This document shows positions 1-64,000 of a stretch of 64,000 bases of DNA, piece by piece. Made by a program: the position numbers and the translations under genes. The notes under the pieces were generated by a model, which was given only the letters and a program-made list of their open reading frames with translations, searched no databases and was not told the DNA's origin. Source of the DNA: a virus. The stretch lies in IMG/VR virus record IMGVR_UViG_3300036770_005682, positions 73,812 to 137,811 of that record; one strand, written 5' to 3'. Positions within the stretch are counted from its first letter, which is position 1, and each line of letters begins with the position of its first letter.

Positions 1-144
1 CCATAACACTCCAAACTCATGCTTGCCAATAATTATAGTGAAACCACCCCACCTGCTGATACGGATAAAAGGCCTCATCGGCGGGTTCATCTTTTGTTGC
101 TTGTGATGGTGTAGTCGCAGACGTGTCACGGCATCATTTTCCAT
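1..144 (-). CDS. hypothetical protein, partial (runs off window start)
   Basis: ATG at 144 just downstream of tRNA-Leu; frame open to the edge (MENDAVTRLRLHHH...). Confidence 0.35.
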   Translation of the reverse strand, partial: MENDAVTRLRLHHHKQQKMNPPMRPFIRISRWGGFTIIIGKHEFGVLW

Positions 145-146
145 AG

Positions 147-226
147 TGGGCCCGGAGGGACTCGAACCCTCACTCCGTGGAACCAGGACCTAAACCTGGC
201 GCGTCTGCCAATTCCGCCACGAACCC
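147..226 (-). tRNA. tRNA-Leu(TAG)
   Basis: Reverse complement folds as a cloverleaf: GGGTTCG/CGGGCCC acceptor, CCAGG-TTTAGGT-CCTGG anticodon arm, variable arm, GGTTCGAGTCC T-loop. Confidence 0.93.
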
Positions 227-447
227 TAAGTGTCTGCCTTCCACCGTCTGACATTTTTGATGTAGACGACGATGTAAGCGATAGAACCAAGGATAAAGCC
301 ATATGTGCCAGTTTGCAAGGCGAAAACTATCCACAGGCATTCCATGACGATGAGCCACAAGAACGCCTCCCAGCGCTTCTTGCCGACGAAATACATGCCG
401 GCGACGCCCATGCACGCCAAAAGCCAGGACCACTGTAGTTCGCTCAT
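226..447 (-). CDS. small membrane protein, PnuC-like
   Basis: 73 aa with about three hydrophobic helices (WSWLLACMGVAGMYF, AFLWLIVMECLWIVF). Confidence 0.6.
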   Translation of the reverse strand: MSELQWSWLLACMGVAGMYFVGKKRWEAFLWLIVMECLWIVFALQTGTYGFILGSIAYIVVYIKNVRRWKADT

Positions 448-469
448 AAGGGAATTAGCTTATACCCAG

Positions 470-542
470 CGCCCTGAGTAGGGGTCGAACCTACAACCTA
501 CAGATTAGAAGTCTGTTGCTCTATCCATTGAGCTATCAGGGC
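470..542 (-). tRNA. tRNA-Arg(TCT)
   Basis: GCCCTGA/TCAGGGC acceptor, ACAGA-CTTCTAA-TCTGT anticodon arm, GGTTCGA T-loop. Confidence 0.95.
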
Positions 543-687
543 CTTCCAGGTAGAATAACGCACAAGCACCGGGGGATTTCGGATAAATCCAGCCGAAGTC
601 CATGAGGTGAAAATTGTGGCGTACGCTCCCACACACACCACCACGGCGAGTGGAAAGTTTACAAGAGCCCCGTTACTCGCAGGACAT

Positions 688-730
688 TTGATGCCGCCAC
701 ATATAAATATTTATATTGATGCCGCCACAT
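688..730. repeat. 15-bp direct repeat TTGATGCCGCCACAT x2 flanking the AT palindrome ATATAAATATTTATAT
   Basis: Copies at 688-702 and 716-730; perfect 16-bp palindrome at 701-716. Confidence 0.85.
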
Positions 731-773
731 GTATTAGCGTTTGAGGCCGGCGTCGCCAGTGTCCCAAACGACA

Positions 774-802
774 TTGACAAACCTGACACACAAGAGTAAC
801 GT
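774..802 (+). promoter_or_regulatory. sigma-A-type promoter
   Basis: TTGACA-17bp-TAACGT upstream of AGAAAGG SD and ATG 827. Confidence 0.7.
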
Positions 803-826
803 TGCTGATGTAGAAAGGCAGAACCT

Positions 827-1267
827 ATGAACAACCTGCTCCCAGAGACCCTTTACCACGCCACTTTCCCAGACGCCGTCGATGCAATCCTAATGTCAGG
901 CTTAGACGAAAACCAAGAAGGCGTAGTCAACCTAGCGAACAACCCTATCTATGCAGCAGGATTCGTTTCGATACGAGACTTCTCCCGCCTGGGGGAGATA
1001 ACTATTGTGGATATCGACGGTATCCCGACTCCCAATATCGACCGCCAGCGCTTCGATGTGGCTCAGGTGTTGGCGATAGATGCGCGACGCCTTGACCCAG
1101 AGAAGCTTGAGATTAACCACGAAGAGGTTCGTGCCTCAGCAATAGGGGCTTTGCCCAGCGACCTAGTCACCTACCGATACAAGGGGCACATCCCTCGTGA
1201 GGCGATTCACATAGCTGACATATTCATTCGTAACGACAGCCGCATCCCGCCCCACTTCGCTCCATAG
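827..1267 (+). CDS. ADP-ribosyltransferase-fold protein (Tpt1/KptA- or DUF952-like NAD-binding domain)
   Basis: LYHAT...IL.SGL....VNLA N-terminal motif, VLAID strand, C-terminal Y.GHIP..AI. Confidence 0.55.
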   Translation: MNNLLPETLYHATFPDAVDAILMSGLDENQEGVVNLANNPIYAAGFVSIRDFSRLGEITIVDIDGIPTPNIDRQRFDVAQVLAIDARRLDPEKLEINHEEVRASAIGALPSDLVTYRYKGHIPREAIHIADIFIRNDSRIPPHFAP

Positions 1268-1284
1268 TCCACGGGTGACACGGG

Positions 1285-1914
1285 TCACATCCACTGACAA
1301 GCGAAGCCGCGTTTCATAAGACCATCGCCTATCGCTGCGTAGTAGGTCGCCTCGTCTTCAGGTGGCATCTCGTTCTCCACCTCTCGCAGTACCCTGCCAA
1401 ATAAGTTTGGATACATGGCATTCTGACCCCTCACCTTGGTGCTGCCAGGAAAGTACAGCTCCTCGTCCCACTCAACCTTCCTGCCCCACATCTCTTTGTA
1501 AGGCTTGGCTATGAAGGTGACCTCGTCGTTTTCAACGTGTGTGATAGTCAGACAAGTGCTCACGGGTGACTCTGGCGCAAGATAGGCGACATGTAGCTCC
1601 TGTCCTGCTGTTGCTTCAGGATTGGTACTGACCCACCCTTCTGCCACCATCGTGAACGCATCTATGTGCCATGCCTTCTTGACTATGCACACAGCATCAC
1701 TGACACGCTTGAACCGCTCAGTGTGGTCTCTCACCTCAGGCGTCAACGCCATAGATAGGACTAACTCTAAAGCGTGGTCTTTCCAGCAAAAGATTGACAT
1801 AGGCAGGTCTTCTCCTATGCCAAATTCCTTGACACACTGCTCCTTTGCATTGACAGCACTGAGCATAGATATAGCAATCTTGTCAAGACGATGTGTATAG
1901 CGAACGTTTCCCAC
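1285..1914 (-). CDS. hypothetical protein (probable distant paralog of 25436..26011)
   Basis: 209-aa ORF; shares AK..C.E..G..D.P and (V/I)(A/V)EG(W/Y) pattern with 25436..26011. Confidence 0.75.
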   Translation of the reverse strand: MGNVRYTHRLDKIAISMLSAVNAKEQCVKEFGIGEDLPMSIFCWKDHALELVLSMALTPEVRDHTERFKRVSDAVCIVKKAWHIDAFTMVAEGWVSTNPEATAGQELHVAYLAPESPVSTCLTITHVENDEVTFIAKPYKEMWGRKVEWDEELYFPGSTKVRGQNAMYPNLFGRVLREVENEMPPEDEATYYAAIGDGLMKRGFACQWM

Positions 1915-1972
1915 ATCTGAATACTAGCCCTACTTCCGCCACGGGTGACATCGGACGACTAATGTATGGCAC

Positions 1973-2311
1973 ATGGCTCAGAAGAAAACCAATAAGACAA
2001 AGAAGACTGCAGAGAAGAAGGCTCCGGCAAAGAAGAAGCCAGCCAAGAAAGCTGTAGCTAAGAAGACAGCAGCTAAGAAGACTCCTGCGAAGAAGGCTGC
2101 GCCTAAGAAGGCAGCACCCAAGAAGGCGGTACCAAAGGCTGTCGCAACAAGTTCCCAGACAAGCACAAGCACAGTCGACGCTGATGTGATTTGGACAATC
2201 TTCAATTCAGAGACCACTGTCGACGCCACAGTAAACGGCGAAGTCATCTATGCAAATGACGTCAAGCCTGCTTCAGTAAAGAAGCGTTTCCTCGCCTGGT
2301 TCAAGCGCTAA
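1973..2311 (+). CDS. Lys/Ala-rich histone-like DNA-binding protein
   Basis: PAKK/AAKK/APKK repeats like histone H1 or the HupB tail. Confidence 0.7.
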   Translation: MAQKKTNKTKKTAEKKAPAKKKPAKKAVAKKTAAKKTPAKKAAPKKAAPKKAVPKAVATSSQTSTSTVDADVIWTIFNSETTVDATVNGEVIYANDVKPASVKKRFLAWFKR

Positions 2312-2344
2312 AGGCTCACGGGTGACCCCGTGTAAAATATTCAA

Positions 2345-2659
2345 GTGAGCGATTCATTCAGAAGTCAAGACACTGTATTCGGCATACCCATACTTAGAGC
2401 AGGTAGAGCAGAGTGTCCAGTCTGTCAGCATCCCACTGGCGACTGTTCGGAACATGAAGGTATAGAGCCAGCTGGATTGAATCACATCGCATTCACTGAC
2501 AGCACTATCGAAACAATGAAAGACATACAAACAGTTCTTGTCGAAGAAAATATCTATGAAGACAGACAGATAACTCCCTTTACAAAAGTTCGCGTGATTG
2601 TTCATCACAAAGGAAGTTATGTGACAGTAGACAAAGCGAAAGAGTTAGGAATTATCTAG
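2345..2659 (+). CDS. hypothetical protein with CPVC..HPTGDC motif
   Basis: 104-aa ORF co-oriented upstream of the RNR gene. Confidence 0.75.
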   Translation: MSDSFRSQDTVFGIPILRAGRAECPVCQHPTGDCSEHEGIEPAGLNHIAFTDSTIETMKDIQTVLVEENIYEDRQITPFTKVRVIVHHKGSYVTVDKAKELGII

Positions 2660-2725
2660 ACTGACTTGCCTACGGGTGCTGCTGTACAATAGAGTTTCCT
2701 ATCGTAAGGGACCTATACAGAAAGC

Positions 2726-4657
2726 ATGGTTATGTCGGTATTCACCTCAGAATTCCTCTCTTCATACGCATCAAAACAGACCCCTTGGGGGTTTGGCGGC
2801 CTAGGGGAGGTCGTATATCTGAGGACGTATAGCCGCCCTATTGATGGACTTAATCGTAATGAGACTTGGCCTGAAACCATCGTACGGGCTATTGACGGCG
2901 CTATTGAGATTGGTGCGCCACTCAAACAAGAGCAAGCAGAAAAACTCTTCGACCACATGTTCAATCTCCGTTGCTCTCTATCAGGGCGCGCACTGTGGCA
3001 GCTTGGTACACCTCTGGTGCAAAAGTTCTCTGGCACTTCACTGAACAACTGCTACTTCACAAACATCGAGAAGATTGAGGACTTCGAACTGCTGTTTGAC
3101 TATCTCATGCTTGGTGGCGGCGTTGGCTTCTCAGTAGAGCGCAGCAAGATTCACGAACTGCCAAAAGTAAAAGCAGGCGTCAACATCACACATGAACGTA
3201 CCAATGACGCAGACATCATCGTGCCAGACAGTCGCACAGGATGGCGTCGCCTTTTGCACAGCGTCTTGAAGTCGTTTTTTGACACGGGTAAGTCTTTCTC
3301 GTACTCCACAATTCTGGTTCGCGAATTTGGAGCACCACTCAAGACATTTGGTGGAACAGCAAGCGGACCTGGCGCGCTCATCGAAGGCATTGACGACATC
3401 TGCAAGGTGATGAAGAATCGCGAAGGAAAGAAGCTTCGCTCCATCGATGTTCTCGACATCTGCAACATCATAGGAAAGATTGTCGTATCAGGTTCATCGC
3501 GTCGCTCTGCACAGATTGCTATTGGCGACCCCGATGATGTTCTCTTCCTCCGTGCAAAGAATTGGTCCACGGGTAATGTTCCGGCGTATCGTGCGAACTC
3601 CAACAACAGCATCTACGCAGACCACTTCGATGAGATTCTGCCAGAACTATGGAAAGGCTATGACGGTTCAGGCGAGCCCTATGGTTTGGTCAATCGTCGT
3701 CTCGCACGTACACATGGACGTCTTGGAGAGCGCAAGCTGGACAACACCATCGAAGGCTTCAACCCATGTGCCGAGATTGGTCTCGGAGATGGCGAGTCGT
3801 GCAACTTGTCAACGCTGTTCTTGCCGAATATCGAATCGTTTGAGCAACTGTGCGAAATCTCCGAACTTCTCTACATCGTTCAAAAGAGCATCACTCGCCT
3901 GAACTACCCATATGACAAGACGACAGACATCGTCCGCAAGAATGCTCGTCTTGGCCAGAGCATCACGGGTGTTCTTCAGTGTTCGCCAGAAAAGATTTCA
4001 TGGCTGTCACCTGCTTACGAAAAGCTCGAAGCAATGGACAAGGAATACTCAAAGAAGCACGGGTTGCCAACATCAGTGCGTCTGACGACAGTCCAGCCAT
4101 CCGGAACGCTGTCCCTTCTTCCTGGTGTGACCCCAGGCATCCACCCTGCGTACGCTAAGTACTACATCCGTCGTGTTCGCTTTGGTGCCGCTGACCCACT
4201 TGTCGCAGCATGTCGTGCTCGCGGGCACAAGGTCCAATGGGATATCGGTCTCGACGGCCGTGAAGACCATACTCGCTATGTTGTGGAGTTCCCATGCATG
4301 TCGCCTGAGGGCTCTGTGCTCGCCGCCGAGATGACGGCAATAGAGCAACTTGAGTGGGTGAAGAAGATGCAGACGGAGTGGGCTGACAACGCCGTATCTG
4401 TGACCGTTTATTACCGCAAAGAAGAGCTTGCGGGAATCAAGGAATGGCTCGAAAAGAACTACGACAGCAGCGTCAAGAGTGTGTCGTTCCTTCTCCACAC
4501 AGACCATAACTTCCCACTGCCGCCATACGAAGAAATTGACGAGCAGACGTACAGCAAGTTGGTCAACAAGCTAGATATGACAGTACCGCTCCAATTGACT
4601 ACGGGTGGCCTGTTGGAGTTGGACGATTGCTCTACGGGAGCTTGTCCGGTTCGCTAG
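2726..4657 (+). CDS. nrdJ: class II (adenosylcobalamin-dependent) monomeric ribonucleotide reductase
   Basis: RTYSR, LNNC, GGGVG, RRSA, FNPCAEI finger loop, TTVQPSGT, C-terminal CSTGACPVR cysteine pair. Confidence 0.95.
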   Translation: MVMSVFTSEFLSSYASKQTPWGFGGLGEVVYLRTYSRPIDGLNRNETWPETIVRAIDGAIEIGAPLKQEQAEKLFDHMFNLRCSLSGRALWQLGTPLVQKFSGTSLNNCYFTNIEKIEDFELLFDYLMLGGGVGFSVERSKIHELPKVKAGVNITHERTNDADIIVPDSRTGWRRLLHSVLKSFFDTGKSFSYSTILVREFGAPLKTFGGTASGPGALIEGIDDICKVMKNREGKKLRSIDVLDICNIIGKIVVSGSSRRSAQIAIGDPDDVLFLRAKNWSTGNVPAYRANSNNSIYADHFDEILPELWKGYDGSGEPYGLVNRRLARTHGRLGERKLDNTIEGFNPCAEIGLGDGESCNLSTLFLPNIESFEQLCEISELLYIVQKSITRLNYPYDKTTDIVRKNARLGQSITGVLQCSPEKISWLSPAYEKLEAMDKEYSKKHGLPTSVRLTTVQPSGTLSLLPGVTPGIHPAYAKYYIRRVRFGAADPLVAACRARGHKVQWDIGLDGREDHTRYVVEFPCMSPEGSVLAAEMTAIEQLEWVKKMQTEWADNAVSVTVYYRKEELAGIKEWLEKNYDSSVKSVSFLLHTDHNFPLPPYEEIDEQTYSKLVNKLDMTVPLQLTTGGLLELDDCSTGACPVR

Positions 4658-4817
4658 GCCGATTACGAGCATAAAGGTGCTCGGGATAGTATTCCATGAC
4701 TATCTCGGGCACCTTTCTGCATATTCCGCACGTTCCGCGTCTATAGAGTGCCTCTGGGTAGTGGCATGGCCAATCCCTGCAACAGCGAAGAATGATTAAC
4801 CCGTCAGACGGAGGCAT
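4632..4817 (-). CDS. small Cys-rich hypothetical protein
   Basis: 61 aa with CC..WPC and CGIC; overlaps the stop of an upstream small ORF. Confidence 0.45.
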   Translation of the reverse strand: MPPSDGLIILRCCRDWPCHYPEALYRRGTCGICRKVPEIVMEYYPEHLYARNRPSEPDKLP

Positions 4818-4953
4818 TGGGCTTATTTTTCCGCTTCTTTATTTTGTAGCCATTCAGGCGCAGCACCGTCTCGATGTGCTCAGGTATTCCATCAGTAATG
4901 GGGATGCCCTTGTGATTTAGTGCTTTGCGGATTATGTCTTGTTTCTTGCTCAT
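4804..4953 (-). CDS. small basic hypothetical protein (49 aa, MSKKQDIIRKAL...)
   Basis: Read manually; fills the gap downstream of tRNA-Lys. Confidence 0.5.
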   Translation of the reverse strand: MSKKQDIIRKALNHKGIPITDGIPEHIETVLRLNGYKIKKRKNKPNASV

Positions 4954-4964
4954 GTTTTATCCAG

Positions 4965-5037
4965 TCGGTCTGGTGGGACTCGAACCCACAACTCTCGGGT
5001 TAAAAGCCCGTTACTCTGCCAATTGAGTTACAGACCG
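4965..5037 (-). tRNA. tRNA-Lys(TTT)
   Basis: CGGTCTG/CAGACCG acceptor, CGGG-CTTTTAA-CCCG anticodon arm, GGTTCGAGTCC T-loop. Confidence 0.95.
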
Positions 5038-5043
5038 GAGTCA

Positions 5044-5361
5044 TTAACCCAAATAAGCTTTTATTTTCTCTACGAACTTGTCTTTAGGGTATGCGCCAAC
5101 AACCTGTTTGTCAACACGCCCATCAACAAATACGAGAACCGTAGGAATACTCATGACGCTGTAGCGCTGAGCAATATTGGGGTAGTCGTCAACATTAAGC
5201 ATGCCCACGGAAATATGCTGAGCATGCTCACGGGCTACTTCCTCAATAATAGGGCTAAAGAATGAACATGGGCCACACCAGGATGCCCATACGTCTACCA
5301 GCACGGGCTTATCAGAAGACCTGATAAAGGAATCAAAATTCTTGTCTGTTAGCTCATTCAT
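5044..5361 (-). CDS. trxA: thioredoxin
   Basis: WASWCGPC active site, SIPT cis-Pro motif. Confidence 0.95.
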   Translation of the reverse strand: MNELTDKNFDSFIRSSDKPVLVDVWASWCGPCSFFSPIIEEVAREHAQHISVGMLNVDDYPNIAQRYSVMSIPTVLVFVDGRVDKQVVGAYPKDKFVEKIKAYLG

Positions 5362-5650
5362 TGTTTATATCCGCCATCAAAACTTCTCTCATAACCCGAA
5401 TCTGCTTGATTTTGGCGAGTTTCTCATTATACAGTCTAACTACTTCGGAACAGACCAAATCATTTATTTCGTCGTAATGAAAAGGGTCGAGTTTTGTTCC
5501 TCGAATGGCGTTTGCAATGTCTGGGTGCTCCAGGTGCATGATATTGAAGAACGCCTGCCCTAGTCGCTCCATTTGACGCTGAGCTCGATATCCAGCAGCG
5601 GGCAGCAGAAATGCCAAGTACTCCTCACCTGTGGAAAACCGAGGTTCCAT
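5354..5650 (-). CDS. hypothetical protein
   Basis: 98 aa with R.GQAFFN...DPF motif seen in small phage proteins; lies in an operon. Confidence 0.7.
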   Translation of the reverse strand: MEPRFSTGEEYLAFLLPAAGYRAQRQMERLGQAFFNIMHLEHPDIANAIRGTKLDPFHYDEINDLVCSEVVRLYNEKLAKIKQIRVMREVLMADINNE

Positions 5651-5658
5651 ACGTCTAT

Positions 5659-5985
5659 TTAACCACTCAATCTCTTATTGCACGACAAACAGAATGTTGC
5701 CCACGGGTAATTCTTGCGGGATTCAACTGGGTGTTGACAGTCTCCAGCCTTAACGCATGCGTCATTGACTGCAAGACGTATGAACTCAGCCATGGACATC
5801 CCAGACTTCTCTGCTGACGATTTCCATATCTCGTGGTCAGCATCGGTTACCCGGACAATTACCTGCTTCTGGGCTGGTTCGCCAGGAGCTGAACCAGTAT
5901 TCTTCTTGCGGGTTGGGGTTATCCCCTCAGCAACCTTGGCCATCGCGGCATCGAGGTTGTCAATCTGCTCGTCTTTACTGGTCAT
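5659..5985 (-). CDS. ribbon-helix-helix DNA-binding protein with C-terminal Cys/His cluster
   Basis: KQVIVRVT...WK..AE..GMSMAEFIR..V pattern; C.HP...CLSC. Confidence 0.65.
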   Translation of the reverse strand: MTSKDEQIDNLDAAMAKVAEGITPTRKKNTGSAPGEPAQKQVIVRVTDADHEIWKSSAEKSGMSMAEFIRLAVNDACVKAGDCQHPVESRKNYPWATFCLSCNKRLSG

Positions 5986-6616
5986 CTTCCATGTCCTCCA
6001 CAACCTCGGCGTCAACTATGTCTTCATCTGGAATAGTAATCGTCTCCAGCTGTCTACCCTTGTTAAGTATTGAATCAATGTAGTCAGCTGGCATGACACC
6101 TGACTTACCCATCAATTCAAGCAACTTGCGTGCTTCTGCCTCTGGGCTGAATTCGTCGATGGCAGCCTTGGGCGTAGCACCAGCCAAGACAGCACGGGCT
6201 GGAATCCGTTGCCCGATATCCACATTCACGTTCACATTCTGTTGGTCCATGCCCAGGAGCTTTGCTCTTCTATCCATAATCGACAGCACTGACGTAATGG
6301 CCTTCAGGTCGGGCTCAATCTGGACTTCACTGCCGTCCGGCTGAGTCATCTTGCGATGCTGTGTCATGGGCCAGATGGCCTGCTGGAGGGCATCAAGGCG
6401 CTCAAGCTCCATACGGAGGACTTCTGGGTATGCCAGCAACGCCTCTTGGTTAAGTTTCTCTAACTGCCTTGAAATAGCATTAGTGACAGCTTTTGTCGTG
6501 ATGTTGAATCGCCGTGCAATCTCGTTATGCGGCACGCCAGCTTGGCGCATCTTGAATATTCTCAAGTCGCGCTCGGCAAGGAACTCGCGTGTCAAGCCAT
6601 TGGATTTTTCCGCCAT
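5975..6616 (-). CDS. HTH protein, terminase small subunit-like
   Basis: R.AG....EIA.R.......V HTH; LERLDAL...IW and DLKAI..VL.IMDRRAKLLG motifs. Confidence 0.6.
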   Translation of the reverse strand: MAEKSNGLTREFLAERDLRIFKMRQAGVPHNEIARRFNITTKAVTNAISRQLEKLNQEALLAYPEVLRMELERLDALQQAIWPMTQHRKMTQPDGSEVQIEPDLKAITSVLSIMDRRAKLLGMDQQNVNVNVDIGQRIPARAVLAGATPKAAIDEFSPEAEARKLLELMGKSGVMPADYIDSILNKGRQLETITIPDEDIVDAEVVEDMEDDQ

Positions 6617-6624
6617 ACTATTTC

Positions 6625-8418
6625 CTAAGAGTGTTTAGTAAATTCTAGTACGACGAATGGCCAATCTGTGCCACGGGCGAGCTGCTTGGGCCAGTCGCGC
6701 TGGTCACGGGCTCCACGGAAGTGCCCCACGTTGTACACGTATCCGCTGGGGTTTGTCGGGTCTGGGGTGAGTGCGAGACCAAACTCGGGCCAGCGAGACC
6801 ATACAGAAGACCCAAACGGACGCAGGTCACGAGACGACATGGAGGTTCCCAGGGGGGCGTGGTGTTCAAGCCACAAAGCGCACCCATACACATCACGAAT
6901 CATGTCAAGGTACTTTGCTACCTCAACGGCGAGAGCCTCGCTTGTACGGGTGCCATTGTCAACAAAGGACTTGTACATAGGGCCCATGCAGATGAGTTGA
7001 GGCTGGATTTGCTCAATGTATTGCTCAATGAGAATACGGTCGCGAGCACTCGTAAGGTCCAACCCATCTGGTTTCACGACCAAGTGCGCATCTACATGCT
7101 TTGCACCAGAGTGACGTATCGCCTGTTGCATGATGCTGCGTGAGGTACGACGAATAATGCGCTCTGGGTTTTCCAGGTCAATTGTCAGCGTTCTGACGGG
7201 TGGGATTTTTTGGAAGGTAAATGGGTGTACCCCAGCCGCTGCACAGAGTGCGACTTGGCGGGCCAGCATTGTCTTGCCGACGCCCTCCGCAGCAACGACC
7301 ATAACGCGCTCGCTGCGTTCCAAAATTCCAGGAATAACCCATTCATATGATTCATCATCTGCCTCCTCTAGGAACTCCTGCCACACGACAAGGCGGCCAG
7401 GGTTGGGATTAATGTGTTGGGTGTCAGCGCTGTTCAGCAACAGCACCGAGCGATTTATTTTCTGCTGAAGAGTGAGCTTGTCTTTGTCAAATACATCAAT
7501 GATTTGAGCCAGCAATGAATCCTCTGGCTTGTCTGTCTCTTCGATTTGCTCTAACTCCGGCAGCGACGATGCGCGCTCATAAAACTCGAGCTCTACTAAA
7601 TCCTCAATGTTCTTGCCAGCCGTTATGTGGTCAGTAATGTCCTTACCTACGGGTGACATCCATATGTTGCACCCACGGGCTCCCGCTGCCTTCAATAGTG
7701 CTGCCACAGCAAGAGCGTGCTGCTTTCCTACTTCATCATTGTCGGCCACTATCTCCACATGGGCTCGTGACAAGATTTCCGTATAGGACTGGTCCCACTT
7801 GCCAGCACCGCTGTCCATAGTCGTTGCACAGATACCCAGACCAACGAGGGTTTCTACGTCTTTCTCACCCTCAACGAGCCATACGGGCTCCCCTGCTTCA
7901 ATAGCCTTGATAACGCTGGGCAAACGATAGAGAACACGACGAACCGGCGGGTCCTTGAGATTCCAAATGAATTCACCAGGGCGATTTGGGTCTGGCTGTC
8001 GGTTAGCGAACGACTTACCGCCATCATCCAGGCGGAAGCGAACCTTCTCATAAAGCAGAACTCCATCTTCGTCATAGTAGGGATATGTGGTCTCTACTTT
8101 CTTTCCGACGTTGCGCTTAGCAGATGGGCTACGAGTATCTGTTTCAAACTTTGGTGCAGGCACCCACTCGTCATCGTCATCAGCGAATAGTTCACGCGGC
8201 TCCATCCCTATCGACTTACATATCTCATCGAGCGAACATGAATTTCCACGATGACAGTGCAGCAGCGCAGTGCCCTCTTCGTTCTGCGAGATTGCTAGCG
8301 ATGGATTTGAGTCATCATTACGACAAGGACAGCGTGCCATCCACTGATTGCGTCCTGTTTGTCGCACGCCATCAAGGAGGCCAAGGACTGTGTCTACTGG
8401 TTTAGAGATGTTGTTCAT
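6625..8418 (-). CDS. DNA primase-helicase (Zn finger, TOPRIM, RecA-like AAA_25)
   Basis: CPC..D..PSL...HCH..C; VEGEKD and ADND TOPRIM motifs; AAEGVGKT Walker A; RPFGSS. Confidence 0.9.
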   Translation of the reverse strand: MNNISKPVDTVLGLLDGVRQTGRNQWMARCPCRNDDSNPSLAISQNEEGTALLHCHRGNSCSLDEICKSIGMEPRELFADDDDEWVPAPKFETDTRSPSAKRNVGKKVETTYPYYDEDGVLLYEKVRFRLDDGGKSFANRQPDPNRPGEFIWNLKDPPVRRVLYRLPSVIKAIEAGEPVWLVEGEKDVETLVGLGICATTMDSGAGKWDQSYTEILSRAHVEIVADNDEVGKQHALAVAALLKAAGARGCNIWMSPVGKDITDHITAGKNIEDLVELEFYERASSLPELEQIEETDKPEDSLLAQIIDVFDKDKLTLQQKINRSVLLLNSADTQHINPNPGRLVVWQEFLEEADDESYEWVIPGILERSERVMVVAAEGVGKTMLARQVALCAAAGVHPFTFQKIPPVRTLTIDLENPERIIRRTSRSIMQQAIRHSGAKHVDAHLVVKPDGLDLTSARDRILIEQYIEQIQPQLICMGPMYKSFVDNGTRTSEALAVEVAKYLDMIRDVYGCALWLEHHAPLGTSMSSRDLRPFGSSVWSRWPEFGLALTPDPTNPSGYVYNVGHFRGARDQRDWPKQLARGTDWPFVVLEFTKHS

Positions 8419-8732
8419 AGGTTTTCAGTAATAGGAATCTTTGTAAATAGTTTGAGCGTGCCGTCTTTCTTGCGTTGACGGATTACCTTCTCTCGTTCTT
8501 CTAGGCTAAGCCCTCCCCAGATGCCGTGCATTTCCTGTGCTGATATTGCGTATTCAAGACATTCTGACTTGACATGGCACTCACGACATATTTCCTTAGC
8601 AACTAGAAAGTCTCGTGCTCGTTCCCCTTTTGCATGCCTCTCTGGAAACCACCAGTCAGTTGGATAACCGATGCATGCACCATCCTGAGGTGGATGCACT
8701 TCGTATGGTAGTACCCAGCGTATTGCTGACAT
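8415..8732 (-). CDS. whiB: WhiB family transcription regulator
   Basis: C-x22-CxxC-x5-C and GIWGG motif. Confidence 0.92.
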   Translation of the reverse strand: MSAIRWVLPYEVHPPQDGACIGYPTDWWFPERHAKGERARDFLVAKEICRECHVKSECLEYAISAQEMHGIWGGLSLEEREKVIRQRKKDGTLKLFTKIPITENL

Positions 8733-8790
8733 TTAGCCTCCCTGCGTGACAGCAAGTGAGACTAGTTCGTCAAGAACAAAAACGCAACGG

Positions 8791-9258
8791 CTAATCGAAC
8801 AAATCTGCTACGCGGCGAATTGCAGAGGCGACACGCTCGCGAGCTGTGCGCCGAATGCCTAAGTGGTTTTCGACAAACTCTTGCGCATGACGATTTGACA
8901 CTGAAGTTATCTCGTACACCATGTTGCGATATGAATCGGAATTAATGAAATGCTCCCACAAGAATGGGTCAAAGCCATCAAACATGTGGAACGTCATTGA
9001 CTCAAGACCAGCTTTGTCAGCAATTATCTCAAGACGCCAATCAGTGTTCTTTTCGATAGCTATGAGCAATTCCGTCATAGCTGTTGCACCATCATTATTG
9101 AATGCTGCCTTGACAAAAGCATTTATTTGACGCTGCCGGTGCAATGTCCATGCATCGTCAATCTCTTCTAGCTCCTCATCCGTCATGGATTCGGTGCTCA
9201 CCTCGATGTCGTCGTCGTCTTCCCAGTCGAACATGTCATCGGCGAAAAAATCTCCCAT
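8791..9258 (-). CDS. acidic hypothetical protein
   Basis: 155-aa ORF in an operon. Confidence 0.75.
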   Translation of the reverse strand: MGDFFADDMFDWEDDDDIEVSTESMTDEELEEIDDAWTLHRQRQINAFVKAAFNNDGATAMTELLIAIEKNTDWRLEIIADKAGLESMTFHMFDGFDPFLWEHFINSDSYRNMVYEITSVSNRHAQEFVENHLGIRRTARERVASAIRRVADLFD

Positions 9259-9262
9259 GTGT

Positions 9263-10291
9263 CTAGTTTAGCACCAACGAATGAGTTAGCAATTTTTTCT
9301 GAGTGACACTTGATGTATCGTCCATTGACGCCATCGCATTGCTGTACTTGTCATCTGTTCTTGAGTGGTCTAAGAACTCACCTATTGCGTTATACAAAGC
9401 CCACCCATTAAAGCCATATCCGCCTGCATTGCGGTCATTCATATAAATGTCGAGCACGTGCTCAATCAGTGATTCCCTATTTTGCTTCTGTCTTTCTGTC
9501 TCATTGCGCTGAGCGGGGAACACGCCATTGATTACATCGCTGAGTTTTTTGCTTCGCAGAGGGGTGTTTATGGAAAGCATGCGCTCGGCTTCCTTCTTGA
9601 AAGAATCGCTCCATGCAGTAGAAAGGCGCAGCACTGTCTTGGCGTCATCTATTACTGTGTCGACATTTCTTGTGTGGCGAGCAGTGAAGACGCGCTCAGC
9701 GTTGCGAAGGCCGAGGACAACGGTGTTATTGCAGACAGCACGAATGTCGGTGTTGGCGTAACGAATTGGCCACACACCATCATGCCCTGTTGACACGACC
9801 AGGTAACGAGCAATCTTGTCATTGACTCCGGCTGGGTCAACGAATGTTGCACCCATCTCAATAGTGGCGAAGAAACGAGCTCCACCTCGGAGACATCCGA
9901 CAGTATCCATGACAGCATCGCCGGATGAAGCACCAACAACTGCTAGCGCCCTCTCTAGTACTTCCCTGTTCTGCCTGACGACATAACGGGTGCCCACTGT
10001 CGCGATTGGGTCAATACTGCCGTCAGTATTTTGACGAACAGTTGCCCTGCTGTCATTGATAATCACTACAGAGCCGTCTGAATTGCGTATTAGTTCGCCA
10101 TTGTCGTCCACTGCGGCTACGCGTGTCAGGAGTACGTCATAATCAGCATCGGCTGCTTCTAGCATCGCATCAACCGTCTGGAGACCAGCCATGGGTGTTC
10201 CAAGCCTGTGCCAGGGGATTACCCTGTCACCCCCTGTGGCATAAGCCATGCGAGCTTCGCCGTTTGCCCTGAAATCTAGTTCGTGACTCAT
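9263..10291 (-). CDS. DUF932 family phage/plasmid protein
   Basis: PWHRLG, VG.RY...QN.E, GHDG, IRAVCNNT, RHT, W..YNA..E..DH motifs. Confidence 0.88.
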   Translation of the reverse strand: MSHELDFRANGEARMAYATGGDRVIPWHRLGTPMAGLQTVDAMLEAADADYDVLLTRVAAVDDNGELIRNSDGSVVIINDSRATVRQNTDGSIDPIATVGTRYVVRQNREVLERALAVVGASSGDAVMDTVGCLRGGARFFATIEMGATFVDPAGVNDKIARYLVVSTGHDGVWPIRYANTDIRAVCNNTVVLGLRNAERVFTARHTRNVDTVIDDAKTVLRLSTAWSDSFKKEAERMLSINTPLRSKKLSDVINGVFPAQRNETERQKQNRESLIEHVLDIYMNDRNAGGYGFNGWALYNAIGEFLDHSRTDDKYSNAMASMDDTSSVTQKKLLTHSLVLN

Positions 10292-10360
10292 ATAAATTCA
10301 CCTGGAAGTACAATAGCAGCAAGGCTTTGCGGGGGGCAGAACATTTTCTGTGCTAAGGGG

Positions 10361-10390
10361 TTGCAAATCCCTTGAACTCATGTCTATCAT
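10361..10390 (+). promoter_or_regulatory. sigma-A-type promoter
   Basis: TTGCAA-18bp-TATCAT upstream of AAGGA SD and ATG 10437. Confidence 0.55.
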
Positions 10391-10436
10391 GACTCCATCC
10401 CCAACGTAGGGTTGGGGCCTTACCCGAAGGAAACCT

Positions 10437-11474
10437 ATGATTATCAAGGGAACCGACGCGGCGAAGACACCCGCGACTGGCACGGCAGACACCGTGAGCA
10501 TCATCAACACTGGAATCCAGACTCTTGGTTCATACAACCATGGTCGTGGGCTGACTATGAACGACATTGTCGTGACGTCTCTTACCCAGCCTGGCCACGT
10601 GATGAAGGCAACAATCACCCCAGAGCTTGCTCAGGCAATGCTTGAAACAATCAATGGCGAAAATCGCCCGCTGTCCCATGCCCGCGTCAAGCAGTATGCA
10701 GACGTCTTGACCCGCGGCCAGTACGTGTTCAACGGGGAATCAATCCAGGTTGGAGTCAAGGATGACAACACACTCGTCCTGCTCAATGGTCAACACCGCC
10801 TCAGTGCATGCGTGACATCCGGTGTGTCGTTCGACACAGTGCTTGTTCTCGGCCTCCCTCAGACAGTGTTCTCCACAATCGACCGTGGCAAGACCCGCAG
10901 TCATGCCGATGTGCTGTCCGTTGCTGGATACAAGAACACTCACAACATCCAGCCTGCAGCACGTATTCTCGTGTCGATGGAGGCAGGATTCAGCCCGACA
11001 GTGCGTTCAACCCTGAACCTCGTCACCGCTGAGGACATCCTGCAGTACGTCAAGAACAACGAGGAGTTGCTCCAGGAGGCGCATGCGATTGCCTGCCGCA
11101 TCAACTCTGTCGTTGGAGGCATCAGCAGCGCATGGATTATCGCCTACGTCCGCTTGATGCAGGAGCGCCAGGCTGCTGGACACTCTGGCATCGAGGTCGC
11201 TCAGTTCTGCCACATCGTGGAGACGGGAATCGGCCTCTCGTTTGGGAACCCTGCTCTCGCACTGCGTCAGTGGTTTGGGCGTGGCGGCTCCAAGCGCAAG
11301 GGCGCATCTGGCAAGAACGTACTGGAAGCAGCAACAATCATCACGACTTTCAACAAGTGGGTCAATGGTGAGGCTCTCCAGGTCTGTCGTCCTTGGTCTG
11401 CAGACTCAACTGACTTCCCGTCAGTCACGACGGCACCACTCAGCGCAACTGCCATTTGGCACATTGGTCGCTAA
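10437..11474 (+). CDS. ParB/Srx-like N-terminal domain protein
   Basis: ITPELA..ML, NRPLS...V..YA, NGESI, LLNGQHRL.A, TIDRG..R motifs. Confidence 0.75.
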   Translation: MIIKGTDAAKTPATGTADTVSIINTGIQTLGSYNHGRGLTMNDIVVTSLTQPGHVMKATITPELAQAMLETINGENRPLSHARVKQYADVLTRGQYVFNGESIQVGVKDDNTLVLLNGQHRLSACVTSGVSFDTVLVLGLPQTVFSTIDRGKTRSHADVLSVAGYKNTHNIQPAARILVSMEAGFSPTVRSTLNLVTAEDILQYVKNNEELLQEAHAIACRINSVVGGISSAWIIAYVRLMQERQAAGHSGIEVAQFCHIVETGIGLSFGNPALALRQWFGRGGSKRKGASGKNVLEAATIITTFNKWVNGEALQVCRPWSADSTDFPSVTTAPLSATAIWHIGR

Positions 11475-11573
11475 TGATTAAGGCGCTCTGAGAAGCGCTA
11501 TCATCGTTTGGAACGTTCGTCAGCGTCGCACAAGTTCGAACGCGGCGCTGGCGAACTCCATACGGGAGGAAAT

Positions 11574-11810
11574 ATGCCAGTTGAATATGGACACGGAGTG
11601 AAGCAACACCTCTCGGATACCGAAGGTGCCATCACCCAATACACAAAATGGTTTGAAATGCATGGGTATGACTACAGCCTCATGTATCAGAACAAGTCTT
11701 TCTACGTTTTGGCCTACAAGCGTGGAACAAGCGAAACAATCCGCTGCGAAGCCGCTGACACCGTGCAAGCAGCACTACATAACGCTTATTGCAAAATTAA
11801 ATACAAGTGA
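11574..11810 (+). CDS. hypothetical protein
   Basis: GGGAGG SD before ATG 11574. Confidence 0.65.
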   Translation: MPVEYGHGVKQHLSDTEGAITQYTKWFEMHGYDYSLMYQNKSFYVLAYKRGTSETIRCEAADTVQAALHNAYCKIKYK

Positions 11811-11816
11811 GGGGTA

Positions 11817-12236
11817 ATGCAAACCTTTGTACCTTATGACACGTTCGCTCTGTCTGCGGCATGTCTTGATTATCGTCGCCTTGGGAAACAGCGGGTAGAG
11901 ACCTACCAACTTCTCCGCGCAAACCTTGGTATTGCTGGCGGGTGGAAGAACCATCCTGCTGCAGTGATGTGGCGCGACAACCCCAACGGCCTCATTGCAT
12001 ATGGCGTCGCAATGTGTGATGAATGGGTCAAGCGTGGCTACAAAGACACAACAAAAGAGAAAATTCTTGCGCTTGGAGAATCAAACGCATTAGACCTTCC
12101 TTGGTGGTGGGGAGATGAGGCCGTGCACTCTTCGCATCGTTCTAACCTGCTCCGCAAGGACGCCGTATGGTATTCCCAGTGGGAATGGGAAGACGACCCA
12201 AATGCACCATATGTCTGGCCCGCGCTTGTAGCATGA
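11817..12236 (+). CDS. pyrimidine-dimer DNA glycosylase-like protein (MSMEG_6728 family)
   Basis: MQTF.PY, LD..RLGKQRVE, HPA..MW, H.SHRSNLLRKD. Confidence 0.88.
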   Translation: MQTFVPYDTFALSAACLDYRRLGKQRVETYQLLRANLGIAGGWKNHPAAVMWRDNPNGLIAYGVAMCDEWVKRGYKDTTKEKILALGESNALDLPWWWGDEAVHSSHRSNLLRKDAVWYSQWEWEDDPNAPYVWPALVA

Positions 12237-12240
12237 TTGC

Positions 12241-12435
12241 ATGAACCGCCGAACCTTCCTCCGCAGTGCTGGCTCCATTGCAGCAATCTCCCCGGTTGTG
12301 CTGATGTCGAAGCTCGCTGATATTGGACGACAAAAACGTGAACCAATGCAGCCGATGAAAACAGGTCAAGTGCTAACTGCCTCGTACCTCAACGAAATCA
12401 CAGACCGAATAAATGAATTAGAGCAGCGCCTGTGA
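12241..12435 (+). CDS. small protein with twin-arginine-like N-terminus
   Basis: MNRRTFLR followed by a hydrophobic stretch. Confidence 0.6.
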   Translation: MNRRTFLRSAGSIAAISPVVLMSKLADIGRQKREPMQPMKTGQVLTASYLNEITDRINELEQRL

Positions 12436-13583
12436 CACGACAACGCCTATTTCTTGATATGACATGTGTCGATGCCGCGCGTGAGCGCATGCGTCACGTA
12501 TACGACACATTTGACACTGTGTGTGTACAGTTCTCAGGCGGGAAGGACAGTACTGCTGTTCTATATCTAGCTAAAGAGATTCACGAAGAACGAGGCCTAG
12601 GACCAGTTAAAGTCATCTTCCGTGACGAAGAAATGGTCTCACCTGCAGTAATCAGGTTCATTGAAGAAGTCCGTGATTACGACTGGGTGGATATGGAGTG
12701 GTACTGCCTACCCACCGGACAAGAGGTATGGGTGCTTGGTCGGCGCGAATACTGTCTGCTGTGGTCCCCATACAGGGCTTCGCAGGGGCGATTGGTCAGA
12801 GAGATGCCGCCATACGCTATTCGTGCAGAGCACTTCGGGTTGAACCCCTCAGAAGTGCTGCCGCAGTCAATCGATTACTACACAATGCAGGGTAAAAAGG
12901 GGCGTGTTGCGTTCCTCACAGGGGTGCGGGCTAATGAATCAATGATTCGCTACCGCTCCTGTGTGCAAAAGCTGCATGAAAACTACATCGTCACCCCTTA
13001 CCGCATGAAGAAAAATATCCCCCTGCGGTTTGCTAAAGTTATATATGACTGGACAACAGACGACGTGCTCAAATTCATTACTGAAGAGCACGGTGCGACG
13101 TACTGTGAGTATTATGACCGCGCTGCGATTACAGGGTCTAATACAAGGGTTGGTATACCTCTCCATGCTGTGGCAATTCGAAGACTCAATGATGTCTGCA
13201 ATACGGAGCCAGAGTTCTATGACCGACTCTACGAATGCTTCCCCCACATCGACGCCCAAAGGCGACTCTGGGCAGACTACGACCTAGACGCCCGCATCAT
13301 GTCATACGCAATAGACGGTTGGAATGGTGTTCGCCGTTGCGTGGAGGAGAACATCGTCACTCCTGGATTGAAGAACCGAGCTATGGCGTTTTGTTCCGAG
13401 TTTCGCAAAAAGCACAACAAAGACCCACGCTCTTACCCTCTGCATTGGTTGGTGCGAAATCTTCTGATTAATGAATTCAGCGTCACTTCGGTAACACCAA
13501 TTGGACCAGGCACACGTGCCTACACGATTCAATCACAAATCGATGAGTCGCTAGACAGGTTTGATGAGATTATTGATGGCTGA
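12432..13583 (+). CDS. PAPS-reductase family protein (IbrA/DUF3440-like)
   Basis: FSGGKDS PP-loop, F.DEE, GVRANES..R, IYDW...DV. Confidence 0.85.
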   Translation: MTRQRLFLDMTCVDAARERMRHVYDTFDTVCVQFSGGKDSTAVLYLAKEIHEERGLGPVKVIFRDEEMVSPAVIRFIEEVRDYDWVDMEWYCLPTGQEVWVLGRREYCLLWSPYRASQGRLVREMPPYAIRAEHFGLNPSEVLPQSIDYYTMQGKKGRVAFLTGVRANESMIRYRSCVQKLHENYIVTPYRMKKNIPLRFAKVIYDWTTDDVLKFITEEHGATYCEYYDRAAITGSNTRVGIPLHAVAIRRLNDVCNTEPEFYDRLYECFPHIDAQRRLWADYDLDARIMSYAIDGWNGVRRCVEENIVTPGLKNRAMAFCSEFRKKHNKDPRSYPLHWLVRNLLINEFSVTSVTPIGPGTRAYTIQSQIDESLDRFDEIIDG

Positions 13584-13991
13584 GGGCCCCAAAAACACCA
13601 TCGCCTGAGACACGACCATCTCTCCTGTCTCTGTCTCCGCAACGATTAGCTCGACATCGGATACCGTCACGCCCAGTGCGGCTGCAAGCGAAGCCCGCAT
13701 GCGACCCACTTCCTGCTCCTTGGTTGCTATTTCTGTAGCGAATACATCATGGATGTCGGCAGTGTCTACAAACACGGGTGAAGCGCTGGCTAGTGTCGCG
13801 AGTGTGTCTTCTGCCATCTTTGCTTTGACACAGCCTGTGCAGGCAATGTATTTAGTGCCTGAAACCCGCTTCCTGGTCTCGGTGTGGCCACACTCCAGCC
13901 TGTGCAGGTACTCAACATGCCCCCAGTGGCCAGTTTTGATTATTTCAAGTACCGCCCTTTGTGGGGCACTCTTCTTGTTAATCTTCATCAT
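13551..13991 (-). CDS. hypothetical protein with LECGH...CTGC Zn site
   Basis: ORF with Cys/His motif, in an operon. Confidence 0.7.
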   Translation of the reverse strand: MMKINKKSAPQRAVLEIIKTGHWGHVEYLHRLECGHTETRKRVSGTKYIACTGCVKAKMAEDTLATLASASPVFVDTADIHDVFATEIATKEQEVGRMRASLAAALGVTVSDVELIVAETETGEMVVSQAMVFLGPSAINNLIKPV

Positions 13992-14148
13992 CTTCAAACA
14001 TATCAGCGATGAGCTTGGTGAATTCGTGGAATTCTGGGGTTAGCTTGAACAACGGTTCACCGTCGAAGCCTTCACCGATGAATTCAACCAGCCCGTTCTC
14101 GAGCATGAAAAATAACTGCCACTCGAGTTCCCACTCGTCGTCAGTCAT
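13978..14148 (-). CDS. small acidic protein (56 aa, MTDDEWELEW...)
   Basis: Read manually; overlaps both flanking genes, typical of coupled operons. Confidence 0.65.
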   Translation of the reverse strand: MTDDEWELEWQLFFMLENGLVEFIGEGFDGEPLFKLTPEFHEFTKLIADMFEDDED

Positions 14149-16123
14149 CCACTCCATTTAATTTGCTCCGGCGTAAGCCTTCTGCAAAGTAGTCAAGAAC
14201 AAGCTGCTGGTTTCCATCACTAAATTCTACATCGCTATTCGTATGAATAGCTTCTAGGTCGTTACCTTCTGTGGCTTGATTGACAACATCGCGCTTCGAC
14301 TCGATGAGACCATAAATCTTTTCATCGATTGTCCCTTCAGCGAGAATGTACGTAGCCATGACGGAGCCCTTCTGTCCAATGCGATGGCAACGACTATAAG
14401 TTTGGTCGACATCGGCGGGCGTCCATGGAAGCTCAACAAACACGACATCCTGTGCTGCAGTTAGTGTGTGACCCGTCTTTGCTGCCTGGATGGAGAGAAC
14501 CATCACGGGAGCGTCGTCTATCGGCATCGTCTGGAAAAGGCGCTTGTTCTCTTCGACGTCCTCTACCCTCATGCCGCCTTGAATCTTTAGGCCCCCGTAC
14601 TTCTTTGCAATGAGGTCAACTATTTCTCGGTGGTGAGCCGCAACAACAACCTTGTCTCCGGCTGTCAGTTTTCCGTCAATCCACTCATTCACCGCATCCA
14701 TCTTTGCCTTGGCAGCAAGACGGCGAAGCACGGATATTCGGACTAGGTGTTCATTGGATTCAGCTTTGATGCGGGCCTGCACGGCTGCAGAGTATGGAGA
14801 CTTGCCGAGTTCCTTGGCTAGCTCTTTGGCGCGATTTGCCATGTACTCGATGATGTCGTCTTCAGCCTTGGTGTATTCAGCCATGGCTGTGGGGTTGGGT
14901 GCAACAACTATCTTCGAATGCCGTACGGGTGGCAGCTCTTCGAGTACATCTGCTTTGATGCGGCGGATATAACACTGGCTGCGCAGCATGTCATTCAGTT
15001 CGTCAAGATGTGATGCACCGTCGATATGCCACTGCCCGAACCTGTCGCGGAATGCTCCGCAGTACCGCCGGTAGAACCCCCACAGGCCGCCAAACTTGTT
15101 TAGGTTCCCCAGGATGTCCAGCTGGCTGGCATACTCGGCTGGCCGGTTGGTTATTGGTGTACCAGTGAGACACAGAACAATTCCCTCTTTGGGGGCGGAA
15201 CGAGCCATCTTGACGGCAGCCTTGGTCCGCTTTGCCGTAGGCGTCTTTGCGTAGTGCGACTCATCGTAAACATACGACCGATGACCCTTTAATTCATTCT
15301 GCCAGTGGTCAATGTTGCTATACCCAACAACAAGGACATCATAAGTCCCAGCTTCAGGGAAGTCTTTGCGGTTAGTGACCGTTGCGACACGTCGTAGTGG
15401 CAGCCACTTTTCGTATTCCTTTGCCCAGTTGAGAACGAGGGTTGGAGGACAAACGACTACAGCCGGGTAGGAGTCATGGACGTACTCGAGAGTTGCTATG
15501 GCTTGCATTGTTTTGCCTAGGCCCATGTCATCGGCAATGAAGCAGCGGCGCGCATTGGCCGCATATTTGACCCCGGCACGCTGGTAGGGGAGAAGTTCGC
15601 CCTGGAGATTCGGTATCCGTATCTCCGCATCTCGTGCCCTGGATGCTGCGATGGTCTCGTTCTTGCTCTTCTCCATAGCGGAGGCAATAACCCTGACCCG
15701 CTCGGCTATCGGTTCATCGAACTTGTCGGCCCAGGCTATGGCGTCATGAATAACCGCCAGTGGGACTCGCCATGCCTTTGTTGGTGGGTGCCATGTAACG
15801 GATGGCAACGACTTGACAGAACGCACTTTTACTGGGTCATACAAAAAACTGAGATACACCCAGTCTTCGTCAACGTAGACACCGGCGGCTTTGTTGGTCG
15901 ACTCTGGCAGATTGAACTTGAGTACCTCATTGTCAACTTTGAACCGGTTACGCTCGGCAAACTCACGGGCTTCGTGCAGGCTAGTCATGGGTATGCGCCA
16001 CACCCTGGCTACCTTGTCCCACTTTGACCCCGGTATCGCCTTGACTTGAGATACTTGCTCAGCGTTGTATGGGAAAGATGCGGCAAGGTGGTCATCCCAA
16101 ATAAATAGCGTACTATCATCCAT
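14141..16123 (-). CDS. SNF2-family helicase with two N-terminal HARP-like domains (SMARCAL1-like)
   Basis: Two F.Y...V..VK..P...W......WR.P repeats; ADDMGLGKT, DESH, TGTP, SRCHRIGQ. Confidence 0.9.
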   Translation of the reverse strand: MDDSTLFIWDDHLAASFPYNAEQVSQVKAIPGSKWDKVARVWRIPMTSLHEAREFAERNRFKVDNEVLKFNLPESTNKAAGVYVDEDWVYLSFLYDPVKVRSVKSLPSVTWHPPTKAWRVPLAVIHDAIAWADKFDEPIAERVRVIASAMEKSKNETIAASRARDAEIRIPNLQGELLPYQRAGVKYAANARRCFIADDMGLGKTMQAIATLEYVHDSYPAVVVCPPTLVLNWAKEYEKWLPLRRVATVTNRKDFPEAGTYDVLVVGYSNIDHWQNELKGHRSYVYDESHYAKTPTAKRTKAAVKMARSAPKEGIVLCLTGTPITNRPAEYASQLDILGNLNKFGGLWGFYRRYCGAFRDRFGQWHIDGASHLDELNDMLRSQCYIRRIKADVLEELPPVRHSKIVVAPNPTAMAEYTKAEDDIIEYMANRAKELAKELGKSPYSAAVQARIKAESNEHLVRISVLRRLAAKAKMDAVNEWIDGKLTAGDKVVVAAHHREIVDLIAKKYGGLKIQGGMRVEDVEENKRLFQTMPIDDAPVMVLSIQAAKTGHTLTAAQDVVFVELPWTPADVDQTYSRCHRIGQKGSVMATYILAEGTIDEKIYGLIESKRDVVNQATEGNDLEAIHTNSDVEFSDGNQQLVLDYFAEGLRRSKLNGVDD

Positions 16124-16158
16124 GAACAGAAGTCTAATGCGTTAAGGATTGGAAGACA

Positions 16159-16473
16159 ATGCCGGAAGAAGTATTTTACGACCCAGAAGACGTGTCTCGT
16201 TCGTGGACCGAATTGAACATCGGCACACCCGGTATACGCACTACTCCACCGTTGCTCGAGTACTTGGAGCTGCTCGAGTCAGTCCGGTGGATGCTGCCGC
16301 GCGTAATGGCCTACTACTCCGAGCAGGACTGGTGTGCTGGTTGGCTTGTAGACCTCGAAAAGATACTTCCCGACCGCTACCCACAAATAGGCGTAGCAGC
16401 TAAGCATCTTGGGTCAATCTGTACATACTGGGACGGCAGCGAAGGCAGTCCTGGTGAATGGGGAGAGTTTTAG
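16159..16473 (+). CDS. hypothetical protein
   Basis: 104 aa with SEQDWCAGW motif. Confidence 0.7.
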   Translation: MPEEVFYDPEDVSRSWTELNIGTPGIRTTPPLLEYLELLESVRWMLPRVMAYYSEQDWCAGWLVDLEKILPDRYPQIGVAAKHLGSICTYWDGSEGSPGEWGEF

Positions 16474-16811
16474 TCTTCTCCCCGCAACGAACGTCGGTTA
16501 GCGTTGCGCTTTGACACCCTGATGTAGCCGTCAAGTCCCTTGGCTGTTATTGAATACTGGCCATTCGGAAGTTTCTGGATGAAACCCATCGTGGCGAGCT
16601 TCTTTATTGCATTGGTGAACATTTCCTTCTTGGGTGGAGAGGTAACTCGAAATGAGCAGTAGTCCTCATAACTGAAAATCCCACTCGGTCGTATCTTCCG
16701 CACAAAGAACGCGTATCCGAGAACCCTCTCAGCCCAAGAGTTGCGATTGAGAACCTTGAATGGGATTCCATAGTCTGGGTAACGCTGGTCCCACGGGATT
16801 TGCTTAGACAT
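16470..16811 (-). CDS. winged-helix-like protein
   Basis: AIKKL..MGFI......YSIT.KG pattern. Confidence 0.55.
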   Translation of the reverse strand: MSKQIPWDQRYPDYGIPFKVLNRNSWAERVLGYAFFVRKIRPSGIFSYEDYCSFRVTSPPKKEMFTNAIKKLATMGFIQKLPNGQYSITAKGLDGYIRVSKRNANRRSLRGED

Positions 16812-16920
16812 ACTGGCAGTCTACGGCCGCCACCACAAAATCAAACATACGGGGCTTTTAAGAACCCCGTTATTAAAAGCCGGGGCTGCGAAGCAGTTGT
16901 GAAGCGAGGTGTTCTGGGGC

Positions 16921-16953
16921 AAAACAAAAGGGGCGCACCAGAAGGTACGCCCC
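16921..16953 (-). terminator. intrinsic terminator
   Basis: GGGGCGTACC/GGTGCGCCCC stem then TTTTGTTTT on the - strand. Confidence 0.7.
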
Positions 16954-16967
16954 CAAAGTTCAGGCTT

Positions 16968-17021
16968 TTATGATGTCGCCATCAAAGCGACTAACGCCAA
17001 AGTGACAACTACGGCAACCAT
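16968..17021 (-). CDS. 17-aa hydrophobic micropeptide MVAVVVTLALVALMATS
   Basis: Starts 1 nt after the stop of 17023..17217, GGGGGTGA SD, followed by a terminator. Confidence 0.55.
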   Translation of the reverse strand: MVAVVVTLALVALMATS

Positions 17022-17022
17022 C

Positions 17023-17217
17023 TCACCCCCCTATCTCGGCTGTTGGGTCAAAGTACGGGTCGGGTACTGTCGTATCCCACGGACACGGGTAGTGAAAGTA
17101 CTCGCAGTCGGGTACATCGCTCACGCCGAACTCCATTTTGGAACAAGCGAACGCTCCAAGACAGAGGCAGATGAACAACAAACCCCACCGCACGCACGAG
17201 CGTACGAAGTAGTACAT
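17023..17217 (-). CDS. small secreted/lipoprotein-like protein
   Basis: Hydrophobic N-terminus ending AFAC; AGAAAGGA SD; own promoter. Confidence 0.65.
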   Translation of the reverse strand: MYYFVRSCVRWGLLFICLCLGAFACSKMEFGVSDVPDCEYFHYPCPWDTTVPDPYFDPTAEIGG

Positions 17218-17249
17218 AACAGTCCTTTCTTAGGACTCCGCCCATCTGA

Positions 17250-17304
17250 AATGTACAGGTGACAAGAGCAAATGTCAAGGTTTTCGCCTGTGTTCTCCGT
17301 CACA
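17250..17304 (-). promoter_or_regulatory. sigma-A promoter with upstream CRP-like box
   Basis: TTGACA-17-TACATT (17278-17250); TGTGT-N6-TCACA at 17289-17304. Confidence 0.75.
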
Positions 17305-17790
17305 CGGCTCAAAGTCACCGAAAGCCGTCGGGCGACCTGCCGGAAGAACTCCAACTGACCGGCGATGCTGGCTCAACAGTCCCGTATAGCTCTTAGAGCT
17401 CTACGGGGCTAACGCGGCGGGAAGAAGGTTTCCTGCGGGAAGTTCCGCAACCTAACACGAAAAACTCAAAAGTCAAGTTTTTGGAACCTTGAAAATAAAG
17501 GATTTCAAGTTTTGGGTTTTTGAAAATAAAAAACAAGAAACTGAAAACTCGGTTTTGCCGTCGGCACGAGTGCCATCTGAGTCCCCGTGCGGCTGACCTC
17601 GGCAGCCCCGCCGCCAGCATCTCAAAAAGATTTGACGGTGGCGGAAGAGCGGGTTCGGGTCAGGGTTTTGTGCCAAACCTAGACGCTCAGAACGGCTCAG
17701 GCTGAAACGGGGTCACCGATACCGCAGAAGAGGACGAACTCCCGTGAGAGGGCGTGTGAGGGGGCTATCCGAGGCGTTTAGGGGCATGGC

Positions 17791-17821
17791 AAAGCCGACC
17801 CACCCAACTGGCAGGTCGGCT
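17791..17821 (-). terminator. intrinsic terminator
   Basis: AGCCGACC/GGTCGGCT stem followed by TT on the - strand. Confidence 0.55.
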
Positions 17822-17834
17822 CAACCGATAACTA

Positions 17835-17885
17835 CTAGACGAAGAACAGCGCAGTCAAGGCGATGACTACAACGATGGCGGTCAT
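17835..17885 (-). CDS. 16-aa hydrophobic micropeptide MTAIVVVIALTALFFV
   Basis: ATGA overlap with the stop of the upstream gene; followed by a terminator. Confidence 0.6.
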   Translation of the reverse strand: MTAIVVVIALTALFFV

Positions 17886-18154
17886 GCTTGGGGAATACCC
17901 AAAGCGGCGAGCGTTGGGTGCGTTGAGTGTGTTTCTCCCTGTGCGTCTACCCACACAACAACATCACGACGAGGTGGTTCTTGCCCGCATGGGTAAAAGG
18001 CTGCCTTGTGCCAACCCTTAGAGCCACAGTTGTCGCAGTAGCGTTCCCAGTCTTGCGGGTCGTCCCACCACGCATGAGTTGCGTAGTTCGCATCTGCTTC
18101 TTCTTGTGTCCCAGCGAAAGGGACTGGTTCGTTTATGAGTTGGATTACCTTCAT
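17882..18154 (-). CDS. hypothetical protein with CDNC motif, leaderless
   Basis: ATG is 7 nt downstream of a TACACT -10 element. Confidence 0.75.
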   Translation of the reverse strand: MKVIQLINEPVPFAGTQEEADANYATHAWWDDPQDWERYCDNCGSKGWHKAAFYPCGQEPPRRDVVVWVDAQGETHSTHPTLAALGIPQA

Positions 18155-18161
18155 GTTGTGA

Positions 18162-18190
18162 AGTGTACCTAGCACATCGCAGAAAGTCAA
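18162..18190 (-). promoter_or_regulatory. sigma-A promoter (leaderless)
   Basis: TTGACT-17-TACACT. Confidence 0.8.
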
Positions 18191-18364
18191 GCGATGTCGG
18201 AAGAAACTTTCGAGACCTTCCTGGACGCCTGGCTGATGAACCCGATAGTCCCGTATCCCCAAGATGGGTATACGGGGCTGATGGCACGGGAAGGAAAACT
18301 TCCGGAGTTGACTTTTCACGGGCGGCTTGTTAGGTTATGCGTTTTGGTGTTTTGAGGTTTTTCA

Positions 18365-18407
18365 CCACTTTTAGTGGTTTTTGAGCAAAGTTCGCCACGG
18401 AAAGTGG
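18365..18407. repeat. paired CCAC-N5-GTGG palindromes within A/T tracts (copy 1)
   Basis: CCACTTTTAGTGG at 18365 and CCACGGAAAGTGG at 18395, starts 30 bp apart. Confidence 0.75.
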
Positions 18408-18540
18408 CGATTCCGAGAAAAACAACAAAACAACAACGAAGTTCTCGCCCGCCGAACGTGCGCTGAGCCGACATCAACTGGGTCGTCTGCGGGGCTGATG
18501 ACCCAGTCACATTTACGACGGTGGCGGAAGACGGGCAACA

Positions 18541-18570
18541 AGAAAGCCCGCCCCCTTTCGGAGACGGGCT
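18541..18570 (-). terminator. intrinsic terminator
   Basis: AGCCCG...CCGAAAGG...CGGGCT then TTCT on the - strand. Confidence 0.65.
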
Positions 18571-18575
18571 CTTGG

Positions 18576-18626
18576 TCAAACTGCCAGCAGAAGAACAACT
18601 GCCAGCGTAATCACTAACGCTGTCAC
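18576..18626 (-). CDS. 16-aa hydrophobic micropeptide MTALVITLAVVLLLAV
   Basis: GTG 2 nt after the upstream stop, GAGGGG SD, followed by a terminator. Confidence 0.55.
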   Translation of the reverse strand: MTALVITLAVVLLLAV

Positions 18627-18628
18627 TC

Positions 18629-18826
18629 TTAGTTTGTGTCCCCCTCTTCGGGGGAAACGATGTAATCAACATCGCCCCAAACTATTTCGTGCTCTCGCAC
18701 TGCTTTTACTTTTCCCAATTCGTTGGTGATGAGGTCAAGGTATGCCTCCACCTTCGCTTCTGCTTCACTTTCTGACTTTGCGTCAAAAGTGTGAACCATC
18801 AGCGTGATGTTCGCTATGTATTTCAC
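18629..18826 (-). CDS. hypothetical protein, leaderless GTG start
   Basis: GTG 6 nt after a TACATT -10. Confidence 0.7.
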   Translation of the reverse strand: MKYIANITLMVHTFDAKSESEAEAKVEAYLDLITNELGKVKAVREHEIVWGDVDYIVSPEEGDTN

Positions 18827-18832
18827 AGGTGG

Positions 18833-18877
18833 AATGTACACCCTGTACAACACAACGTCAATGTGTTCTGCGTCACA
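18833..18877 (-). promoter_or_regulatory. sigma-A promoter with abutting CRP-like box
   Basis: TTGACG-17-TACATT; TGTGT-N6-TCACA at 18862-18877. Confidence 0.75.
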
Positions 18878-19088
18878 CCTACGTCCAGCCGATGACCTGT
18901 CGTTGCTGTGAGATGTCAGCCGCCGCAGCGATGACCAGCATCTCGTGGGCTGAGCCCCAGGTGGGCAAAAGCCCCGATGGGGTAATACCCCAGCACGGGG
19001 CTGCCAGGCGCAACCGGCCGGAAGGCCTCGATGGCCGGCCCTCCCCGAGTTATTCGAATAAGTTTTGGTCTTTGTCGAGCAAAAACGA

Positions 19089-19131
19089 CCACTTTTTGTG
19101 GTTTTTGGATAAATCCGACCACGGAAAGTGG
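19089..19131. repeat. paired CCAC-N5-GTGG palindromes within A/T tracts (copy 2)
   Basis: CCACTTTTTGTGG at 19089 and CCACGGAAAGTGG at 19119, starts 30 bp apart. Confidence 0.75.
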
Positions 19132-19286
19132 TTTTTCCTAAAACTAAAACGGAAAAGTCGAGCTCAGCTCCTCGAGCTCACGTAGCTTCGCCAGCTATGC
19201 GGGGTTGTGGGGCGGGGCTCACAACCCCGACGCATCTACTTTGACGGTGGCGGAAGACGGCTAGCGCACCTGAGCCGAGACAGCAA

Positions 19287-19325
19287 CAAGCCCGCCGTGC
19301 GGGGGGAAGGGGCACGGCGGGCTTG
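19287..19325 (-). terminator. terminator-like hairpin with C-rich loop
   Basis: CAAGCCCGCCGTGC/GCACGGCGGGCTTG stem; loop CCCTTCCCCCC on the - strand. Confidence 0.65.
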
Positions 19326-19344
19326 TGCGATTGGTGAGAATGGA

Positions 19345-19707
19345 CTACTTCCAGCAGGCAGCGGAATAGACGACTTCGCTCAGGTTGTCGCAATAGACAT
19401 CAAGCACTTCGTGCTCAACGACTAGCGTACCTTTCGCTTCGCCACGGTTCACGAGTCGGACACGGCGCACTTCGTACAGGTCTAGGTAGTTGAGTACCAC
19501 CTCAACCGCACGACTCTCTCCGCACAGCATTAGCAAGCCAATGGTCACGCCATCGCTAGCGTTCACCTTTGCCCACTTTCCACCGCACACAGCGAGAAAG
19601 GTCATCTTGCCCATTTGGGCTATGACCTCTTGCGGGTCGCAGTCACGACCTGAACGGTCAAGGTTGCGCAAGGCAATCAGAGACAGGTCGGTTTTCGTTG
19701 CTTTCAT
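19345..19707 (-). CDS. hypothetical protein
   Basis: GAAAGGGGG SD; 120 aa ending DVYCDNL.E.VY. Confidence 0.8.
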   Translation of the reverse strand: MKATKTDLSLIALRNLDRSGRDCDPQEVIAQMGKMTFLAVCGGKWAKVNASDGVTIGLLMLCGESRAVEVVLNYLDLYEVRRVRLVNRGEAKGTLVVEHEVLDVYCDNLSEVVYSAACWK

Positions 19708-19730
19708 TTCTTCACCCCCTTTCACCTTGC

Positions 19731-19775
19731 AGGGTACAAGTCGCAAGTGGGTAAGTCAATAGGACAAGTGTCACA
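19731..19775 (-). promoter_or_regulatory. sigma-A promoter with abutting CRP-like half-match
   Basis: TTGACT-17-TACCCT; TAGGA-N6-TCACA at 19760-19775. Confidence 0.7.
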
Positions 19776-19786
19776 CTCGCCAGCCA

Positions 19787-19834
19787 GCCCGCCCGCACGC
19801 CCGCCCGCACGCCCGCCCGCACGCCCGTACGCAC
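19787..19834 (+). repeat. 12-bp tandem repeat GCCCGCCCGCAC x3 plus one variant
   Basis: Read directly. Confidence 0.9.
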
Positions 19835-19925
19835 GCGCGCGTAAGAGTCCCGGACGGGATTTATTCCCGACGGGGCTCCCGCACGGGATTGACGGTGGTG
19901 GAAGAGTTCCGATGCGGGCACAAAC

Positions 19926-19955
19926 AAAATGCCCGCCCCCTTGCGGAGACGGGCA
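19926..19955 (-). terminator. intrinsic terminator
   Basis: TGCCCG...CGGGCA then TTTTG on the - strand; near copy of the 18541 hairpin. Confidence 0.65.
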
Positions 19956-19972
19956 GTTCGTTGGAGTTTCAG

Positions 19973-20329
19973 TTAGCGGTCTGGATTCGGCGTTGCCTTC
20001 ACCGTAAAAGTTCCGCTTGCATCGTGGTGGGCGAGGTGGCAAGTGAGCACTTTCGTTTCAGGGTCAAGCGAGTAACGCAATGACCATTCCGAACGGACAG
20101 TGATACTTTCCAACAACTTCATCGGAGTATCGGCGTGGAAAATGCCGTCTATCGTGCGTGCCCACAAAGGGAATCCTTCAATGCGCCACCAAGTGTCGCC
20201 TTCGTGAAGTTCCTTGTTGTGTTCAAGCATGACTTCGGCAGTCATGGCAAACAAGTCTGTCGCCATGTCCCACTCCCACTCTTCGGAAGTGTTGCTTACC
20301 TCTTCCCACTCCAAGTCGGAGTCAAGCAT
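19973..20329 (-). CDS. hypothetical protein
   Basis: GAAAGGGGGG SD; 118 aa with C-terminal HHD motif. Confidence 0.8.
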   Translation of the reverse strand: MLDSDLEWEEVSNTSEEWEWDMATDLFAMTAEVMLEHNKELHEGDTWWRIEGFPLWARTIDGIFHADTPMKLLESITVRSEWSLRYSLDPETKVLTCHLAHHDASGTFTVKATPNPDR

Positions 20330-20359
20330 GACTCCCCCCTTTCATGAGTTGAGAATGAC

Positions 20360-20414
20360 AGACTACCGACTTAGTAGCGATTAGTCAAGTAGGCATCGTG
20401 TGACATTAGGCACT
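20360..20414 (-). promoter_or_regulatory. sigma-A promoter with upstream CRP-like box
   Basis: TTGACT-17-TAGTCT; TGTGA-N6-GCACT at 20399-20414. Confidence 0.7.
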
Positions 20415-20654
20415 TCCGAGTAAGACGATAAGAATAAGGACTACAAAGATAGGCACTAATGACATGACAGCAACTTACCGCACCTGAGCCGAAAAAACAA
20501 CAACCCGATGTCGGCGATGTCGGGATGGGACGGGAGCCCCGGAGGCCCGCTGCCGGCCCACGGGGCTAACGGGTATCCGACGGTGGCGGAAGAAGGGCTC
20601 GCACTTCTCGTCGGGCTGACTTGGTCTGCTCAGTTTCAGTCGTGCTGTTTCGTG

Positions 20655-20731
20655 CGAACGCCTGTTCGGGTCGTGAGACGCTCTGCCCCTGTGTGTCTCA
20701 TGCGAACACCTGTTCGGCGAACATCTGTTCT
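20655..20731. promoter_or_regulatory. three LexA (SOS) boxes CGAAC-N4-GTTCG
   Basis: CGAACGCCTGTTCG 20655, CGAACACCTGTTCG 20703, CGAACATCTGTTCT 20718. Confidence 0.75.
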
Positions 20732-20774
20732 GTGACAAACGACACTTGCAATGTGTCCTTGACACCTGTACCCT
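20731..20774 (+). promoter_or_regulatory. sigma-A promoter with abutting CRP-like box
   Basis: TGTGA-N6-ACACT at 20731-20746; TTGCAA-17-TACCCT. Confidence 0.7.
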
Positions 20775-20908
20775 ACTAGGTGGGACAACCTGCCCGCCTA
20801 GCCTGTGGTGAAGCGACCTGCGTCACGGGGGGAACTAGAAAAGGTAGGGGGTGCGCCGTAGGGAAGGCGTACCTGTCCCACTCAACATAAGAACCGAGAA
20901 GGGGAACC

Positions 20909-21085
20909 ATGACACGCAAAGATTATGTCTTGCTTGCCAGTCATCTCCGCTACGCTCGTACGGGCGTTTCCGTCTCTCTGCTTGCAGGGTTTGACGAAGC
21001 CGTAGAAGCAATAGCGGACGCACTCGCAAGTGAGAACCACCGTTTTGACCGCGATAAGTTTTTGGAAGCGGTGAACCCGAACTAA
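20909..21085 (+). CDS. small phage protein (58 aa, MTRKDY...ENHRFDRDKFLEA)
   Basis: Read manually; GAAGGGG SD; resembles a common MTRKDY/N.RFD..KF small phage-protein pattern. Confidence 0.8.
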   Translation: MTRKDYVLLASHLRYARTGVSVSLLAGFDEAVEAIADALASENHRFDRDKFLEAVNPN

Positions 21086-21109
21086 ACATTCCCAACACCA
21101 CAGGCACAG

Positions 21110-21141
21110 AAAGCCCCATGCCGTTTGGCGTGGGGCTTTTT
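21110..21141 (+). terminator. intrinsic terminator
   Basis: AAAGCCCCATGCC-GTTT-GGCGTGGGGCTTTTT. Confidence 0.8.
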
Positions 21142-21322
21142 GTTTGCCCTCAACTCCCAGTCGGAACACCTCGCCAGATGGCTTTGATGGCATCTGGTAG
21201 CCCCGGAAGCCGTGCGGCAGCAACGGGGCTCCCACAGGAGTGCGACGGTGGTGGAAGTCCCCTGGTCTCCGCCTCTCCTCGCCTACCTCGCCCGCTGTCA
21301 TCATTCGTCTGTCTCAAACTGA

Positions 21323-21367
21323 TGTGACAAACGTCATGTTGTGATGTGTACCTGACAGGTGTAGTGT
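21323..21367 (+). promoter_or_regulatory. sigma-A promoter (leaderless) with abutting CRP-like box
   Basis: TGTGA-N6-TCATG at 21323-21338; TTGTGA-17-TAGTGT; ATG 7 nt later. Confidence 0.7.
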
Positions 21368-21374
21368 GCTATGT

Positions 21375-21962
21375 ATGGAAACAGCAACGAAGGAAGCCAT
21401 AGCACTACGGGTGCTTGCCGAATACTGGCAGACAGATGTAGCCCCAATGGTGAACCCACGAGCCTGTGTGCTTGCTGGACGCTTGGCGACTGTTGTGCTT
21501 GGTCGCATCGGCATTTCCACCGCCGTCTACCACACCGACACCGTTGCTATGAATGACCTGTGGTACAACCTGTTCATCGTCAAGGGGCTTGGTCAGCAGT
21601 TCCTTCCCCCTGAGGCATGGTGTGTTGGTGCTGTCACCGCAGATGTCAAGGGAACGCACAGCACGATGGTTGGCGGTTTCAGCGGTCACCTTGTTGTGAC
21701 AACCCCGCACCACTTTGTAGACCTGAGCGCAAGCCAGTTTGACCGTCCCTCACATGACATCGTGACTGGCTCGCCACTCATCGTCCCCCGTGAGAACATC
21801 ACAGACACGCCACATGGCAAGATGGTTCCGATACAGCGTGGTGTTTACATCACGAAGCCTGCCGAGAACCCTGCGTCATACCAATGGACACCCGACTGGC
21901 AGACCAACTACAAGACCTTTGCGAAGCCACTCATCACCCGCCTGCGGGAGATGTTCTCGTGA
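21375..21962 (+). CDS. hypothetical protein, possible Cys-His-Asp transglutaminase-like fold
   Basis: ACV.A...GHLVV....VDLSA.QF pattern. Confidence 0.7.
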   Translation: METATKEAIALRVLAEYWQTDVAPMVNPRACVLAGRLATVVLGRIGISTAVYHTDTVAMNDLWYNLFIVKGLGQQFLPPEAWCVGAVTADVKGTHSTMVGGFSGHLVVTTPHHFVDLSASQFDRPSHDIVTGSPLIVPRENITDTPHGKMVPIQRGVYITKPAENPASYQWTPDWQTNYKTFAKPLITRLREMFS

Positions 21963-22216
21963 CCGTACGAGACTGGTACGAGTTTGTGGAAACGGACTTG
22001 GAGAACTACGAGCGTGAGAAGTTTCGTGAGATGCTGTCCGACATCGGCTTTGATGACCTGTATGTGGAACGCACCGATGACCACGGCATTTGCTACTTGT
22101 GCGAGCGTGATGGAGTGTTGTACCTTGTAATGAACAGAGGACAACTGCGTGAGACAAATGCCTACTACCTTTGCTCTACCTGTACTAACGAGATGAAGCG
22201 AAAGACCGAAGAATGA
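21959..22216 (+). CDS. Zn-finger hypothetical protein
   Basis: GTGA overlap; CYLC...CSTC. Confidence 0.7.
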   Translation: MTVRDWYEFVETDLENYEREKFREMLSDIGFDDLYVERTDDHGICYLCERDGVLYLVMNRGQLRETNAYYLCSTCTNEMKRKTEE

Positions 22217-22371
22217 CCGGAATGTTGTATTCGCAGCGCAACGCACACTCATGCCCGTGGGGGTGCTGTGGCGATTTCGTCAAGGGTCGTGGAACGAAGC
22301 ACCGCTGTAAGAAGTGGCATCGCATCTTGCGTACCCGTGAGAAGCGCAACTGGAAGAAAGAGGAATGGTGA
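22213..22371 (+). CDS. small basic Cys-containing protein (52 aa)
   Basis: Read manually; ATGA overlap; CPWGCC, R.REKR.WKK. Confidence 0.65.
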   Translation: MTGMLYSQRNAHSCPWGCCGDFVKGRGTKHRCKKWHRILRTREKRNWKKEEW

Positions 22372-22838
22372 CTGCACCCGAATACGAAAGTTGGTGGGAC
22401 AGCGATGCTGGCAAGCCCGCCAGTCTCTGCGATGCCTGCGGGCAGAAGCAACTACTAACCCAACAGACATCGCCCGCCCTTCCTGATGGGGGCTGGATTA
22501 TGGAGTTTGAGCATTTCGGCTATTACGGCGGGTTCTCTGACGACATTGAGGTTGCGTTTGGCAAGCGAGACAGTAACTCATGGTCGCTTTGCCATGACTG
22601 CGTTGTGAAGTTCTTTGAGACATTCCCTGCGCTAGCGGAGAAGTTCGGTCGGGGGCACCACCCCAACTTCATTCACACAGACGACCTGCCGTACAGTGAG
22701 CGAGGCACATCTAGCCCGTCATGCTGTCGCTTTGCGTGGACATGGAATGTGACCGTTGAGAACGGAGAGAAGGTCTACGAGACTTTCTACGGAGATGGCA
22801 CAGGTGGCTGGGTTGCCCAGTCTAAGGAGCGAGTCTGA
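22365..22838 (+). CDS. Zn-binding hypothetical protein
   Basis: CDAC...GYYGGF.D...LCHDC. Confidence 0.75.
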   Translation: MVTAPEYESWWDSDAGKPASLCDACGQKQLLTQQTSPALPDGGWIMEFEHFGYYGGFSDDIEVAFGKRDSNSWSLCHDCVVKFFETFPALAEKFGRGHHPNFIHTDDLPYSERGTSSPSCCRFAWTWNVTVENGEKVYETFYGDGTGGWVAQSKERV

Positions 22839-22888
22839 TGGTTGTCAGCATCGTCGCCCTGATAGCCATCCTTCTGCTGTTGTCCTAG
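22838..22888 (+). CDS. 16-aa hydrophobic micropeptide MVVSIVALIAILLLLS
   Basis: TGATG overlap with the upstream stop, AAGGAG SD, last gene of the operon. Confidence 0.6.
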   Translation: MVVSIVALIAILLLLS

Positions 22889-23097
22889 AACAGCATTTCC
22901 CCGCTACTGCCCTCTTTCTTTTTTCTGCTTGTCTCTGTCTCTACGCAGATGGAGTGGGCGTACTTGTGCTGGTTCTTCACGCCCCTGATGCCTGTGTTGT
23001 TGTCACGCACCCACGCCAACACGAGTTTCATAGTTCCACTTTGGTTCGGAACTACCTCTTGGTCACAGAACTCACATCGGAAGCGAACGTACGACAT
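22885..23097 (-). CDS. small Zn-binding protein, leaderless
   Basis: CEFC...HSIC; TTGCGC-17-TATTAT (23133-23105) then ATG 7 nt later. Confidence 0.7.
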   Translation of the reverse strand: MSYVRFRCEFCDQEVVPNQSGTMKLVLAWVRDNNTGIRGVKNQHKYAHSICVETETSRKKKEGSSGEMLF

Positions 23098-23183
23098 TAT
23101 GGAAATAATACCGGCCGGGGCTCCCGAGCGCAACAGCATCTTCTTTGACGGTGGTGGAAGAAGCCCCTGAACGGGGACAGCAG

Positions 23184-23213
23184 AAAGCCCACACCCGTTT
23201 CCGAGTGTGGGCT
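23184..23213 (-). terminator. intrinsic terminator
   Basis: AGCCCACAC/GTGTGGGCT stem, TTCT on the - strand. Confidence 0.65.
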
Positions 23214-23236
23214 GACTGTTGGAAGCGAGTTGTGCG

Positions 23237-23692
23237 CTAGTTGTTCTTGGCGATGAGTTGGTAAAGCGTGGAGAGCAGAGCGTCTGCGAGAGAGCCGTGC
23301 GCTTCACCTTCGTCTGTCATCGGTTCATCGGGGTCGTGCTGAAAGACGACTGCCGAACCCATTGTTCCGTCACGCTCAACGCAAGCACAGAGACGCACAC
23401 GCTGACGGAGTGGGTGCTGGCTTGGTGCGCCTTCCACTTCGCCGTTGGAGTTGAGTGGGGAAGCCCACCCCGTCGTCAGGACACCAATGCCCTGCTCGTA
23501 CTCCTGAATGTTCTCAATGCTCGGCAGGCTCGCAAGCCCTTCGTAGATGTCTCCTGCTGTCGCAAGGACACGGAAGCCGTCGGCACAGTACGCAAACAGG
23601 ACTGCCTGTTCCATACTGAAACCTTCGTCTCCTTCCTTGGAGAGTGAGTGCTGGGCGAGTAACGCCATACGCACAGGTGTTGGTGTTGTCAC
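23237..23692 (-). CDS. hypothetical protein
   Basis: GAAAGGGG SD; TTGWA.P...PSQHP.R.RVRL motif. Confidence 0.8.
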   Translation of the reverse strand: MTTPTPVRMALLAQHSLSKEGDEGFSMEQAVLFAYCADGFRVLATAGDIYEGLASLPSIENIQEYEQGIGVLTTGWASPLNSNGEVEGAPSQHPLRQRVRLCACVERDGTMGSAVVFQHDPDEPMTDEGEAHGSLADALLSTLYQLIAKNN

Positions 23693-23722
23693 TTGTTCCC
23701 CTTTCGTAGTGGTGACAGTTAC

Positions 23723-23767
23723 ACACTACACAGAACACAAACAAATGTCAATGTGTCGTTAGGCACA
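23723..23767 (-). promoter_or_regulatory. sigma-A promoter with abutting CRP-like box
   Basis: TTGACA-17-TAGTGT; TGTGT-N6-GCACA at 23752-23767. Confidence 0.75.
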
Positions 23768-23958
23768 GCCGGCAAGTCCAAACTTTGACCGAGTCCAAAC
23801 TTTGAGCAGGTCAAGACCGACAAACCGGAACGCCGGTGACATCTGGGGCTGAGAGCCCCGCGCCCCGCCGCAGCCCAACGGGGCTCCACACCACTTTGAC
23901 GGTGGCGGAAGAAGCCCTCGTGTGCGCCTGCGTGTGTGCGCCTGCGTGTGTGCGTGAA

Positions 23959-24013
23959 TGTGCCGAATGTCACTACGCACCCCTATTGACTTGCTGTTCC
24001 TGTCAAGTACACT
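23959..24013 (+). promoter_or_regulatory. sigma-A promoter with upstream CRP-like box
   Basis: TGTGC-N6-TCACT at 23959-23974; TTGACT-16-TACACT. Confidence 0.65.
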
Positions 24014-24045
24014 CAACAACACCTACTAACCGAAGGGACGGAACA

Positions 24046-24630
24046 ATGGGAATGGACGTAATCGGGAAGAACCCGAAGAACAAGAAGGGCGAATACTTCC
24101 GCAACAATGTGTGGTGGTGGCGACCCCTGTGGCAATACTGCGAGTATGTCGCACCCGAACTGACCGACAAGGTGGAATACGCTGGCTCTAATGACGGAGA
24201 CGGGCTGGACGGAGATGACGCTCGCAAGTTGGGCAACGCTCTGCGGAAAGAACTCCGCAAGGGCATGACCGCCGTGTACATCTCTGCTCGTCAGGAATAC
24301 TTGGACAGCCTGCCTGTTCGCCCGTGCGCCCATTGTGAGGCAACGGGAACTCGCAAGTGGCTGGTCAATGCCACTACAAACGAGCGCAAGCCGGCTGTGA
24401 CCTACAACTTCTTGGAAGCGTTCACCAACGAGCAGACGAACAACGGGCAACTGCCGACTTACGAGTACCACACGCCCGAAGAAGGCTGGGTGGAAGAGAC
24501 AACCGAATGTAATGGTTGTGAAGGCACGGGTGGACAGCCTGCGTGGGAACGCTCGTACCCCCTCACCGAAGAGAATGTTCGTGAGTTCGCCACCTTCTTG
24601 GTGAACTGCGGTGGATTTGAGATTTGGTGA
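24046..24630 (+). CDS. hypothetical protein with split DnaJ-type CxxCxGxG Zn finger
   Basis: MGMD, YFRNNVWWWRPLW, CAHCEATG...CNGCEGTG, C-terminal GGFEIW. Confidence 0.8.
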   Translation: MGMDVIGKNPKNKKGEYFRNNVWWWRPLWQYCEYVAPELTDKVEYAGSNDGDGLDGDDARKLGNALRKELRKGMTAVYISARQEYLDSLPVRPCAHCEATGTRKWLVNATTNERKPAVTYNFLEAFTNEQTNNGQLPTYEYHTPEEGWVEETTECNGCEGTGGQPAWERSYPLTEENVREFATFLVNCGGFEIW

Positions 24631-24848
24631 TGACCCCCGTACATGACCTTGTGCTGCGCTTCATGCGCTCAAACCTCATTGGCAAGCGTGTCACTTTGTT
24701 GTTCACTTCCGACCCCTACACCAACCTCACACGGGGTGATGAAGGCGTTGTGGACTACATTGACGACATTGGTACTGTGTTCGTCAAGTGGGACAACGGC
24801 TCTCGCTTGGGTCTTGTGGAAGGAGAAGATTTGTGGACATACAACTGA
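24630..24848 (+). CDS. DUF4314-like SH3-fold protein
   Basis: G.RV.L....DPY..L..G..G.V..IDD.GT..V.WDNGS.LGL..GED. Confidence 0.75.
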   Translation: MTPVHDLVLRFMRSNLIGKRVTLLFTSDPYTNLTRGDEGVVDYIDDIGTVFVKWDNGSRLGLVEGEDLWTYN

Positions 24849-25087
24849 CAGATGAATGGGCTGACATCTCTATTGCTGAGTTGGCTGACCTCATGGAAGA
24901 GAACTACTACCTGCTCGCAAGTACGGGTCAGGACGCTTTTTTGGCGTTCGCAGATGATGTGTTGCGTGGTGCGTTCACCGAGTATCACGGCATGAGCGAG
25001 GAACGGACTGCTTTGCTCATGGTTGAGTTTGTCAAGCGTATGGTTCTTGTGTGGGACAAGCCTGCCGTGCCTTACGAGGTGCGCTAA
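24833..25087 (+). CDS. hypothetical protein
   Basis: AAGGAG SD before GTG 24833. Confidence 0.65.
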   Translation: MDIQLTDEWADISIAELADLMEENYYLLASTGQDAFLAFADDVLRGAFTEYHGMSEERTALLMVEFVKRMVLVWDKPAVPYEVR

Positions 25088-25152
25088 TGCTGTGGTTTAT
25101 CGGTATGTCGGCACTCGCTAGTCTTATTTTGTACCTGCGCTTCTCTGACTAA
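25087..25152 (+). CDS. 21-aa hydrophobic micropeptide MLWFIGMSALASLILYLRFSD
   Basis: TAATG overlap, GAGG SD, last gene before hairpins. Confidence 0.55.
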   Translation: MLWFIGMSALASLILYLRFSD

Positions 25153-25200
25153 GTTCTCCAACAGGGGTAATCCGTCCCCCCTTTCACCTCTGTTGGACTG

Positions 25201-25244
25201 AAACCCCCAAGTCGTGTCTCACGCTGGCACGGCTTGGGGGTTTT
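25201..25244 (+). terminator. intrinsic terminator
   Basis: AAACCCCCAAG...CTTGGGGGTTTT. Confidence 0.75.
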
Positions 25245-25380
25245 CTCATGTCCGAACTTCGGTGGCCATCTACGGCCAGCATCACAGATGGTAAATACGA
25301 CCCGCCGGGGCTCCCGCCCGCCCGCCCGTCACTACTTTGACGGTGGCGGAAGAGCAGGGACACGAGAGTGGGTACACGAG

Positions 25381-25417
25381 AAAGGGGTCGCCCACCGCAT
25401 TTGGCAGGCGACCCCTT
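25381..25417 (-). terminator. intrinsic terminator
   Basis: AAGGGGTCGCC/GGCGACCCCTT stem. Confidence 0.65.
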
Positions 25418-25435
25418 AGCAGGGACGGTCAGTTG

Positions 25436-26011
25436 TCAGTTCTGCGAGTTCTGATAGGCGTGACACGCCTTCGTGAAGGCACGGAAGATGTCGGAGACAA
25501 CGCCGTGGAGTTCTCCATCAGCGATGTCAGGCTCGTCATACACAGGCAGTCCGTTGTCGTCATAGCGATAGAACACGGTCGCACCGATGGGTTCTCCGTC
25601 CCACGGATACACGCTGACGATGATGCCTTCACGAACATCGGTGGAAGGGTTCGTCTTGTATTCCTCTTCGTACGCACCACGGTCGTGATTTTCCAACTCT
25701 TCTTCGGTCACACTTCCAGCAGGCTTGGCGTAGCCTTCCACGATGTAGGCGAGCCACTTCCAGCGAACAGACTGAAAGTTGTCCACCATTCCTTCTGCGA
25801 GTCCTGACAACATCAACGGCAAGGTGTCGGTCGGGTGTCCTTCCATCAGGTCGGGCATAATGAAGCCGTCACCGCTCGGCAGTTCACCAACAAGGGTGGG
25901 CGGTGCGTCCGTTATCCCTTTGTTCTCTTCACAGATGCCGTACTTGGCTTCCATCGCACGGGCAACGACAGCCAACAGAATGTCTGTTGGCGTCATCTCT
26001 TCTTCTTCCAT
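25436..26011 (-). CDS. hypothetical protein
   Basis: 191 aa, AAGGGG SD, own promoter and terminator. Confidence 0.8.
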   Translation of the reverse strand: MEEEEMTPTDILLAVVARAMEAKYGICEENKGITDAPPTLVGELPSGDGFIMPDLMEGHPTDTLPLMLSGLAEGMVDNFQSVRWKWLAYIVEGYAKPAGSVTEEELENHDRGAYEEEYKTNPSTDVREGIIVSVYPWDGEPIGATVFYRYDDNGLPVYDEPDIADGELHGVVSDIFRAFTKACHAYQNSQN

Positions 26012-26046
26012 TTGGTTCCCCCTTATGGGTAGTAGGTACAGGTGTC

Positions 26047-26090
26047 AGTTTATGGTGTGTCCAACCTGTTGTCAAGTGCCATCGGTCACA
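26047..26090 (-). promoter_or_regulatory. sigma-A promoter with abutting CRP-like box
   Basis: TTGACA-17-TAAACT; AGTGC-N6-TCACA at 26075-26090. Confidence 0.75.
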
Positions 26091-26253
26091 CGCCTGAAAC
26101 TTGGAGTCAGTCCAAAGTTTGAGCAAGTCCAGCCCGCACCACGAGCCAGAAGGTCTGGCTGAGGGCAGAAGCCCCGCGCCCCGATGCTGCCGTCCGGGGC
26201 TCATCAGCCTGACGGTGGCGGAAGAAGCCCCTGCGCCCTGTACCCTGTACCGT

Positions 26254-26415
26254 ATGGGTCGGCGTAAGCACATCGCACAACCGAAATGGACGGCAGACGA
26301 GCGCACAGCGTTCGGTGATGGGGTGCGTACACGAGCAAGCACCGTGCCTGACAAGCGCAAGCGGGAGAGCAAGCGAGCCTGCCGACAGCCTGTGACGGAC
26401 GACACAGAGAAATAG
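26254..26415 (+). CDS. small basic protein
   Basis: TACCCT 7 nt before ATG; RA.TVPDKRK..SK.ACR. Confidence 0.6.
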   Translation: MGRRKHIAQPKWTADERTAFGDGVRTRASTVPDKRKRESKRACRQPVTDDTEK

Positions 26416-26484
26416 TTGCTTTTCGTGTGTGGGGTGTGTAGTGTTCCCCTTGTACCTGACACCCACAGCAGGAAGCGATAAGGG

Positions 26485-26539
26485 TGTGGCGAATGTCACA
26501 CAAGAACCTATTGACAAGTGCTTGTGTCCCCTGTAAGGT
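26485..26539 (+). promoter_or_regulatory. sigma-A promoter with upstream CRP-like box
   Basis: TGTGG-N6-TCACA at 26485-26500; TTGACA-17-TAAGGT. Confidence 0.75.
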
Positions 26540-26577
26540 ACACATTGTCCACAAGTCCCCAAACAAGAAAGAAGGAA

Positions 26578-27000
26578 ATGACCGTGGCACACTCAGTAGA
26601 GCAGGCAACCCGCCTGTACCTGTTGGCAAAGGAAGCCAGCGCACAAGCGGAAGCACAGAAGAAGGAAGCGGAACAGGCGTTGCGTGAGGCACTCGCCATC
26701 GCAGGCATCAGCGCAAGCGTGGTGGACGGCATCAAGGTCGCCATCGTGGAAGGCGAGCGCAAGTCCTACGACGCAGACAAGTTGGCGATGCTCGTGAAGC
26801 CCGCCACCTACAAGAAGGTCACCAAGCCCGTCGTGGACGGGGAGATGCTCGCAAGCGCAGTCAGCGTTGGCATCATCTCGCAGGAAGTGGCAGACACCAT
26901 CACAAAGGTCACCACCTACTCGCAGGTGCGTACCACCGCCGTCTCGCCCGATGCGAAGGCGAAGTCCCTGTCCGACAACGGCAAGGCGCAGGTCGCCTAG
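26578..27000 (+). CDS. coiled-coil protein (architecture reminiscent of Mu Gam/Gp157-like proteins)
   Basis: AAAGAAGG SD; N-terminal helix then KVTK.VVD...L segment; family is a guess. Confidence 0.7.
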   Translation: MTVAHSVEQATRLYLLAKEASAQAEAQKKEAEQALREALAIAGISASVVDGIKVAIVEGERKSYDADKLAMLVKPATYKKVTKPVVDGEMLASAVSVGIISQEVADTITKVTTYSQVRTTAVSPDAKAKSLSDNGKAQVA

Positions 27001-27141
27001 CACCCACAAGTCTCGTGTGGGGTGGGAGACACCGCAGATGCTCGCCCACCCCACACAAGAAAGTGGCTACGCAGGTTGTGACTATCAACCGAAGTGGCTA
27101 CACTCCACAACACCAACAACTCCCACGAAAGGGGAACCCCA

Positions 27142-27882
27142 ATGACAAGTGTGGCAGACACACAAGAGACACTTCCCGCCTGTTGGCAGGAAGTCCACGA
27201 TGCGCTGGAAGCGGGCATTGACCGCCTTATCCTGTTCGGCGTTCCAGGAACAGGCAAGACCTACGCAGGTCTGAACTACGGCAACACCGATGCGGGTGCG
27301 TTCCGTCTCATCTGTACCGATGACATGACCAACGCCGATGTGACAGGGTGCTGGCAACCCAATGACCACGGCTCGTGGTCGTGGCTGGAAGGCTCGGCTA
27401 TCCGTGCGTGGAAAGGCGATGGCACAGTCGGTGGTCGTCTCGTCATTGACGAGATAGACAAGGCTGGTGGCGATGTGTTCGCTACCCTGCTTGCGATGAC
27501 CGACAGCCCTGAGAGCGCAAAGTGGGAACACCCGCACACCCGCAAGGTGTTGCGCCCCAACGCAGGTTTCAGCGTGGTGATGACCACCAACATTGAGCAG
27601 ATGAGCGACCTGCCGATGGCACTCAAAGACCGTTTCCCCGTGTGCGTCCGTATCAACGAACCGCACCCGTCAGCACTCGCCCGTCTGAGCGAGGACTTGC
27701 GTGACTACGCCCGTCAGATGGCAGACGCAGGCGAACGCCGTATCTCTCTCCGTGCGTTCTACGCCTTTGACCAACTGCGTACCGCACTCGGCACGAAGCG
27801 GGCGGCGCAGATGGTGTTCCGTGACCGTGCTAAGAGCGTGGTGGACGCTATCGCCATCAACACCATGACCCCGCAGAAGTAG
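27142..27882 (+). CDS. MoxR/CbbQ-type AAA+ ATPase
   Basis: GVPGTGKT Walker A, LVIDEID Walker B, MTTN sensor, ALKDRF. Confidence 0.9.
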   Translation: MTSVADTQETLPACWQEVHDALEAGIDRLILFGVPGTGKTYAGLNYGNTDAGAFRLICTDDMTNADVTGCWQPNDHGSWSWLEGSAIRAWKGDGTVGGRLVIDEIDKAGGDVFATLLAMTDSPESAKWEHPHTRKVLRPNAGFSVVMTTNIEQMSDLPMALKDRFPVCVRINEPHPSALARLSEDLRDYARQMADAGERRISLRAFYAFDQLRTALGTKRAAQMVFRDRAKSVVDAIAINTMTPQK

Positions 27883-27887
27883 GGGTC

Positions 27888-29420
27888 ATGTCCAAGAGCA
27901 ACGAAACGCCTGTTGAGGCGACCATCAAGAAAGGCGCAACGCCACAGTATCCCGAACCTGAGATGCTGTCTCGTGGTGACCTGACTGCCACAACCGACAA
28001 CAAGCGTTGGAACATCGTGAATGTCCAACCTGTGCGTGGCGAGCCAATGACGGAAGTGACGCACCGTGAGATGCGTGTGCCGATGTACGACACCGAACAC
28101 TCACGCCACATACGGGCGCACGAGATGACCCACGCCAAAGTCTCGCCAACTGCGAAGCAGTTTGAGAAGTGGGTCGCTCGTGGCTACGCCAAGCCCGCAA
28201 CGCTCGTGCGCTGTGAGGAACTGCGTGTGAATGTGCTGTGCGCCCGTGCGGGCTTTGAGCCGATGACGCACCTGACGGACGGAAGCGAGTATCTCGCAGG
28301 CAAGCGCACAGCAGAGGCGAGCGACTTTCAGAGTGCCGTGCTGGACGCTATCTCGTTCCGTGGCACGGCAGGATACGCACCGTACTTGGAAGGGGTGAAG
28401 CAGGTGAAGCCGATGTGGGCAGACCTGCTGGAAGCCATCTCCAAGACGGGCGAGGACTACTTCACGAGCGTCACCGACAACCCACGCTCGCAACCGCAAC
28501 TGTGGGACACCCACAGCCGTCTCCACTTGTCAGGCTTTGGCTATGTGGAGAACTACGCCAAGTGGGTAGAAGAACAGGTGGGTGCGCTGTGCGACAACCC
28601 GACAGGCGAGCCACAACCACAGCCCGCAGGCAAGGAAGGCGAGGGCAAGGAAGGCGAGGGCAAGCAACCTGACAAGTCACCTGCCGAAGCAACTGCCAAC
28701 GCAGGTGAACGCCTGACGCAAGACCGGTGGGGTCGTGGCAGTATCCCGAAGCGTGGTCGTGCGACCTTGTGGGAAGAACTGCGTGTCGCCACGCCTGCGT
28801 TGGAACGGAATGTGATGGGTGCTATCGGGCGCAAGCGTGTGGCATCGCAGACAGGGCGCAACCCACGCCGTCTGTCTCGTATGCTCACCGACCCTGAGAA
28901 GCGCATCTTTGACCGCACCGTGAAAGGCGCAGGTGGCGTGGTACTCATTGACACAAGCGGGTCAATGTCGCTAGACCACGATGAAGTGATGGCGATGGTA
29001 CTGAACGCACCGTCAGCACTCGTGGCGCAGTATTCGGGTGGCAAGCCATCACGCCCCAACCTGTATGTGGTCGCCAACAAGGGCAAGTGTGTGAACCAAC
29101 TCCCGACACCGAATGGTGGGAACGGAATGGACGCACCCGCCTTGCGTTGGGCTATCTCCAAGCGTCAGCGCAACACCGCACCTATCATTTGGGTCACAGA
29201 TGGTGGGGTCACGGGCAAGGGCGATGGCTGGTACGAGGACTTGGCGATGGAATGTATCAACCTTGTGAAGCGTCACGGCATCTACACCGCCGAAACGCCT
29301 GAGCAGGCTATTGAGATGTTGCGGGCGATGTCAAAGGGCGAGAAGGTCAAGAGCATTGTGCCATCGCACCTGTCAGCCGTCTATCAGTCCATCACGGGTC
29401 ACGAACTGACCTTCCGCTAG
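27888..29420 (+). CDS. vWA-domain partner of the AAA ATPase, with N-terminal HExxH
   Basis: RAHEMTH; DTSGSM MIDAS, GGNG.D, VTDG. Confidence 0.85.
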   Translation: MSKSNETPVEATIKKGATPQYPEPEMLSRGDLTATTDNKRWNIVNVQPVRGEPMTEVTHREMRVPMYDTEHSRHIRAHEMTHAKVSPTAKQFEKWVARGYAKPATLVRCEELRVNVLCARAGFEPMTHLTDGSEYLAGKRTAEASDFQSAVLDAISFRGTAGYAPYLEGVKQVKPMWADLLEAISKTGEDYFTSVTDNPRSQPQLWDTHSRLHLSGFGYVENYAKWVEEQVGALCDNPTGEPQPQPAGKEGEGKEGEGKQPDKSPAEATANAGERLTQDRWGRGSIPKRGRATLWEELRVATPALERNVMGAIGRKRVASQTGRNPRRLSRMLTDPEKRIFDRTVKGAGGVVLIDTSGSMSLDHDEVMAMVLNAPSALVAQYSGGKPSRPNLYVVANKGKCVNQLPTPNGGNGMDAPALRWAISKRQRNTAPIIWVTDGGVTGKGDGWYEDLAMECINLVKRHGIYTAETPEQAIEMLRAMSKGEKVKSIVPSHLSAVYQSITGHELTFR

Positions 29421-29534
29421 ACCGCACAGGCGGACTGTTCCCCCACCCACAGGGACAGCCCGCCCAAGCGTGGCGGGCGGGTGGCACTTCCCCCTTTCAG
29501 TCACCCGCCCGCCTGAACACGAAAGAGAACGCAG

Positions 29535-29696
29535 ATGAAGTGGAACACCACAGCAGTCATGGGTCACATTGTTGAGACTGTGACCACCGAAGCAGACGAC
29601 ATTGACACCGCAACGGAGATGGCATACGACCTGCTGGAAGGCAAGGGCTATGACCTGTCAGCCTTTGACGAAGTGACAACGGAGAGCGAGCGATGA
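29535..29696 (+). CDS. small acidic protein (53 aa)
   Basis: Read manually (MKWNTTAVMGH...); ATGA overlap with the next gene. Confidence 0.65.
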   Translation: MKWNTTAVMGHIVETVTTEADDIDTATEMAYDLLEGKGYDLSAFDEVTTESER

Positions 29697-29953
29697 GCAA
29701 GTACCGTGTTCAGGTCATGGTCGGCGTAGATGTCTCAGCCGACACAGATGGCGAGGCGATGGTGAACGCCGTTGCGAAGGTGCGTGGCATTATCGGGGAG
29801 AACCCGACAGAGCCAATGCCGAAGGAAGCGTGGGTGACGGGCATCGCACTTGCCGACCCCGCACATTGGCATCACACGAGCGTTGAGGGGTACATGGTAT
29901 TCCGACAGCCCGACCGAGCCGAGGACAACTCTTTGACGGTGGCGGAAGACTAG
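29693..29953 (+). CDS. hypothetical protein; its 3' end encodes a motif copy (..SLTVAED)
   Basis: 86-aa ORF. Confidence 0.7.
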   Translation: MSKYRVQVMVGVDVSADTDGEAMVNAVAKVRGIIGENPTEPMPKEAWVTGIALADPAHWHHTSVEGYMVFRQPDRAEDNSLTVAED

Positions 29954-30177
29954 TCGCTGAACACTTTTTTGTCGTAGATGCGTAGGGCATTTACGGCAAG
30001 GCTGGTCACGGCGCACTTCCAGTAAGGTGCGTTCCAGTCTGTGATGTCAGACGAACGCAAGAACCACAGCACAACCCACAGCACTCCGCCGTAAATAGAA
30101 CCCGCAAGTCCAGCCCCTGCTAGCGTAACTAAGAACGCTGGTTTGGGGCTGTTTGTTATCTCAGGGTGTTTAGGCAT
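29950..30177 (-). CDS. small membrane protein
   Basis: MPKHPE start; FLVTLAGAGLAGSIYGGVLWVVLW transmembrane segment. Confidence 0.6.
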   Translation of the reverse strand: MPKHPEITNSPKPAFLVTLAGAGLAGSIYGGVLWVVLWFLRSSDITDWNAPYWKCAVTSLAVNALRIYDKKVFSD

Positions 30178-30544
30178 TGACGGTCTTGCCCAAGCGGTTG
30201 ATGATTTGGTGAACGCGCTGGCGCGACAACCCGTACTCATCACCGATGCTTTGGAGCGACCTGCCATTTTGACGGGCAACGAGCATGGCGTTGTCCCTGT
30301 CGGGATTACCTGATGGGCCGGGCTTACATGGCCCCCATGCCCACCCTGCGAACTTCTCCAACTGTGCGATGCGCTCAGGAGACAGAGTGCCTGCCCGATA
30401 CTTGATACGCACATAGGTCACCCATGACCCAAGTGAAACTGTCTCTCCGTCCACCGAACACTTGTACGAGGTCGGTACAAGGGCTGTTCCGTGTTCTGAA
30501 ACGTAGGTGGATAGTGCTTGAATGTTTTTGTCCCATCGGCTCAT
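30170..30544 (-). CDS. helicase-associated (HA) domain plus sigma70-region-4-like HTH
   Basis: W......L..Y...HG...VP..Y......LG.WV...R......L...RI..L; SLQSIG..YGLSRQRVHQI; leaderless after TAATGT. Confidence 0.8.
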   Translation of the reverse strand: MSRWDKNIQALSTYVSEHGTALVPTSYKCSVDGETVSLGSWVTYVRIKYRAGTLSPERIAQLEKFAGWAWGPCKPGPSGNPDRDNAMLVARQNGRSLQSIGDEYGLSRQRVHQIINRLGKTVNA

Positions 30545-30682
30545 AGTCTTGACATTACTCGACCGGCCACCGGCTGCGGCGGAACCGGCTTGACAGCCCC
30601 GCGATGCGGCCGCCAGCTTCCGGGGCCCCTGATGACGGTGGTGGAAGACAGGGCCGGCCCTCGAGAAAGTTTTCGCCACGTG

Positions 30683-30711
30683 TTGCATTTGTCAGTTGTA
30701 CTGGGTAGTGT
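30683..30711 (+). promoter_or_regulatory. sigma-A promoter
   Basis: TTGCAT-17-TAGTGT. Confidence 0.65.
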
Positions 30712-30743
30712 GACGGCACCACTTCACAAGGAAGGAGAAGGAA

Positions 30744-30953
30744 ATGGAAACCTATGACAAAGAAGCAGTAGAGAAACTGCAACCAGAGAAAGCACGGGGG
30801 GAAGTGGGAGTGCTCTCAATGGAAGGACTAGATGTCGGCGTCAAAATCGCAGACGTTCGTGTCCGCTTCGGTCATATTGATTACCTAGTCAAGCCACTCA
30901 ACGGCAAGGGCGAGGTATGGGTGGAGCGCCACCGTGTCAAAGTGATGGCGTGA
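30744..30953 (+). CDS. small beta-rich hypothetical protein
   Basis: AAGGAG SD; D.R.RFG..DY.V.P..G.GE.WV. Confidence 0.75.
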   Translation: METYDKEAVEKLQPEKARGEVGVLSMEGLDVGVKIADVRVRFGHIDYLVKPLNGKGEVWVERHRVKVMA

Positions 30954-30992
30954 CAAACGTCACTTGACAAACTGGCTTGTGGGGTGTAGCGT
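30949..30992 (+). promoter_or_regulatory. sigma-A promoter with abutting CRP-like box
   Basis: CGTGA-N6-TCACT at 30949-30964; TTGACA-17-TAGCGT. Confidence 0.75.
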
Positions 30993-31033
30993 GTACCCCA
31001 CAAGTCACTACTTATCTATTAGCAAGGGGAACA

Positions 31034-31183
31034 ATGTCAGACGAACTGACCTACTGGAACTGCCACAAGTGCAAGGACACTTGGGAGCCGTACTACGGCA
31101 TGCTGAGCATCAAAGACGATGTCACGCCCGCCATCATCATCTACACCTGCATCAACTGTATGCCAGACGACGAGGAGGAATGA
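31034..31183 (+). CDS. small Zn-ribbon protein
   Basis: AAGGGG SD; CHKC...CINC. Confidence 0.65.
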   Translation: MSDELTYWNCHKCKDTWEPYYGMLSIKDDVTPAIIIYTCINCMPDDEEE

Positions 31184-31344
31184 TGCGTACCCTCATCATC
31201 ACACTCACCACACCCGACGAGATTGACCCATCAGAGGTCGCTGAAATCATGGTTGACGACTTTTACTACTCAAACCGTGCTACCGAGGACTTCGGCCCGC
31301 ACATGGAGGAGATTCTCATCTCATGGAAGGAAGAAGAGAAATGA
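31180..31344 (+). CDS. small acidic protein
   Basis: GAGGAGG SD, ATGA overlaps on both sides. Confidence 0.65.
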   Translation: MMRTLIITLTTPDEIDPSEVAEIMVDDFYYSNRATEDFGPHMEEILISWKEEEK

Positions 31345-31661
31345 GAGCCATAGCAAGCGCTCCGATGCGCATCATGCCCATTACTGAAGCGATAGAAATC
31401 CGCTTCAGTTCCACGTCATACAAAGGCGACGTCACAAAATGGCAACTGCTCGCCAGCGTGAACACAAACGGCACCATCTCCTACACGCTTCACCGTGTTC
31501 CCCGTGCCTCGTACGGTTACTCATTGACCAGCCTTGTGGGTACCTCTCGTGTGATTCTTCCGATGAAGGCCTACGATGGGTGGCACGGCGATGTTCTTGA
31601 GTGGGTTCGTGACCACACTCTGTCAGGCAAGACCGTCTACGAGATTGAGAAGGTGCTCTAA
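31341..31661 (+). CDS. hypothetical protein
   Basis: Coupled operon gene. Confidence 0.7.
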   Translation: MRAIASAPMRIMPITEAIEIRFSSTSYKGDVTKWQLLASVNTNGTISYTLHRVPRASYGYSLTSLVGTSRVILPMKAYDGWHGDVLEWVRDHTLSGKTVYEIEKVL

Positions 31662-32119
31662 TGGCTACGCGTTCTGTTGTCGCTCGCTTGACTGAAAGCG
31701 GTATTGAGGGTCGCTACGTTCATTGGGATGGTTACCCCATCCACATGATGACAGCGCTCTACGAGTTGATTCGCCGTGACGGCTACGAGACCGTCACACG
31801 TGTTCTTCTTGACGAACACGACGGGTGGTCATCCATCAACCCGTTCCAAGAAGAAGACGACGACACGATTGGACACGTGGAGACGCTTGAGTACTGGGGC
31901 AAGTACTACACGGACACACCGAACGAACCATTCTTCACGACATTGAGCGAGGCGTACGACGCTTGGGCGGAATACGTGTACATCATCGTCGCAGAGGGTG
32001 AACAGCCTGTGGAGATTCGCTGTTACCGCCAAGACACAGACGAACCGATTCAGGTGATGCAGGTGCTGTGCGACCATGAATACGACTCGTACTGTGCGAA
32101 CTGCGGGGTGGACTCATGA
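31661..32119 (+). CDS. hypothetical protein (MATRS...YVHWDGYP type)
   Basis: Recurrent phage motif M.TRS, Y.HWDGYP, EY.Y. Confidence 0.8.
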   Translation: MATRSVVARLTESGIEGRYVHWDGYPIHMMTALYELIRRDGYETVTRVLLDEHDGWSSINPFQEEDDDTIGHVETLEYWGKYYTDTPNEPFFTTLSEAYDAWAEYVYIIVAEGEQPVEIRCYRQDTDEPIQVMQVLCDHEYDSYCANCGVDS

Positions 32120-32259
32120 AAGATTTGATTGAGGAAATCATCAACATTCTCAACTTGCCTGGTGAGCAATACACAGACGGCGAATGCCTGGACCTCATCG
32201 CAGAGTTGTTGACGGAAAATGGATTTGAAGTTTTTGAGGAGCAGAATGAAAGCGCATGA
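32116..32259 (+). CDS. small acidic protein (47 aa, TDGECLD motif)
   Basis: Read manually; ATGA overlap. Confidence 0.6.
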   Translation: MKDLIEEIINILNLPGEQYTDGECLDLIAELLTENGFEVFEEQNESA

Positions 32260-32497
32260 ACTCATCAAGCAATTGATGGAACTTCCGCCAGACGAGCCCG
32301 TCTGTGCACTCGTGTGGACAAAAGCAGAGTTTGATTTCAACGACGAGTATGACGAGTTGGAATTGACCCCCGAGGGTTGGCAAAAGGTCTGCGACGACTT
32401 CTACAGTTCCCTGAACGTGCTGTGCCACACGATTGACGAAAGTCTCAACAACGCAGTATTGGACTACGCAATAGAAAAGAGTTTTGATGCCGAGTGA
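32246..32497 (+). CDS. hypothetical protein
   Basis: GAGGAG SD, MKAHELIKQL start. Confidence 0.7.
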   Translation: MKAHELIKQLMELPPDEPVCALVWTKAEFDFNDEYDELELTPEGWQKVCDDFYSSLNVLCHTIDESLNNAVLDYAIEKSFDAE

Positions 32498-32894
32498 ACA
32501 AGTACTCGTAAACGACGACGGGGAAATCCAATGCATATGCATGAACGAGCCGTCGTGGGATGGGTTCAGCGCATGCCACCGCAATGGCCAAGTGGATGAC
32601 AATCTGCTTTCAAAGCACAACGTCGACAGCGTCTACTACCTGTGTCAGCGCTGTGGCCGAATCATTAACGAAACAACCCTCGAGGTTGTGGCAGTGCTGC
32701 AGTCAGATGAAGAAAATTTTGATGACCTGTTCACTGCGGCCGTCGGGATGAAGGAACGTGCACACCGCATAGCCCAGCAGGCGCTGGAGGAGAAACCATG
32801 GAACGTCGAGGAAATGATGGGTGACCTCTCGAGTATCGAGCGACTTCTGGTGTGCCTCCAGAAGGTGAAACTCCAGGAGCTCCAAACGTTCTGA
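32487..32894 (+). CDS. Zn-binding hypothetical protein
   Basis: C.C.N.P..DGF..C...CQRCGRII. Confidence 0.75.
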   Translation: MPSEQVLVNDDGEIQCICMNEPSWDGFSACHRNGQVDDNLLSKHNVDSVYYLCQRCGRIINETTLEVVAVLQSDEENFDDLFTAAVGMKERAHRIAQQALEEKPWNVEEMMGDLSSIERLLVCLQKVKLQELQTF

Positions 32895-33204
32895 CAACTC
32901 TTTTACGGTGGTGGAAGAGGTTGTAATTACATAACGAAGTAGCTATTATGACTAAACAAATGCTGACGCCTGATATGACGCTCCGCTCGACACTGTGCGA
33001 GCTCAAGAAATTTGAACACCCTCCAGTGAGCCGCTTTAAATTAGGCAGTCCTTGTCGTTTCATCCGAACAATTGACATATTTGTCCACATCGTTATCCCC
33101 GAACTTGTGGAAAAACCTTTTCCACATCTCGCGCGATATCTGCGCAACACATCCCCTCGCTGGGGCCGCAGCTGGCGGCACTGGTAACTACAGAAAGGAA
33201 AACC

Positions 33205-33513
33205 ATGTTTGACGACATGCCCAACCCATACGAAGACCTCTATATCTGGGATTCCCTGGAGAAACGCGGCTTCCCTATCGGCTCGGCCGTGCAATGCATT
33301 CATCTCAACGCACCAGGCGTACGTGAGGTAATTGTCAACGGAGACCCCGAAGCAATCCAGACTCTCATGAATTCCGAGGGCCGTGAGCTCAGCGAAACCA
33401 TGGTCGAGGTCCTGAAGACGTTCGTCGGAATCATGTTCAAGGTTTACGCTGACCAGCCAGACGAAAAGCGGATGGAAATCCTCGAGTACATCAAAGGCCT
33501 GGCTGGCCAATGA
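33205..33513 (+). CDS. hypothetical protein
   Basis: AGAAAGGA SD. Confidence 0.75.
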   Translation: MFDDMPNPYEDLYIWDSLEKRGFPIGSAVQCIHLNAPGVREVIVNGDPEAIQTLMNSEGRELSETMVEVLKTFVGIMFKVYADQPDEKRMEILEYIKGLAGQ

Positions 33514-33585
33514 TGGCCACATTAATATTCGCTGCGGCGGTAGTAGCGCTATTCACGTGTAACTGATGTGGTACCATCCCGGACC

Positions 33586-33762
33586 ATGTCGAAAAGATTT
33601 ATCTGGAAATGCCCCAAGTGCTCGAACAAGCTCGAGGTGCGTGTGTCTTTGTCGACCGCCCCAGTCTGTGCGAACAAGAAAAGTCACACCTCGAAGCCCC
33701 AGGTCATGGAGCTCATCGAGGGCGGCGAAGGGGCCATCGTTAAAAAACCAGCCAATAAATAA
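33586..33762 (+). CDS. small Zn-ribbon protein
   Basis: CPKC...C....H; TACCAT -10 just upstream. Confidence 0.6.
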   Translation: MSKRFIWKCPKCSNKLEVRVSLSTAPVCANKKSHTSKPQVMELIEGGEGAIVKKPANK

Positions 33763-33807
33763 TCACTGACAACTCTTTTACGGTGGCGGAAGACCTAGTA
33801 TTACTGC

Positions 33808-34293
33808 ATGAACACAACCGCATACAACATCGAAACCTGGAATGATGGGGCCGCCGCTGCGGCAGAGAAGATATTCGACTTCCCAGTCCCCCACCCCGGT
33901 TTATCCATCATCGAGCTCCGGTCGAGCTTCACAAAGATGGAAGATTATTTCGCCCGTCATGAAAACAGTGGCATGTTCTCTATTGCCTGGTCAGACGTAG
34001 GCAACGTAGCTGCGCGCTATGCCGCTAATAGCGGCCATCGCTTTACGCAGGATGAGCTAGTTGAGACATTAGTTCGCAAGCAACGTGACTACGGTCATAA
34101 TAATATTCTCCGTTTTGGCACGTATGGCGTCATCGTCCGCTGCCACGACAAAATCGCACGCCTCGAGCACCTCCTCGAGAACGGCAAGACACCCCAGAAC
34201 GAATCAATCAAAGACAACTTGATGGACGTCGCCGGCTACGCGGCAATTGGCATCATGCTCAACCATGGATGGTTCGAAAAAGAGCTGAAGTGA
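33808..34293 (+). CDS. nucleotide-modification-associated domain protein (DUF1599-like, MazG/dUTPase-type helical fold)
   Basis: KQRDYG..NI..FG..G..VR..DK.ARL, ES..D.L.D.AGYA. Confidence 0.8.
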   Translation: MNTTAYNIETWNDGAAAAAEKIFDFPVPHPGLSIIELRSSFTKMEDYFARHENSGMFSIAWSDVGNVAARYAANSGHRFTQDELVETLVRKQRDYGHNNILRFGTYGVIVRCHDKIARLEHLLENGKTPQNESIKDNLMDVAGYAAIGIMLNHGWFEKELK

Positions 34294-34389
34294 GGGGAGT
34301 CTCAGCGCAGCCAACCTACCCACAAACCGCGCTGAGACTCTAACCCTCGTGAGGGGAAGGGGACCCTCGAGGTCCAGGTTACACCATTA

Positions 34390-34403
34390 CGAACACATGT
34401 TCG
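34390..34403. promoter_or_regulatory. LexA (SOS) box
   Basis: CGAACACATGTTCG, perfect consensus. Confidence 0.7.
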
Positions 34404-34599
34404 GGGATGCCGGGGCTCCCACCCACGTTGCGCTCATTAACATTTGACGGTGGCGGATGACCCCAAAAAAATTTCCCGAATCTGCTTGCAGCCGCCACAC
34501 CCTCCTGCTACAGTTCCTCCCACAACCGAAGGCCGGCCTAAAACCTTCACTTTCAACGTTGCCCAAATCCAGCAACGTTATTTGTGTTGCCCCAACTCA

Positions 34600-34823
34600 T
34601 GTTTTTTACCCCTGCCGCCTAGTGGGGGGGACTACAGGGGGGGGGTAAGTCACCTTACTGAACAATAATTGCGTTCTAGTACATCAGCTAGCGCTGATTG
34701 TTCTAGAAGCGTGAAATAACTTGAAGTTCTATAGTTCTTGAGTAAGGTAAGTCATAGTTAGTACTACAACTCCCCTACCAGTATGTTGTAGTACCAATGG
34801 TCGCGTAGAAGGAGTAAGTAATT
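34600..34823. other. candidate replication origin
   Basis: Non-coding; G7-ACTACA-G9 element, AT-rich stretch with four GTTCT(A/T) repeats, directly upstream of initiator-like and loader-like genes. Confidence 0.4.
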
Positions 34824-35180
34824 TTGGCGCGGAAAAAATTGTCCGATAAAAAAGTTCCGGTAGAAAACCTCCCATACTTTTCCTCCGTAACAGAAGATTC
34901 GGTATTTCAGGTTTTCACTATTTGGGTGGATACTTTTTGGTCCGGACGCGGACGACGTCCTGAGTTGACGCATAGCCGGCGCGACGCCATCACTCGAGGA
35001 ATAGCTGGACATGGCCTCCAGAAGGCTATTAAGGCCGTACGGGGCTGTTCACAGTCCGAGTTCCACATGGGCGGGAACGACCTGGGGAAGCAGTACACGT
35101 CGCTCGAGCTCATCTTCCGCGATGACTGGCGCATCAAGAAATTCGCTAGCATGTACAAACCGACGGTGGAGGAAGAATGA
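34824..35180 (+). CDS. replication-initiator C-terminal-like protein
   Basis: W......LT..RR..I....G......AV.GC..S.FHMG.ND.GK.Y..LELIFRD...I.KF. Confidence 0.55.
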   Translation: MARKKLSDKKVPVENLPYFSSVTEDSVFQVFTIWVDTFWSGRGRRPELTHSRRDAITRGIAGHGLQKAIKAVRGCSQSEFHMGGNDLGKQYTSLELIFRDDWRIKKFASMYKPTVEEE

Positions 35181-35647
35181 CCAAGGATGAAGTAGTCAAA
35201 GCAGTAGAACTTCTCTACTCGCACTGGAATGACCGCCTGCCCAGCTCAGATGCCCCCAAGAAGGCCGCTCTGCGTGCCTGGGCCGAGTTTCTTATTGACC
35301 TTGACTACGAAGCCGTCGTCCGAGCCATATCGCACGCAGCCGTCTACGACACGTACATGCCGCGTCCAGGTCAGATTCGGAAAGCCGTACTCCAGGAGTG
35401 CAGCCAATTACCAATCCCCCCGACTCCCGTGGAGGCTTGGGGTCAAGTTCGCTCTCTATGCGAATCAGTAGCGACTGGGACTTACAGCGAAGATAGCTTT
35501 CATCCCTGCGTGCTCGCCACAGTACGACAAATGGGAGGCATCGCCGGCGTCTCAGTGAACACAAACGGGGACCGAACATACTTCTTGGAAGCGTATCAGG
35601 AGCAAGTACGAGCCTGGGAAAAGCTCCACTATAAACTGATTCCGTGA
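35177..35647 (+). CDS. helicase loader/inhibitor (G39P-like)
   Basis: MT.DE....V..L...W, W...L.DL.Y..V..A, P.P..IR, EAW..V. Confidence 0.65.
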   Translation: MTKDEVVKAVELLYSHWNDRLPSSDAPKKAALRAWAEFLIDLDYEAVVRAISHAAVYDTYMPRPGQIRKAVLQECSQLPIPPTPVEAWGQVRSLCESVATGTYSEDSFHPCVLATVRQMGGIAGVSVNTNGDRTYFLEAYQEQVRAWEKLHYKLIP

Positions 35648-35661
35648 ATTAACATCTTGCC

Positions 35662-35841
35662 ATGCGCAAGAGGATGGGCCGACCGGCCAAACACGCTGCC
35701 GGCGACACGACGATTACTTTACGCGTCCCTGCCGACATCAAGAACCGGATTGTCGACATGGCAGACGCTTACGACATGACGATTACCGAGTACCTCTTGA
35801 CACTTGTGGAGAGAGATGTCTCGGACACCCCAGCGCGCTGA
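35662..35841 (+). CDS. ribbon-helix-helix protein (59 aa)
   Basis: Read manually: GRP....TITLRVPADIKNRIVDMADAYDMTITEYL. Confidence 0.75.
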   Translation: MRKRMGRPAKHAAGDTTITLRVPADIKNRIVDMADAYDMTITEYLLTLVERDVSDTPAR

Positions 35842-36154
35842 GTTACCAGACGGTAAGTACAACCTCGTCGTCCAGATACCGGGCTGGCTGAAGAACGAGA
35901 TACTCGACGCCTGCGGGGACGCGAGAATCAACCAGTGGGTTTCGACGGTGTTGTATGAGGCTGTGCGCGAAGCACGCGGCCTGCCGCCTGCGCCGCCACC
36001 AGCCGCGCCGAAGCCGACGACTGCCGACCAGATACGGGCCTACATGGTTGGTGAAACACTGCTCCAACCGTGTGGGAAGACCGACTGCGAACCAGTCTGG
36101 CAGGAAATACAAAACATGCAGTTTTGTGAAAAATGCGGTGTGCGGGGTATCTAG
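35816..36154 (+). CDS. RHH-like protein with C-terminal Cys cluster
   Basis: NLVVQIP.WLK..I...INQWV; PCG..DC...CEKC. Confidence 0.7.
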   Translation: MSRTPQRAELPDGKYNLVVQIPGWLKNEILDACGDARINQWVSTVLYEAVREARGLPPAPPPAAPKPTTADQIRAYMVGETLLQPCGKTDCEPVWQEIQNMQFCEKCGVRGI

Positions 36155-36189
36155 CGCCCTTTATTCACCACGGTGGCGGAAGTGTGTTA

Positions 36190-36540
36190 TCAGTCGCCCC
36201 ACATTTGCGACAGCGTCGGTCTAGTCGGTCCGATTCCCCTACGTCTCTGTTCTGCCGCCAGTTGTCGGCTCGTCATTCCTGCCCATATCCCATGCATGTC
36301 AGCCACAGGGAACTCCAGGGCGTAATCCAGACACTGGGTTCGTACGAAGCATCCGTCGCATAGTGCTCTTGCCCCAGGTATGTAGCTGATGTCCTTATGC
36401 CCCTTCGGGAACATCTCGTTCGTACGTCCTTTACAGTTTGCGTAGAACATCCAGCCGTTATCTTGTATATCTTGTTCCGATGGTGGCTCGGGTACTTCTA
36501 GTACGTCTTCTTCACCGGGTACTTCTAGTTGTTCTTCCAC
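36190..36540 (-). CDS. whiB: WhiB family transcription regulator (second copy)
   Basis: W...ANC....FP...A..LCDGC.V...C..YAL...GIWAG. Confidence 0.9.
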   Translation of the reverse strand: MEEQLEVPGEEDVLEVPEPPSEQDIQDNGWMFYANCKGRTNEMFPKGHKDISYIPGARALCDGCFVRTQCLDYALEFPVADMHGIWAGMTSRQLAAEQRRRGIGPTRPTLSQMWGD

Positions 36541-37162
36541 TGACTGCCTTTGGCTTAGTGGTAGGTTCTTGGATATGGGTCGAGTACGGTGCCCCTGTGC
36601 CAGGGTCGTACTTCGCAGCAATAGCAATAGCCTTGAGGGCTACCCTCTTCGCCTGCTGCAGTTCTAGCTTTTTTCCATTCACCAGAGCTTGTATTGCCCC
36701 CAGGGCGTACTGTGCTCCACTGCCGATGGCGTATAGGCCAGAAGAATCAATAATCCACGAATAATCACTGTCAACTATGTAAATGACTCCATTTACCGAA
36801 ACCATGAGTGTGGAACCATGTTCGGCTACATGTTGACTAGAGTCTCTTTCGGGTAAAGAATATCCGTGATAATCAAAGCAGGACCGTAGTTCGGGTATGA
36901 ACTTTAGGGTCATGTAGGCGTCAAGCTTTTTCCCAGTGACAGCCGGTGGCGGTGGTGGAACAAAAGCATGCGCAAGGAGATTTATGGCTCGTAGGTCTCC
37001 GGCAGCACCCAGTAGGAACTGTTTACTGTTGGTAATCTTGTTTACTCCCCCGCCAAGCGTAGAAGTAGACAAAATCTCTCCATCTCTCCCTATATCGGAT
37101 ATACGAGAGTCTCCTACCATGAGAGAGTATCCATCTCCCTGTATTCCTATTATGGTGGTCAT
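36512..37162 (-). CDS. Ntn-hydrolase protease (HslV/proteasome beta-like)
   Basis: N-terminal MTTI Thr nucleophile, GDSR, KI, GAAGD, AIGSG..YALGA. Confidence 0.85.
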   Translation of the reverse strand: MTTIIGIQGDGYSLMVGDSRISDIGRDGEILSTSTLGGGVNKITNSKQFLLGAAGDLRAINLLAHAFVPPPPPAVTGKKLDAYMTLKFIPELRSCFDYHGYSLPERDSSQHVAEHGSTLMVSVNGVIYIVDSDYSWIIDSSGLYAIGSGAQYALGAIQALVNGKKLELQQAKRVALKAIAIAAKYDPGTGAPYSTHIQEPTTKPKAVSGRTTRSTR

Positions 37163-37209
37163 CGCTGCCTCTGCTTTACGTTGCGGTTTGAAATGCCGCG
37201 CGTCTTTAG

Positions 37210-38382
37210 TCAGACCTTATATTCAGTGCCACGGAAGGCGCACCAACCGTCATAAATCAGGACCGACTCATAGGAGAAGCGGTGTTCTCCGCTGTCCTCG
37301 TATGTCACGACACCAAGCCCCTGTTGCCAGTCCTCATGGCGCACCAGAGGGCGTCCGTCAAGGTCTACTCCGCCTTTTGTTGACGGGATAGCACCGTCAA
37401 TACGGGCCAGACAGCCTGGTGATGCTGCCATCACCGTCTTTGGGCCGTCGTAATCCTCGCGGGTCTTGTATGCCATCTCGATTCGGTGGATATGTCCATA
37501 GATAACGGACACCTTTTCATTACTCAGGTATCGGGTTGCTGTCACGCCATTGGAATTGACACGGTCGCCGTGGATAACACGGAGCTTCTCATTTATCCAG
37601 CAGTGTGATGCGGGATAACCAGGGAAGTACTCCACTCCGTACTCGTCCATACGGCACAGGTAAGGGACAGTCATTACTGGCCAATCGGCTGGGGTATTTC
37701 CCCTGCGAAGTCCATAGGCCGCCGCCGCATTGGTCAGAAGGTACTTGGGCAGTCTTTCCTCATGGTTTCCTGCCAACCAGCGTATTGCCGCCCCTGGTGC
37801 TGCCGCTCTCATCTGTGCGCATAGGGTCGTTGCAGCGTCAATAGACGCTTGCGTTGTCTGCTGAAATGCCGGCGTCGTCAGGTACTTACCCATTTCCGGT
37901 AGGTCCAGGTTATCGCCCACACAGACAATCAGGTCAGGCTGAAGGTCTGTGATAATCGCCAGAGCGATACTGATAGCACGCTCGTCATGAGTGGGCTCGA
38001 GCTGCCCATCAGCATTCCTGAAATATCCGATTTGGATATCAGGTACTATCACGGCTGTTTTGAACCCTTTTGTACGTTTCTTGGGAATCTTGACTTTTGG
38101 TAATTGCACTGACGGCCCAGGATGAATAACTGGCCATTGAGGGCCGTCTTCAAAGGCCGGAGAGAACTGAAGTGCCACCAAATCGTGTACTTCGGCTTCA
38201 CCTTCTTCGTTCTTTGTCAATGATTGATACAAAGACACTCTTTTAATGGAGCCGACTTCGTCAATATTGATGTTCTTCCTCTCCAGCATGGCCGCGATAT
38301 CACCAAGGACCTTTGTGCGGTTGTCCTTACGCTGTTGCTCTGTAGAGAGGTTCTTCAGATTGTCTGCTAGTTTCTTAGTCAT
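37210..38382 (-). CDS. calcineurin-like metallophosphoesterase
   Basis: PD.Q, GD.LD, GNHE, HGD, GHIH motifs. Confidence 0.88.
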   Translation of the reverse strand: MTKKLADNLKNLSTEQQRKDNRTKVLGDIAAMLERKNINIDEVGSIKRVSLYQSLTKNEEGEAEVHDLVALQFSPAFEDGPQWPVIHPGPSVQLPKVKIPKKRTKGFKTAVIVPDIQIGYFRNADGQLEPTHDERAISIALAIITDLQPDLIVCVGDNLDLPEMGKYLTTPAFQQTTQASIDAATTLCAQMRAAAPGAAIRWLAGNHEERLPKYLLTNAAAAYGLRRGNTPADWPVMTVPYLCRMDEYGVEYFPGYPASHCWINEKLRVIHGDRVNSNGVTATRYLSNEKVSVIYGHIHRIEMAYKTREDYDGPKTVMAASPGCLARIDGAIPSTKGGVDLDGRPLVRHEDWQQGLGVVTYEDSGEHRFSYESVLIYDGWCAFRGTEYKV

Positions 38383-38690
38383 TAGACTTCCTCTGTGTAT
38401 TTGTCAGGAAAGCACTCGCAGCGGCTGGAACCAGCAGCAGTGAAGCACGCCCTCTTTTGTACGACTGTGGAACGTGCAATTGTGAACCCAGCCTCACGGA
38501 GACTGTTGCAAATGCTGTTGGAGCTAGCTGAACTACGCATTGCGTCGAACAGCGCCTCCCGCGTTTCCGAGTCGAGCTCGTTGGCAAGCCGACCGAAAGC
38601 GCAGCTACCCGCGCTTGTTACAGTCAGGCTATTCAGCCTGTCCTTCAGAGACAGAGCTTGTGGTTGCTCTGGTTTGGCATGTATGCTCAT
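38382..38690 (-). CDS. small HTH-like protein
   Basis: C.......L...R..L..A......I...L...G......V...R.C.C pattern, commonly upstream of phage phosphoesterases. Confidence 0.7.
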   Translation of the reverse strand: MSIHAKPEQPQALSLKDRLNSLTVTSAGSCAFGRLANELDSETREALFDAMRSSASSNSICNSLREAGFTIARSTVVQKRACFTAAGSSRCECFPDKYTEEV

Positions 38691-38738
38691 GGATAATCAA
38701 CCTCCCGCATGGATTGCCATTGATGAATAATACTATTA

Positions 38739-38752
38739 CAAACATATGTTCG
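38739..38752. promoter_or_regulatory. near-consensus LexA box between divergent genes
   Basis: CAAACATATGTTCG next to a TTGACT on the - strand. Confidence 0.5.
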
Positions 38753-38771
38753 CGAGTCAAGGATAGTTCGG

Positions 38772-39200
38772 ATGTCAATAGATAAAAGGCGAAAAGAGTA
38801 TGGTGGCCTCACTGAGCCGCTCGAAGCCCTCATCAAGCAGGGAATCACTGAAAAGCGTTCACCCCAGGAACTAGCAATAGAAATAGCTAAGGCACTTGAT
38901 GGCAAAAGCGCACAATACGCATCTGATGGAATATCGATGCTGACAGCACCAGCAAGGATGCTCATCACCCTTCTTCTTGAGCCTTCGATGACTCAGCGCG
39001 CACTATCTATTTATCTGGGTATTTCAGAGGCCGCAGTGCAGAAAACGATACGCCAATTGACCGACATGAAGCTCGTAGCAAAGACAAAAGTTCAAAACAA
39101 AAATATGTACACAGTTGATGTCGACAAGTTTCTCAACTTGAGTGATATCAGGTACCTTCAGCAGGCAGTTTCGGCCGCTATCGAGAGCGAACCGTTCTAG
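38772..39200 (+). CDS. MarR-like winged HTH regulator
   Basis: P.MTQR.L...LGISE.AV...I..L....LV. Confidence 0.8.
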   Translation: MSIDKRRKEYGGLTEPLEALIKQGITEKRSPQELAIEIAKALDGKSAQYASDGISMLTAPARMLITLLLEPSMTQRALSIYLGISEAAVQKTIRQLTDMKLVAKTKVQNKNMYTVDVDKFLNLSDIRYLQQAVSAAIESEPF

Positions 39201-39514
39201 TTTTGGGCTTCAGCCCACGCAGAAAAGATTTCGTCCTTAGTGGGGATTATCCACAACTGAGACGCTTCTAGGGGGTTGTCAAAGTCCCCGATAAAAGCCC
39301 AAGCAAAATCGAGCATCGGTTCTGCGTTTACCACCCCAACATTGCACTCAAGACCATAAATGTCAATAAACAGCTTAAATACGCAGATTCCGTGCTTATT
39401 TCTGCAGGGTCCGGTTTCCGAGGGGCAGTTGATTGCGGAGATTATTAAATTCGACTTATCAATAATGAACTCTATTGAGTGGCCATCATTGTGCCACGTC
39501 ATCTCTTTTTCCAT
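39197..39514 (-). CDS. hypothetical protein
   Basis: 105-aa ORF in an operon. Confidence 0.7.
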   Translation of the reverse strand: MEKEMTWHNDGHSIEFIIDKSNLIISAINCPSETGPCRNKHGICVFKLFIDIYGLECNVGVVNAEPMLDFAWAFIGDFDNPLEASQLWIIPTKDEIFSAWAEAQN

Positions 39515-39696
39515 TACTGAAGTTTATCTACTTCTCGTTGCAGGAGCATGACCGCCTCGCCTATACTGGGGTTGTCTAGGTTGCGAATGCGAATATTGCG
39601 AAGAAGCCAGCGTACGTTCTCTGGCTTGCTGATGTCACGCCGCATAGCAGGGACATCCATTTCTCGAAGAAGAATATTTAAACGAATAGGTGCCAT
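39514..39696 (-). CDS. hypothetical protein
   Basis: MDVP..RR...N.RWLLRN motif; TAATG coupling. Confidence 0.65.
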   Translation of the reverse strand: MAPIRLNILLREMDVPAMRRDISKPENVRWLLRNIRIRNLDNPSIGEAVMLLQREVDKLQ

Positions 39697-39784
39697 AGGC
39701 GCATACTACAGGGGTTTCAGGTAGGCGCGGATAAATTTAGAAAAAATCCTACATCCCCTTGACGGGCGCATAGGCCCACTTATA

Positions 39785-40051
39785 TTATACAGCCTTTGAG
39801 CGTGACTTCTTTGCTGCGGTCATTGAATTATCTCCACCAAAAGCAGCAGATATTTCATCCTTGTCGAGTACGCCGTCGTCAGCATATGACTTGAGCAGCG
39901 ACTCGGTGACTTTTGCAGCAGCCATCACGCCAGCGATAGCAGCGCTCTTCCACAGCTCTACACCGAAAACGGCACCACCAGCTATCGCGGCAAGGGCGCT
40001 GGAGCCAAACACCGCACCAACGCGGCCAACTAGAGATAGAAATGTTTTCAT
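39785..40051 (-). CDS. holin-like membrane protein
   Basis: Two Ala/Gly-rich helices, DG.L...EI..AF; in the lysis cluster. Confidence 0.6.
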   Translation of the reverse strand: MKTFLSLVGRVGAVFGSSALAAIAGGAVFGVELWKSAAIAGVMAAAKVTESLLKSYADDGVLDKDEISAAFGGDNSMTAAKKSRSKAV

Positions 40052-40284
40052 GATGGAACTTCCTCTTTTTTCATAGTGACAGAAGTCACACAATTCTTTG
40101 AGCAATATCTGGATTCGCCAATAATGCGAATCATCCCACGAACAGTTTCGCGGCCACATTTGTCGCAGGCGCACCTAGCTGTCTTGGAACCAATGAACAT
40201 GGTGAGTGTGCCATATATTGCTGGGTCTTCAGCCTTTTGCTTCGACTGTCCTGCAATCGGTTTTGCTGGTTTTTTGCCGGCCAT
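40048..40284 (-). CDS. small Zn-binding protein
   Basis: CDKC...YCSKNC. Confidence 0.7.
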   Translation of the reverse strand: MAGKKPAKPIAGQSKQKAEDPAIYGTLTMFIGSKTARCACDKCGRETVRGMIRIIGESRYCSKNCVTSVTMKKEEVPS

Positions 40285-40514
40285 TATTCTTCTCCATCGC
40301 TTTTGCTCTTACCGGCGAAATATCCGCCAATGATTCCGATGAGACCAACTAGGGCATTCTGTACCAGGGCTATGGCTTCGGGGTTTGTCGCAACTGTTTC
40401 ACCGGTCTGGTTCTGTGCATACAGCAGAGATGCATACTCACCCAAGACAACAAGCCCAATGAAACCCAAAATACCCAGGGTTATATAAATCATGAGCTTG
40501 TCTTTTATTTTCAT
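40284..40514 (-). CDS. two-TM membrane protein (holin candidate)
   Basis: Two transmembrane helices, GIIGGYF. Confidence 0.7.
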   Translation of the reverse strand: MKIKDKLMIYITLGILGFIGLVVLGEYASLLYAQNQTGETVATNPEAIALVQNALVGLIGIIGGYFAGKSKSDGEE

Positions 40515-40762
40515 TAGAATTCGCCTTTTGCGTGGTCCCTGATGTGCTGGTCAATTTTTTGCTCTGTCCGCTCCACTCCCTTTTCCACTCTGTCAATGGA
40601 AATACCGAGAGATTTACCTAAGTTGTCAATCTTGTCGACAACAAAGTTGTGGTCTTGTTTATTTTCATCCCAGCGAGAATTGTTTTTTCTTCTCCCGGAC
40701 TCAACCATGGCTACAAGAATCGCGCCAAAGGTCGTGATAAGTGCAACGTATACGGCTTCCAT
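40514..40762 (-). CDS. TM plus coiled-coil lysis-cassette protein
   Basis: N-terminal TM, C-terminal ID.HI.DH as in actinophage lysis cassettes. Confidence 0.7.
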   Translation of the reverse strand: MEAVYVALITTFGAILVAMVESGRRKNNSRWDENKQDHNFVVDKIDNLGKSLGISIDRVEKGVERTEQKIDQHIRDHAKGEF

Positions 40763-40777
40763 GGCGAAAAGTGGCTA

Positions 40778-41578
40778 TCAGCCGAACATGGCCTTCCATG
40801 TTTTAGGACCGACCTTGGTGCCTTTTCCTAGGCCGTTCTTCTCGCGCCATGCGGATACTGCCTGGCCTGTCTTTGCCCCAAAATCGCCGTCTGGCTTGGC
40901 TCCGACCTTTGCTTGAACGAGTTTAACCGCTTTTCCCTTTGAACCAACATCCAGGTCACCAGGGAATGCAGGGCCGGATGGGCTTGCAGCAGGGGCAGCA
41001 GGTGCGGCTGGGGCAGCAGCAGGTGCAGAGCCGCCACTAACAGCGGCAGGAGGGGTATCGCCGCAGACGTACTGCCAGTGCCATGCTTCAAACTCTGGTG
41101 ACTTCGGGTTATCCCCTTGGAGGTAGAAACCGTACTTTGGTGCGTTTTCGCACATCCATTCGAGGCACTTCCCGCCCATCGAGGTGAGTTTGCCTTTTAC
41201 TTCGTAACCAAGGTCTATCGCGAGACCAAATCCATGATTTGAATTGCCAGGGGTTGAGCTTGGGGCTTTACCGGGCTTGAGGTACCAAGTCTTGCCTTCG
41301 TACTTACGGGTGACCTGTGGTTTTCTACCCATGTCTTTCTCGCTGTAACGGTCTTTGAACATTGCAAGCTGACCCTCGAACGGGCGGAAGTCGCCGACGT
41401 TGCGCAGTTTGAACCCGGCTGCAAGTGCTGCGTCATACATCATGTTGAATGCATCAGCAGCTTCTGTCCACATGACACCGCCGGTCTTGACCTTTTTTAG
41501 CATTTTCGGCGTCAACTTGCCGTTGCCTACTTTTTCAACTTCCTTAGGTAGCACCATCTTTTTGTATGGATACTTCAT
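40778..41578 (-). CDS. endolysin: M15 Zn-peptidase plus peptidoglycan-binding domain
   Basis: R....Q, PG.SNHG.GLAID, E.WHW; Ala/Pro linker; GSKG.AV..VQ...DG.FG..T...V..W...G.VGPKTW. Confidence 0.9.
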   Translation of the reverse strand: MKYPYKKMVLPKEVEKVGNGKLTPKMLKKVKTGGVMWTEAADAFNMMYDAALAAGFKLRNVGDFRPFEGQLAMFKDRYSEKDMGRKPQVTRKYEGKTWYLKPGKAPSSTPGNSNHGFGLAIDLGYEVKGKLTSMGGKCLEWMCENAPKYGFYLQGDNPKSPEFEAWHWQYVCGDTPPAAVSGGSAPAAAPAAPAAPAASPSGPAFPGDLDVGSKGKAVKLVQAKVGAKPDGDFGAKTGQAVSAWREKNGLGKGTKVGPKTWKAMFG

Positions 41579-41680
41579 CTTGTTCCTTTTAAGTCGTAGT
41601 GGACGTATGCGAGAAGGCATATGCATATTTTACAACACAAATAAAGCTACTTGCGTTAACAACTAAAAGTAAGAAGTGTA

Positions 41681-43114
41681 CTATTTGTAAGACTTCTTGA
41701 CGCGGCCAAGAGTAGAAATTGCCACGCCGATACACATAATCCACAAGCCAATAATTAAGGTCCGCCAAGAATCGCTACCAGTCTCGGGGAGTGGTCCGTG
41801 ACTATGAGTGCTGTGGTCATGGACTGTCGTGGTTGTTGATTCCACCATCCGCCCGTCAACTGTTTGCACAAGGCTCGTTGTTGGGGCGACAGTCGTAGTA
41901 TCCGCAACTGTCGTTGTGGGCGCATCGGTCGTAGGAACAGTTGTGGGCGCAACAATTTCAGGGGAAGTAGTTGCGGGTGCAACTGTTGTAGTCGTAGGGG
42001 GTTCTGTCGTGGTCGTCGGAGGATTCCATGAAACCGTCGCAGATACGGTTTTTGCCACACCGTTTACTGTTGCTGTGGCCGTGTAAACAGCCGTGCCCTG
42101 AGTGTTTGTACGTACAGTTATTGTTGCAACTCCACTTGAGTCGGTTGTCGCTGTGAATGTTTGGCCAGCATCAGGGCCGGCGCTCACTGTCACCGTTACC
42201 GTTACGCCAGATTGCGGAACGCCAGCCAATGTTTGTGCGGTTGCTGTAATTGTTAGGTCCTCTCCGGCGTTGGGATTCGTAGGAGAAATAGCCAAAGTGA
42301 AAGAACTAGGAAGAGACACCGAGCCGCCACCAATCGATACGGCCACTCTTGCGCTAGTTGGAGAAGGGTATGGATAGTCAACTAGGGTTTTTAGAGTTCC
42401 TACGTTCCCAGTAAAGTATCCATGCCAACAGGCAGCAGTCATTTCATTTGTTAGACCAAAATCTGCCATTCCATCCGGTGTTGCGTCTGGGCCACCGTTG
42501 CAACCACCATTGTTATACACAGCATTTGGTAAAAGCGCAGTCAGCCAGCCGTATGTTCCCATGTTTGCAAACAATCCACCGCCAGAGTTGACGAAGTCTG
42601 CTATCACTTCTGCGTTGGATGTAAACACTGATTCAACAGCAGTTGGGCGACTCCAGTTGTCTGGTATCCATATGATTGCTGGCCTAAGAGTGTTTATGTT
42701 TGAAAAAAAGTTATTTACTTCTGTAGCGGAGTTGTAGAAATTAACTGTTGGCGCTGCGGTGAACTGCCCTAGATACTTTGTGGTCAGCAGTGTGTTCCAG
42801 TTTCCGCCACACGAGTTTGTTGTGCCATTTGTTCCCAGAATAGCTATGGTGCCATTGTTCACAGAACTTACTGAGTCATAGGTTTTCTTCAATACCTGGG
42901 CTATGTATCCCCATGTTCCTTCGTATCCAGAATGGCAAACCGGGTCCATTCCGTCCAAGACAATTGGCCCGCCTGTCCCAGATGCATTAGCAACGCTAAT
43001 TATTTCAGTGTTGGTAAACGGAATAGACGAACCGAGCGATAGGCTCGAGAACACCATGATTGCTCCAAAGACGACAAGCAATCTGGAAAGTGACTGTTTA
43101 ATATTATTTTTCAC
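41681..43114 (-). CDS. secreted surface protein with Ig-like domain, Thr-rich stalk and LPETG sortase signal
   Basis: Signal peptide; GVTVTV...ATTDSSGVATIT Big_1-like domain; LPETG, hydrophobic helix, basic tail. Confidence 0.8.
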   Translation of the reverse strand: MKNNIKQSLSRLLVVFGAIMVFSSLSLGSSIPFTNTEIISVANASGTGGPIVLDGMDPVCHSGYEGTWGYIAQVLKKTYDSVSSVNNGTIAILGTNGTTNSCGGNWNTLLTTKYLGQFTAAPTVNFYNSATEVNNFFSNINTLRPAIIWIPDNWSRPTAVESVFTSNAEVIADFVNSGGGLFANMGTYGWLTALLPNAVYNNGGCNGGPDATPDGMADFGLTNEMTAACWHGYFTGNVGTLKTLVDYPYPSPTSARVAVSIGGGSVSLPSSFTLAISPTNPNAGEDLTITATAQTLAGVPQSGVTVTVTVSAGPDAGQTFTATTDSSGVATITVRTNTQGTAVYTATATVNGVAKTVSATVSWNPPTTTTEPPTTTTVAPATTSPEIVAPTTVPTTDAPTTTVADTTTVAPTTSLVQTVDGRMVESTTTTVHDHSTHSHGPLPETGSDSWRTLIIGLWIMCIGVAISTLGRVKKSYK

Positions 43115-43322
43115 TAGAATCTTCCTCGTCTTCTTTTTTCATTGCTTGCCAGAGGGAACCAACAAGATGTACGACCAGGGCAGCTACCGAAATCCAGATG
43201 CCCTGTGAGCGAGTGTCTCCAGAGAGGGTTATGAGAACCGTTCCGGTTCCAGCCAAAGTCCAAGCAAGGGCGTGAAACTCTGTCCCTAACGCCTTGACAA
43301 ACTTAATGACGAAACCTTTCAT
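43104..43322 (-). CDS. small two-TM membrane protein
   Basis: AWTLAGTG.VLITLSG.T motif; coupled to both neighbours. Confidence 0.7.
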   Translation of the reverse strand: MKGFVIKFVKALGTEFHALAWTLAGTGTVLITLSGDTRSQGIWISVAALVVHLVGSLWQAMKKEDEEDSSEK

Positions 43323-45070
43323 TACTTCCTACCCCCGGTGGTAGCTACAGAAACATTAGCTAATCCCACAGTAGATAATACAACACTTACAGTCACTATG
43401 GCGCGACGCGCGCCAACAGAAACCACGGAACCAGTTGGTACATAGGTGTCAAACTGTCCGCCGTATACGTTGATTTCTTCCTCGAAGGCTGCCCTAACCT
43501 CCTCGGGCGCAGACTGGACTGCTTCAATTATTTGTTCGGCTTGTTCTTCCGTAAGTTCTTCAACCGGAATGGCTGCAAAAACCTCAGCAGCCTGCTCTTC
43601 CGAGAGAGCCTGTACAACTTCGGTGCTAGTTGCCAACTCCAGAGCAACTTCATCTGATATTGCTTCTTCTTCAATAAGTTTGGTAAGTATTGCATCAATC
43701 TGTTCCTCGCTAGCGTCCCCCGATAAGAGAACGTCAACAGCAGCAGATATGTTTTCGTCTGTAATCGGCTCATTTAGTAAGTCATCTACCGCGTTTTGTA
43801 TTTGGACCGCTTTTTCTTCATCTTCGTTGTCTGGCGCTGGTTCAGGTAACGGAGTCTGCGGACTCGGCTCAACAGGTGCCTCCTGTGTAGTCGTTGGTGT
43901 AATTATAGGTTCTGGCTCAGTAGTGGTAGTGGTAATAGGTTTTAGAGAACTCGTAGTAGACGGAATAGTTGTTGGGGTATCTGTCGTAGTTGGTTCTTGA
44001 GTAACTACCGGAGCCTCTGTAGTAGTTGGCTCAGGCGCGACAGTAGTTGTGGTTGTTTCTGGGGCAACAGTGCTAGTGGTTGTACTAGTAGTGGTGGTAG
44101 TACTGGTGGTAGTTGTACTGGTGGTAGTTGTACTGGTGGTGGTGGTGATTACACCCCCTGAATATTCAAGAACAATGTAAAGTCGTTTATACGTCCCACC
44201 ACATGGGTCGCCGAATATGGAATTATTAGAAGAAATTGTGGCAGACGATAAACCAATAAACGATTCAGATACTTGCTGTATCGTGTTTGTCGCGTGACAT
44301 GGACCCTGCGTGAACTGTCCATTCAGTCCTTCGGGGTTGCCGTAGCTAGCAAAAACAACAGAGGTAAACGTCCCATTGTTTGGTGCCTCTATGAATAAAT
44401 CCCAACCTTCATCTGCTTGCGCCCAAACCATATTGTCCGTCAATTGATAGGGAACATTGTCAACAGGGAAAACAGGAGCGGGCGGCGAATAAGCGCATGG
44501 ACGACCCCCTCCGCCACCAGAACATTCCTGCCATCCAATGTCCGATGTCCAGTTATTGGTCCCATTGAATTCCGTATTTTGGAGAAGTTCATCTCCGTCA
44601 ACCGTGAGTGAAGCGGATTCAATTCTTGTTCCGTAGTTACCGGCCCAAAATTCCCCATCGCTTCCGTATATCGAAACCCTGACAGTCGCTACAGCAGACC
44701 AACCTGCGTCGCCAACTCCGTTTTTATCAACAGTCAATGAAAAATCAGAAAAAACAGTCGAATCAACAGAGATATTCCCAGTTGAGTGTTGGTATATAAG
44801 TCCGCCACCTTGCCCGTAGAGCAATATGCCGATATTTAGTACGTCTGAAGATGGTTTCCAGTCCTGTGTTTCAGAAGCACTGACTTTTAGTTCTAACGTA
44901 GATTTGCCATTGAGGCTGGTGTACACATCCTGATATATGTTTGCACCCTGGAATCCAAACACAAAAACATTTCCGTCAAGAGCATGAGCTGTCCTGGGGA
45001 TTGCTGAAACTGATATCCATGCGCACAATGTCAACAGAATCCAAATACCTCGAATACTGCGCAATCGCAT
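43322..45070 (-). CDS. secreted/membrane protein with SUEL-type (Gal/Rha-binding) lectin domain and Thr-rich stalk
   Basis: Signal peptide; FASYG.P.G.....G.CHA...FGDPC.GTYKRL...Y; poly-Thr; acidic helical domain; C-terminal TM. Confidence 0.8.
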   Translation of the reverse strand: MRLRSIRGIWILLTLCAWISVSAIPRTAHALDGNVFVFGFQGANIYQDVYTSLNGKSTLELKVSASETQDWKPSSDVLNIGILLYGQGGGLIYQHSTGNISVDSTVFSDFSLTVDKNGVGDAGWSAVATVRVSIYGSDGEFWAGNYGTRIESASLTVDGDELLQNTEFNGTNNWTSDIGWQECSGGGGGRPCAYSPPAPVFPVDNVPYQLTDNMVWAQADEGWDLFIEAPNNGTFTSVVFASYGNPEGLNGQFTQGPCHATNTIQQVSESFIGLSSATISSNNSIFGDPCGGTYKRLYIVLEYSGGVITTTTSTTTTSTTTTSTTTTTSTTTSTVAPETTTTTVAPEPTTTEAPVVTQEPTTTDTPTTIPSTTSSLKPITTTTTEPEPIITPTTTQEAPVEPSPQTPLPEPAPDNEDEEKAVQIQNAVDDLLNEPITDENISAAVDVLLSGDASEEQIDAILTKLIEEEAISDEVALELATSTEVVQALSEEQAAEVFAAIPVEELTEEQAEQIIEAVQSAPEEVRAAFEEEINVYGGQFDTYVPTGSVVSVGARRAIVTVSVVLSTVGLANVSVATTGGRK

Positions 45071-45166
45071 TACACCTCCAGACTAGCTAATTTTATCATT
45101 AGCCAGCATGGCTAATGGGGTCATTCTTTCGTTGTATAATTAGCAAAACGCGTTTAGTGAGGTGCA

Positions 45167-46048
45167 ATGACTCTTCAGGTATTTACAGCTGGGCAAACAC
45201 TTACCGCAGCACAGATGAATACGCTGCAGGCAAGTACTTACAACTATCCACTGTCAACAGTTTCAGGAACAACTTATACAGTTGAATCCGATGACGTGGG
45301 CCATATTTTGGTTTTTACAAGCAATGCCAACCCGGTGACAGTAACTGTTCCAGCAAGCTTGAGCATTAACAATGGCGACTCAATAGAAATTGTTTATGGA
45401 GGGACTGGCTCGTTGTCAATTAGCGGCGCAGTCGGGGTGACAATCAATTCAGAGGGCTCTCTTACTTCCATCAGCAGCAGATGGGGAAGGGTGTCGCTGG
45501 TAAAAACCGCCGCCGATACTTACCTGCTTTCATGGATGACATCAATCACGGAAGCCGAAATATCTGCTGGCTCAGTAACCGAAGGGAAAATTGGTACTGG
45601 AGCAGTAACATCAGCAAAACTTGGCTCAGACCTAGACCTCAATGGCACAACAGAAATTGACGAAATTGTAGAGACGGTTGTTATAAATGAAACTGCCTTG
45701 ACGGGGACGGTAAACATCGATGCCAAAAGCGGCGCTGTTCATTACTTCACGTCGAATTCATCAGCCAACTGGACATGGAACTTTAGGGGCGATGGTTCAA
45801 CAACTCTTAACTCAATGTTAGATACAGGCCAATCAATGACATTTGCTTTATTTGCCACAAATGGTGCTAATGCATACAAGCCAACGTCCTTAACCGTCGA
45901 TACAACAGGAACGGTATCGGTGAAGTGGTTTGGGGGGAACTCGTATCCATCCGGCAATGCCAGCTCCGTTGATTGCTATACAGTTACAATCGTTAAAACA
46001 GCAGCAGACACGTATACAGCATTTGCTAGCCAATCAAAGTTTGCGTAG
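45167..46048 (+). CDS. virion/tail-fibre-like protein
   Basis: F.AGQ.LTAAQMN N-terminus; beta-rich; W.GG..PS.....D.Y....KTA C-terminal module. Confidence 0.7.
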   Translation: MTLQVFTAGQTLTAAQMNTLQASTYNYPLSTVSGTTYTVESDDVGHILVFTSNANPVTVTVPASLSINNGDSIEIVYGGTGSLSISGAVGVTINSEGSLTSISSRWGRVSLVKTAADTYLLSWMTSITEAEISAGSVTEGKIGTGAVTSAKLGSDLDLNGTTEIDEIVETVVINETALTGTVNIDAKSGAVHYFTSNSSANWTWNFRGDGSTTLNSMLDTGQSMTFALFATNGANAYKPTSLTVDTTGTVSVKWFGGNSYPSGNASSVDCYTVTIVKTAADTYTAFASQSKFA

Positions 46049-46054
46049 GTAATC

Positions 46055-47260
46055 ATGCCGTTTCTTGGAGGACGCGGACAGTCATCTAGGGGTTATTTCG
46101 GTGGTGGAACAACGCCTGACGCCCCTACCTCATTGTCCTCGACTGCCGGCGACCAGCAGCTATTCATAGCATTTACCGCCCCAGCGTTCAATGGCGGCCT
46201 TGATATAACCAACTACGAATATGCCATATCGTCCAACGGCGGTTCGACATACAGCGTGTGGACACCGATATCTCCTCCAGACACAACGTCGCCAGTAACA
46301 ATTCCAGGCTTAATAAACGGCACCACATATTACGTTAAATTGCGTGCAGTAAACTCTCTTGGTGGCGGCGTTGAATCCGCTGCACTGAGCACCAACACAA
46401 CTCCATACACAGTCCCATCAAGCCCCACTGTCACAAAAACAGCAGACACAGATACCACAGTTACGTGGACATGGTCGTCCAACGGTAACGGCGGAAATGC
46501 AATTACACAGTGGGGATATAGTCTATCTACAGACAATGGGGCCACATGGGGAGCAGAAACAGTAGTCGGCGCAGGAACTACAACATTTAGCAAGACCATT
46601 CAAAGCGGCTCTACGTATGATACGAGTAGCTACCTTCTTAGGGCTAGGGCTTACAACGCTGCAGAATGGGGTCCATATGGGCAGGCAGCGTCGCAGTCTG
46701 TTCCATGGGTCTACGAAACGCGCAATACAGTCGAGACGGACACTAGCTGTACAGATGGAAGCTGTTCTTCAACATCGTCGACTTCACGCTCGTGTGGAAC
46801 ATGCGGTACAGAGTCTGGAACAACAACCGGCACAAGAACAAGAAGCAGAACTCGCACTAACGTAGAATACAGATACACAAAAACTGGATACACGGCATCC
46901 GCATGGGAGGTTTCAACGTATGGCGAGTGGTCTGCATACACATACACTGATTGGTCTTACTCGACATCCTGGAGTGGAACATGTACCGAAAGTGGATGCG
47001 GCGGTGCGGGATGGACAAATGTCGGTTCAGAATATCATGGACAGTACGTCACTGCTAGCGGCTTAACTCTATTTATCACATACTGGGACCTCGATGCAAA
47101 CAATACTGGCCCAACTGGATACGGTGGTTCAATCCAGAACGGATGTAGCGAGTCTACGCCATCTGGATACACTCAGGCCGTTTACTACCTCTACAGATGC
47201 ACAGCAACTGGAGCACTATGCTTCTCCTATGCTGGATGCTGGGCTGTACCGGACACATAA
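46055..47260 (+). CDS. fibronectin type III repeat protein with Cys/Thr-rich C-terminus
   Basis: Two FN3 repeats (P.APT...FTAP..NGG..IT.Y.Y...GL.NGT.Y...RAVN..G). Confidence 0.85.
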   Translation: MPFLGGRGQSSRGYFGGGTTPDAPTSLSSTAGDQQLFIAFTAPAFNGGLDITNYEYAISSNGGSTYSVWTPISPPDTTSPVTIPGLINGTTYYVKLRAVNSLGGGVESAALSTNTTPYTVPSSPTVTKTADTDTTVTWTWSSNGNGGNAITQWGYSLSTDNGATWGAETVVGAGTTTFSKTIQSGSTYDTSSYLLRARAYNAAEWGPYGQAASQSVPWVYETRNTVETDTSCTDGSCSSTSSTSRSCGTCGTESGTTTGTRTRSRTRTNVEYRYTKTGYTASAWEVSTYGEWSAYTYTDWSYSTSWSGTCTESGCGGAGWTNVGSEYHGQYVTASGLTLFITYWDLDANNTGPTGYGGSIQNGCSESTPSGYTQAVYYLYRCTATGALCFSYAGCWAVPDT

Positions 47261-47270
47261 AGGAACATGA

Positions 47271-47855
47271 ATGTCGCAAACCTCGAATAAAGAGATGCTC
47301 AGGCTAACTGGATTCCCTAGGAGCGGGAACAAGTTTGTCATATCCGCAGTAAAGCTTCTTTACTTCCCAGAGCTAGACCATAATTCTACATACCACTCAC
47401 CAGATGGTGTATTTTCTAATACGGAATATCCTAATTTATTCGTTGTTAGAAATCCAAAAGATGCAGTTTCATCCTGGGTGTATCATGCGCGACACAATAT
47501 GGGGGAGAGGAATAACCCCAACTACGCGCCACCTGGTTCCCTTTTGTTTTATGAATCATTTCTGTTGGCAGCCCTAAACAATATAGAAAATGTCTGCATA
47601 TTGTCATTCGACAGCTTTACTAACGATATTGAATACATAAAACAAAGAATAAACAATGCTTTCATGATTGAAAATACTGGCGAAGCAACGGTGCAAGATG
47701 TAAAAGACTATATGACAACTAATTCGATGGAACTAAGCTTGCCCTCAGACGCAGACCTAACAGGGCTAAGAATTGAAACAGAGTCAGACCCCGAATATGC
47801 AAGAATATACAGCCTGTATCAAGACATTATAGAAGCACACGACATTCAGGGCTAG
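47271..47855 (+). CDS. sulfotransferase-like protein
   Basis: GFPRSGN 5'-PSB loop and VRNP.D...S 3'-PB motif. Confidence 0.7.
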   Translation: MSQTSNKEMLRLTGFPRSGNKFVISAVKLLYFPELDHNSTYHSPDGVFSNTEYPNLFVVRNPKDAVSSWVYHARHNMGERNNPNYAPPGSLLFYESFLLAALNNIENVCILSFDSFTNDIEYIKQRINNAFMIENTGEATVQDVKDYMTTNSMELSLPSDADLTGLRIETESDPEYARIYSLYQDIIEAHDIQG

Positions 47856-48116
47856 TTACCATTTCCCAATTGGGCAAGTTGCACCAAGAAGTGTGGTTTT
47901 TAAGTTCATAAAGCACCCACACTCTTTACATCTAGACGATTCACTGATGAAGTGCTCACATTCAGTACATATGGCAAAACGTTCATCTTGCACCTCTTTG
48001 CTCGCGTAGGTTGTCAGTGGGTTAACGAAACTAAGCGGTGTGACACCATTTTTTAAGTGTTTTTGTAGTTTTTCTTGCTTCCACTTTTCCCAAAACGAAA
48101 TGTCCATAAATGCCAT
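47856..48116 (-). CDS. small Cys-rich protein (DUF6171-like)
   Basis: R..IC..C......C..CGCFM..KT......CP.GKW. Confidence 0.8.
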   Translation of the reverse strand: MAFMDISFWEKWKQEKLQKHLKNGVTPLSFVNPLTTYASKEVQDERFAICTECEHFISESSRCKECGCFMNLKTTLLGATCPIGKW

Positions 48117-48164
48117 TTACTCCACTGGATTCCGATATTATTGACGTACTGACGAAAGGTTATC

Positions 48165-48917
48165 ATGATAGTTCTAGTAATTGGATTGCCGGGGTCTGGT
48201 AAAACAGCACTTGCAGAGCAGCTATCAAAGCGGACAAATTCTGTTCACCTAAACGGAGACGACGTCAGGTCTGAACTGAGTTCAGACTTAGGATTTTCTC
48301 ACGAGGACAGACTTGAGCAGGCCAGAAGAATGGGTTCCATGGCCAGAATATTGGAACGCCAGGGACTTGACGTAGTCGTAGACTTCGTATGTCCTACTAA
48401 CGAAACTCGCCTATCTTTTGGACATGCAGACCACATCTTGTGGGTAGACAGAATCGATAAAAGTAGATATGAAGACACCAATTTAATGTGGGAAAATCCT
48501 TCTTCTTACACTCTTCGCATAAAACACGGCTTATCGATAGAAGACGAGGTTCATGCGTCTATTTCTGCTTGCGGGATGTTTGACTGGCGCAAGCCTACGA
48601 CGCTAATGCTTGGAAGATACCAGCCGTGGCATGAAGGACACGATGCATTGCTGCAGGAATCTCAAAAAAATGGTGGACAGCATGTGCTGGCAGTACGCGA
48701 TACGTACCAAACATCGGTAAAAGACCCATTTGATTATGAATTTGTTAAGTCGAAAATTCTGGAATCTCGCCCTGAAGCTTTTGTTATAAAAATGCCAAAC
48801 ATTACGAAAATAGTATATGGACGAGATGTCGGGTATTCAATAGAAAAAATTTCCCTTGATGAAAAGACGGAATCAATCTCAGCAACAGACAAACGCAAAG
48901 AGATGGGGATAATCTAA
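48165..48917 (+). CDS. adenylyl-sulfate kinase-like domain fused to a cytidylyltransferase-like domain
   Basis: GLPGSGKT, LNGD.VR..L..DLGFS..DR; GRYQPWH.GH, YGRDVGY, ISAT..R. Confidence 0.85.
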   Translation: MIVLVIGLPGSGKTALAEQLSKRTNSVHLNGDDVRSELSSDLGFSHEDRLEQARRMGSMARILERQGLDVVVDFVCPTNETRLSFGHADHILWVDRIDKSRYEDTNLMWENPSSYTLRIKHGLSIEDEVHASISACGMFDWRKPTTLMLGRYQPWHEGHDALLQESQKNGGQHVLAVRDTYQTSVKDPFDYEFVKSKILESRPEAFVIKMPNITKIVYGRDVGYSIEKISLDEKTESISATDKRKEMGII

Positions 48918-49133
48918 ATGGCCAAAGAAGCTCGCCCGTGGGACTTATTTAAACGTAGCACTCAGTATGTATCAGATGAGATTCAAGAAGCACGTTATTC
49001 AATTTGTGAGAACTGCGAGTTCTTCAGACATTCGACACGCCAGTGCCGCAAGTGTGGATGCTTCATGCATATCAAGACAACTATGGCTCATGCAGAGTGC
49101 CCGATAGGCAAATGGTCAGCCGTTAATCTGTAA
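48918..49133 (+). CDS. small Cys-rich protein (DUF6171-like), paralog of 47856..48116
   Basis: Same C..C/C..CGCFM..KT/CP.GKW pattern. Confidence 0.8.
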   Translation: MAKEARPWDLFKRSTQYVSDEIQEARYSICENCEFFRHSTRQCRKCGCFMHIKTTMAHAECPIGKWSAVNL

Positions 49134-49827
49134 AAAGATACTTGCCTTGCGGCGTATCGTCTGTGTCTGCCACGAAATCGAGAACACGTTTTTCTGAGTA
49201 TAGAAATGAACTAATGATTAGTTTGGGCCCAGATATGGGTATTCGCGCCTCGTGAGGGTGCGTCCAGTTTGCCGGGAATATTGCGATGCGTCCTTTTTTG
49301 GGTTTCACTAATACGTTCTGATACCTAAAAGCTGTTTCGCCGCCCTCTATTACGTCGTTCATATACATAACAACACCCGCAACTCGACCATTGTTGTGTT
49401 GATTATCGTTCCATGGGTCTCCATCTATGTGTTCTTTGTACATCCCGACTTTTGGCTCATACCACTGCCACTGATACCCACTATCAAATATCCCTGGGGA
49501 GTAATTGAGCCAGTCATAAATCCGCATGTACTCAGAGACACAAGCATGAAACGGGTCGTATATGGCTGAACACAACCCGTCGTACTCCATACGTTCTGAC
49601 GAATAATCGTTGTCTTTGAATCTAAATTCTTCTGTCCATTTTACGGATGGGTCCGTACCGCCGATTGTGTAACCACCAACAGCTAAGTCTCTGTGTGTCT
49701 CAAAAAAATCAAAAATTGCGTCACAAAGGTTTGCGGGTAACGCGTTATCAAAAATAACTATTCCGCCACCATGGCCAGCTGGCATATCAACAGAGATATT
49801 TACTTCTTCTTGAATTTTTGTTTCCAA
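49123..49827 (-). CDS. 2OG-Fe(II) oxygenase
   Basis: HID, Y.NDV..GGET.F, IFP..WTHPH, K. Confidence 0.88.
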   Translation of the reverse strand: METKIQEEVNISVDMPAGHGGGIVIFDNALPANLCDAIFDFFETHRDLAVGGYTIGGTDPSVKWTEEFRFKDNDYSSERMEYDGLCSAIYDPFHACVSEYMRIYDWLNYSPGIFDSGYQWQWYEPKVGMYKEHIDGDPWNDNQHNNGRVAGVVMYMNDVIEGGETAFRYQNVLVKPKKGRIAIFPANWTHPHEARIPISGPKLIISSFLYSEKRVLDFVADTDDTPQGKYLFTD

Positions 49828-50627
49828 TTTTTTGTTCCTTCTTCTTGCTGTCGCAATTCTTCATCAATTTTGGCTTTTTCTTGGCGGTAAGATTTTCCAG
49901 CATCAGACCTGTCGCCAACAAGATGGCCTATAGGCATAATGTATCCAGAACCAAGCCCTCTACCTGTCGCTAGTTTAAATTTGTCTTCGCTTTCAAATAT
50001 TATTTCAGTTAGTTCAGGAGAGCGTTTAAAAGGAATGATGCGCGCTATCGGCGTATTCCATTTTATTACAAAGGGCTGGTCTCCCTTAAGGTTAAGAACA
50101 ATATTTGCATTGTGATAAAAATCTGTATGCACAACTGCTGGCAAAACGTCGTAGTGCTCATTTGGCTCATACGGAATAGGCATAATTATAGATGACCAAC
50201 CTGGTGCTGTGATGAAGCACCAAGGGTTGACCAGTTTTGGGTATTCGCTGTTTTCTATTTTTCGCACGCTTGTCATTGGGCATGCTCCAGTTGATTCATA
50301 TGAGAAAGGGCTATTTTCGAACTTTAGCGGTTCTGTTGAAAAATCCCCCATAGCGAATTCCCATCCAAGCCCTATCGGTGATGGCCTGAAATGAACATTT
50401 GTCCACATCGGTATCGTGACACCCATTGTGAGCAAATCCTGTGTACCTGCACATTTTCTAATAGAGCCTTTATGTTTACCGGCTGACTTGAACCATCCAG
50501 GCAAATTGACCATTGAATTGATGTATGGTGCGGCATCAAATAGACGTTCGTCTTCTGGAACTATGACTATTTGCCCAGGCTTTGGTTTTGTTATTTTTGA
50601 ATAACCTTTGTTACTGCCGAATTTCAT
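49800..50627 (-). CDS. conserved phage protein found in oxygenase clusters (DUF6065-like beta fold)
   Basis: P.WFK, ..KC....D....G..IP.W, K..NPW...T.PG.S, ..V.TD.Y, TP....IP.KR. Confidence 0.6.
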   Translation of the reverse strand: MKFGSNKGYSKITKPKPGQIVIVPEDERLFDAAPYINSMVNLPGWFKSAGKHKGSIRKCAGTQDLLTMGVTIPMWTNVHFRPSPIGLGWEFAMGDFSTEPLKFENSPFSYESTGACPMTSVRKIENSEYPKLVNPWCFITAPGWSSIIMPIPYEPNEHYDVLPAVVHTDFYHNANIVLNLKGDQPFVIKWNTPIARIIPFKRSPELTEIIFESEDKFKLATGRGLGSGYIMPIGHLVGDRSDAGKSYRQEKAKIDEELRQQEEGTKNWKQKFKKK

Positions 50628-52086
50628 TGAGCGCCTCTGCATGGTCTACCAATTCATGGTTGTATCGTCCAAGCCTGAATTCGGACATGTCTTTCGAAAC
50701 CATAACCCGTATATCTAGTCTGTCTATCGCCCGGGATGCTACCGCTTCGTTCAGCACGCCCTGGCCCTGGGCAACATGGAACATGTGTGGCCCCAGAAAC
50801 ATCTCTCCATGAATATGTGAGTAATCGTTTCTTGTTGGTGGACGCTCTTGCCATAGCTCGAGCATTTCGGCAAGTGAGTCATTGACTTTTGCGTTTTTAG
50901 AAGCCACCCAAAATTCTGAGTTAGTTTTGTCAGTGTAATAGTGCAACCTAATCATTGACAAAATATTGTCCATCATGATGGATATCGTCTTGTTGTAGTG
51001 CTTCTGTGATGCAGTGTGCACTTTGTCGTATGTTGCAAGATACGGTATCAAAAGTTTTATTTGTTGAATTGTTGAGCCGATGCTTGTTGCCTCAAGCGGC
51101 TCTACAAAGCCTGAAGCAAGACCTACGGCGACGCAGTTTTTCACCCATTGTTGCTCGAGGTAACCGGGGTCAAATTTAAAAACGCGCGGTGACGTTGGCT
51201 CCACTCCAACCATATCTGCGGCTTCACTGATTGCTTTTTCATCTGAAATAAAGCCAGATGAATAAACGTACCCATTACCCCGACGTTCCTGTGTTGGGAT
51301 TTCCCATATCCATCCAGCGCTGGCTGCCCGTGCTCTCGTATATGACTTGATTTTTCCTGATGGGTCCGATGCTGTCGGGAAAGCAATTGCAGAATCGCAC
51401 AATAGGTATTCTGAGAAGCTGACCCAATTTGCATCTGATATTTTGGATATCAGAGTTCTAGAAAAACCAGAAGCATCAACCCAAAAATCAGCTTGAAGCG
51501 TTAGTCCATCTGTGGTTTTTACTTCCGTGATTGTCCCATGCTCTGGTTCGACTAGGCAATCTTCAACCTCTCCGTCAACCATTTTGATTGCCCTACTGAA
51601 GCACAGTTCGATAAAAAATGCATTCAATTTGAAAGTATCAAAATGAAACTGGTTCACATTGTTGTGAAGATTGTGTCTCTGTACTTTGTCTTGTATGAGG
51701 CCAGCAGATGACGTTTGACTGGTGATGCTTCTTCCAGATTCAAGTATCCCCATGTAGGTGGCATAATGCCCCCACGCAAAAACATTTTCGTCTCCAGTGA
51801 CGCTGTGGAAATAGTCAGGGAAAGCGTTCGACCACCCCTCAAAACGTATCCCATATTTATGCGTGGCTGCAGTCTTGCTTAATAAATCAGCCAGCGGTAT
51901 GTCGCATACCTGCATAAACTGCTTCCAGTGCTCCGTGCTTCCCTCTCCAACGCCAACTATTCCAATCTTGCTAGAAGACAAAATAGTTATTTCAGCACGT
52001 GGGAAGGCGCGTCTAAGCATTAAGGCCGAAATAAGGCCAGCTGTTCCGGAGCCAATTATTCCAATAGAAAACTTTTCTCTATTCAT
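50611..52086 (-). CDS. flavin-dependent halogenase (tryptophan-halogenase family)
   Basis: GSGTAG FAD loop, VGEGS, K.GI.F..W, DASGF, WIWEIP (WxWxIP), GFVEPLEATSI. Confidence 0.9.
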   Translation of the reverse strand: MNREKFSIGIIGSGTAGLISALMLRRAFPRAEITILSSSKIGIVGVGEGSTEHWKQFMQVCDIPLADLLSKTAATHKYGIRFEGWSNAFPDYFHSVTGDENVFAWGHYATYMGILESGRSITSQTSSAGLIQDKVQRHNLHNNVNQFHFDTFKLNAFFIELCFSRAIKMVDGEVEDCLVEPEHGTITEVKTTDGLTLQADFWVDASGFSRTLISKISDANWVSFSEYLLCDSAIAFPTASDPSGKIKSYTRARAASAGWIWEIPTQERRGNGYVYSSGFISDEKAISEAADMVGVEPTSPRVFKFDPGYLEQQWVKNCVAVGLASGFVEPLEATSIGSTIQQIKLLIPYLATYDKVHTASQKHYNKTISIMMDNILSMIRLHYYTDKTNSEFWVASKNAKVNDSLAEMLELWQERPPTRNDYSHIHGEMFLGPHMFHVAQGQGVLNEAVASRAIDRLDIRVMVSKDMSEFRLGRYNHELVDHAEALNEIRQ

Positions 52087-52088
52087 GC

Positions 52089-52799
52089 TCAACGCTTTAT
52101 GAGTGTGGTGACGGCAACAAAACCCTGTGCATGATAAATATCAAAGTCACCCCTATTTTTGATATTGAGATGTGTTTCTTTTGTAAAAGAATCGCCACCA
52201 TACATTTCGCCTGCGATGCTCGACTCATTGATACACACAACGCCGCCAGGTTTAATTGAATCAAGAATCGTATTTAGGAGTGATTCATCGATAAGGGTCA
52301 TGCCTCCAGAGATAAGACCAAAATCGTATTGTCTGTCGTCAATTTCATCGAAACCTATGACATTGAGGTTTGACCATTTTGATGTGTCAAGATACCTGTC
52401 CGCTAGAAGAAGTTGAAGGCTTGACGGCGTGTACACATTCTGGCTTGCGATACATGCCATATCTATTGCCGAAGCGAAGCCAATGACAAAACAATCAACA
52501 GGGTCGCACATTCTCAGGTGCATTTCAACTGGCGCTACAACAGACTTAATCATCGACCTGAATGCCGGCAACACAGGAATTGTGTAGTGGTAATAATCAG
52601 TAAGGACCCCAAGAATTCTGGAATCTACATTTCTAGAATTCCATATTTCGTTAACCGTATTGTAAAACTCTACAAAGCTATCCTCGTCTGGAAGAATACT
52701 CTCCTCACGGGATGCCACGGTGTGAAAATCCGTTACTTCTGCTGCTGCAATTGCTGCCTGTACAGCTGCAGGAACGTCGTTTGATGAAGTATCAGACAC
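52089..52799 (-). CDS. degenerate Rossmann methyltransferase-like protein
   Basis: YDF.......L...KPGGV motif; weak match. Confidence 0.5.
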   Translation of the reverse strand: MSDTSSNDVPAAVQAAIAAAEVTDFHTVASREESILPDEDSFVEFYNTVNEIWNSRNVDSRILGVLTDYYHYTIPVLPAFRSMIKSVVAPVEMHLRMCDPVDCFVIGFASAIDMACIASQNVYTPSSLQLLLADRYLDTSKWSNLNVIGFDEIDDRQYDFGLISGGMTLIDESLLNTILDSIKPGGVVCINESSIAGEMYGGDSFTKETHLNIKNRGDFDIYHAQGFVAVTTLIKR

Positions 52800-53028
52800 C
52801 CTCCACCTCCAGGCCGCGCAACATTTCCACTATGTAAACAATTCTGCGCAATTCATATTTCAGACGTTTTTTGGTTGTTTGGGATACCGGGCATGAAGAT
52901 ATGGCATCCCTAACTTGTGTGTAATTTGAACTATCTGGAAGCACTGGCTCAATACCGGCTACAGAACAAATATATGTAGACCGGGACAGAATGTAGTCCA
53001 TATGTTTTTCATGGTCGTAAAGGGGCAT
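52792..53028 (-). CDS. hypothetical protein
   Basis: Coupled operon gene. Confidence 0.65.
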   Translation of the reverse strand: MPLYDHEKHMDYILSRSTYICSVAGIEPVLPDSSNYTQVRDAISSCPVSQTTKKRLKYELRRIVYIVEMLRGLEVEGV

Positions 53029-53040
53029 GCGCCGATACTA

Positions 53041-53271
53041 TCAGTCGTCTTCCGACTCCATGGGAATGTACGGTGCTAGGGAATCGAGACCCCAGCACCC
53101 GCTGATGCCAGCAGCGACGTCACTAGATAATCCATTTCCCCAATCAAGGATATATATTGACTGGAGCTCTCCTTCATTAAGTTGTGTGACCGCTATCTCA
53201 GGACTGCCCTGTGGCAAGTTGCTCTGGTCTCCGACAAATATGCGGCTTTCTGTGTTTCGTGGAGAGGTCAT
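53041..53271 (-). CDS. hypothetical protein
   Basis: ATGA overlap with the oxygenase stop. Confidence 0.65.
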   Translation of the reverse strand: MTSPRNTESRIFVGDQSNLPQGSPEIAVTQLNEGELQSIYILDWGNGLSSDVAAGISGCWGLDSLAPYIPMESEDD

Positions 53272-53870
53272 ATCGGAGAACTCCTGTACCAAGTGACCAT
53301 TGAATATTTAACTCCGGTATGAACCGGGTGAGCTATGTGTATATATGGGAAGTTGGCAGGAAATATGACAGTCGTATTTGGTTCAGCTTCGACAGTGATG
53401 CCAAGACGTGGGAATTCCAACTGGCCTTCCCCTTGTGATGTGTTGCCCAAGAATGAAACGACAGAAAATATACGCGAATTCATGCTGTGATGGTCGTAGT
53501 GGGCGTTGTATCTGCCGCCGCCCTGGTACTTGAGGAGCTCAAATTCCTCGTGTATACAGGGGTCGAGCATGTTTACCTGCTGATAATGTTCAACAGCCAG
53601 AATTACTGGCTCATATACGTGGCGACGGAACATGAAACCCAATGGGCTTGCGTTGTAGTTAGTAAACGGTGGGAACAATGGCACAAGCGAGCAGCGTAGG
53701 GAGCTTCTGTACTCGCTAACTATTCCGTCAGCAATTGTTGAATTTGACCATTGCAAGGAAGACCATTCAGATTTGGTCTCGTTTTCTAACATCTCTACAA
53801 ATGTTGCACCATCTGTGAGGTTTTTGTATCTATGCAGGCCTACGAAAAGCTCTTCGTATTCCATGGTCAC
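53268..53870 (-). CDS. 2OG-Fe(II) oxygenase (prolyl-4-hydroxylase-like)
   Basis: LLKY..G..Y..HYD, G.L.F, IFP.NFPY.H..HPV..G.KY..VTW. Confidence 0.88.
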   Translation of the reverse strand: MTMEYEELFVGLHRYKNLTDGATFVEMLENETKSEWSSLQWSNSTIADGIVSEYRSSLRCSLVPLFPPFTNYNASPLGFMFRRHVYEPVILAVEHYQQVNMLDPCIHEEFELLKYQGGGRYNAHYDHHSMNSRIFSVVSFLGNTSQGEGQLEFPRLGITVEAEPNTTVIFPANFPYIHIAHPVHTGVKYSMVTWYRSSPI

Positions 53871-54097
53871 CCAAGAGCCGCTAGTTTTTCCTCTATTAGG
53901 GCGAGGCTTTCTTTTATTTCTCCAAGACGCTGCTGTTCATAAAAAAGTATTACGTCTGGGGTTGTCCAGGTTGATATATCAAAAGTGTCAGGGTCGATAC
54001 CCAAAACCAGACACGCCCTGTAAACATCTGCCAACAGAGTTGACTTAGTTTGCTCCAGGATTGTTCTCTTTTGTTGCTCGGAAATATTGACAGTCAT
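53867..54097 (-). CDS. small coiled-coil protein
   Basis: AGGAG SD; LG.DP.TFD. Confidence 0.7.
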   Translation of the reverse strand: MTVNISEQQKRTILEQTKSTLLADVYRACLVLGIDPDTFDISTWTTPDVILFYEQQRLGEIKESLALIEEKLAALG

Positions 54098-54105
54098 GTT
54101 GTCTC

Positions 54106-55695
54106 CTATTGATTAAGAATAACATAGGCATAACCAGAGGATGCGCTATACGAGTCTGCATCTGCGGTCAGGCCGGACCTTGTATCGTAATTAATTGACG
54201 CTGGCTCAGATTCCGTAATGACGACTATGCCGCCACCTCCGCCAGCTCCCCCTCGTTTTCCTGTTCCACCCTGAACTGCTGGTGCAGCTGCACCTCCGGC
54301 TCCTCCAGTACCTCCGGTTCCGCCAGGGGCGGTGTGTGAGGGGTTGTGTGTGGAGGGGTTGTGTGTTGTTGGATTGTGGGTTTGCGGGTTGTGTGACCAG
54401 TTCGGGTTTTGGTAATGATGGTCATGGCCAGGGTATATAAAACCTTCGTGGTGTCTGTGCTCTTCGTTGTAATAGAACTCATAGACCCTATGATGCCCGT
54501 GCGGTTCGCCGTGAGAGTGGCCATGATGACCGCTTGAGTGGTAGTCATTGTTCCAGCCATGAACATTCCCATGGGTTCCGTCGTTATGTGGATTATGGTA
54601 ATGACCCGCGTTTACCTGGTATGCACTTGCGCCGGTTATGTGACCGGGATTATGCGCTCCGTGTTTTGAATCATGACTATCACAACAATGGTGCCCTGAG
54701 TTGTGTCCATGCCCTCTGTGCCCATGAAAATTGCTATGTCTATTTTGGTGATGGTGATGGCTTGGATTAAATGTGGACGGATTTACGTTTCCCGGTATTG
54801 CATTACCAGGGTTGACGTTCCCGGGCGCATGGAATGTTGGTGCAGTATTCCCACTAGCTCCGGTAGTACCCGCCGTCCCTGGATTGCCAAAAGAACCAGA
54901 TGAGCCAGAAGAACCAGAGCGACCTAATGAAGCTATTGTTCCGGAGCCGAGAATGTTTTTTGCAATGACTACAACAACACCGCCTCCGTTCCCCGGTGAG
55001 CCACCGGCTCCGCCTGGACCCGGTGTAGCCCCAGTTGCTGTGCCAGAGTTTCCTTGAGCTCCAGAGTTTCCGCGACCACCCGGTGCGCCAGCTGTGTTGG
55101 CATTTGGAGAATATGTTCCTGGATTTCCCGGATTCCCCGTCGCTCCGGCCTTGCCTGGCCAGCTATCACTATCTGTATATGCGGGCGTTGTTGAGCCAGC
55201 TGAGCCGGTTGTACCAGATGCCCCTCCAGAAAATTTTGTAACCGAACCGCCAGGAGTAACCAGCACTCCTCCAGTTGCATTGTCTAACGCGTACAGCATT
55301 CCTGTCGGGATTGGTGTTGAGCCAGACGCAGAACCACCACCACCATCGCCACCGATTCTGTATGTGATAGCCGACGTAGGGTTTGTGCCAGCAACTGTCC
55401 CTGTGCTTACAGAGCCTGGTTCACCAATCGTGCCGTTACTCACGCCAGCAGAATTACCGCTGACTGAGCAGATACCAACAACACCATTTATTATGGCCGT
55501 GTCTTTGACGAATACTCTAAAACCATTCGTAAGAAGAACAGAGCCTAATGGAACTGTCAAATTGTTGACATGCAAGTCAGAGGTAAGTGTTTGGGTTCCT
55601 GAAACAGTTAGGTCTTGAGTACCAATTCCATAAATTTGGTCATTGCCAGCTCTCTGACGCGGTGCTTCTTCTCCATATCTTTGTATTGCAGACAT
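54106..55695 (-). CDS. Gly-rich virion protein with collagen-like segments and a His/Asn-Pro-rich insert
   Basis: L.TNGFRVFV N-domain; GxxGxx runs; GGGGG.V.. motifs; about 130-aa His-rich block with THNP repeats. Confidence 0.8.
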   Translation of the reverse strand: MSAIQRYGEEAPRQRAGNDQIYGIGTQDLTVSGTQTLTSDLHVNNLTVPLGSVLLTNGFRVFVKDTAIINGVVGICSVSGNSAGVSNGTIGEPGSVSTGTVAGTNPTSAITYRIGGDGGGGSASGSTPIPTGMLYALDNATGGVLVTPGGSVTKFSGGASGTTGSAGSTTPAYTDSDSWPGKAGATGNPGNPGTYSPNANTAGAPGGRGNSGAQGNSGTATGATPGPGGAGGSPGNGGGVVVVIAKNILGSGTIASLGRSGSSGSSGSFGNPGTAGTTGASGNTAPTFHAPGNVNPGNAIPGNVNPSTFNPSHHHHQNRHSNFHGHRGHGHNSGHHCCDSHDSKHGAHNPGHITGASAYQVNAGHYHNPHNDGTHGNVHGWNNDYHSSGHHGHSHGEPHGHHRVYEFYYNEEHRHHEGFIYPGHDHHYQNPNWSHNPQTHNPTTHNPSTHNPSHTAPGGTGGTGGAGGAAAPAVQGGTGKRGGAGGGGGIVVITESEPASINYDTRSGLTADADSYSASSGYAYVILNQ

Positions 55696-55696
55696 G

Positions 55697-56404
55697 TCAC
55701 ACCAACTGCATGTAATTCAAGGTTCCGGGATTTTGGCCAGTCACGTCAGTCTGAATATTTGCCGGCAATGCTGAATGGGTTGAAACTATAAGAATAACCC
55801 CACCGCCAGCAGGAGAAGTTGCTGCTGCTTTAATCGAAGCAGTTCCACCATCGGGTCCAGAAAGATACCTAGCCGCAATAATGACAACACCTCCGCCAGG
55901 TTGGCCTAGACCTCCAGCACCACCCCTAAGCATGAAAGGTCCACCAGAAGCCGTAATTGAATATCCTTTAACCGCCTGGTGGGGTATTTTGTAATAATCA
56001 GAGCCACCCTCGATATCAAGCGGAGCTGTCGCGGTAAGGGTCGCAGAAGAACCGCCAAGACTGTGGAGAACAGCAGTTGCGATTTCACCACCTTGCATTA
56101 TCGAGCCGGAAGTTGAATATCCTGAAGAAAACCCAATGATGGAGTTGTCCCCCATTTGAAGGATATGTTTCACAAATATTCTGTAGCCGTTTGGCTGTAG
56201 GTGCACGTCATCGGCAATGGTCAGGTTTTGGCAAAAAATATCTCTTGTTAAAGAATATTTACCGAGTACCGGAATCATTCCCAAAACGGTTGAAGAGCCA
56301 TCTAGAGAAACATTGCCATCTAGGCCTGTTCCGTATATTGGGTCAGCAGCATCGATAAATGCATCCATGGGGTCTGGAGCCCCATAGCGGACTATGCCAG
56401 CCAT
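55697..56404 (-). CDS. Gly-rich virion protein, paralog of 54106..55695 without the insert
   Basis: IYG.G.DG, L.PNGYRIFVK, GGGVVII. Confidence 0.75.
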   Translation of the reverse strand: MAGIVRYGAPDPMDAFIDAADPIYGTGLDGNVSLDGSSTVLGMIPVLGKYSLTRDIFCQNLTIADDVHLQPNGYRIFVKHILQMGDNSIIGFSSGYSTSGSIMQGGEIATAVLHSLGGSSATLTATAPLDIEGGSDYYKIPHQAVKGYSITASGGPFMLRGGAGGLGQPGGGVVIIAARYLSGPDGGTASIKAAATSPAGGGVILIVSTHSALPANIQTDVTGQNPGTLNYMQLV

Positions 56405-56763
56405 TACGTCTCCTCGATGCCATTTACCGTTATGTTGACAGACGTAGCCGAGCTGCAAAAAGCGGTTAATTGGTCACTGTTGGTTGCACTTGCAGCACTA
56501 CCGTTATTATTCATCACAATTGAGCAATTGAAAGCCATGGTCTCATTGGCAGCCAAGCTCATTCCACTGATGATGTCATGGGATGTTGCTTCACTGTCAC
56601 CTAGTGGCTTGATTCTCACGGTTACTGTCTTTGCGCTCGCAGTGGTATTGGTTAGGACAATCTGCTTAACGATTGTTGTGGTGTTCACCGGCACCGTGTA
56701 GTAGACAGCCGTAGAAGCAGTTAGCTGCGATGGGCCTGCGAGTCGTTTTTGTGTAATGGCCAT
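56404..56763 (-). CDS. small beta-sandwich virion protein
   Basis: YTVP..TT.IVKQI.L.N pattern; paralog of 60972..61304. Confidence 0.75.
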   Translation of the reverse strand: MAITQKRLAGPSQLTASTAVYYTVPVNTTTIVKQIVLTNTTASAKTVTVRIKPLGDSEATSHDIISGMSLAANETMAFNCSIVMNNNGSAASATNSDQLTAFCSSATSVNITVNGIEET

Positions 56764-58106
56764 TAGAAAACCTCCATGAAGAATCGTATGTCAATATCTC
56801 TGACACTGCCATAAATTACACCCTGAACCGTAATGTCATTGGTAAATGTATGACTTGCGCTAATTGTCCTGGCCTCGGAGACATGGACATACTGTGAGTG
56901 GTCGTCATCTGCTAGGCCGGTCATTGAACCATGGTCTGACACCGGTGTAGTCGGAATTGAGTCGCCGGCAGACGTAACGCGTCTCAGGTCGTATACTCCG
57001 CGAAATGCTGCTTTTACAGAGTTTGTATAACCGGAGTTGTACTGGTAAATAACCTTATGCAGTGGCCTAAATTCAAAAACTGGGAAACCATCAAGATTCA
57101 AGTCTTCCCATGTGGCGGCTTCTGCTTCGCCTGTGTTGTTGTATGAGTATTGGCCCAGGACAGCAATTACTGGCTCATTAAGGTTGTTTGTCGCAATTAT
57201 CCACGAGATTCCAAACTTGTTGTCAGCTAATGCTGTTGTGGACCATGAACCGCTATAAGAGTTATATACCGGGATACTAGAGCCGTTGACTTTTAACGGA
57301 AATTCCGTTGCTGAGTCTTTAACCCACGCGGAACCAGAGTGATAGAAAACAGGTATCTCGGCATTCCCCTGAAGAACCTGTTCCCATGTGTTTGACGTTG
57401 GGGTCGCATCATGGACGATGTCTACCTGAAGGTCTTCGTCAAAGAAGGTTCCATCAGCAATGTCAAGTTTTGCATGCGCATCAGACGTACCGTCTCCGGT
57501 AGTTGAATAGTTTGATGCACCAAAACCGCTAGCGATTACTGCACCGCGCGTCCTATGGAGGTATTCGTGTGTTTGCCAGTCAAGAGTTATTCCATGACGT
57601 TCATCCGCAACGAACTGCGCAGCGCCTGCTGACGAGTTCCAGTATATATATGCTGTCGGCGTATCTTCATCCCACGTAAAATATGTGGTTTTATAAGAAA
57701 GAACACCAGACGAATTGTAGTAAATGTAATAGAGACCAGTCGTATCCGGAATTGTGACTGTCTCAACGTCGTCTTTTACATATCTGACGCCTGCACACCA
57801 AACCGTATGAGATGCTGCTTCAGGTTGGATTGAGAAAATTCGTGTGCTGTTATTAAATGATATAGAGCTGTCTGCTCGGTTTTCGTGGCCTATCGGCTCA
57901 GATGTCGGCTGAGTGGCGTTGACCCACTCTGAACCGTCGTACTGTAAAAGTTGCCCATTCGCAGGTGACGAAACAGTTACATCGCTGTTGTCCGAAATGG
58001 ATTGAGTAAATACCAAAATCCATTTTTCACCGTCGTAGCGCCATTTGCGACTGCCAACTGTGTGTTCGTCATTTAGTGCTGGTGAGTTAGGGAAATCTAT
58101 AGCCAT
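56763..58106 (-). CDS. tail-fibre-like protein
   Basis: MAIDFP.SP module, DV..SSP.NGQ.L.Y.G..WVN repeat, HG..TGL.DDDH.QY. Confidence 0.75.
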   Translation of the reverse strand: MAIDFPNSPALNDEHTVGSRKWRYDGEKWILVFTQSISDNSDVTVSSPANGQLLQYDGSEWVNATQPTSEPIGHENRADSSISFNNSTRIFSIQPEAASHTVWCAGVRYVKDDVETVTIPDTTGLYYIYYNSSGVLSYKTTYFTWDEDTPTAYIYWNSSAGAAQFVADERHGITLDWQTHEYLHRTRGAVIASGFGASNYSTTGDGTSDAHAKLDIADGTFFDEDLQVDIVHDATPTSNTWEQVLQGNAEIPVFYHSGSAWVKDSATEFPLKVNGSSIPVYNSYSGSWSTTALADNKFGISWIIATNNLNEPVIAVLGQYSYNNTGEAEAATWEDLNLDGFPVFEFRPLHKVIYQYNSGYTNSVKAAFRGVYDLRRVTSAGDSIPTTPVSDHGSMTGLADDDHSQYVHVSEARTISASHTFTNDITVQGVIYGSVRDIDIRFFMEVF

Positions 58107-58111
58107 GGCGT

Positions 58112-58384
58112 TTATCCGAGCTGGGCGATTGCATTGGTTTGCGGTCCGCCCATACCGCTTATTTCCACCCAGTAAGAATCATAGTAAAGAAATGTTCTTC
58201 CAGAGTCTGATTCGAACCATAAGTCGCCAGGTATTGGCGACGCCGGAGGTGTTTCGGATACAGTCATCTGAACAGCAGAACGTGCCTGAATATTCCATAC
58301 AGTGCCGGTCCACACCCATGTAGTGGTACCGACTGTATGGGTGTCGTTAACTGAAGGAGAATCGGGAAAGTTAATAGCCATCAT
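58112..58384 (-). CDS. short tail-fibre-module protein
   Basis: MAINFP.SP and VS...P.SP..GDLW..S modules. Confidence 0.7.
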   Translation of the reverse strand: MMAINFPDSPSVNDTHTVGTTTWVWTGTVWNIQARSAVQMTVSETPPASPIPGDLWFESDSGRTFLYYDSYWVEISGMGGPQTNAIAQLG

Positions 58385-58390
58385 CTACCC

Positions 58391-59020
58391 CTAGTACGGC
58401 CCAACGTCTTCCACAATAAGACGAGCAACTTCCGATGCCCCTCTTGTGCAGAAACCATTACCTGATGTGTTAAGAACGGTGACGAGGGTAACAGAACCAG
58501 CAGCAAATGTAAGCGGTCCAGCTATTATGGTCATAGCAACGCCCTCGCCAGAAACATCTGACCATGCGCGCGATAGTAGTGTTCCAGTTGCGTTTGTTTG
58601 CCTAAGTTCTAGATAGTTGTAACCGTTAGACACAACCTCAGGCTCATACCACGTAATTTTGTAGTACCTATTTGCCACAGCAGTAAAAGTAACAGTAGGC
58701 ATATTTGTTGTTGTGAAATAAGATGTAACAGAACTGCCGGAAGTAAATGTCCCAAATGACACCAATCCCCACGGGAGATTCCATGGCTTTGTAGATATAT
58801 TAATACTTGATGCTTCACCACTGGAAGAGCCACTAGTTGCGTTGAACCAAGTCGAAATATCTTGCTTTTTGCTTAGATAGTCCCAAGCCGAACCATCCCA
58901 TACAAGCAAATAACCTGTATCCGTCTCATAGATAATCTGCCCGGTGTACGGGCTGGTGGGGCGGGTAGTGCTAGTGCACACACCTGGGCGGAGGCCCGTA
59001 GCGTTCGACGAAATGCTCAT
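58391..59020 (-). CDS. tail-fibre-like protein
   Basis: PGVCTS.TRP.SPY.GQ.IYETDT module; C-terminal VEDVG. Confidence 0.75.
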   Translation of the reverse strand: MSISSNATGLRPGVCTSTTRPTSPYTGQIIYETDTGYLLVWDGSAWDYLSKKQDISTWFNATSGSSSGEASSINISTKPWNLPWGLVSFGTFTSGSSVTSYFTTTNMPTVTFTAVANRYYKITWYEPEVVSNGYNYLELRQTNATGTLLSRAWSDVSGEGVAMTIIAGPLTFAAGSVTLVTVLNTSGNGFCTRGASEVARLIVEDVGPY

Positions 59021-59022
59021 AA

Positions 59023-59712
59023 CTAATCCCTGTACCCGTAGACGTTGATGCGGGCTACCATTGTTCCGCCTTGGCTGTTGTGTATTTTGATTCCAGTAAA
59101 AACATCCGCTCCAGTGTGCATGCCGACTATCTGGCCGCCAAGAAATGCTGAACCGGAACTTATACCAGTAAATTGACCACTCACATTTGTTGCAGTAGCT
59201 ACATATGGGTGATAAACGTCAATTGCTCCCGAAAGAGTGTAACTATTGGCTCCTGAGTTTGGAATCCATCCTAGATATATAACAGTAGTGGCTGTCGCTG
59301 TCTGGAATGTCGTGCTAGCTGTAGTAAAATCTTGTCCATAAATTGAACCGTAGTATCCTACCCCGGCAGCAGTACCTGCTGAATTAAGAAACTGCATCCA
59401 CATATTATTGAACTGTTGATTTGCGTATGCTTCAAATACAATCCGATAATTCCTAAACGAACTACTGAATATATTATTGATGTCGTAGTTGGTGCTACCT
59501 GAAAGAACAGAAGTGCTTATGTGCTGTAGTCCTGGAGGGTAAGAAGTTCCAGTTGACAGCAGAACCCACGATGAGCCATTCCATATTTGTGTCTTGTCTG
59601 TGTCGGTCTCATATATGACCTGTCCCTGGTATGGCGACGCAGGCCGAGTTGACGAAGTACACACACCTGGCTGTGATATGCGCGAAGAAGGAACGTAGTT
59701 GCTAATCGGCAA
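59023..59712 (-). CDS. tail-fibre-like protein
   Basis: Same PGVCTS..RP.SPY.GQ.IYETDT module; FS....NY.I; C-terminal VYGY; TTG start inferred. Confidence 0.75.
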   Translation of the reverse strand: MPISNYVPSSRISQPGVCTSSTRPASPYQGQVIYETDTDKTQIWNGSSWVLLSTGTSYPPGLQHISTSVLSGSTNYDINNIFSSSFRNYRIVFEAYANQQFNNMWMQFLNSAGTAAGVGYYGSIYGQDFTTASTTFQTATATTVIYLGWIPNSGANSYTLSGAIDVYHPYVATATNVSGQFTGISSGSAFLGGQIVGMHTGADVFTGIKIHNSQGGTMVARINVYGYRD

Positions 59713-59878
59713 TGGGGGCCTCCCACGGTTCGGGTGTATGGCCCTCGGCAAGCCACGCTAGATACTGCTGGTAACGGATATTTGAATTGTCTGGCGGTAT
59801 TAAAGCATTGTCCTCCAAACACAAAACTCCGTCTTGCATCACGCCGTCAATGTCTAAAAAAGAAAGTGTTTTATACAT
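59702..59878 (-). CDS. tail-fibre assembly chaperone-like protein
   Basis: IP.D..N..YQ.YL.WLAEG..P. Confidence 0.75.
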   Translation of the reverse strand: MYKTLSFLDIDGVMQDGVLCLEDNALIPPDNSNIRYQQYLAWLAEGHTPEPWEAPIAD

Positions 59879-59880
59879 AA

Positions 59881-60972
59881 TCACAATTCCGCATTTGCTG
59901 CCCAAGTGAACCGACCAAGACCCGCATCTGTTTGCCCGCCATTGTGGACCAACCCGAACCCGCCATTGGTGTAAACCTCAAACCCAAGAACCGTTGCAGT
60001 ATATTGGGTTGCACTTTTCCAGTATGTTATTTGATTTGCTGTGCCTGTTGCATAATCTTTTACAGTCACGCCATTTGCGCTCGTATTAGTGCTGAACCCT
60101 AAGGAAATACGTTTTTGGACCATATATGGGGTCCAACTCCAGTATGTGTTACCGCCAAAACCTGTTGACCCACCAACAACTTGCGTGTTGCCATTTGACA
60201 CCTCGTAGTACCGCTGGCAGAGTTGCAGTTCGACACCGATAGGGCGCTGCTCAAACGGGGTCGGCTGATAGTTCTGCTCAAGTTGCACACCCGTAATGTC
60301 CCATGTCGCTGCGTTTGTGCCAATCAAACGGACACAACCATTAGCCCCAAGTTTGTTCACATTGTTCCAAGCACCAGCAGCCTGCGTTTCACTTGAATTG
60401 CAGCCGAGGTCAAAAAACAAGTACAGCCCAGCACCGTTGGATGTATCCCACCCGCCTGAAGTAACCCCAGGTATCGAGATTGTTTTGTATTCCCACGTAT
60501 TAGCGGCATTGATTGTGTAGGTAAACGAGTAGGTGTACCAGCCGCCAGAGCCAGCGTTGCGAATTGCACCGCCAAACGTGCCAGTAAGGGATGAGCGCAC
60601 CCAGAAAGAAAGAGTCACCGGCTTTGCTCCAGATGTACCCCAGCCGAATTGAGCCATGTTGAAACCCTCAACAATTTGGTTCAGGGTGTAGTAGGCACCA
60701 GATGTGTCCGCTGTGGCAGCGAGCGATGTAATGCGCTGGTAGTACGCAAACCCTGCTGGGGGCGTTGAGGTCAACCTCTGCAAACTGAATTTACTTGCGG
60801 CTGATAGGTACACGCTCCATCTATCCAGCCCATAACTTCCGCTTGCGGTAGGGGTCAGAGAGGAACCGGCGTTGCGTTGGTCGATGGCCATGTTGCCGTT
60901 GATGAGCGTGTTGCGGAACCCCAACCCGGCAGGCAACAACGCCGACGAACCCAACGCAGTAGAAATACCCAT
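59881..60972 (-). CDS. tail-fibre protein with carbohydrate-binding-like domain
   Basis: RN.LING.M.I.QR, DRW, TLSFWV, ITGVQLE....TPFE.RP...EL.LCQRYY. Confidence 0.85.
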   Translation of the reverse strand: MGISTALGSSALLPAGLGFRNTLINGNMAIDQRNAGSSLTPTASGSYGLDRWSVYLSAASKFSLQRLTSTPPAGFAYYQRITSLAATADTSGAYYTLNQIVEGFNMAQFGWGTSGAKPVTLSFWVRSSLTGTFGGAIRNAGSGGWYTYSFTYTINAANTWEYKTISIPGVTSGGWDTSNGAGLYLFFDLGCNSSETQAAGAWNNVNKLGANGCVRLIGTNAATWDITGVQLEQNYQPTPFEQRPIGVELQLCQRYYEVSNGNTQVVGGSTGFGGNTYWSWTPYMVQKRISLGFSTNTSANGVTVKDYATGTANQITYWKSATQYTATVLGFEVYTNGGFGLVHNGGQTDAGLGRFTWAANAEL

Positions 60973-61304
60973 TAGTTCTGACGCTCCCAGCCAATTAGAA
61001 ACACGTTAACCCCAGCCCTATCCGCATAGCCATAAAGTTGGGTAGACGACTCAAGGACCAAGGCTGTATCAAGAACAATTGTGTCGTTTATTGCGATTGG
61101 CAGTGCCGACATAAACCTATTTCCTGCAGTTGCAGCGCTACCAAGCGCCATGTAAATCAATGCCTCTACACCAGATGTATTACAGAAAATAATTTGCTTT
61201 ATAATCCATGTGTAACCAGCCGATGGACTAACAATCCAGCTATCTGACGTACCAAGCCCATACGGGCCATACAGTAATTTTTCAGTTCTGTCTCCGCTTG
61301 CCAT
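60972..61304 (-). CDS. small beta-sandwich virion protein
   Basis: IIKQI...N; paralog of 56404..56763. Confidence 0.7.
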   Translation of the reverse strand: MASGDRTEKLLYGPYGLGTSDSWIVSPSAGYTWIIKQIIFCNTSGVEALIYMALGSAATAGNRFMSALPIAINDTIVLDTALVLESSTQLYGYADRAGVNVFLIGWERQN

Positions 61305-61305
61305 C

Positions 61306-62475
61306 TCAGACTCCTATATCCATCGTGATAATCGCAGCATTCGCCGAATTGGACATTATATTGCCGCCGATTGAAGTGTAGTTCGTCCCATCGTTGGTGA
61401 ACTCCCATCTATCCGTCGTCTCGTTCCAGCGGATAGTTGGCTTGAAGTTGACCAGCCCCCTGTTCACTTCTATTCCAGCATTTACAGACGCACTTATAGC
61501 GCTGCTATTTAGAGTGATTATGTTGTCTTCTACAGAAAGCGTTTCTGTATTTATAGTTGTTGTCGTGCCATTTACGGTGAGATTCCCGCCGACAGTTATG
61601 TCGGACGTTGTCTGTATCGAATAAAACTGGACACTCGCCGATGTATCAACAGATTGACCAATTGAAACCTGGGGACTCGACCCCTCTCCTGGGGTGTGGG
61701 TAACCGTAACTCCTGTTCCCCCTGTAACGTCTGATACGTAGTTTCCAGCAGTATCGGTAGCCAGGTCGATTGCATCATTGACCCATGCAGTGCCGTTCCA
61801 TTTCAGGAACTGCCCAGACGATGCCGACGTGATGGTTACATCGCCGACATCATCAAGATTATTGATTGTTGGGATTGCCGCAGGAACCCAGGCCGCAGAA
61901 GCTGATACATATTTTAGGAACTGGCCGTCAGATGGGGATGATGCAACTACATCGTTTAAACCATCAAGCGTTAATGCTGCAGCGTCGTTAAATAGCGAGC
62001 TTTGCTGTACCCAGTAGCTGTCATAATAAACATAAGTATTGCCATTGGTTGAGTCATACCAAAGGTCGCCCTCTTCTGGGCTTGCCGGAGCCGAGTCCGA
62101 AACCGTAAGCGACGCCCCACCGCCGCCCCCAGTGACCTGGCTCCAGGACCCGTTTGAGCGGAAATAAAATACGTTGTTGGTGGTGTCGATTGCTATTGCA
62201 CCATCAGGAAGGGCAGCAGTTGGAGCGCCGGATGTAGTTAGTGTGACGAGACCACTGGCTGCTTTAAATACATCTGGAGTAAGCAGCAGGTCGTCGGAAT
62301 CTCTATAGAGTTCAACTTGACCAGAGGCGTTAGCGCCGCTTGTCCATGTAATTCGTCCGCCTGCATCTATTCGTATTCTTGGCTGTGCGTCGCTGGCAAC
62401 CCGAGCGGAAACAGCCTCATCAGATGGGGAACTAAATTCAATCCCCCTCAGGGGAGTGCCGACAAATCTTGTCAC
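61306..62475 (-). CDS. tail-fibre-like protein
   Basis: L..L.DV......GQFLK..G.AW repeats; GNLTVNGTTTT.N...L.VEDN.I.LN. Confidence 0.8.
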   Translation of the reverse strand: MTRFVGTPLRGIEFSSPSDEAVSARVASDAQPRIRIDAGGRITWTSGANASGQVELYRDSDDLLLTPDVFKAASGLVTLTTSGAPTAALPDGAIAIDTTNNVFYFRSNGSWSQVTGGGGGASLTVSDSAPASPEEGDLWYDSTNGNTYVYYDSYWVQQSSLFNDAAALTLDGLNDVVASSPSDGQFLKYVSASAAWVPAAIPTINNLDDVGDVTITSASSGQFLKWNGTAWVNDAIDLATDTAGNYVSDVTGGTGVTVTHTPGEGSSPQVSIGQSVDTSASVQFYSIQTTSDITVGGNLTVNGTTTTINTETLSVEDNIITLNSSAISASVNAGIEVNRGLVNFKPTIRWNETTDRWEFTNDGTNYTSIGGNIMSNSANAAIITMDIGV

Positions 62476-62519
62476 GACCTCAATCGCTTTCTGTTTTTAA
62501 GCCCCCTCGAGGGCATTTA

Positions 62520-62708
62520 TTACGCGCCTTTGCCGAACGCTGTGTCGCCAGGGTTCAGATAACGCATGATAACCGGAATAGCGGCAGCCCACAAAGCATT
62601 GAGTGCAAGCTTCCAGTCCTGTGTTGCAACATACGTTGAAACAGCGGCACCTAGGACGCTGCGGCCGTATGAGGCAGCCATCTTTTTTTGTGCATCTGAC
62701 AATTTCAT
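62520..62708 (-). CDS. holin-like small membrane protein
   Basis: SY.RS...AA.........A...A..PV..RYLNP.D.AFG. Confidence 0.7.
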   Translation of the reverse strand: MKLSDAQKKMAASYGRSVLGAAVSTYVATQDWKLALNALWAAAIPVIMRYLNPGDTAFGKGA

Positions 62709-62717
62709 GTGTTTCTC

Positions 62718-64000
62718 CTATCCAATCACAACTACTGTGAAGGCGTTTGATGATGGCGCAGAAGAGAATTGGACGGTTACTGTGTCCGCATCGGTTCTGA
62801 CGGTATCTGCAATAACTGTGTCATAGCTTGATGAGTCGTATACCTGTATCATCACTTCTCTCGTGTTGAAAGCGTGTACAACAGTAAACGATGTATCAAC
62901 ACCGTTGCCGACAGTCTTGGTGACTTTTCTTGCAAGTACTGGAGTTGTTACCCCAGAACCCTGGGTGCCGCCAGCAGCAAGGTTTGTTCTGGCGTTTGCC
63001 TCTGTTGAAGCACCAGTACCACCATTGGCGACAGCTAATTGACCCGTTACAGCAGCGGACTGACCAATCTGTACCGCACCAAATTCAGGTACGCCGCCAG
63101 CACCGGCTTGAAGCACTTGATACTGTGTCCCCGCAGCTGTTACATCAAGAGCGTTGGTGCCGTCACCATAGAGAATCCCGTTGTCAGTAAACGACTCATT
63201 TCCAGTACCGCCAGCAGTAACAGCTACCGTTGTTGCATCCCATGTACCGGTAGTTACGGTGCCGAGGGTAACAATTGTGTTTTGACCAGCATACGTAGCA
63301 GCGATGTCTATGGAGTCAGCATTGACAGTAATTCTGTCTGCAGTACCAACGGCATCAATCGTGTTTCCGGTTTTAGTAAGACCGTTGCCGGCTGTAATTT
63401 GACCTGCGCCAGAAAACTGTGCAAAGTCTAGTGCAGTTGTGCCAAGAGTGATTGTGTCGTTTGTAGTAAGAACCCAGCCGGAGTCTGCGTTTACAGTACC
63501 CTCGGTGACGAATGTAAACATGCCAGCCGTAACTTCAGCCGACAGATTTGCATCGCTAGCCCTATCTGGGGCACCAGTTTCTTTTACAACATAGATACCA
63601 TTCTCTGAGCCACTTGTCTGGTTTTTGACAAGAATTCTGTCGCCGGTCGCGAGAACGACGCCGTCGAGCGTGTCACCGTTCTCGAAATCGGAAGCAAGAT
63701 TCATCGGGCCGTTTGTTGCGGCGCGTACGGACTGTTTTACATCGAGCCCAGAACGTGCTGCGTCTACATAACCCTTAGTAGCTGCGTGAGCATCATCTGT
63801 AGGTGTTCCAAACTTCGCCTGTCCATTGGCATCTCGTTTGACGAATTTGCTTGCGGTCGCCTCTGAAGTTGCGTCATTAATGTCATTCCAGAAAGAACTT
63901 GAAAGCAAGCCCGCAGAGTCGGTATCTGCCAAATTCAGCGTGAGTGTTATTTGCCCGTTTGACTCCGTGATGCTAATTGCGTCGGTGTAAGAACCACCTG
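62718..64000 (-). CDS. tail-fibre/virion protein, partial (5' end beyond window)
   Basis: Frame open to the window edge; AATK.YVD, K.SVRAAT, GDR.LVKNQT...ENGIYV, L.VA.GGTG repeats. Confidence 0.85.
   Translation of the reverse strand, partial: GGSYTDAISITESNGQITLTLNLADTDSAGLLSSSFWNDINDATSEATASKFVKRDANGQAKFGTPTDDAHAATKGYVDAARSGLDVKQSVRAATNGPMNLASDFENGDTLDGVVLATGDRILVKNQTSGSENGIYVVKETGAPDRASDANLSAEVTAGMFTFVTEGTVNADSGWVLTTNDTITLGTTALDFAQFSGAGQITAGNGLTKTGNTIDAVGTADRITVNADSIDIAATYAGQNTIVTLGTVTTGTWDATTVAVTAGGTGNESFTDNGILYGDGTNALDVTAAGTQYQVLQAGAGGVPEFGAVQIGQSAAVTGQLAVANGGTGASTEANARTNLAAGGTQGSGVTTPVLARKVTKTVGNGVDTSFTVVHAFNTREVMIQVYDSSSYDTVIADTVRTDADTVTVQFSSAPSSNAFTVVVIG

What the first reader, a model, noticed from the sequence alone, without database searches (positions are those of the whole stretch)
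17340..30670. Palindrome-purged genes alternate with palindrome-packed spacers next to the motif
Seen by eye: coding DNA in the cassettes almost lacks GGCC, CCGG, TCGA, AGCT, CGCG, TGCA and ACGT. Across the GC-rich 26.3-29.9 kb stretch I found one CCGG (about 28724). Synonymous choices such as ATT GAC GAG ATA GAC avoid TCGA and GATC. The spacers just upstream of the motif are dense in these sites: ACCGGCCGGAAGGCCTCGATGGCCGGCC (about 19013), TCGAGCTCAGCTCCTCGAGCTCACGTAGCT (about 19158), CCGGAGGCCCGCTGCCGGCC (about 20539), ACCGGCCGG (23110), TCGACCGGCCACCGG...GCGGCCGCCAGCTTCCGG (30559-30623). Outside this region (RNR gene, 33-36 kb) the sites are common. Known: first-entering phage DNA often avoids restriction sites. 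Inference: this is the first-injected DNA, and the motif-adjacent spacers are either shielded by a motif-bound protein or act as decoys or sensors for host restriction-modification enzymes.
Basis: partly seen in the sequence, partly recalled or inferred. Interest (0 to 1): 0.8.

Follow-up and report, generated by a model that had tools for sequence, protein, structure and literature searches.

The report
Restriction-site-free early gene island in phage
A 14-kb block of small early genes in an uncultured 138-kb phage has been kept almost free of the short palindromes that restriction enzymes cut, but the spacers said to be packed with such sites hold no more than chance predicts.

Summary
The depletion is real and extreme. 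In window 16,881-30,740, the 11 lowest observed/expected values among all 136 tetramer classes are palindromes. Nineteen island genes hold 8 such sites against 254 expected under synonymous-codon permutation. Five interrupted 5-bp palindromes are also depleted, and 42 of 64 palindromic hexamers are absent. DNA not called as genes is depleted too. The rest of the genome avoids only GATC (0 sites) and GGCGCC.

The "palindrome-packed" spacers are not enriched. The 100 bp upstream of the 12 island motifs hold 40 sites against about 61 expected. They are only less purged, in GC-rich hairpins and repeated words that relatives conserve.

Relatives 70-90% identical keep the purge. One comparison has 543 differences and 1 site in each copy, against about 80 expected. 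Which palindromes are purged varies by lineage.

Best reading: selection against Type II restriction sites in the host-transcribed early region, the part exposed before counter-defence acts, as in T5 first-step-transfer DNA. Entry order is not shown. The shield, decoy or sensor idea is unsupported.

This scan found similar islands before on other DNA.

The parts
16881..30740 (.). Fully purged island. 12 of 16 tetramer palindromes are nearly absent, in genes and in most non-coding DNA. The left edge is sharp and lies in an intergenic gap.
   Evidence: The last ordinary sites on the left are TTAA at 16858 and 16873 and CCGG at 16880.
30741..32270 (.). Graded right-hand tail. ACGT, TGCA, GGCC, CGCG and ATAT return, while TCGA, AGCT, CCGG, AATT, TTAA and TATA stay absent. 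All classes are normal after about 32.3 kb.
   Evidence: Site list. The syntenic relative G004 shows the same graded edge.
17634..35176 (+). 16 co-oriented copies of GACGGTGGYGGAAGA, starting at 17634, 18517, 19243, 19891, 20579, 21244, 23147, 23898, 25339, 26211, 29935, 30634, 32904, 33779, 34446 and 35162. Twelve lie in the island and four beyond it.
   Evidence: 16 matches against 0.00 expected in 100 shuffles. The 17-mer occurs in 88 IMG/VR stretches.
19013..19196 (.). Spacer with 18 residual sites: a CCGGCC/GGCCGG hairpin and repeated TCGAGCTC words. It lies between the terminator of gene 19345-19707(-) and the promoter of gene 18629-18826(-).
   Evidence: The homologous spacer of L013, L012 and L010 keeps the TCGAGCT/AGCT repeats.
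30501..30687 (.). Spacer with 17 residual sites around motif 30634, at the right edge of the fully purged zone. It sits between a minus-strand gene (about 30170-30544) and gene 30744-30953(+).
   Evidence: TCGACCGG, CCGG, CGCG, GGCC and TCGA words are kept at matching places in L010, which is 76% identical over the 1,602 aligned bases of this stretch.
20539..20558 (.). Residual CCGG/GGCC sites inside the AGCCCCG...CGGGGCT hairpin 5' of motif 20579. Similar small clusters lie at 17340-17416, 18210-18305, 19834-19853, 23087-23118, 23769-23862, 25264-25308 and 26175-26197.
17250..26539 (.). Sigma-70-like early promoters (TTGAC-N17-19-TAnnnT) directly before cassette genes. Examples: 17250-17278(-), 18162-18190(-), 18833-18861(-), 19731-19759(-), 20360-20388(-), 23723-23751(-), 23986-24013(+), 26047-26075(-), 26511-26539(+).
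   Evidence: 13 of the 23 hits in the whole genome fall in genome 90,001-105,000.
27142..29420 (+). The two largest island genes: an AAA_5 (MoxR/CobS-like) ATPase at 27142-27882 and a 510-aa partner at 27888-29420. They hold 1 site of the purged words in 2.3 kb. The ATPase recurs in the purged stretches of distant relatives.
25436..26011 (-). Conserved acidic 191-aa early protein (pI 4.17) of unknown fold, with 0 purged-word sites.

Best explanation
Window 16.9-30.7 kb is the phage's host-RNA-polymerase-transcribed early block. It consists of self-contained cassettes of small, mostly acidic proteins of unknown function. Ongoing selection keeps it free of nearly all 4-, 5- and 6-bp palindromes, the recognition sites of Type II restriction enzymes.

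The other 121 kb avoid only GATC and GGCGCC and carry about 4,600 sites of the purged words. The island must therefore be the one part of the incoming genome that host endonucleases can reach before the phage's counter-measures act.

The simplest way to get this is staged genome entry, or early use, as in T5 first-step-transfer DNA or the leading region of T7-like phages. The island works first, its products disarm or outrun restriction, and the rest follows.

Shown: the depletion, its specificity for palindromes, its reach into non-coding DNA, its maintenance by selection, its lineage-specific spectrum, and the early-promoter density.

Inferred: that restriction enzymes are the selecting agent (about 0.8), and that exposure is limited by order of entry (about 0.4).

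The residual sites just 5' of the motif are not decoys. They sit in GC-rich hairpins and short repeated words that relatives conserve. There, regulatory function outweighs avoidance, and even there the sites are at or below chance.
For: - Palindrome specificity: the 11 lowest O/E values among 136 tetramer classes are all palindromes, and CCGG ranks 14th.
- Robust to protein sequence and codon usage: 8 sites against 254.
- Only some interrupted palindromes are purged: GGNCC 0.10, CCNGG 0.16, TTNAA 0.20, GANTC 0.27, GCNGC 0.28. TGNCA (2.05), GTNAC (1.25) and ACNGT (1.02) are not. This fits specific enzymes, not a general dislike of symmetry.
- 42 of 64 palindromic hexamers are absent, leaving 22 present. 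Same-size windows of the rest of the genome hold a mean of 52.8 (minimum 49). CATG-core and GCGC-core hexamers give 1 against 10.2 and 3 against 14.5.
- Non-coding DNA is purged: +15..+115 of the motifs gives 7 against 43-53, -330..-100 gives 27 against 101-122, and all 12 words are low in the 5,773 bp not called as genes.
- Purifying selection: five aligned stretches against relatives. For example, 3,012 bp with 543 differences have 1 site in each copy, against 79.7 simulated (minimum 61 of 300).
- Spectrum varies between relatives: TGCA, CATG, the AT-only words and GATC are purged in some and not in others.
- Early character: 13 of 23 promoter-like sites in 11% of the genome, and small proteins, 22 of 27 with pI at or below 5.56.
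- No C5, N4/N6 or Dam methylase, no TGT and no thymidylate-synthase-like gene was found in the genome.
- Precedent: T5/BF23 resist Type I/II/III systems unless a site lies in the first-step-transfer DNA (PMC10644984, passages read; bioRxiv 10.1101/866236, passages). Murciavirus phages are sensitive only to motifs in the first-injected region (PMC12455610, abstract and passages).
Against: - Entry order is untested. The contig's only end repeat is 127 bp, all 19 runs found are kept as contigs, and no molecule ends were listed.
- About 100 sites remain in the island's spacers. A cut there would break the DNA as surely as one in a gene.
- The terminase's nearest cultured relatives are psiM2 and Gordonia phages at about 42% identity. 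If it packages by the headful, no fixed leading end exists.
- Contig depths in two runs are alike inside and outside the island (13.7-14.9 against 16.8; 17.8-20 against 16.8-20). The island is therefore not a collapsed long terminal repeat of the T5 type.
- No anti-restriction protein was recognised. Pfam on 24 proteins or ORFs of window 17.9-36.2 kb and PHROGs on 10 gave no Ocr, ArdA or A1/A2 match. The one fold attempt gave nothing.
- The edge pattern (sharp on one side, graded on the other) is reversed relative to the motif direction in G002.
Confidence: 0.6

Rival explanations
1. Exposure is limited in space, not time. The whole genome enters at once, but most of it is coated or enclosed by proteins ejected from the head. 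Only the early block is left bare so that host RNA polymerase can read it, and only bare DNA needs to lack sites.
For: This reading needs no fixed genome end, so it survives a headful terminase.
Against: No DNA-coating protein was identified, and no mechanism is known that would leave one 14-kb block bare. The sharp edges fall in ordinary intergenic gaps.
Confidence: 0.15
2. The island avoids the phage's own early nuclease(s), not the host's. An early enzyme that destroys host DNA at short palindromes would spare the only phage DNA present at that time. Davison proposed this idea for T5 A1.
For: The hypothesis is in print for T5 (10.1101/866236, passages read). The breadth of the purge (12 tetramers) is large for one host strain's enzymes.
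Against: The purge spectrum differs between close lineages and even between cassettes. That fits a shifting set of host enzymes better than one phage enzyme. No nuclease was recognised among the island proteins scanned. This reading still needs staged entry to spare the rest of the genome.
Confidence: 0.08
3. Selection acts at cassette level, or the pattern reflects import history. The cassettes move between phages of many hosts and carry the site avoidance of their past. Alternatively, site-free cassettes are rescued more often by recombination from restricted genomes.
For: ORF-precise cassette swaps and deletions occur in about 90%-identical relatives: 18630-18833 replaced, and 20894-21077 and 21944-22212 missing. 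Single cassettes in G002 and G005 have deviating spectra, for example bursts of GGCC, or of CGCG with TCGA. Island GC is 0.565 against 0.484 for the rest.
Against: The purge also covers conserved, vertically kept genes, such as the ATPase pair at 82% identity with 1 site in each copy. It covers spacers and ends at sharp common borders. A relic would decay at the divergence seen. One cut anywhere kills the genome, so cassette-level avoidance alone gives the phage nothing.
Confidence: 0.07
4. One reading: sites beside the motif are shielded by a motif-bound protein, or serve as decoys or sensors for host restriction-modification enzymes.
For: Residual sites do cluster 25-100 bp upstream of the motif, here and at 49 motif copies in purged DNA of 21 other loci. 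Some words are conserved in homologous spacers.
Against: There is no enrichment: 40 against about 61, and 30 against 33-37. In the relatives O/E peaks at only 0.65-0.68. AT-only palindromes and GATC are absent from the spacers as well. Motif and purge are separable (G005). A handful of sites cannot titrate an enzyme.
Confidence: 0.03
5. The cause is unrelated to restriction. The island avoids DNA symmetry in general, for example to prevent cruciforms, hairpins in transcripts or stray regulator binding.
For: All purged words are symmetric. The island is densely transcribed.
Against: Four tetramer palindromes and several interrupted ones are spared or even enriched: GTAC 1.21 and TGNCA 2.05. Four-base symmetry has no structural effect. 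The island's own spacers are rich in long hairpins.
Confidence: 0.02

Closest known systems
First-step-transfer (pre-early) DNA of phage T5, BF23 and other Tequintavirus
   Same: One block of small early genes must lack restriction sites, while the rest of the genome carries them with impunity. The block is dense in host-type promoters. Non-coding stretches rich in repeats and palindromes lie at its border (PMC10644984 and 10.1101/866236, passages read).
   Different: There is no sign of a long terminal repeat: contig depth is not doubled and the end overlap is only 127 bp. No A1/A2-like match was seen among the proteins scanned. The terminase is unrelated to the T5 type in the top rows. The purge is far wider, covering 12 tetramers, 5 interrupted pentamers and 42 of 64 hexamers. 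Two-step entry is not shown.
Leading (first-injected) early region of T7-like phages, e.g. Murciavirus (PMC12455610)
   Same: Only motifs in the first-entering, host-transcribed, highly variable early region decide sensitivity to restriction. That region holds anti-defence genes (abstract and passages read).
   Different: The published case concerns a single Type I motif in 40-kb podoviruses with their own RNA polymerase. Here a 138-kb genome has a broad Type II-style purge, and Pfam found no T7-like polymerase, though that search's control did not ring.
Whole-genome restriction-site (palindrome) avoidance in phages
   Same: The same kind of selection. This genome shows it globally for GATC (0 against about 470) and GGCGCC (1 against 24-30). 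Relative G003 lacks ACGT, AGCT and TCGA completely, and nearly lacks CCGG (4 sites) and GGCC (10), over all 40 kb fetched.
   Different: Here most of the avoidance is confined to 10% of the genome, with a sharp border.
Similar islands noted earlier by this scan on other DNA (e1-5857633, e1-6150939, e1-5913258, e1-6100757, e1-6020518)
   Same: Blocks of early genes in uncultured freshwater phages of 76-140 kb, purged of short palindromes, with sharp edges and relatives sharing the trait (AI notes, not checked by me).
   Different: Those are other genomes. Whether they belong to the same clade was not tested. This case adds the test of the motif-adjacent spacers.

Membership tests
Restriction-site avoidance maintained by selection | Depletion is specific to symmetric recognition words, not to composition or neighbouring words | tested here: met
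   The 11 lowest of 136 tetramer classes are palindromes. Only some interrupted palindromes are depleted.
Restriction-site avoidance maintained by selection | Depletion survives a null that keeps protein sequence and codon usage | tested here: met
   8 sites against a mean of 254 (minimum 216 of 200 shuffles) in 19 genes. Controls give 311 against 459.
Restriction-site avoidance maintained by selection | Acts on DNA as such, including non-coding DNA | tested here: met
   The exception is about 50-100 bp 5' of the motifs, which is at or just below chance.
Restriction-site avoidance maintained by selection | Kept through sequence divergence | tested here: met
   In four of five aligned stretches both copies hold fewer sites than any of 300 simulated descendants. 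In the 25335-26037 stretch the counts are 0 and 2, against a simulated mean of 23.9 (minimum 11). The exception is 29699-31307, which includes the site-rich 30.5-30.7 kb spacer: 29 and 21 sites against a mean of 59.4.
Restriction-site avoidance maintained by selection | Purged words match the restriction enzymes of the host population | not testable with these tools
   The host is unknown. TAnnnT -10 boxes, near-leaderless starts and actinophage-like primase and terminase hits only hint at Actinomycetota.
T5-type first-step-transfer DNA | Lies in a long direct terminal repeat at a fixed physical end | tested here: inconclusive
   The end overlap is only 127 bp. Contig depths inside and outside the island are alike in runs X7 and X10, which argues against a collapsed repeat. 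There are no raw reads for ends.
T5-type first-step-transfer DNA | Two-step injection with an injection-stop region | not testable with these tools
   Needs infection experiments.
T5-type first-step-transfer DNA | Pre-early genes related to A1, A2 or dmp | tested here: inconclusive
   PHROGs on 10 of about 27 island proteins gave no such family. The others were scanned with Pfam only.
T5-type first-step-transfer DNA | Sites avoided inside the block but tolerated outside | tested here: met
T7-type transcription-paced entry | Phage single-subunit RNA polymerase with its own promoters after a host-transcribed leading region | tested here: inconclusive
   PF00940 found nothing, but its control rang in no genome. 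The 15-bp motif could be such a promoter, but it also stands antisense to the minus-strand cassettes at 17-20.5 kb.
   40 against 60-62, and 30 against 33-37. O/E is at most 0.68 in 49 copies from 21 other loci.

The most novel reading that the evidence does not exclude
A large clade of uncultured freshwater phages, unrelated to T5 or T7 and perhaps infecting Actinomycetota, uses staged genome entry or staged exposure, and this can be read from sequence alone. The purged island marks the DNA that works before host restriction is disarmed. Its word-by-word spectrum records the restriction enzymes of the host population. Cassettes with deviating spectra mark recent imports from phages of other hosts.
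Probability: 0.35. Interest if true: 0.6.

Novelty: new member of a known kind. Interest (0 to 1): 0.45.

Why it matters
If the island marks the first-exposed DNA, a plain count of short palindromes can find the early, anti-defence region in uncultured phages. It could also hint at how their DNA enters the cell. The purged words would give a testable list of the restriction enzymes their unknown hosts carry. For phage engineering, it shows which part of a genome must be kept site-free. The negative result also matters: the eye-catching site clusters beside the motif are a contrast effect plus conserved regulatory hairpins, not a new decoy system.

Tried and rejected
1. Polar-entry idea. The thought was that a sharp left edge, a graded right edge and co-oriented motifs give the direction of entry. 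The syntenic relative G004 repeats the pattern. In G002, however, the graded edge lies on the other side relative to the motif direction. In G005 the island ends where the motif array begins. Dropped.

2. Physical ends. The contig's end repeat is 127 bp and G002's is 121 bp; I take such short overlaps to be what a circular assembly leaves. G005's head and tail share no repeat. All 19 runs are contigs only, and no molecule ends were listed. Unresolved.

3. Packaging type from the terminase. The best cultured hits are psiM2, psiM100 and Gordonia phages at about 40-42% identity. That is too distant to assign a type. That psiM2 packages by the headful is my recollection, not a call.

4. RNA families. 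Rfam at E up to 1 over 16.5-36.5 kb gave one chance-level row.

5. Structure of the spacers. Minimum-energy folds of -90..+15 have z between +0.7 and -2.8. 155 of 217 residual-site positions are paired, against 59% of all positions. This is only a weak lean.

6. Function of island proteins. Pfam and PHROGs named only the AAA_5 ATPase and DUF4314, plus a weak DUF1599 match just outside the island. The Atlas gave virus-only unnamed clusters, with distant VWA/CobT-like rows, for the 510-aa protein. The 191-aa acidic protein folds confidently (pLDDT 88.5). It has no Foldseek match at E up to 0.001, and its best VIA-align Z is 5.8 to pilin-like chains, within the stated noise.

7. DNA modification as the protector of the rest of the genome. 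No match to PF00145, PF01555, PF02086, PF01702 or PF00303. Other chemistries are not excluded.

8. Phage polymerase or sigma factor for the motif. PF00940 gave no match and its control was silent. PF04542 gave no match.

9. My first gene model, trained on long structural genes, failed on the island. I retrained it on island ORFs. It still missed at least the minus-strand gene at about 30170-30544, so "not called" DNA is not all non-coding.

10. Literature. Two searches found no paper describing a near-total palindrome-free early island. They did find the T5 and Autographiviridae precedents. Supplements were closed and not seen. They may hold per-region site counts for T5-like phages.

Full report
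**Source.** The window is the last 64 kb of a single 137,811-bp virus contig. IMG/VR classes the contig as having direct terminal repeats and as 100% complete. The repeat is 127 bp, which is what a circular assembly would leave (my inference), so the map is circular and the physical ends are unknown. There is no close cultured relative. megablast of 9.2 kb of the island against 50,697 phage records found nothing. The primase-helicase and terminase reach Arthrobacter, Gordonia and psiM2 phages at 30-42% identity.

**The observation: depletion.** Counts per kilobase show GATC absent from the whole window and most tetramer palindromes vanishing between 17 and 31 kb. Over the whole genome in 2-kb bins, O/E for the 16 tetramer palindromes (second-order Markov) is 0.22-0.48 only from window 16,190 to 30,190. 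It is 0.62-1.04 everywhere else.

Among all 136 reverse-complement classes of tetramers, the 11 lowest O/E values in the island are palindromes: GATC, TTAA, AATT, ATAT, TATA, CGCG, TGCA, AGCT, TCGA, GGCC and ACGT. CCGG ranks 14th. GTAC (1.21), CATG (0.75), GCGC (0.65) and CTAG (0.41) are spared. In the other 121 kb the same words have O/E of 0.53-1.19, except GATC at 0 of about 470.

Permuting synonymous codons within each of 19 predicted island genes (8,088 bp) gives a mean of 254 sites of the 12 purged words, with a minimum of 216 in 200 shuffles. Eight sites are observed. Eight control genes outside the island give 311 against 459.

The purge extends to some interrupted palindromes and not to others. 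GGNCC (0.10), CCNGG (0.16), TTNAA (0.20), GANTC (0.27) and GCNGC (0.28) are depleted. TGNCA (2.05), GTNAC (1.25), ACNGT (1.02) and AANTT (1.01) are not. Forty-two of 64 palindromic hexamers are absent, leaving 22 present. Same-size windows of the rest of the genome hold a mean of 52.8 and a minimum of 49. Even for the spared tetramers CATG and GCGC, the palindromic hexamers built on them are missing: 1 against 10.2 and 3 against 14.5.

**The observation: spacers.** Site by site, the island starts abruptly after CCGG at 16880. It is complete to about 30,740 and then fades. ACGT, TGCA, GGCC, CGCG and ATAT return first, and the rest return after about 32,270. The residual sites lie almost entirely outside the called genes. 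They cluster upstream of the 16-copy, one-strand motif GACGGTGGYGGAAGA.

These spacers are not enriched. The 100 bp before the 12 island motifs hold 40 sites, against 62.2 (dinucleotide shuffle) or 60.2 (mononucleotide shuffle). The GC-rich -75..-25 stretch holds 30, against 36.6 or 32.7. Two spacers supply 18 of the 40. Downstream of the motif (+15..+115) there are 7 sites against 43-53, and further upstream (-330..-100) there are 27 against 101-122. All 12 words are significantly low in the 5,773 bp that I did not call as genes. GATC, AATT, ATAT and TTAA stand at zero there. Some of that DNA is coding that my model missed.

So the island is purged as DNA. A 50-100-bp hairpin-rich segment before each motif is merely spared.

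**Relatives.** The 17-mer motif occurs in 88 IMG/VR stretches. In each locus all copies point one way. Many loci lack GATC, and many are purged. In five whole records the motifs form one co-oriented array of 12-17 kb.

At 49 motif copies lying in purged DNA of 21 other loci, the same asymmetry holds. O/E is 0.45-0.68 at -100..-25 and 0.02-0.14 at +25..+250. The spacers are still never above chance.

The purge spectrum differs by lineage. One group matches this window. Another spares TGCA and over-uses CATG. A third keeps GATC and the AT-only words but lacks ACGT, AGCT, TCGA, CCGG and GGCC. One locus lacks CATG.

Island and motif array are separable. G004 is laid out like this window. In G002 a roughly 22-kb island lies mostly upstream of the array. 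In G005 all 5 motifs stand in unpurged DNA next to a roughly 20-kb island. G003 has no ACGT, AGCT or TCGA, and only 4 CCGG and 10 GGCC, over all 40 kb fetched. Single cassettes inside these islands show bursts of one word, for example 13 GGCC in 1 kb of G002 and 50 CGCG in 2 kb of G005. This points to separate histories.

**Selection.** The window was aligned to relatives and the observed substitution spectrum was re-applied at random positions. For 3,012 aligned bases with 543 differences, a descendant should carry about 80 sites (minimum 61 of 300 simulations). Each real copy has 1. Four further stretches give the same answer. Contigs of four freshwater runs from three further studies carry the island at about 85-99% identity, with ORF-precise cassette replacements and deletions.

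**What the island is.** A pattern for TTGAC-N17-19-TAnnnT finds 23 sites in the genome. Thirteen of them lie in the 15 kb around the island, each just before a cassette gene. Several stand 5-7 bases before the start codon. The minus-strand cassettes at 17-20.5 kb end in hairpins that pair best on the minus strand (sequence reading).

The proteins are small, and 22 of 27 have a pI at or below 5.56. Only an AAA_5 ATPase, its 510-aa partner (distant VWA/CobT-like rows) and DUF4314 have any name. I recognised no methylase, TGT or hydroxymethylase-type gene anywhere in the genome.

**Why the spacers keep sites.** Homologous spacers of relatives keep the same words at the same places. TCGAGCT/AGCT repeats stand before the motif at 19243 and its counterpart in L013. 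There are runs of CCGGCA and of GGCCATCAG. The AGCCCCG...CGGGGCT stem recurs. TCGACCGG, CCGG, CGCG, GGCC and TCGA are kept around 30.6 kb in L010, which is 76% identical over that stretch. Residual-site positions are somewhat more often paired in predicted folds (155 of 217, against 59% overall). I read them as regulatory hairpins and binding words whose function outweighs avoidance. This is an inference.

**Mechanism.** The rest of the genome holds about 38 sites of the purged words per kilobase. Clearing the island can therefore help the phage only if the island is exposed when the rest is not.

The known case is T5/BF23. Sites count only in the first-step-transfer DNA (PMC10644984; 10.1101/866236). 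A 2025 study shows the same for one Type I motif in the first-injected region of T7-like Murciavirus phages. It notes that such avoidance would be pointless for headful packagers (PMC12455610).

I therefore favour staged entry or staged exposure. The weaknesses are stated plainly:
- No ends could be mapped.
- The terminase does not settle the packaging type.
- Contig depth argues against a T5-like collapsed terminal repeat.
- The remaining spacer sites would still be cuttable.

They are weighed in their own sections.

**Novelty.** The principle is known. This is a much broader, sharply bounded example in an unrelated, uncultured clade. This scan has already reported similar islands on other DNA. 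Two literature searches found no description of such a near-total palindrome-free island. Supplements were not available.

Noticed in passing
whole genome G000 (window 1-64000 and the 73.8 kb before it): GATC is absent from all 137,811 bases (about 470-530 expected). GGCGCC occurs once in the 121 kb outside the island (24-30 expected), and GGTACC is low there (7 against 19-28). These look like the sites of enzymes the host always carries.
   Followed up: partly
window 18154-18190, 18826-18861, 17217-17278: The early promoters have a TAnnnT -10 box only 5-7 bases before the start codon, so these mRNAs may be leaderless. Together with actinophage-like primase and terminase hits, this hints at an actinobacterial host. 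The link from TAnnnT and leaderless starts to Actinomycetota is recalled, not tested.
   Followed up: no
window 18630-18833, 20894-21077, 21944-22212: In about 90%-identical contigs from other freshwater runs, single ORFs are replaced (227 other letters) or missing, with breakpoints at the ORF edges. The promoter, terminator and motif are kept.
   Followed up: partly
window 19778-19850: A tandem run of CGCCCGCCCGCA-like 12-mers ends in CGCGCGCG, just upstream of the motif at 19891.
   Followed up: no
window 18364-18426 and 19088-19150: A 63-nt direct repeat (73% alike) with two small ACCAC...GTGGT hairpins, standing in A/T-rich spacers that still lack every AT-only palindrome.
   Followed up: no
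window 33808-34293 (+): A 161-aa ORF with DUF1599, 'nucleotide modification associated domain 1' (23.6 bits in hmmscan; 24.9-25.9 bits in the genome search, at the cut-off of 25). It is the only hint of DNA or nucleotide modification found.
   Followed up: partly
window 50611-52092 (-): A full-length tryptophan halogenase (PF04820, E 2.4e-100) in a phage genome.
   Followed up: no
G000:30459-60796 (before the window): Giant head-module proteins carry Zeta-toxin kinase, DnaJ, NUDIX, HTH_23 and RNase_T exonuclease domains. The 2,459-aa protein has no Pfam match at all.
   Followed up: partly
window 25436-26011 (-): A conserved 191-aa acidic early protein (23 homologues, 47-89% identical) gives a confident model (pLDDT 88.5). 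It has no solved structure that clearly resembles it.
   Followed up: yes
L095+L096 (G003:64001-104000): A related 145-kb phage has no ACGT, AGCT or TCGA at all, and only 4 CCGG and 10 GGCC, over all 40 kb fetched. It keeps GATC and the AT-only palindromes. This is avoidance over a far longer stretch rather than in a sharply bounded island.
   Followed up: no
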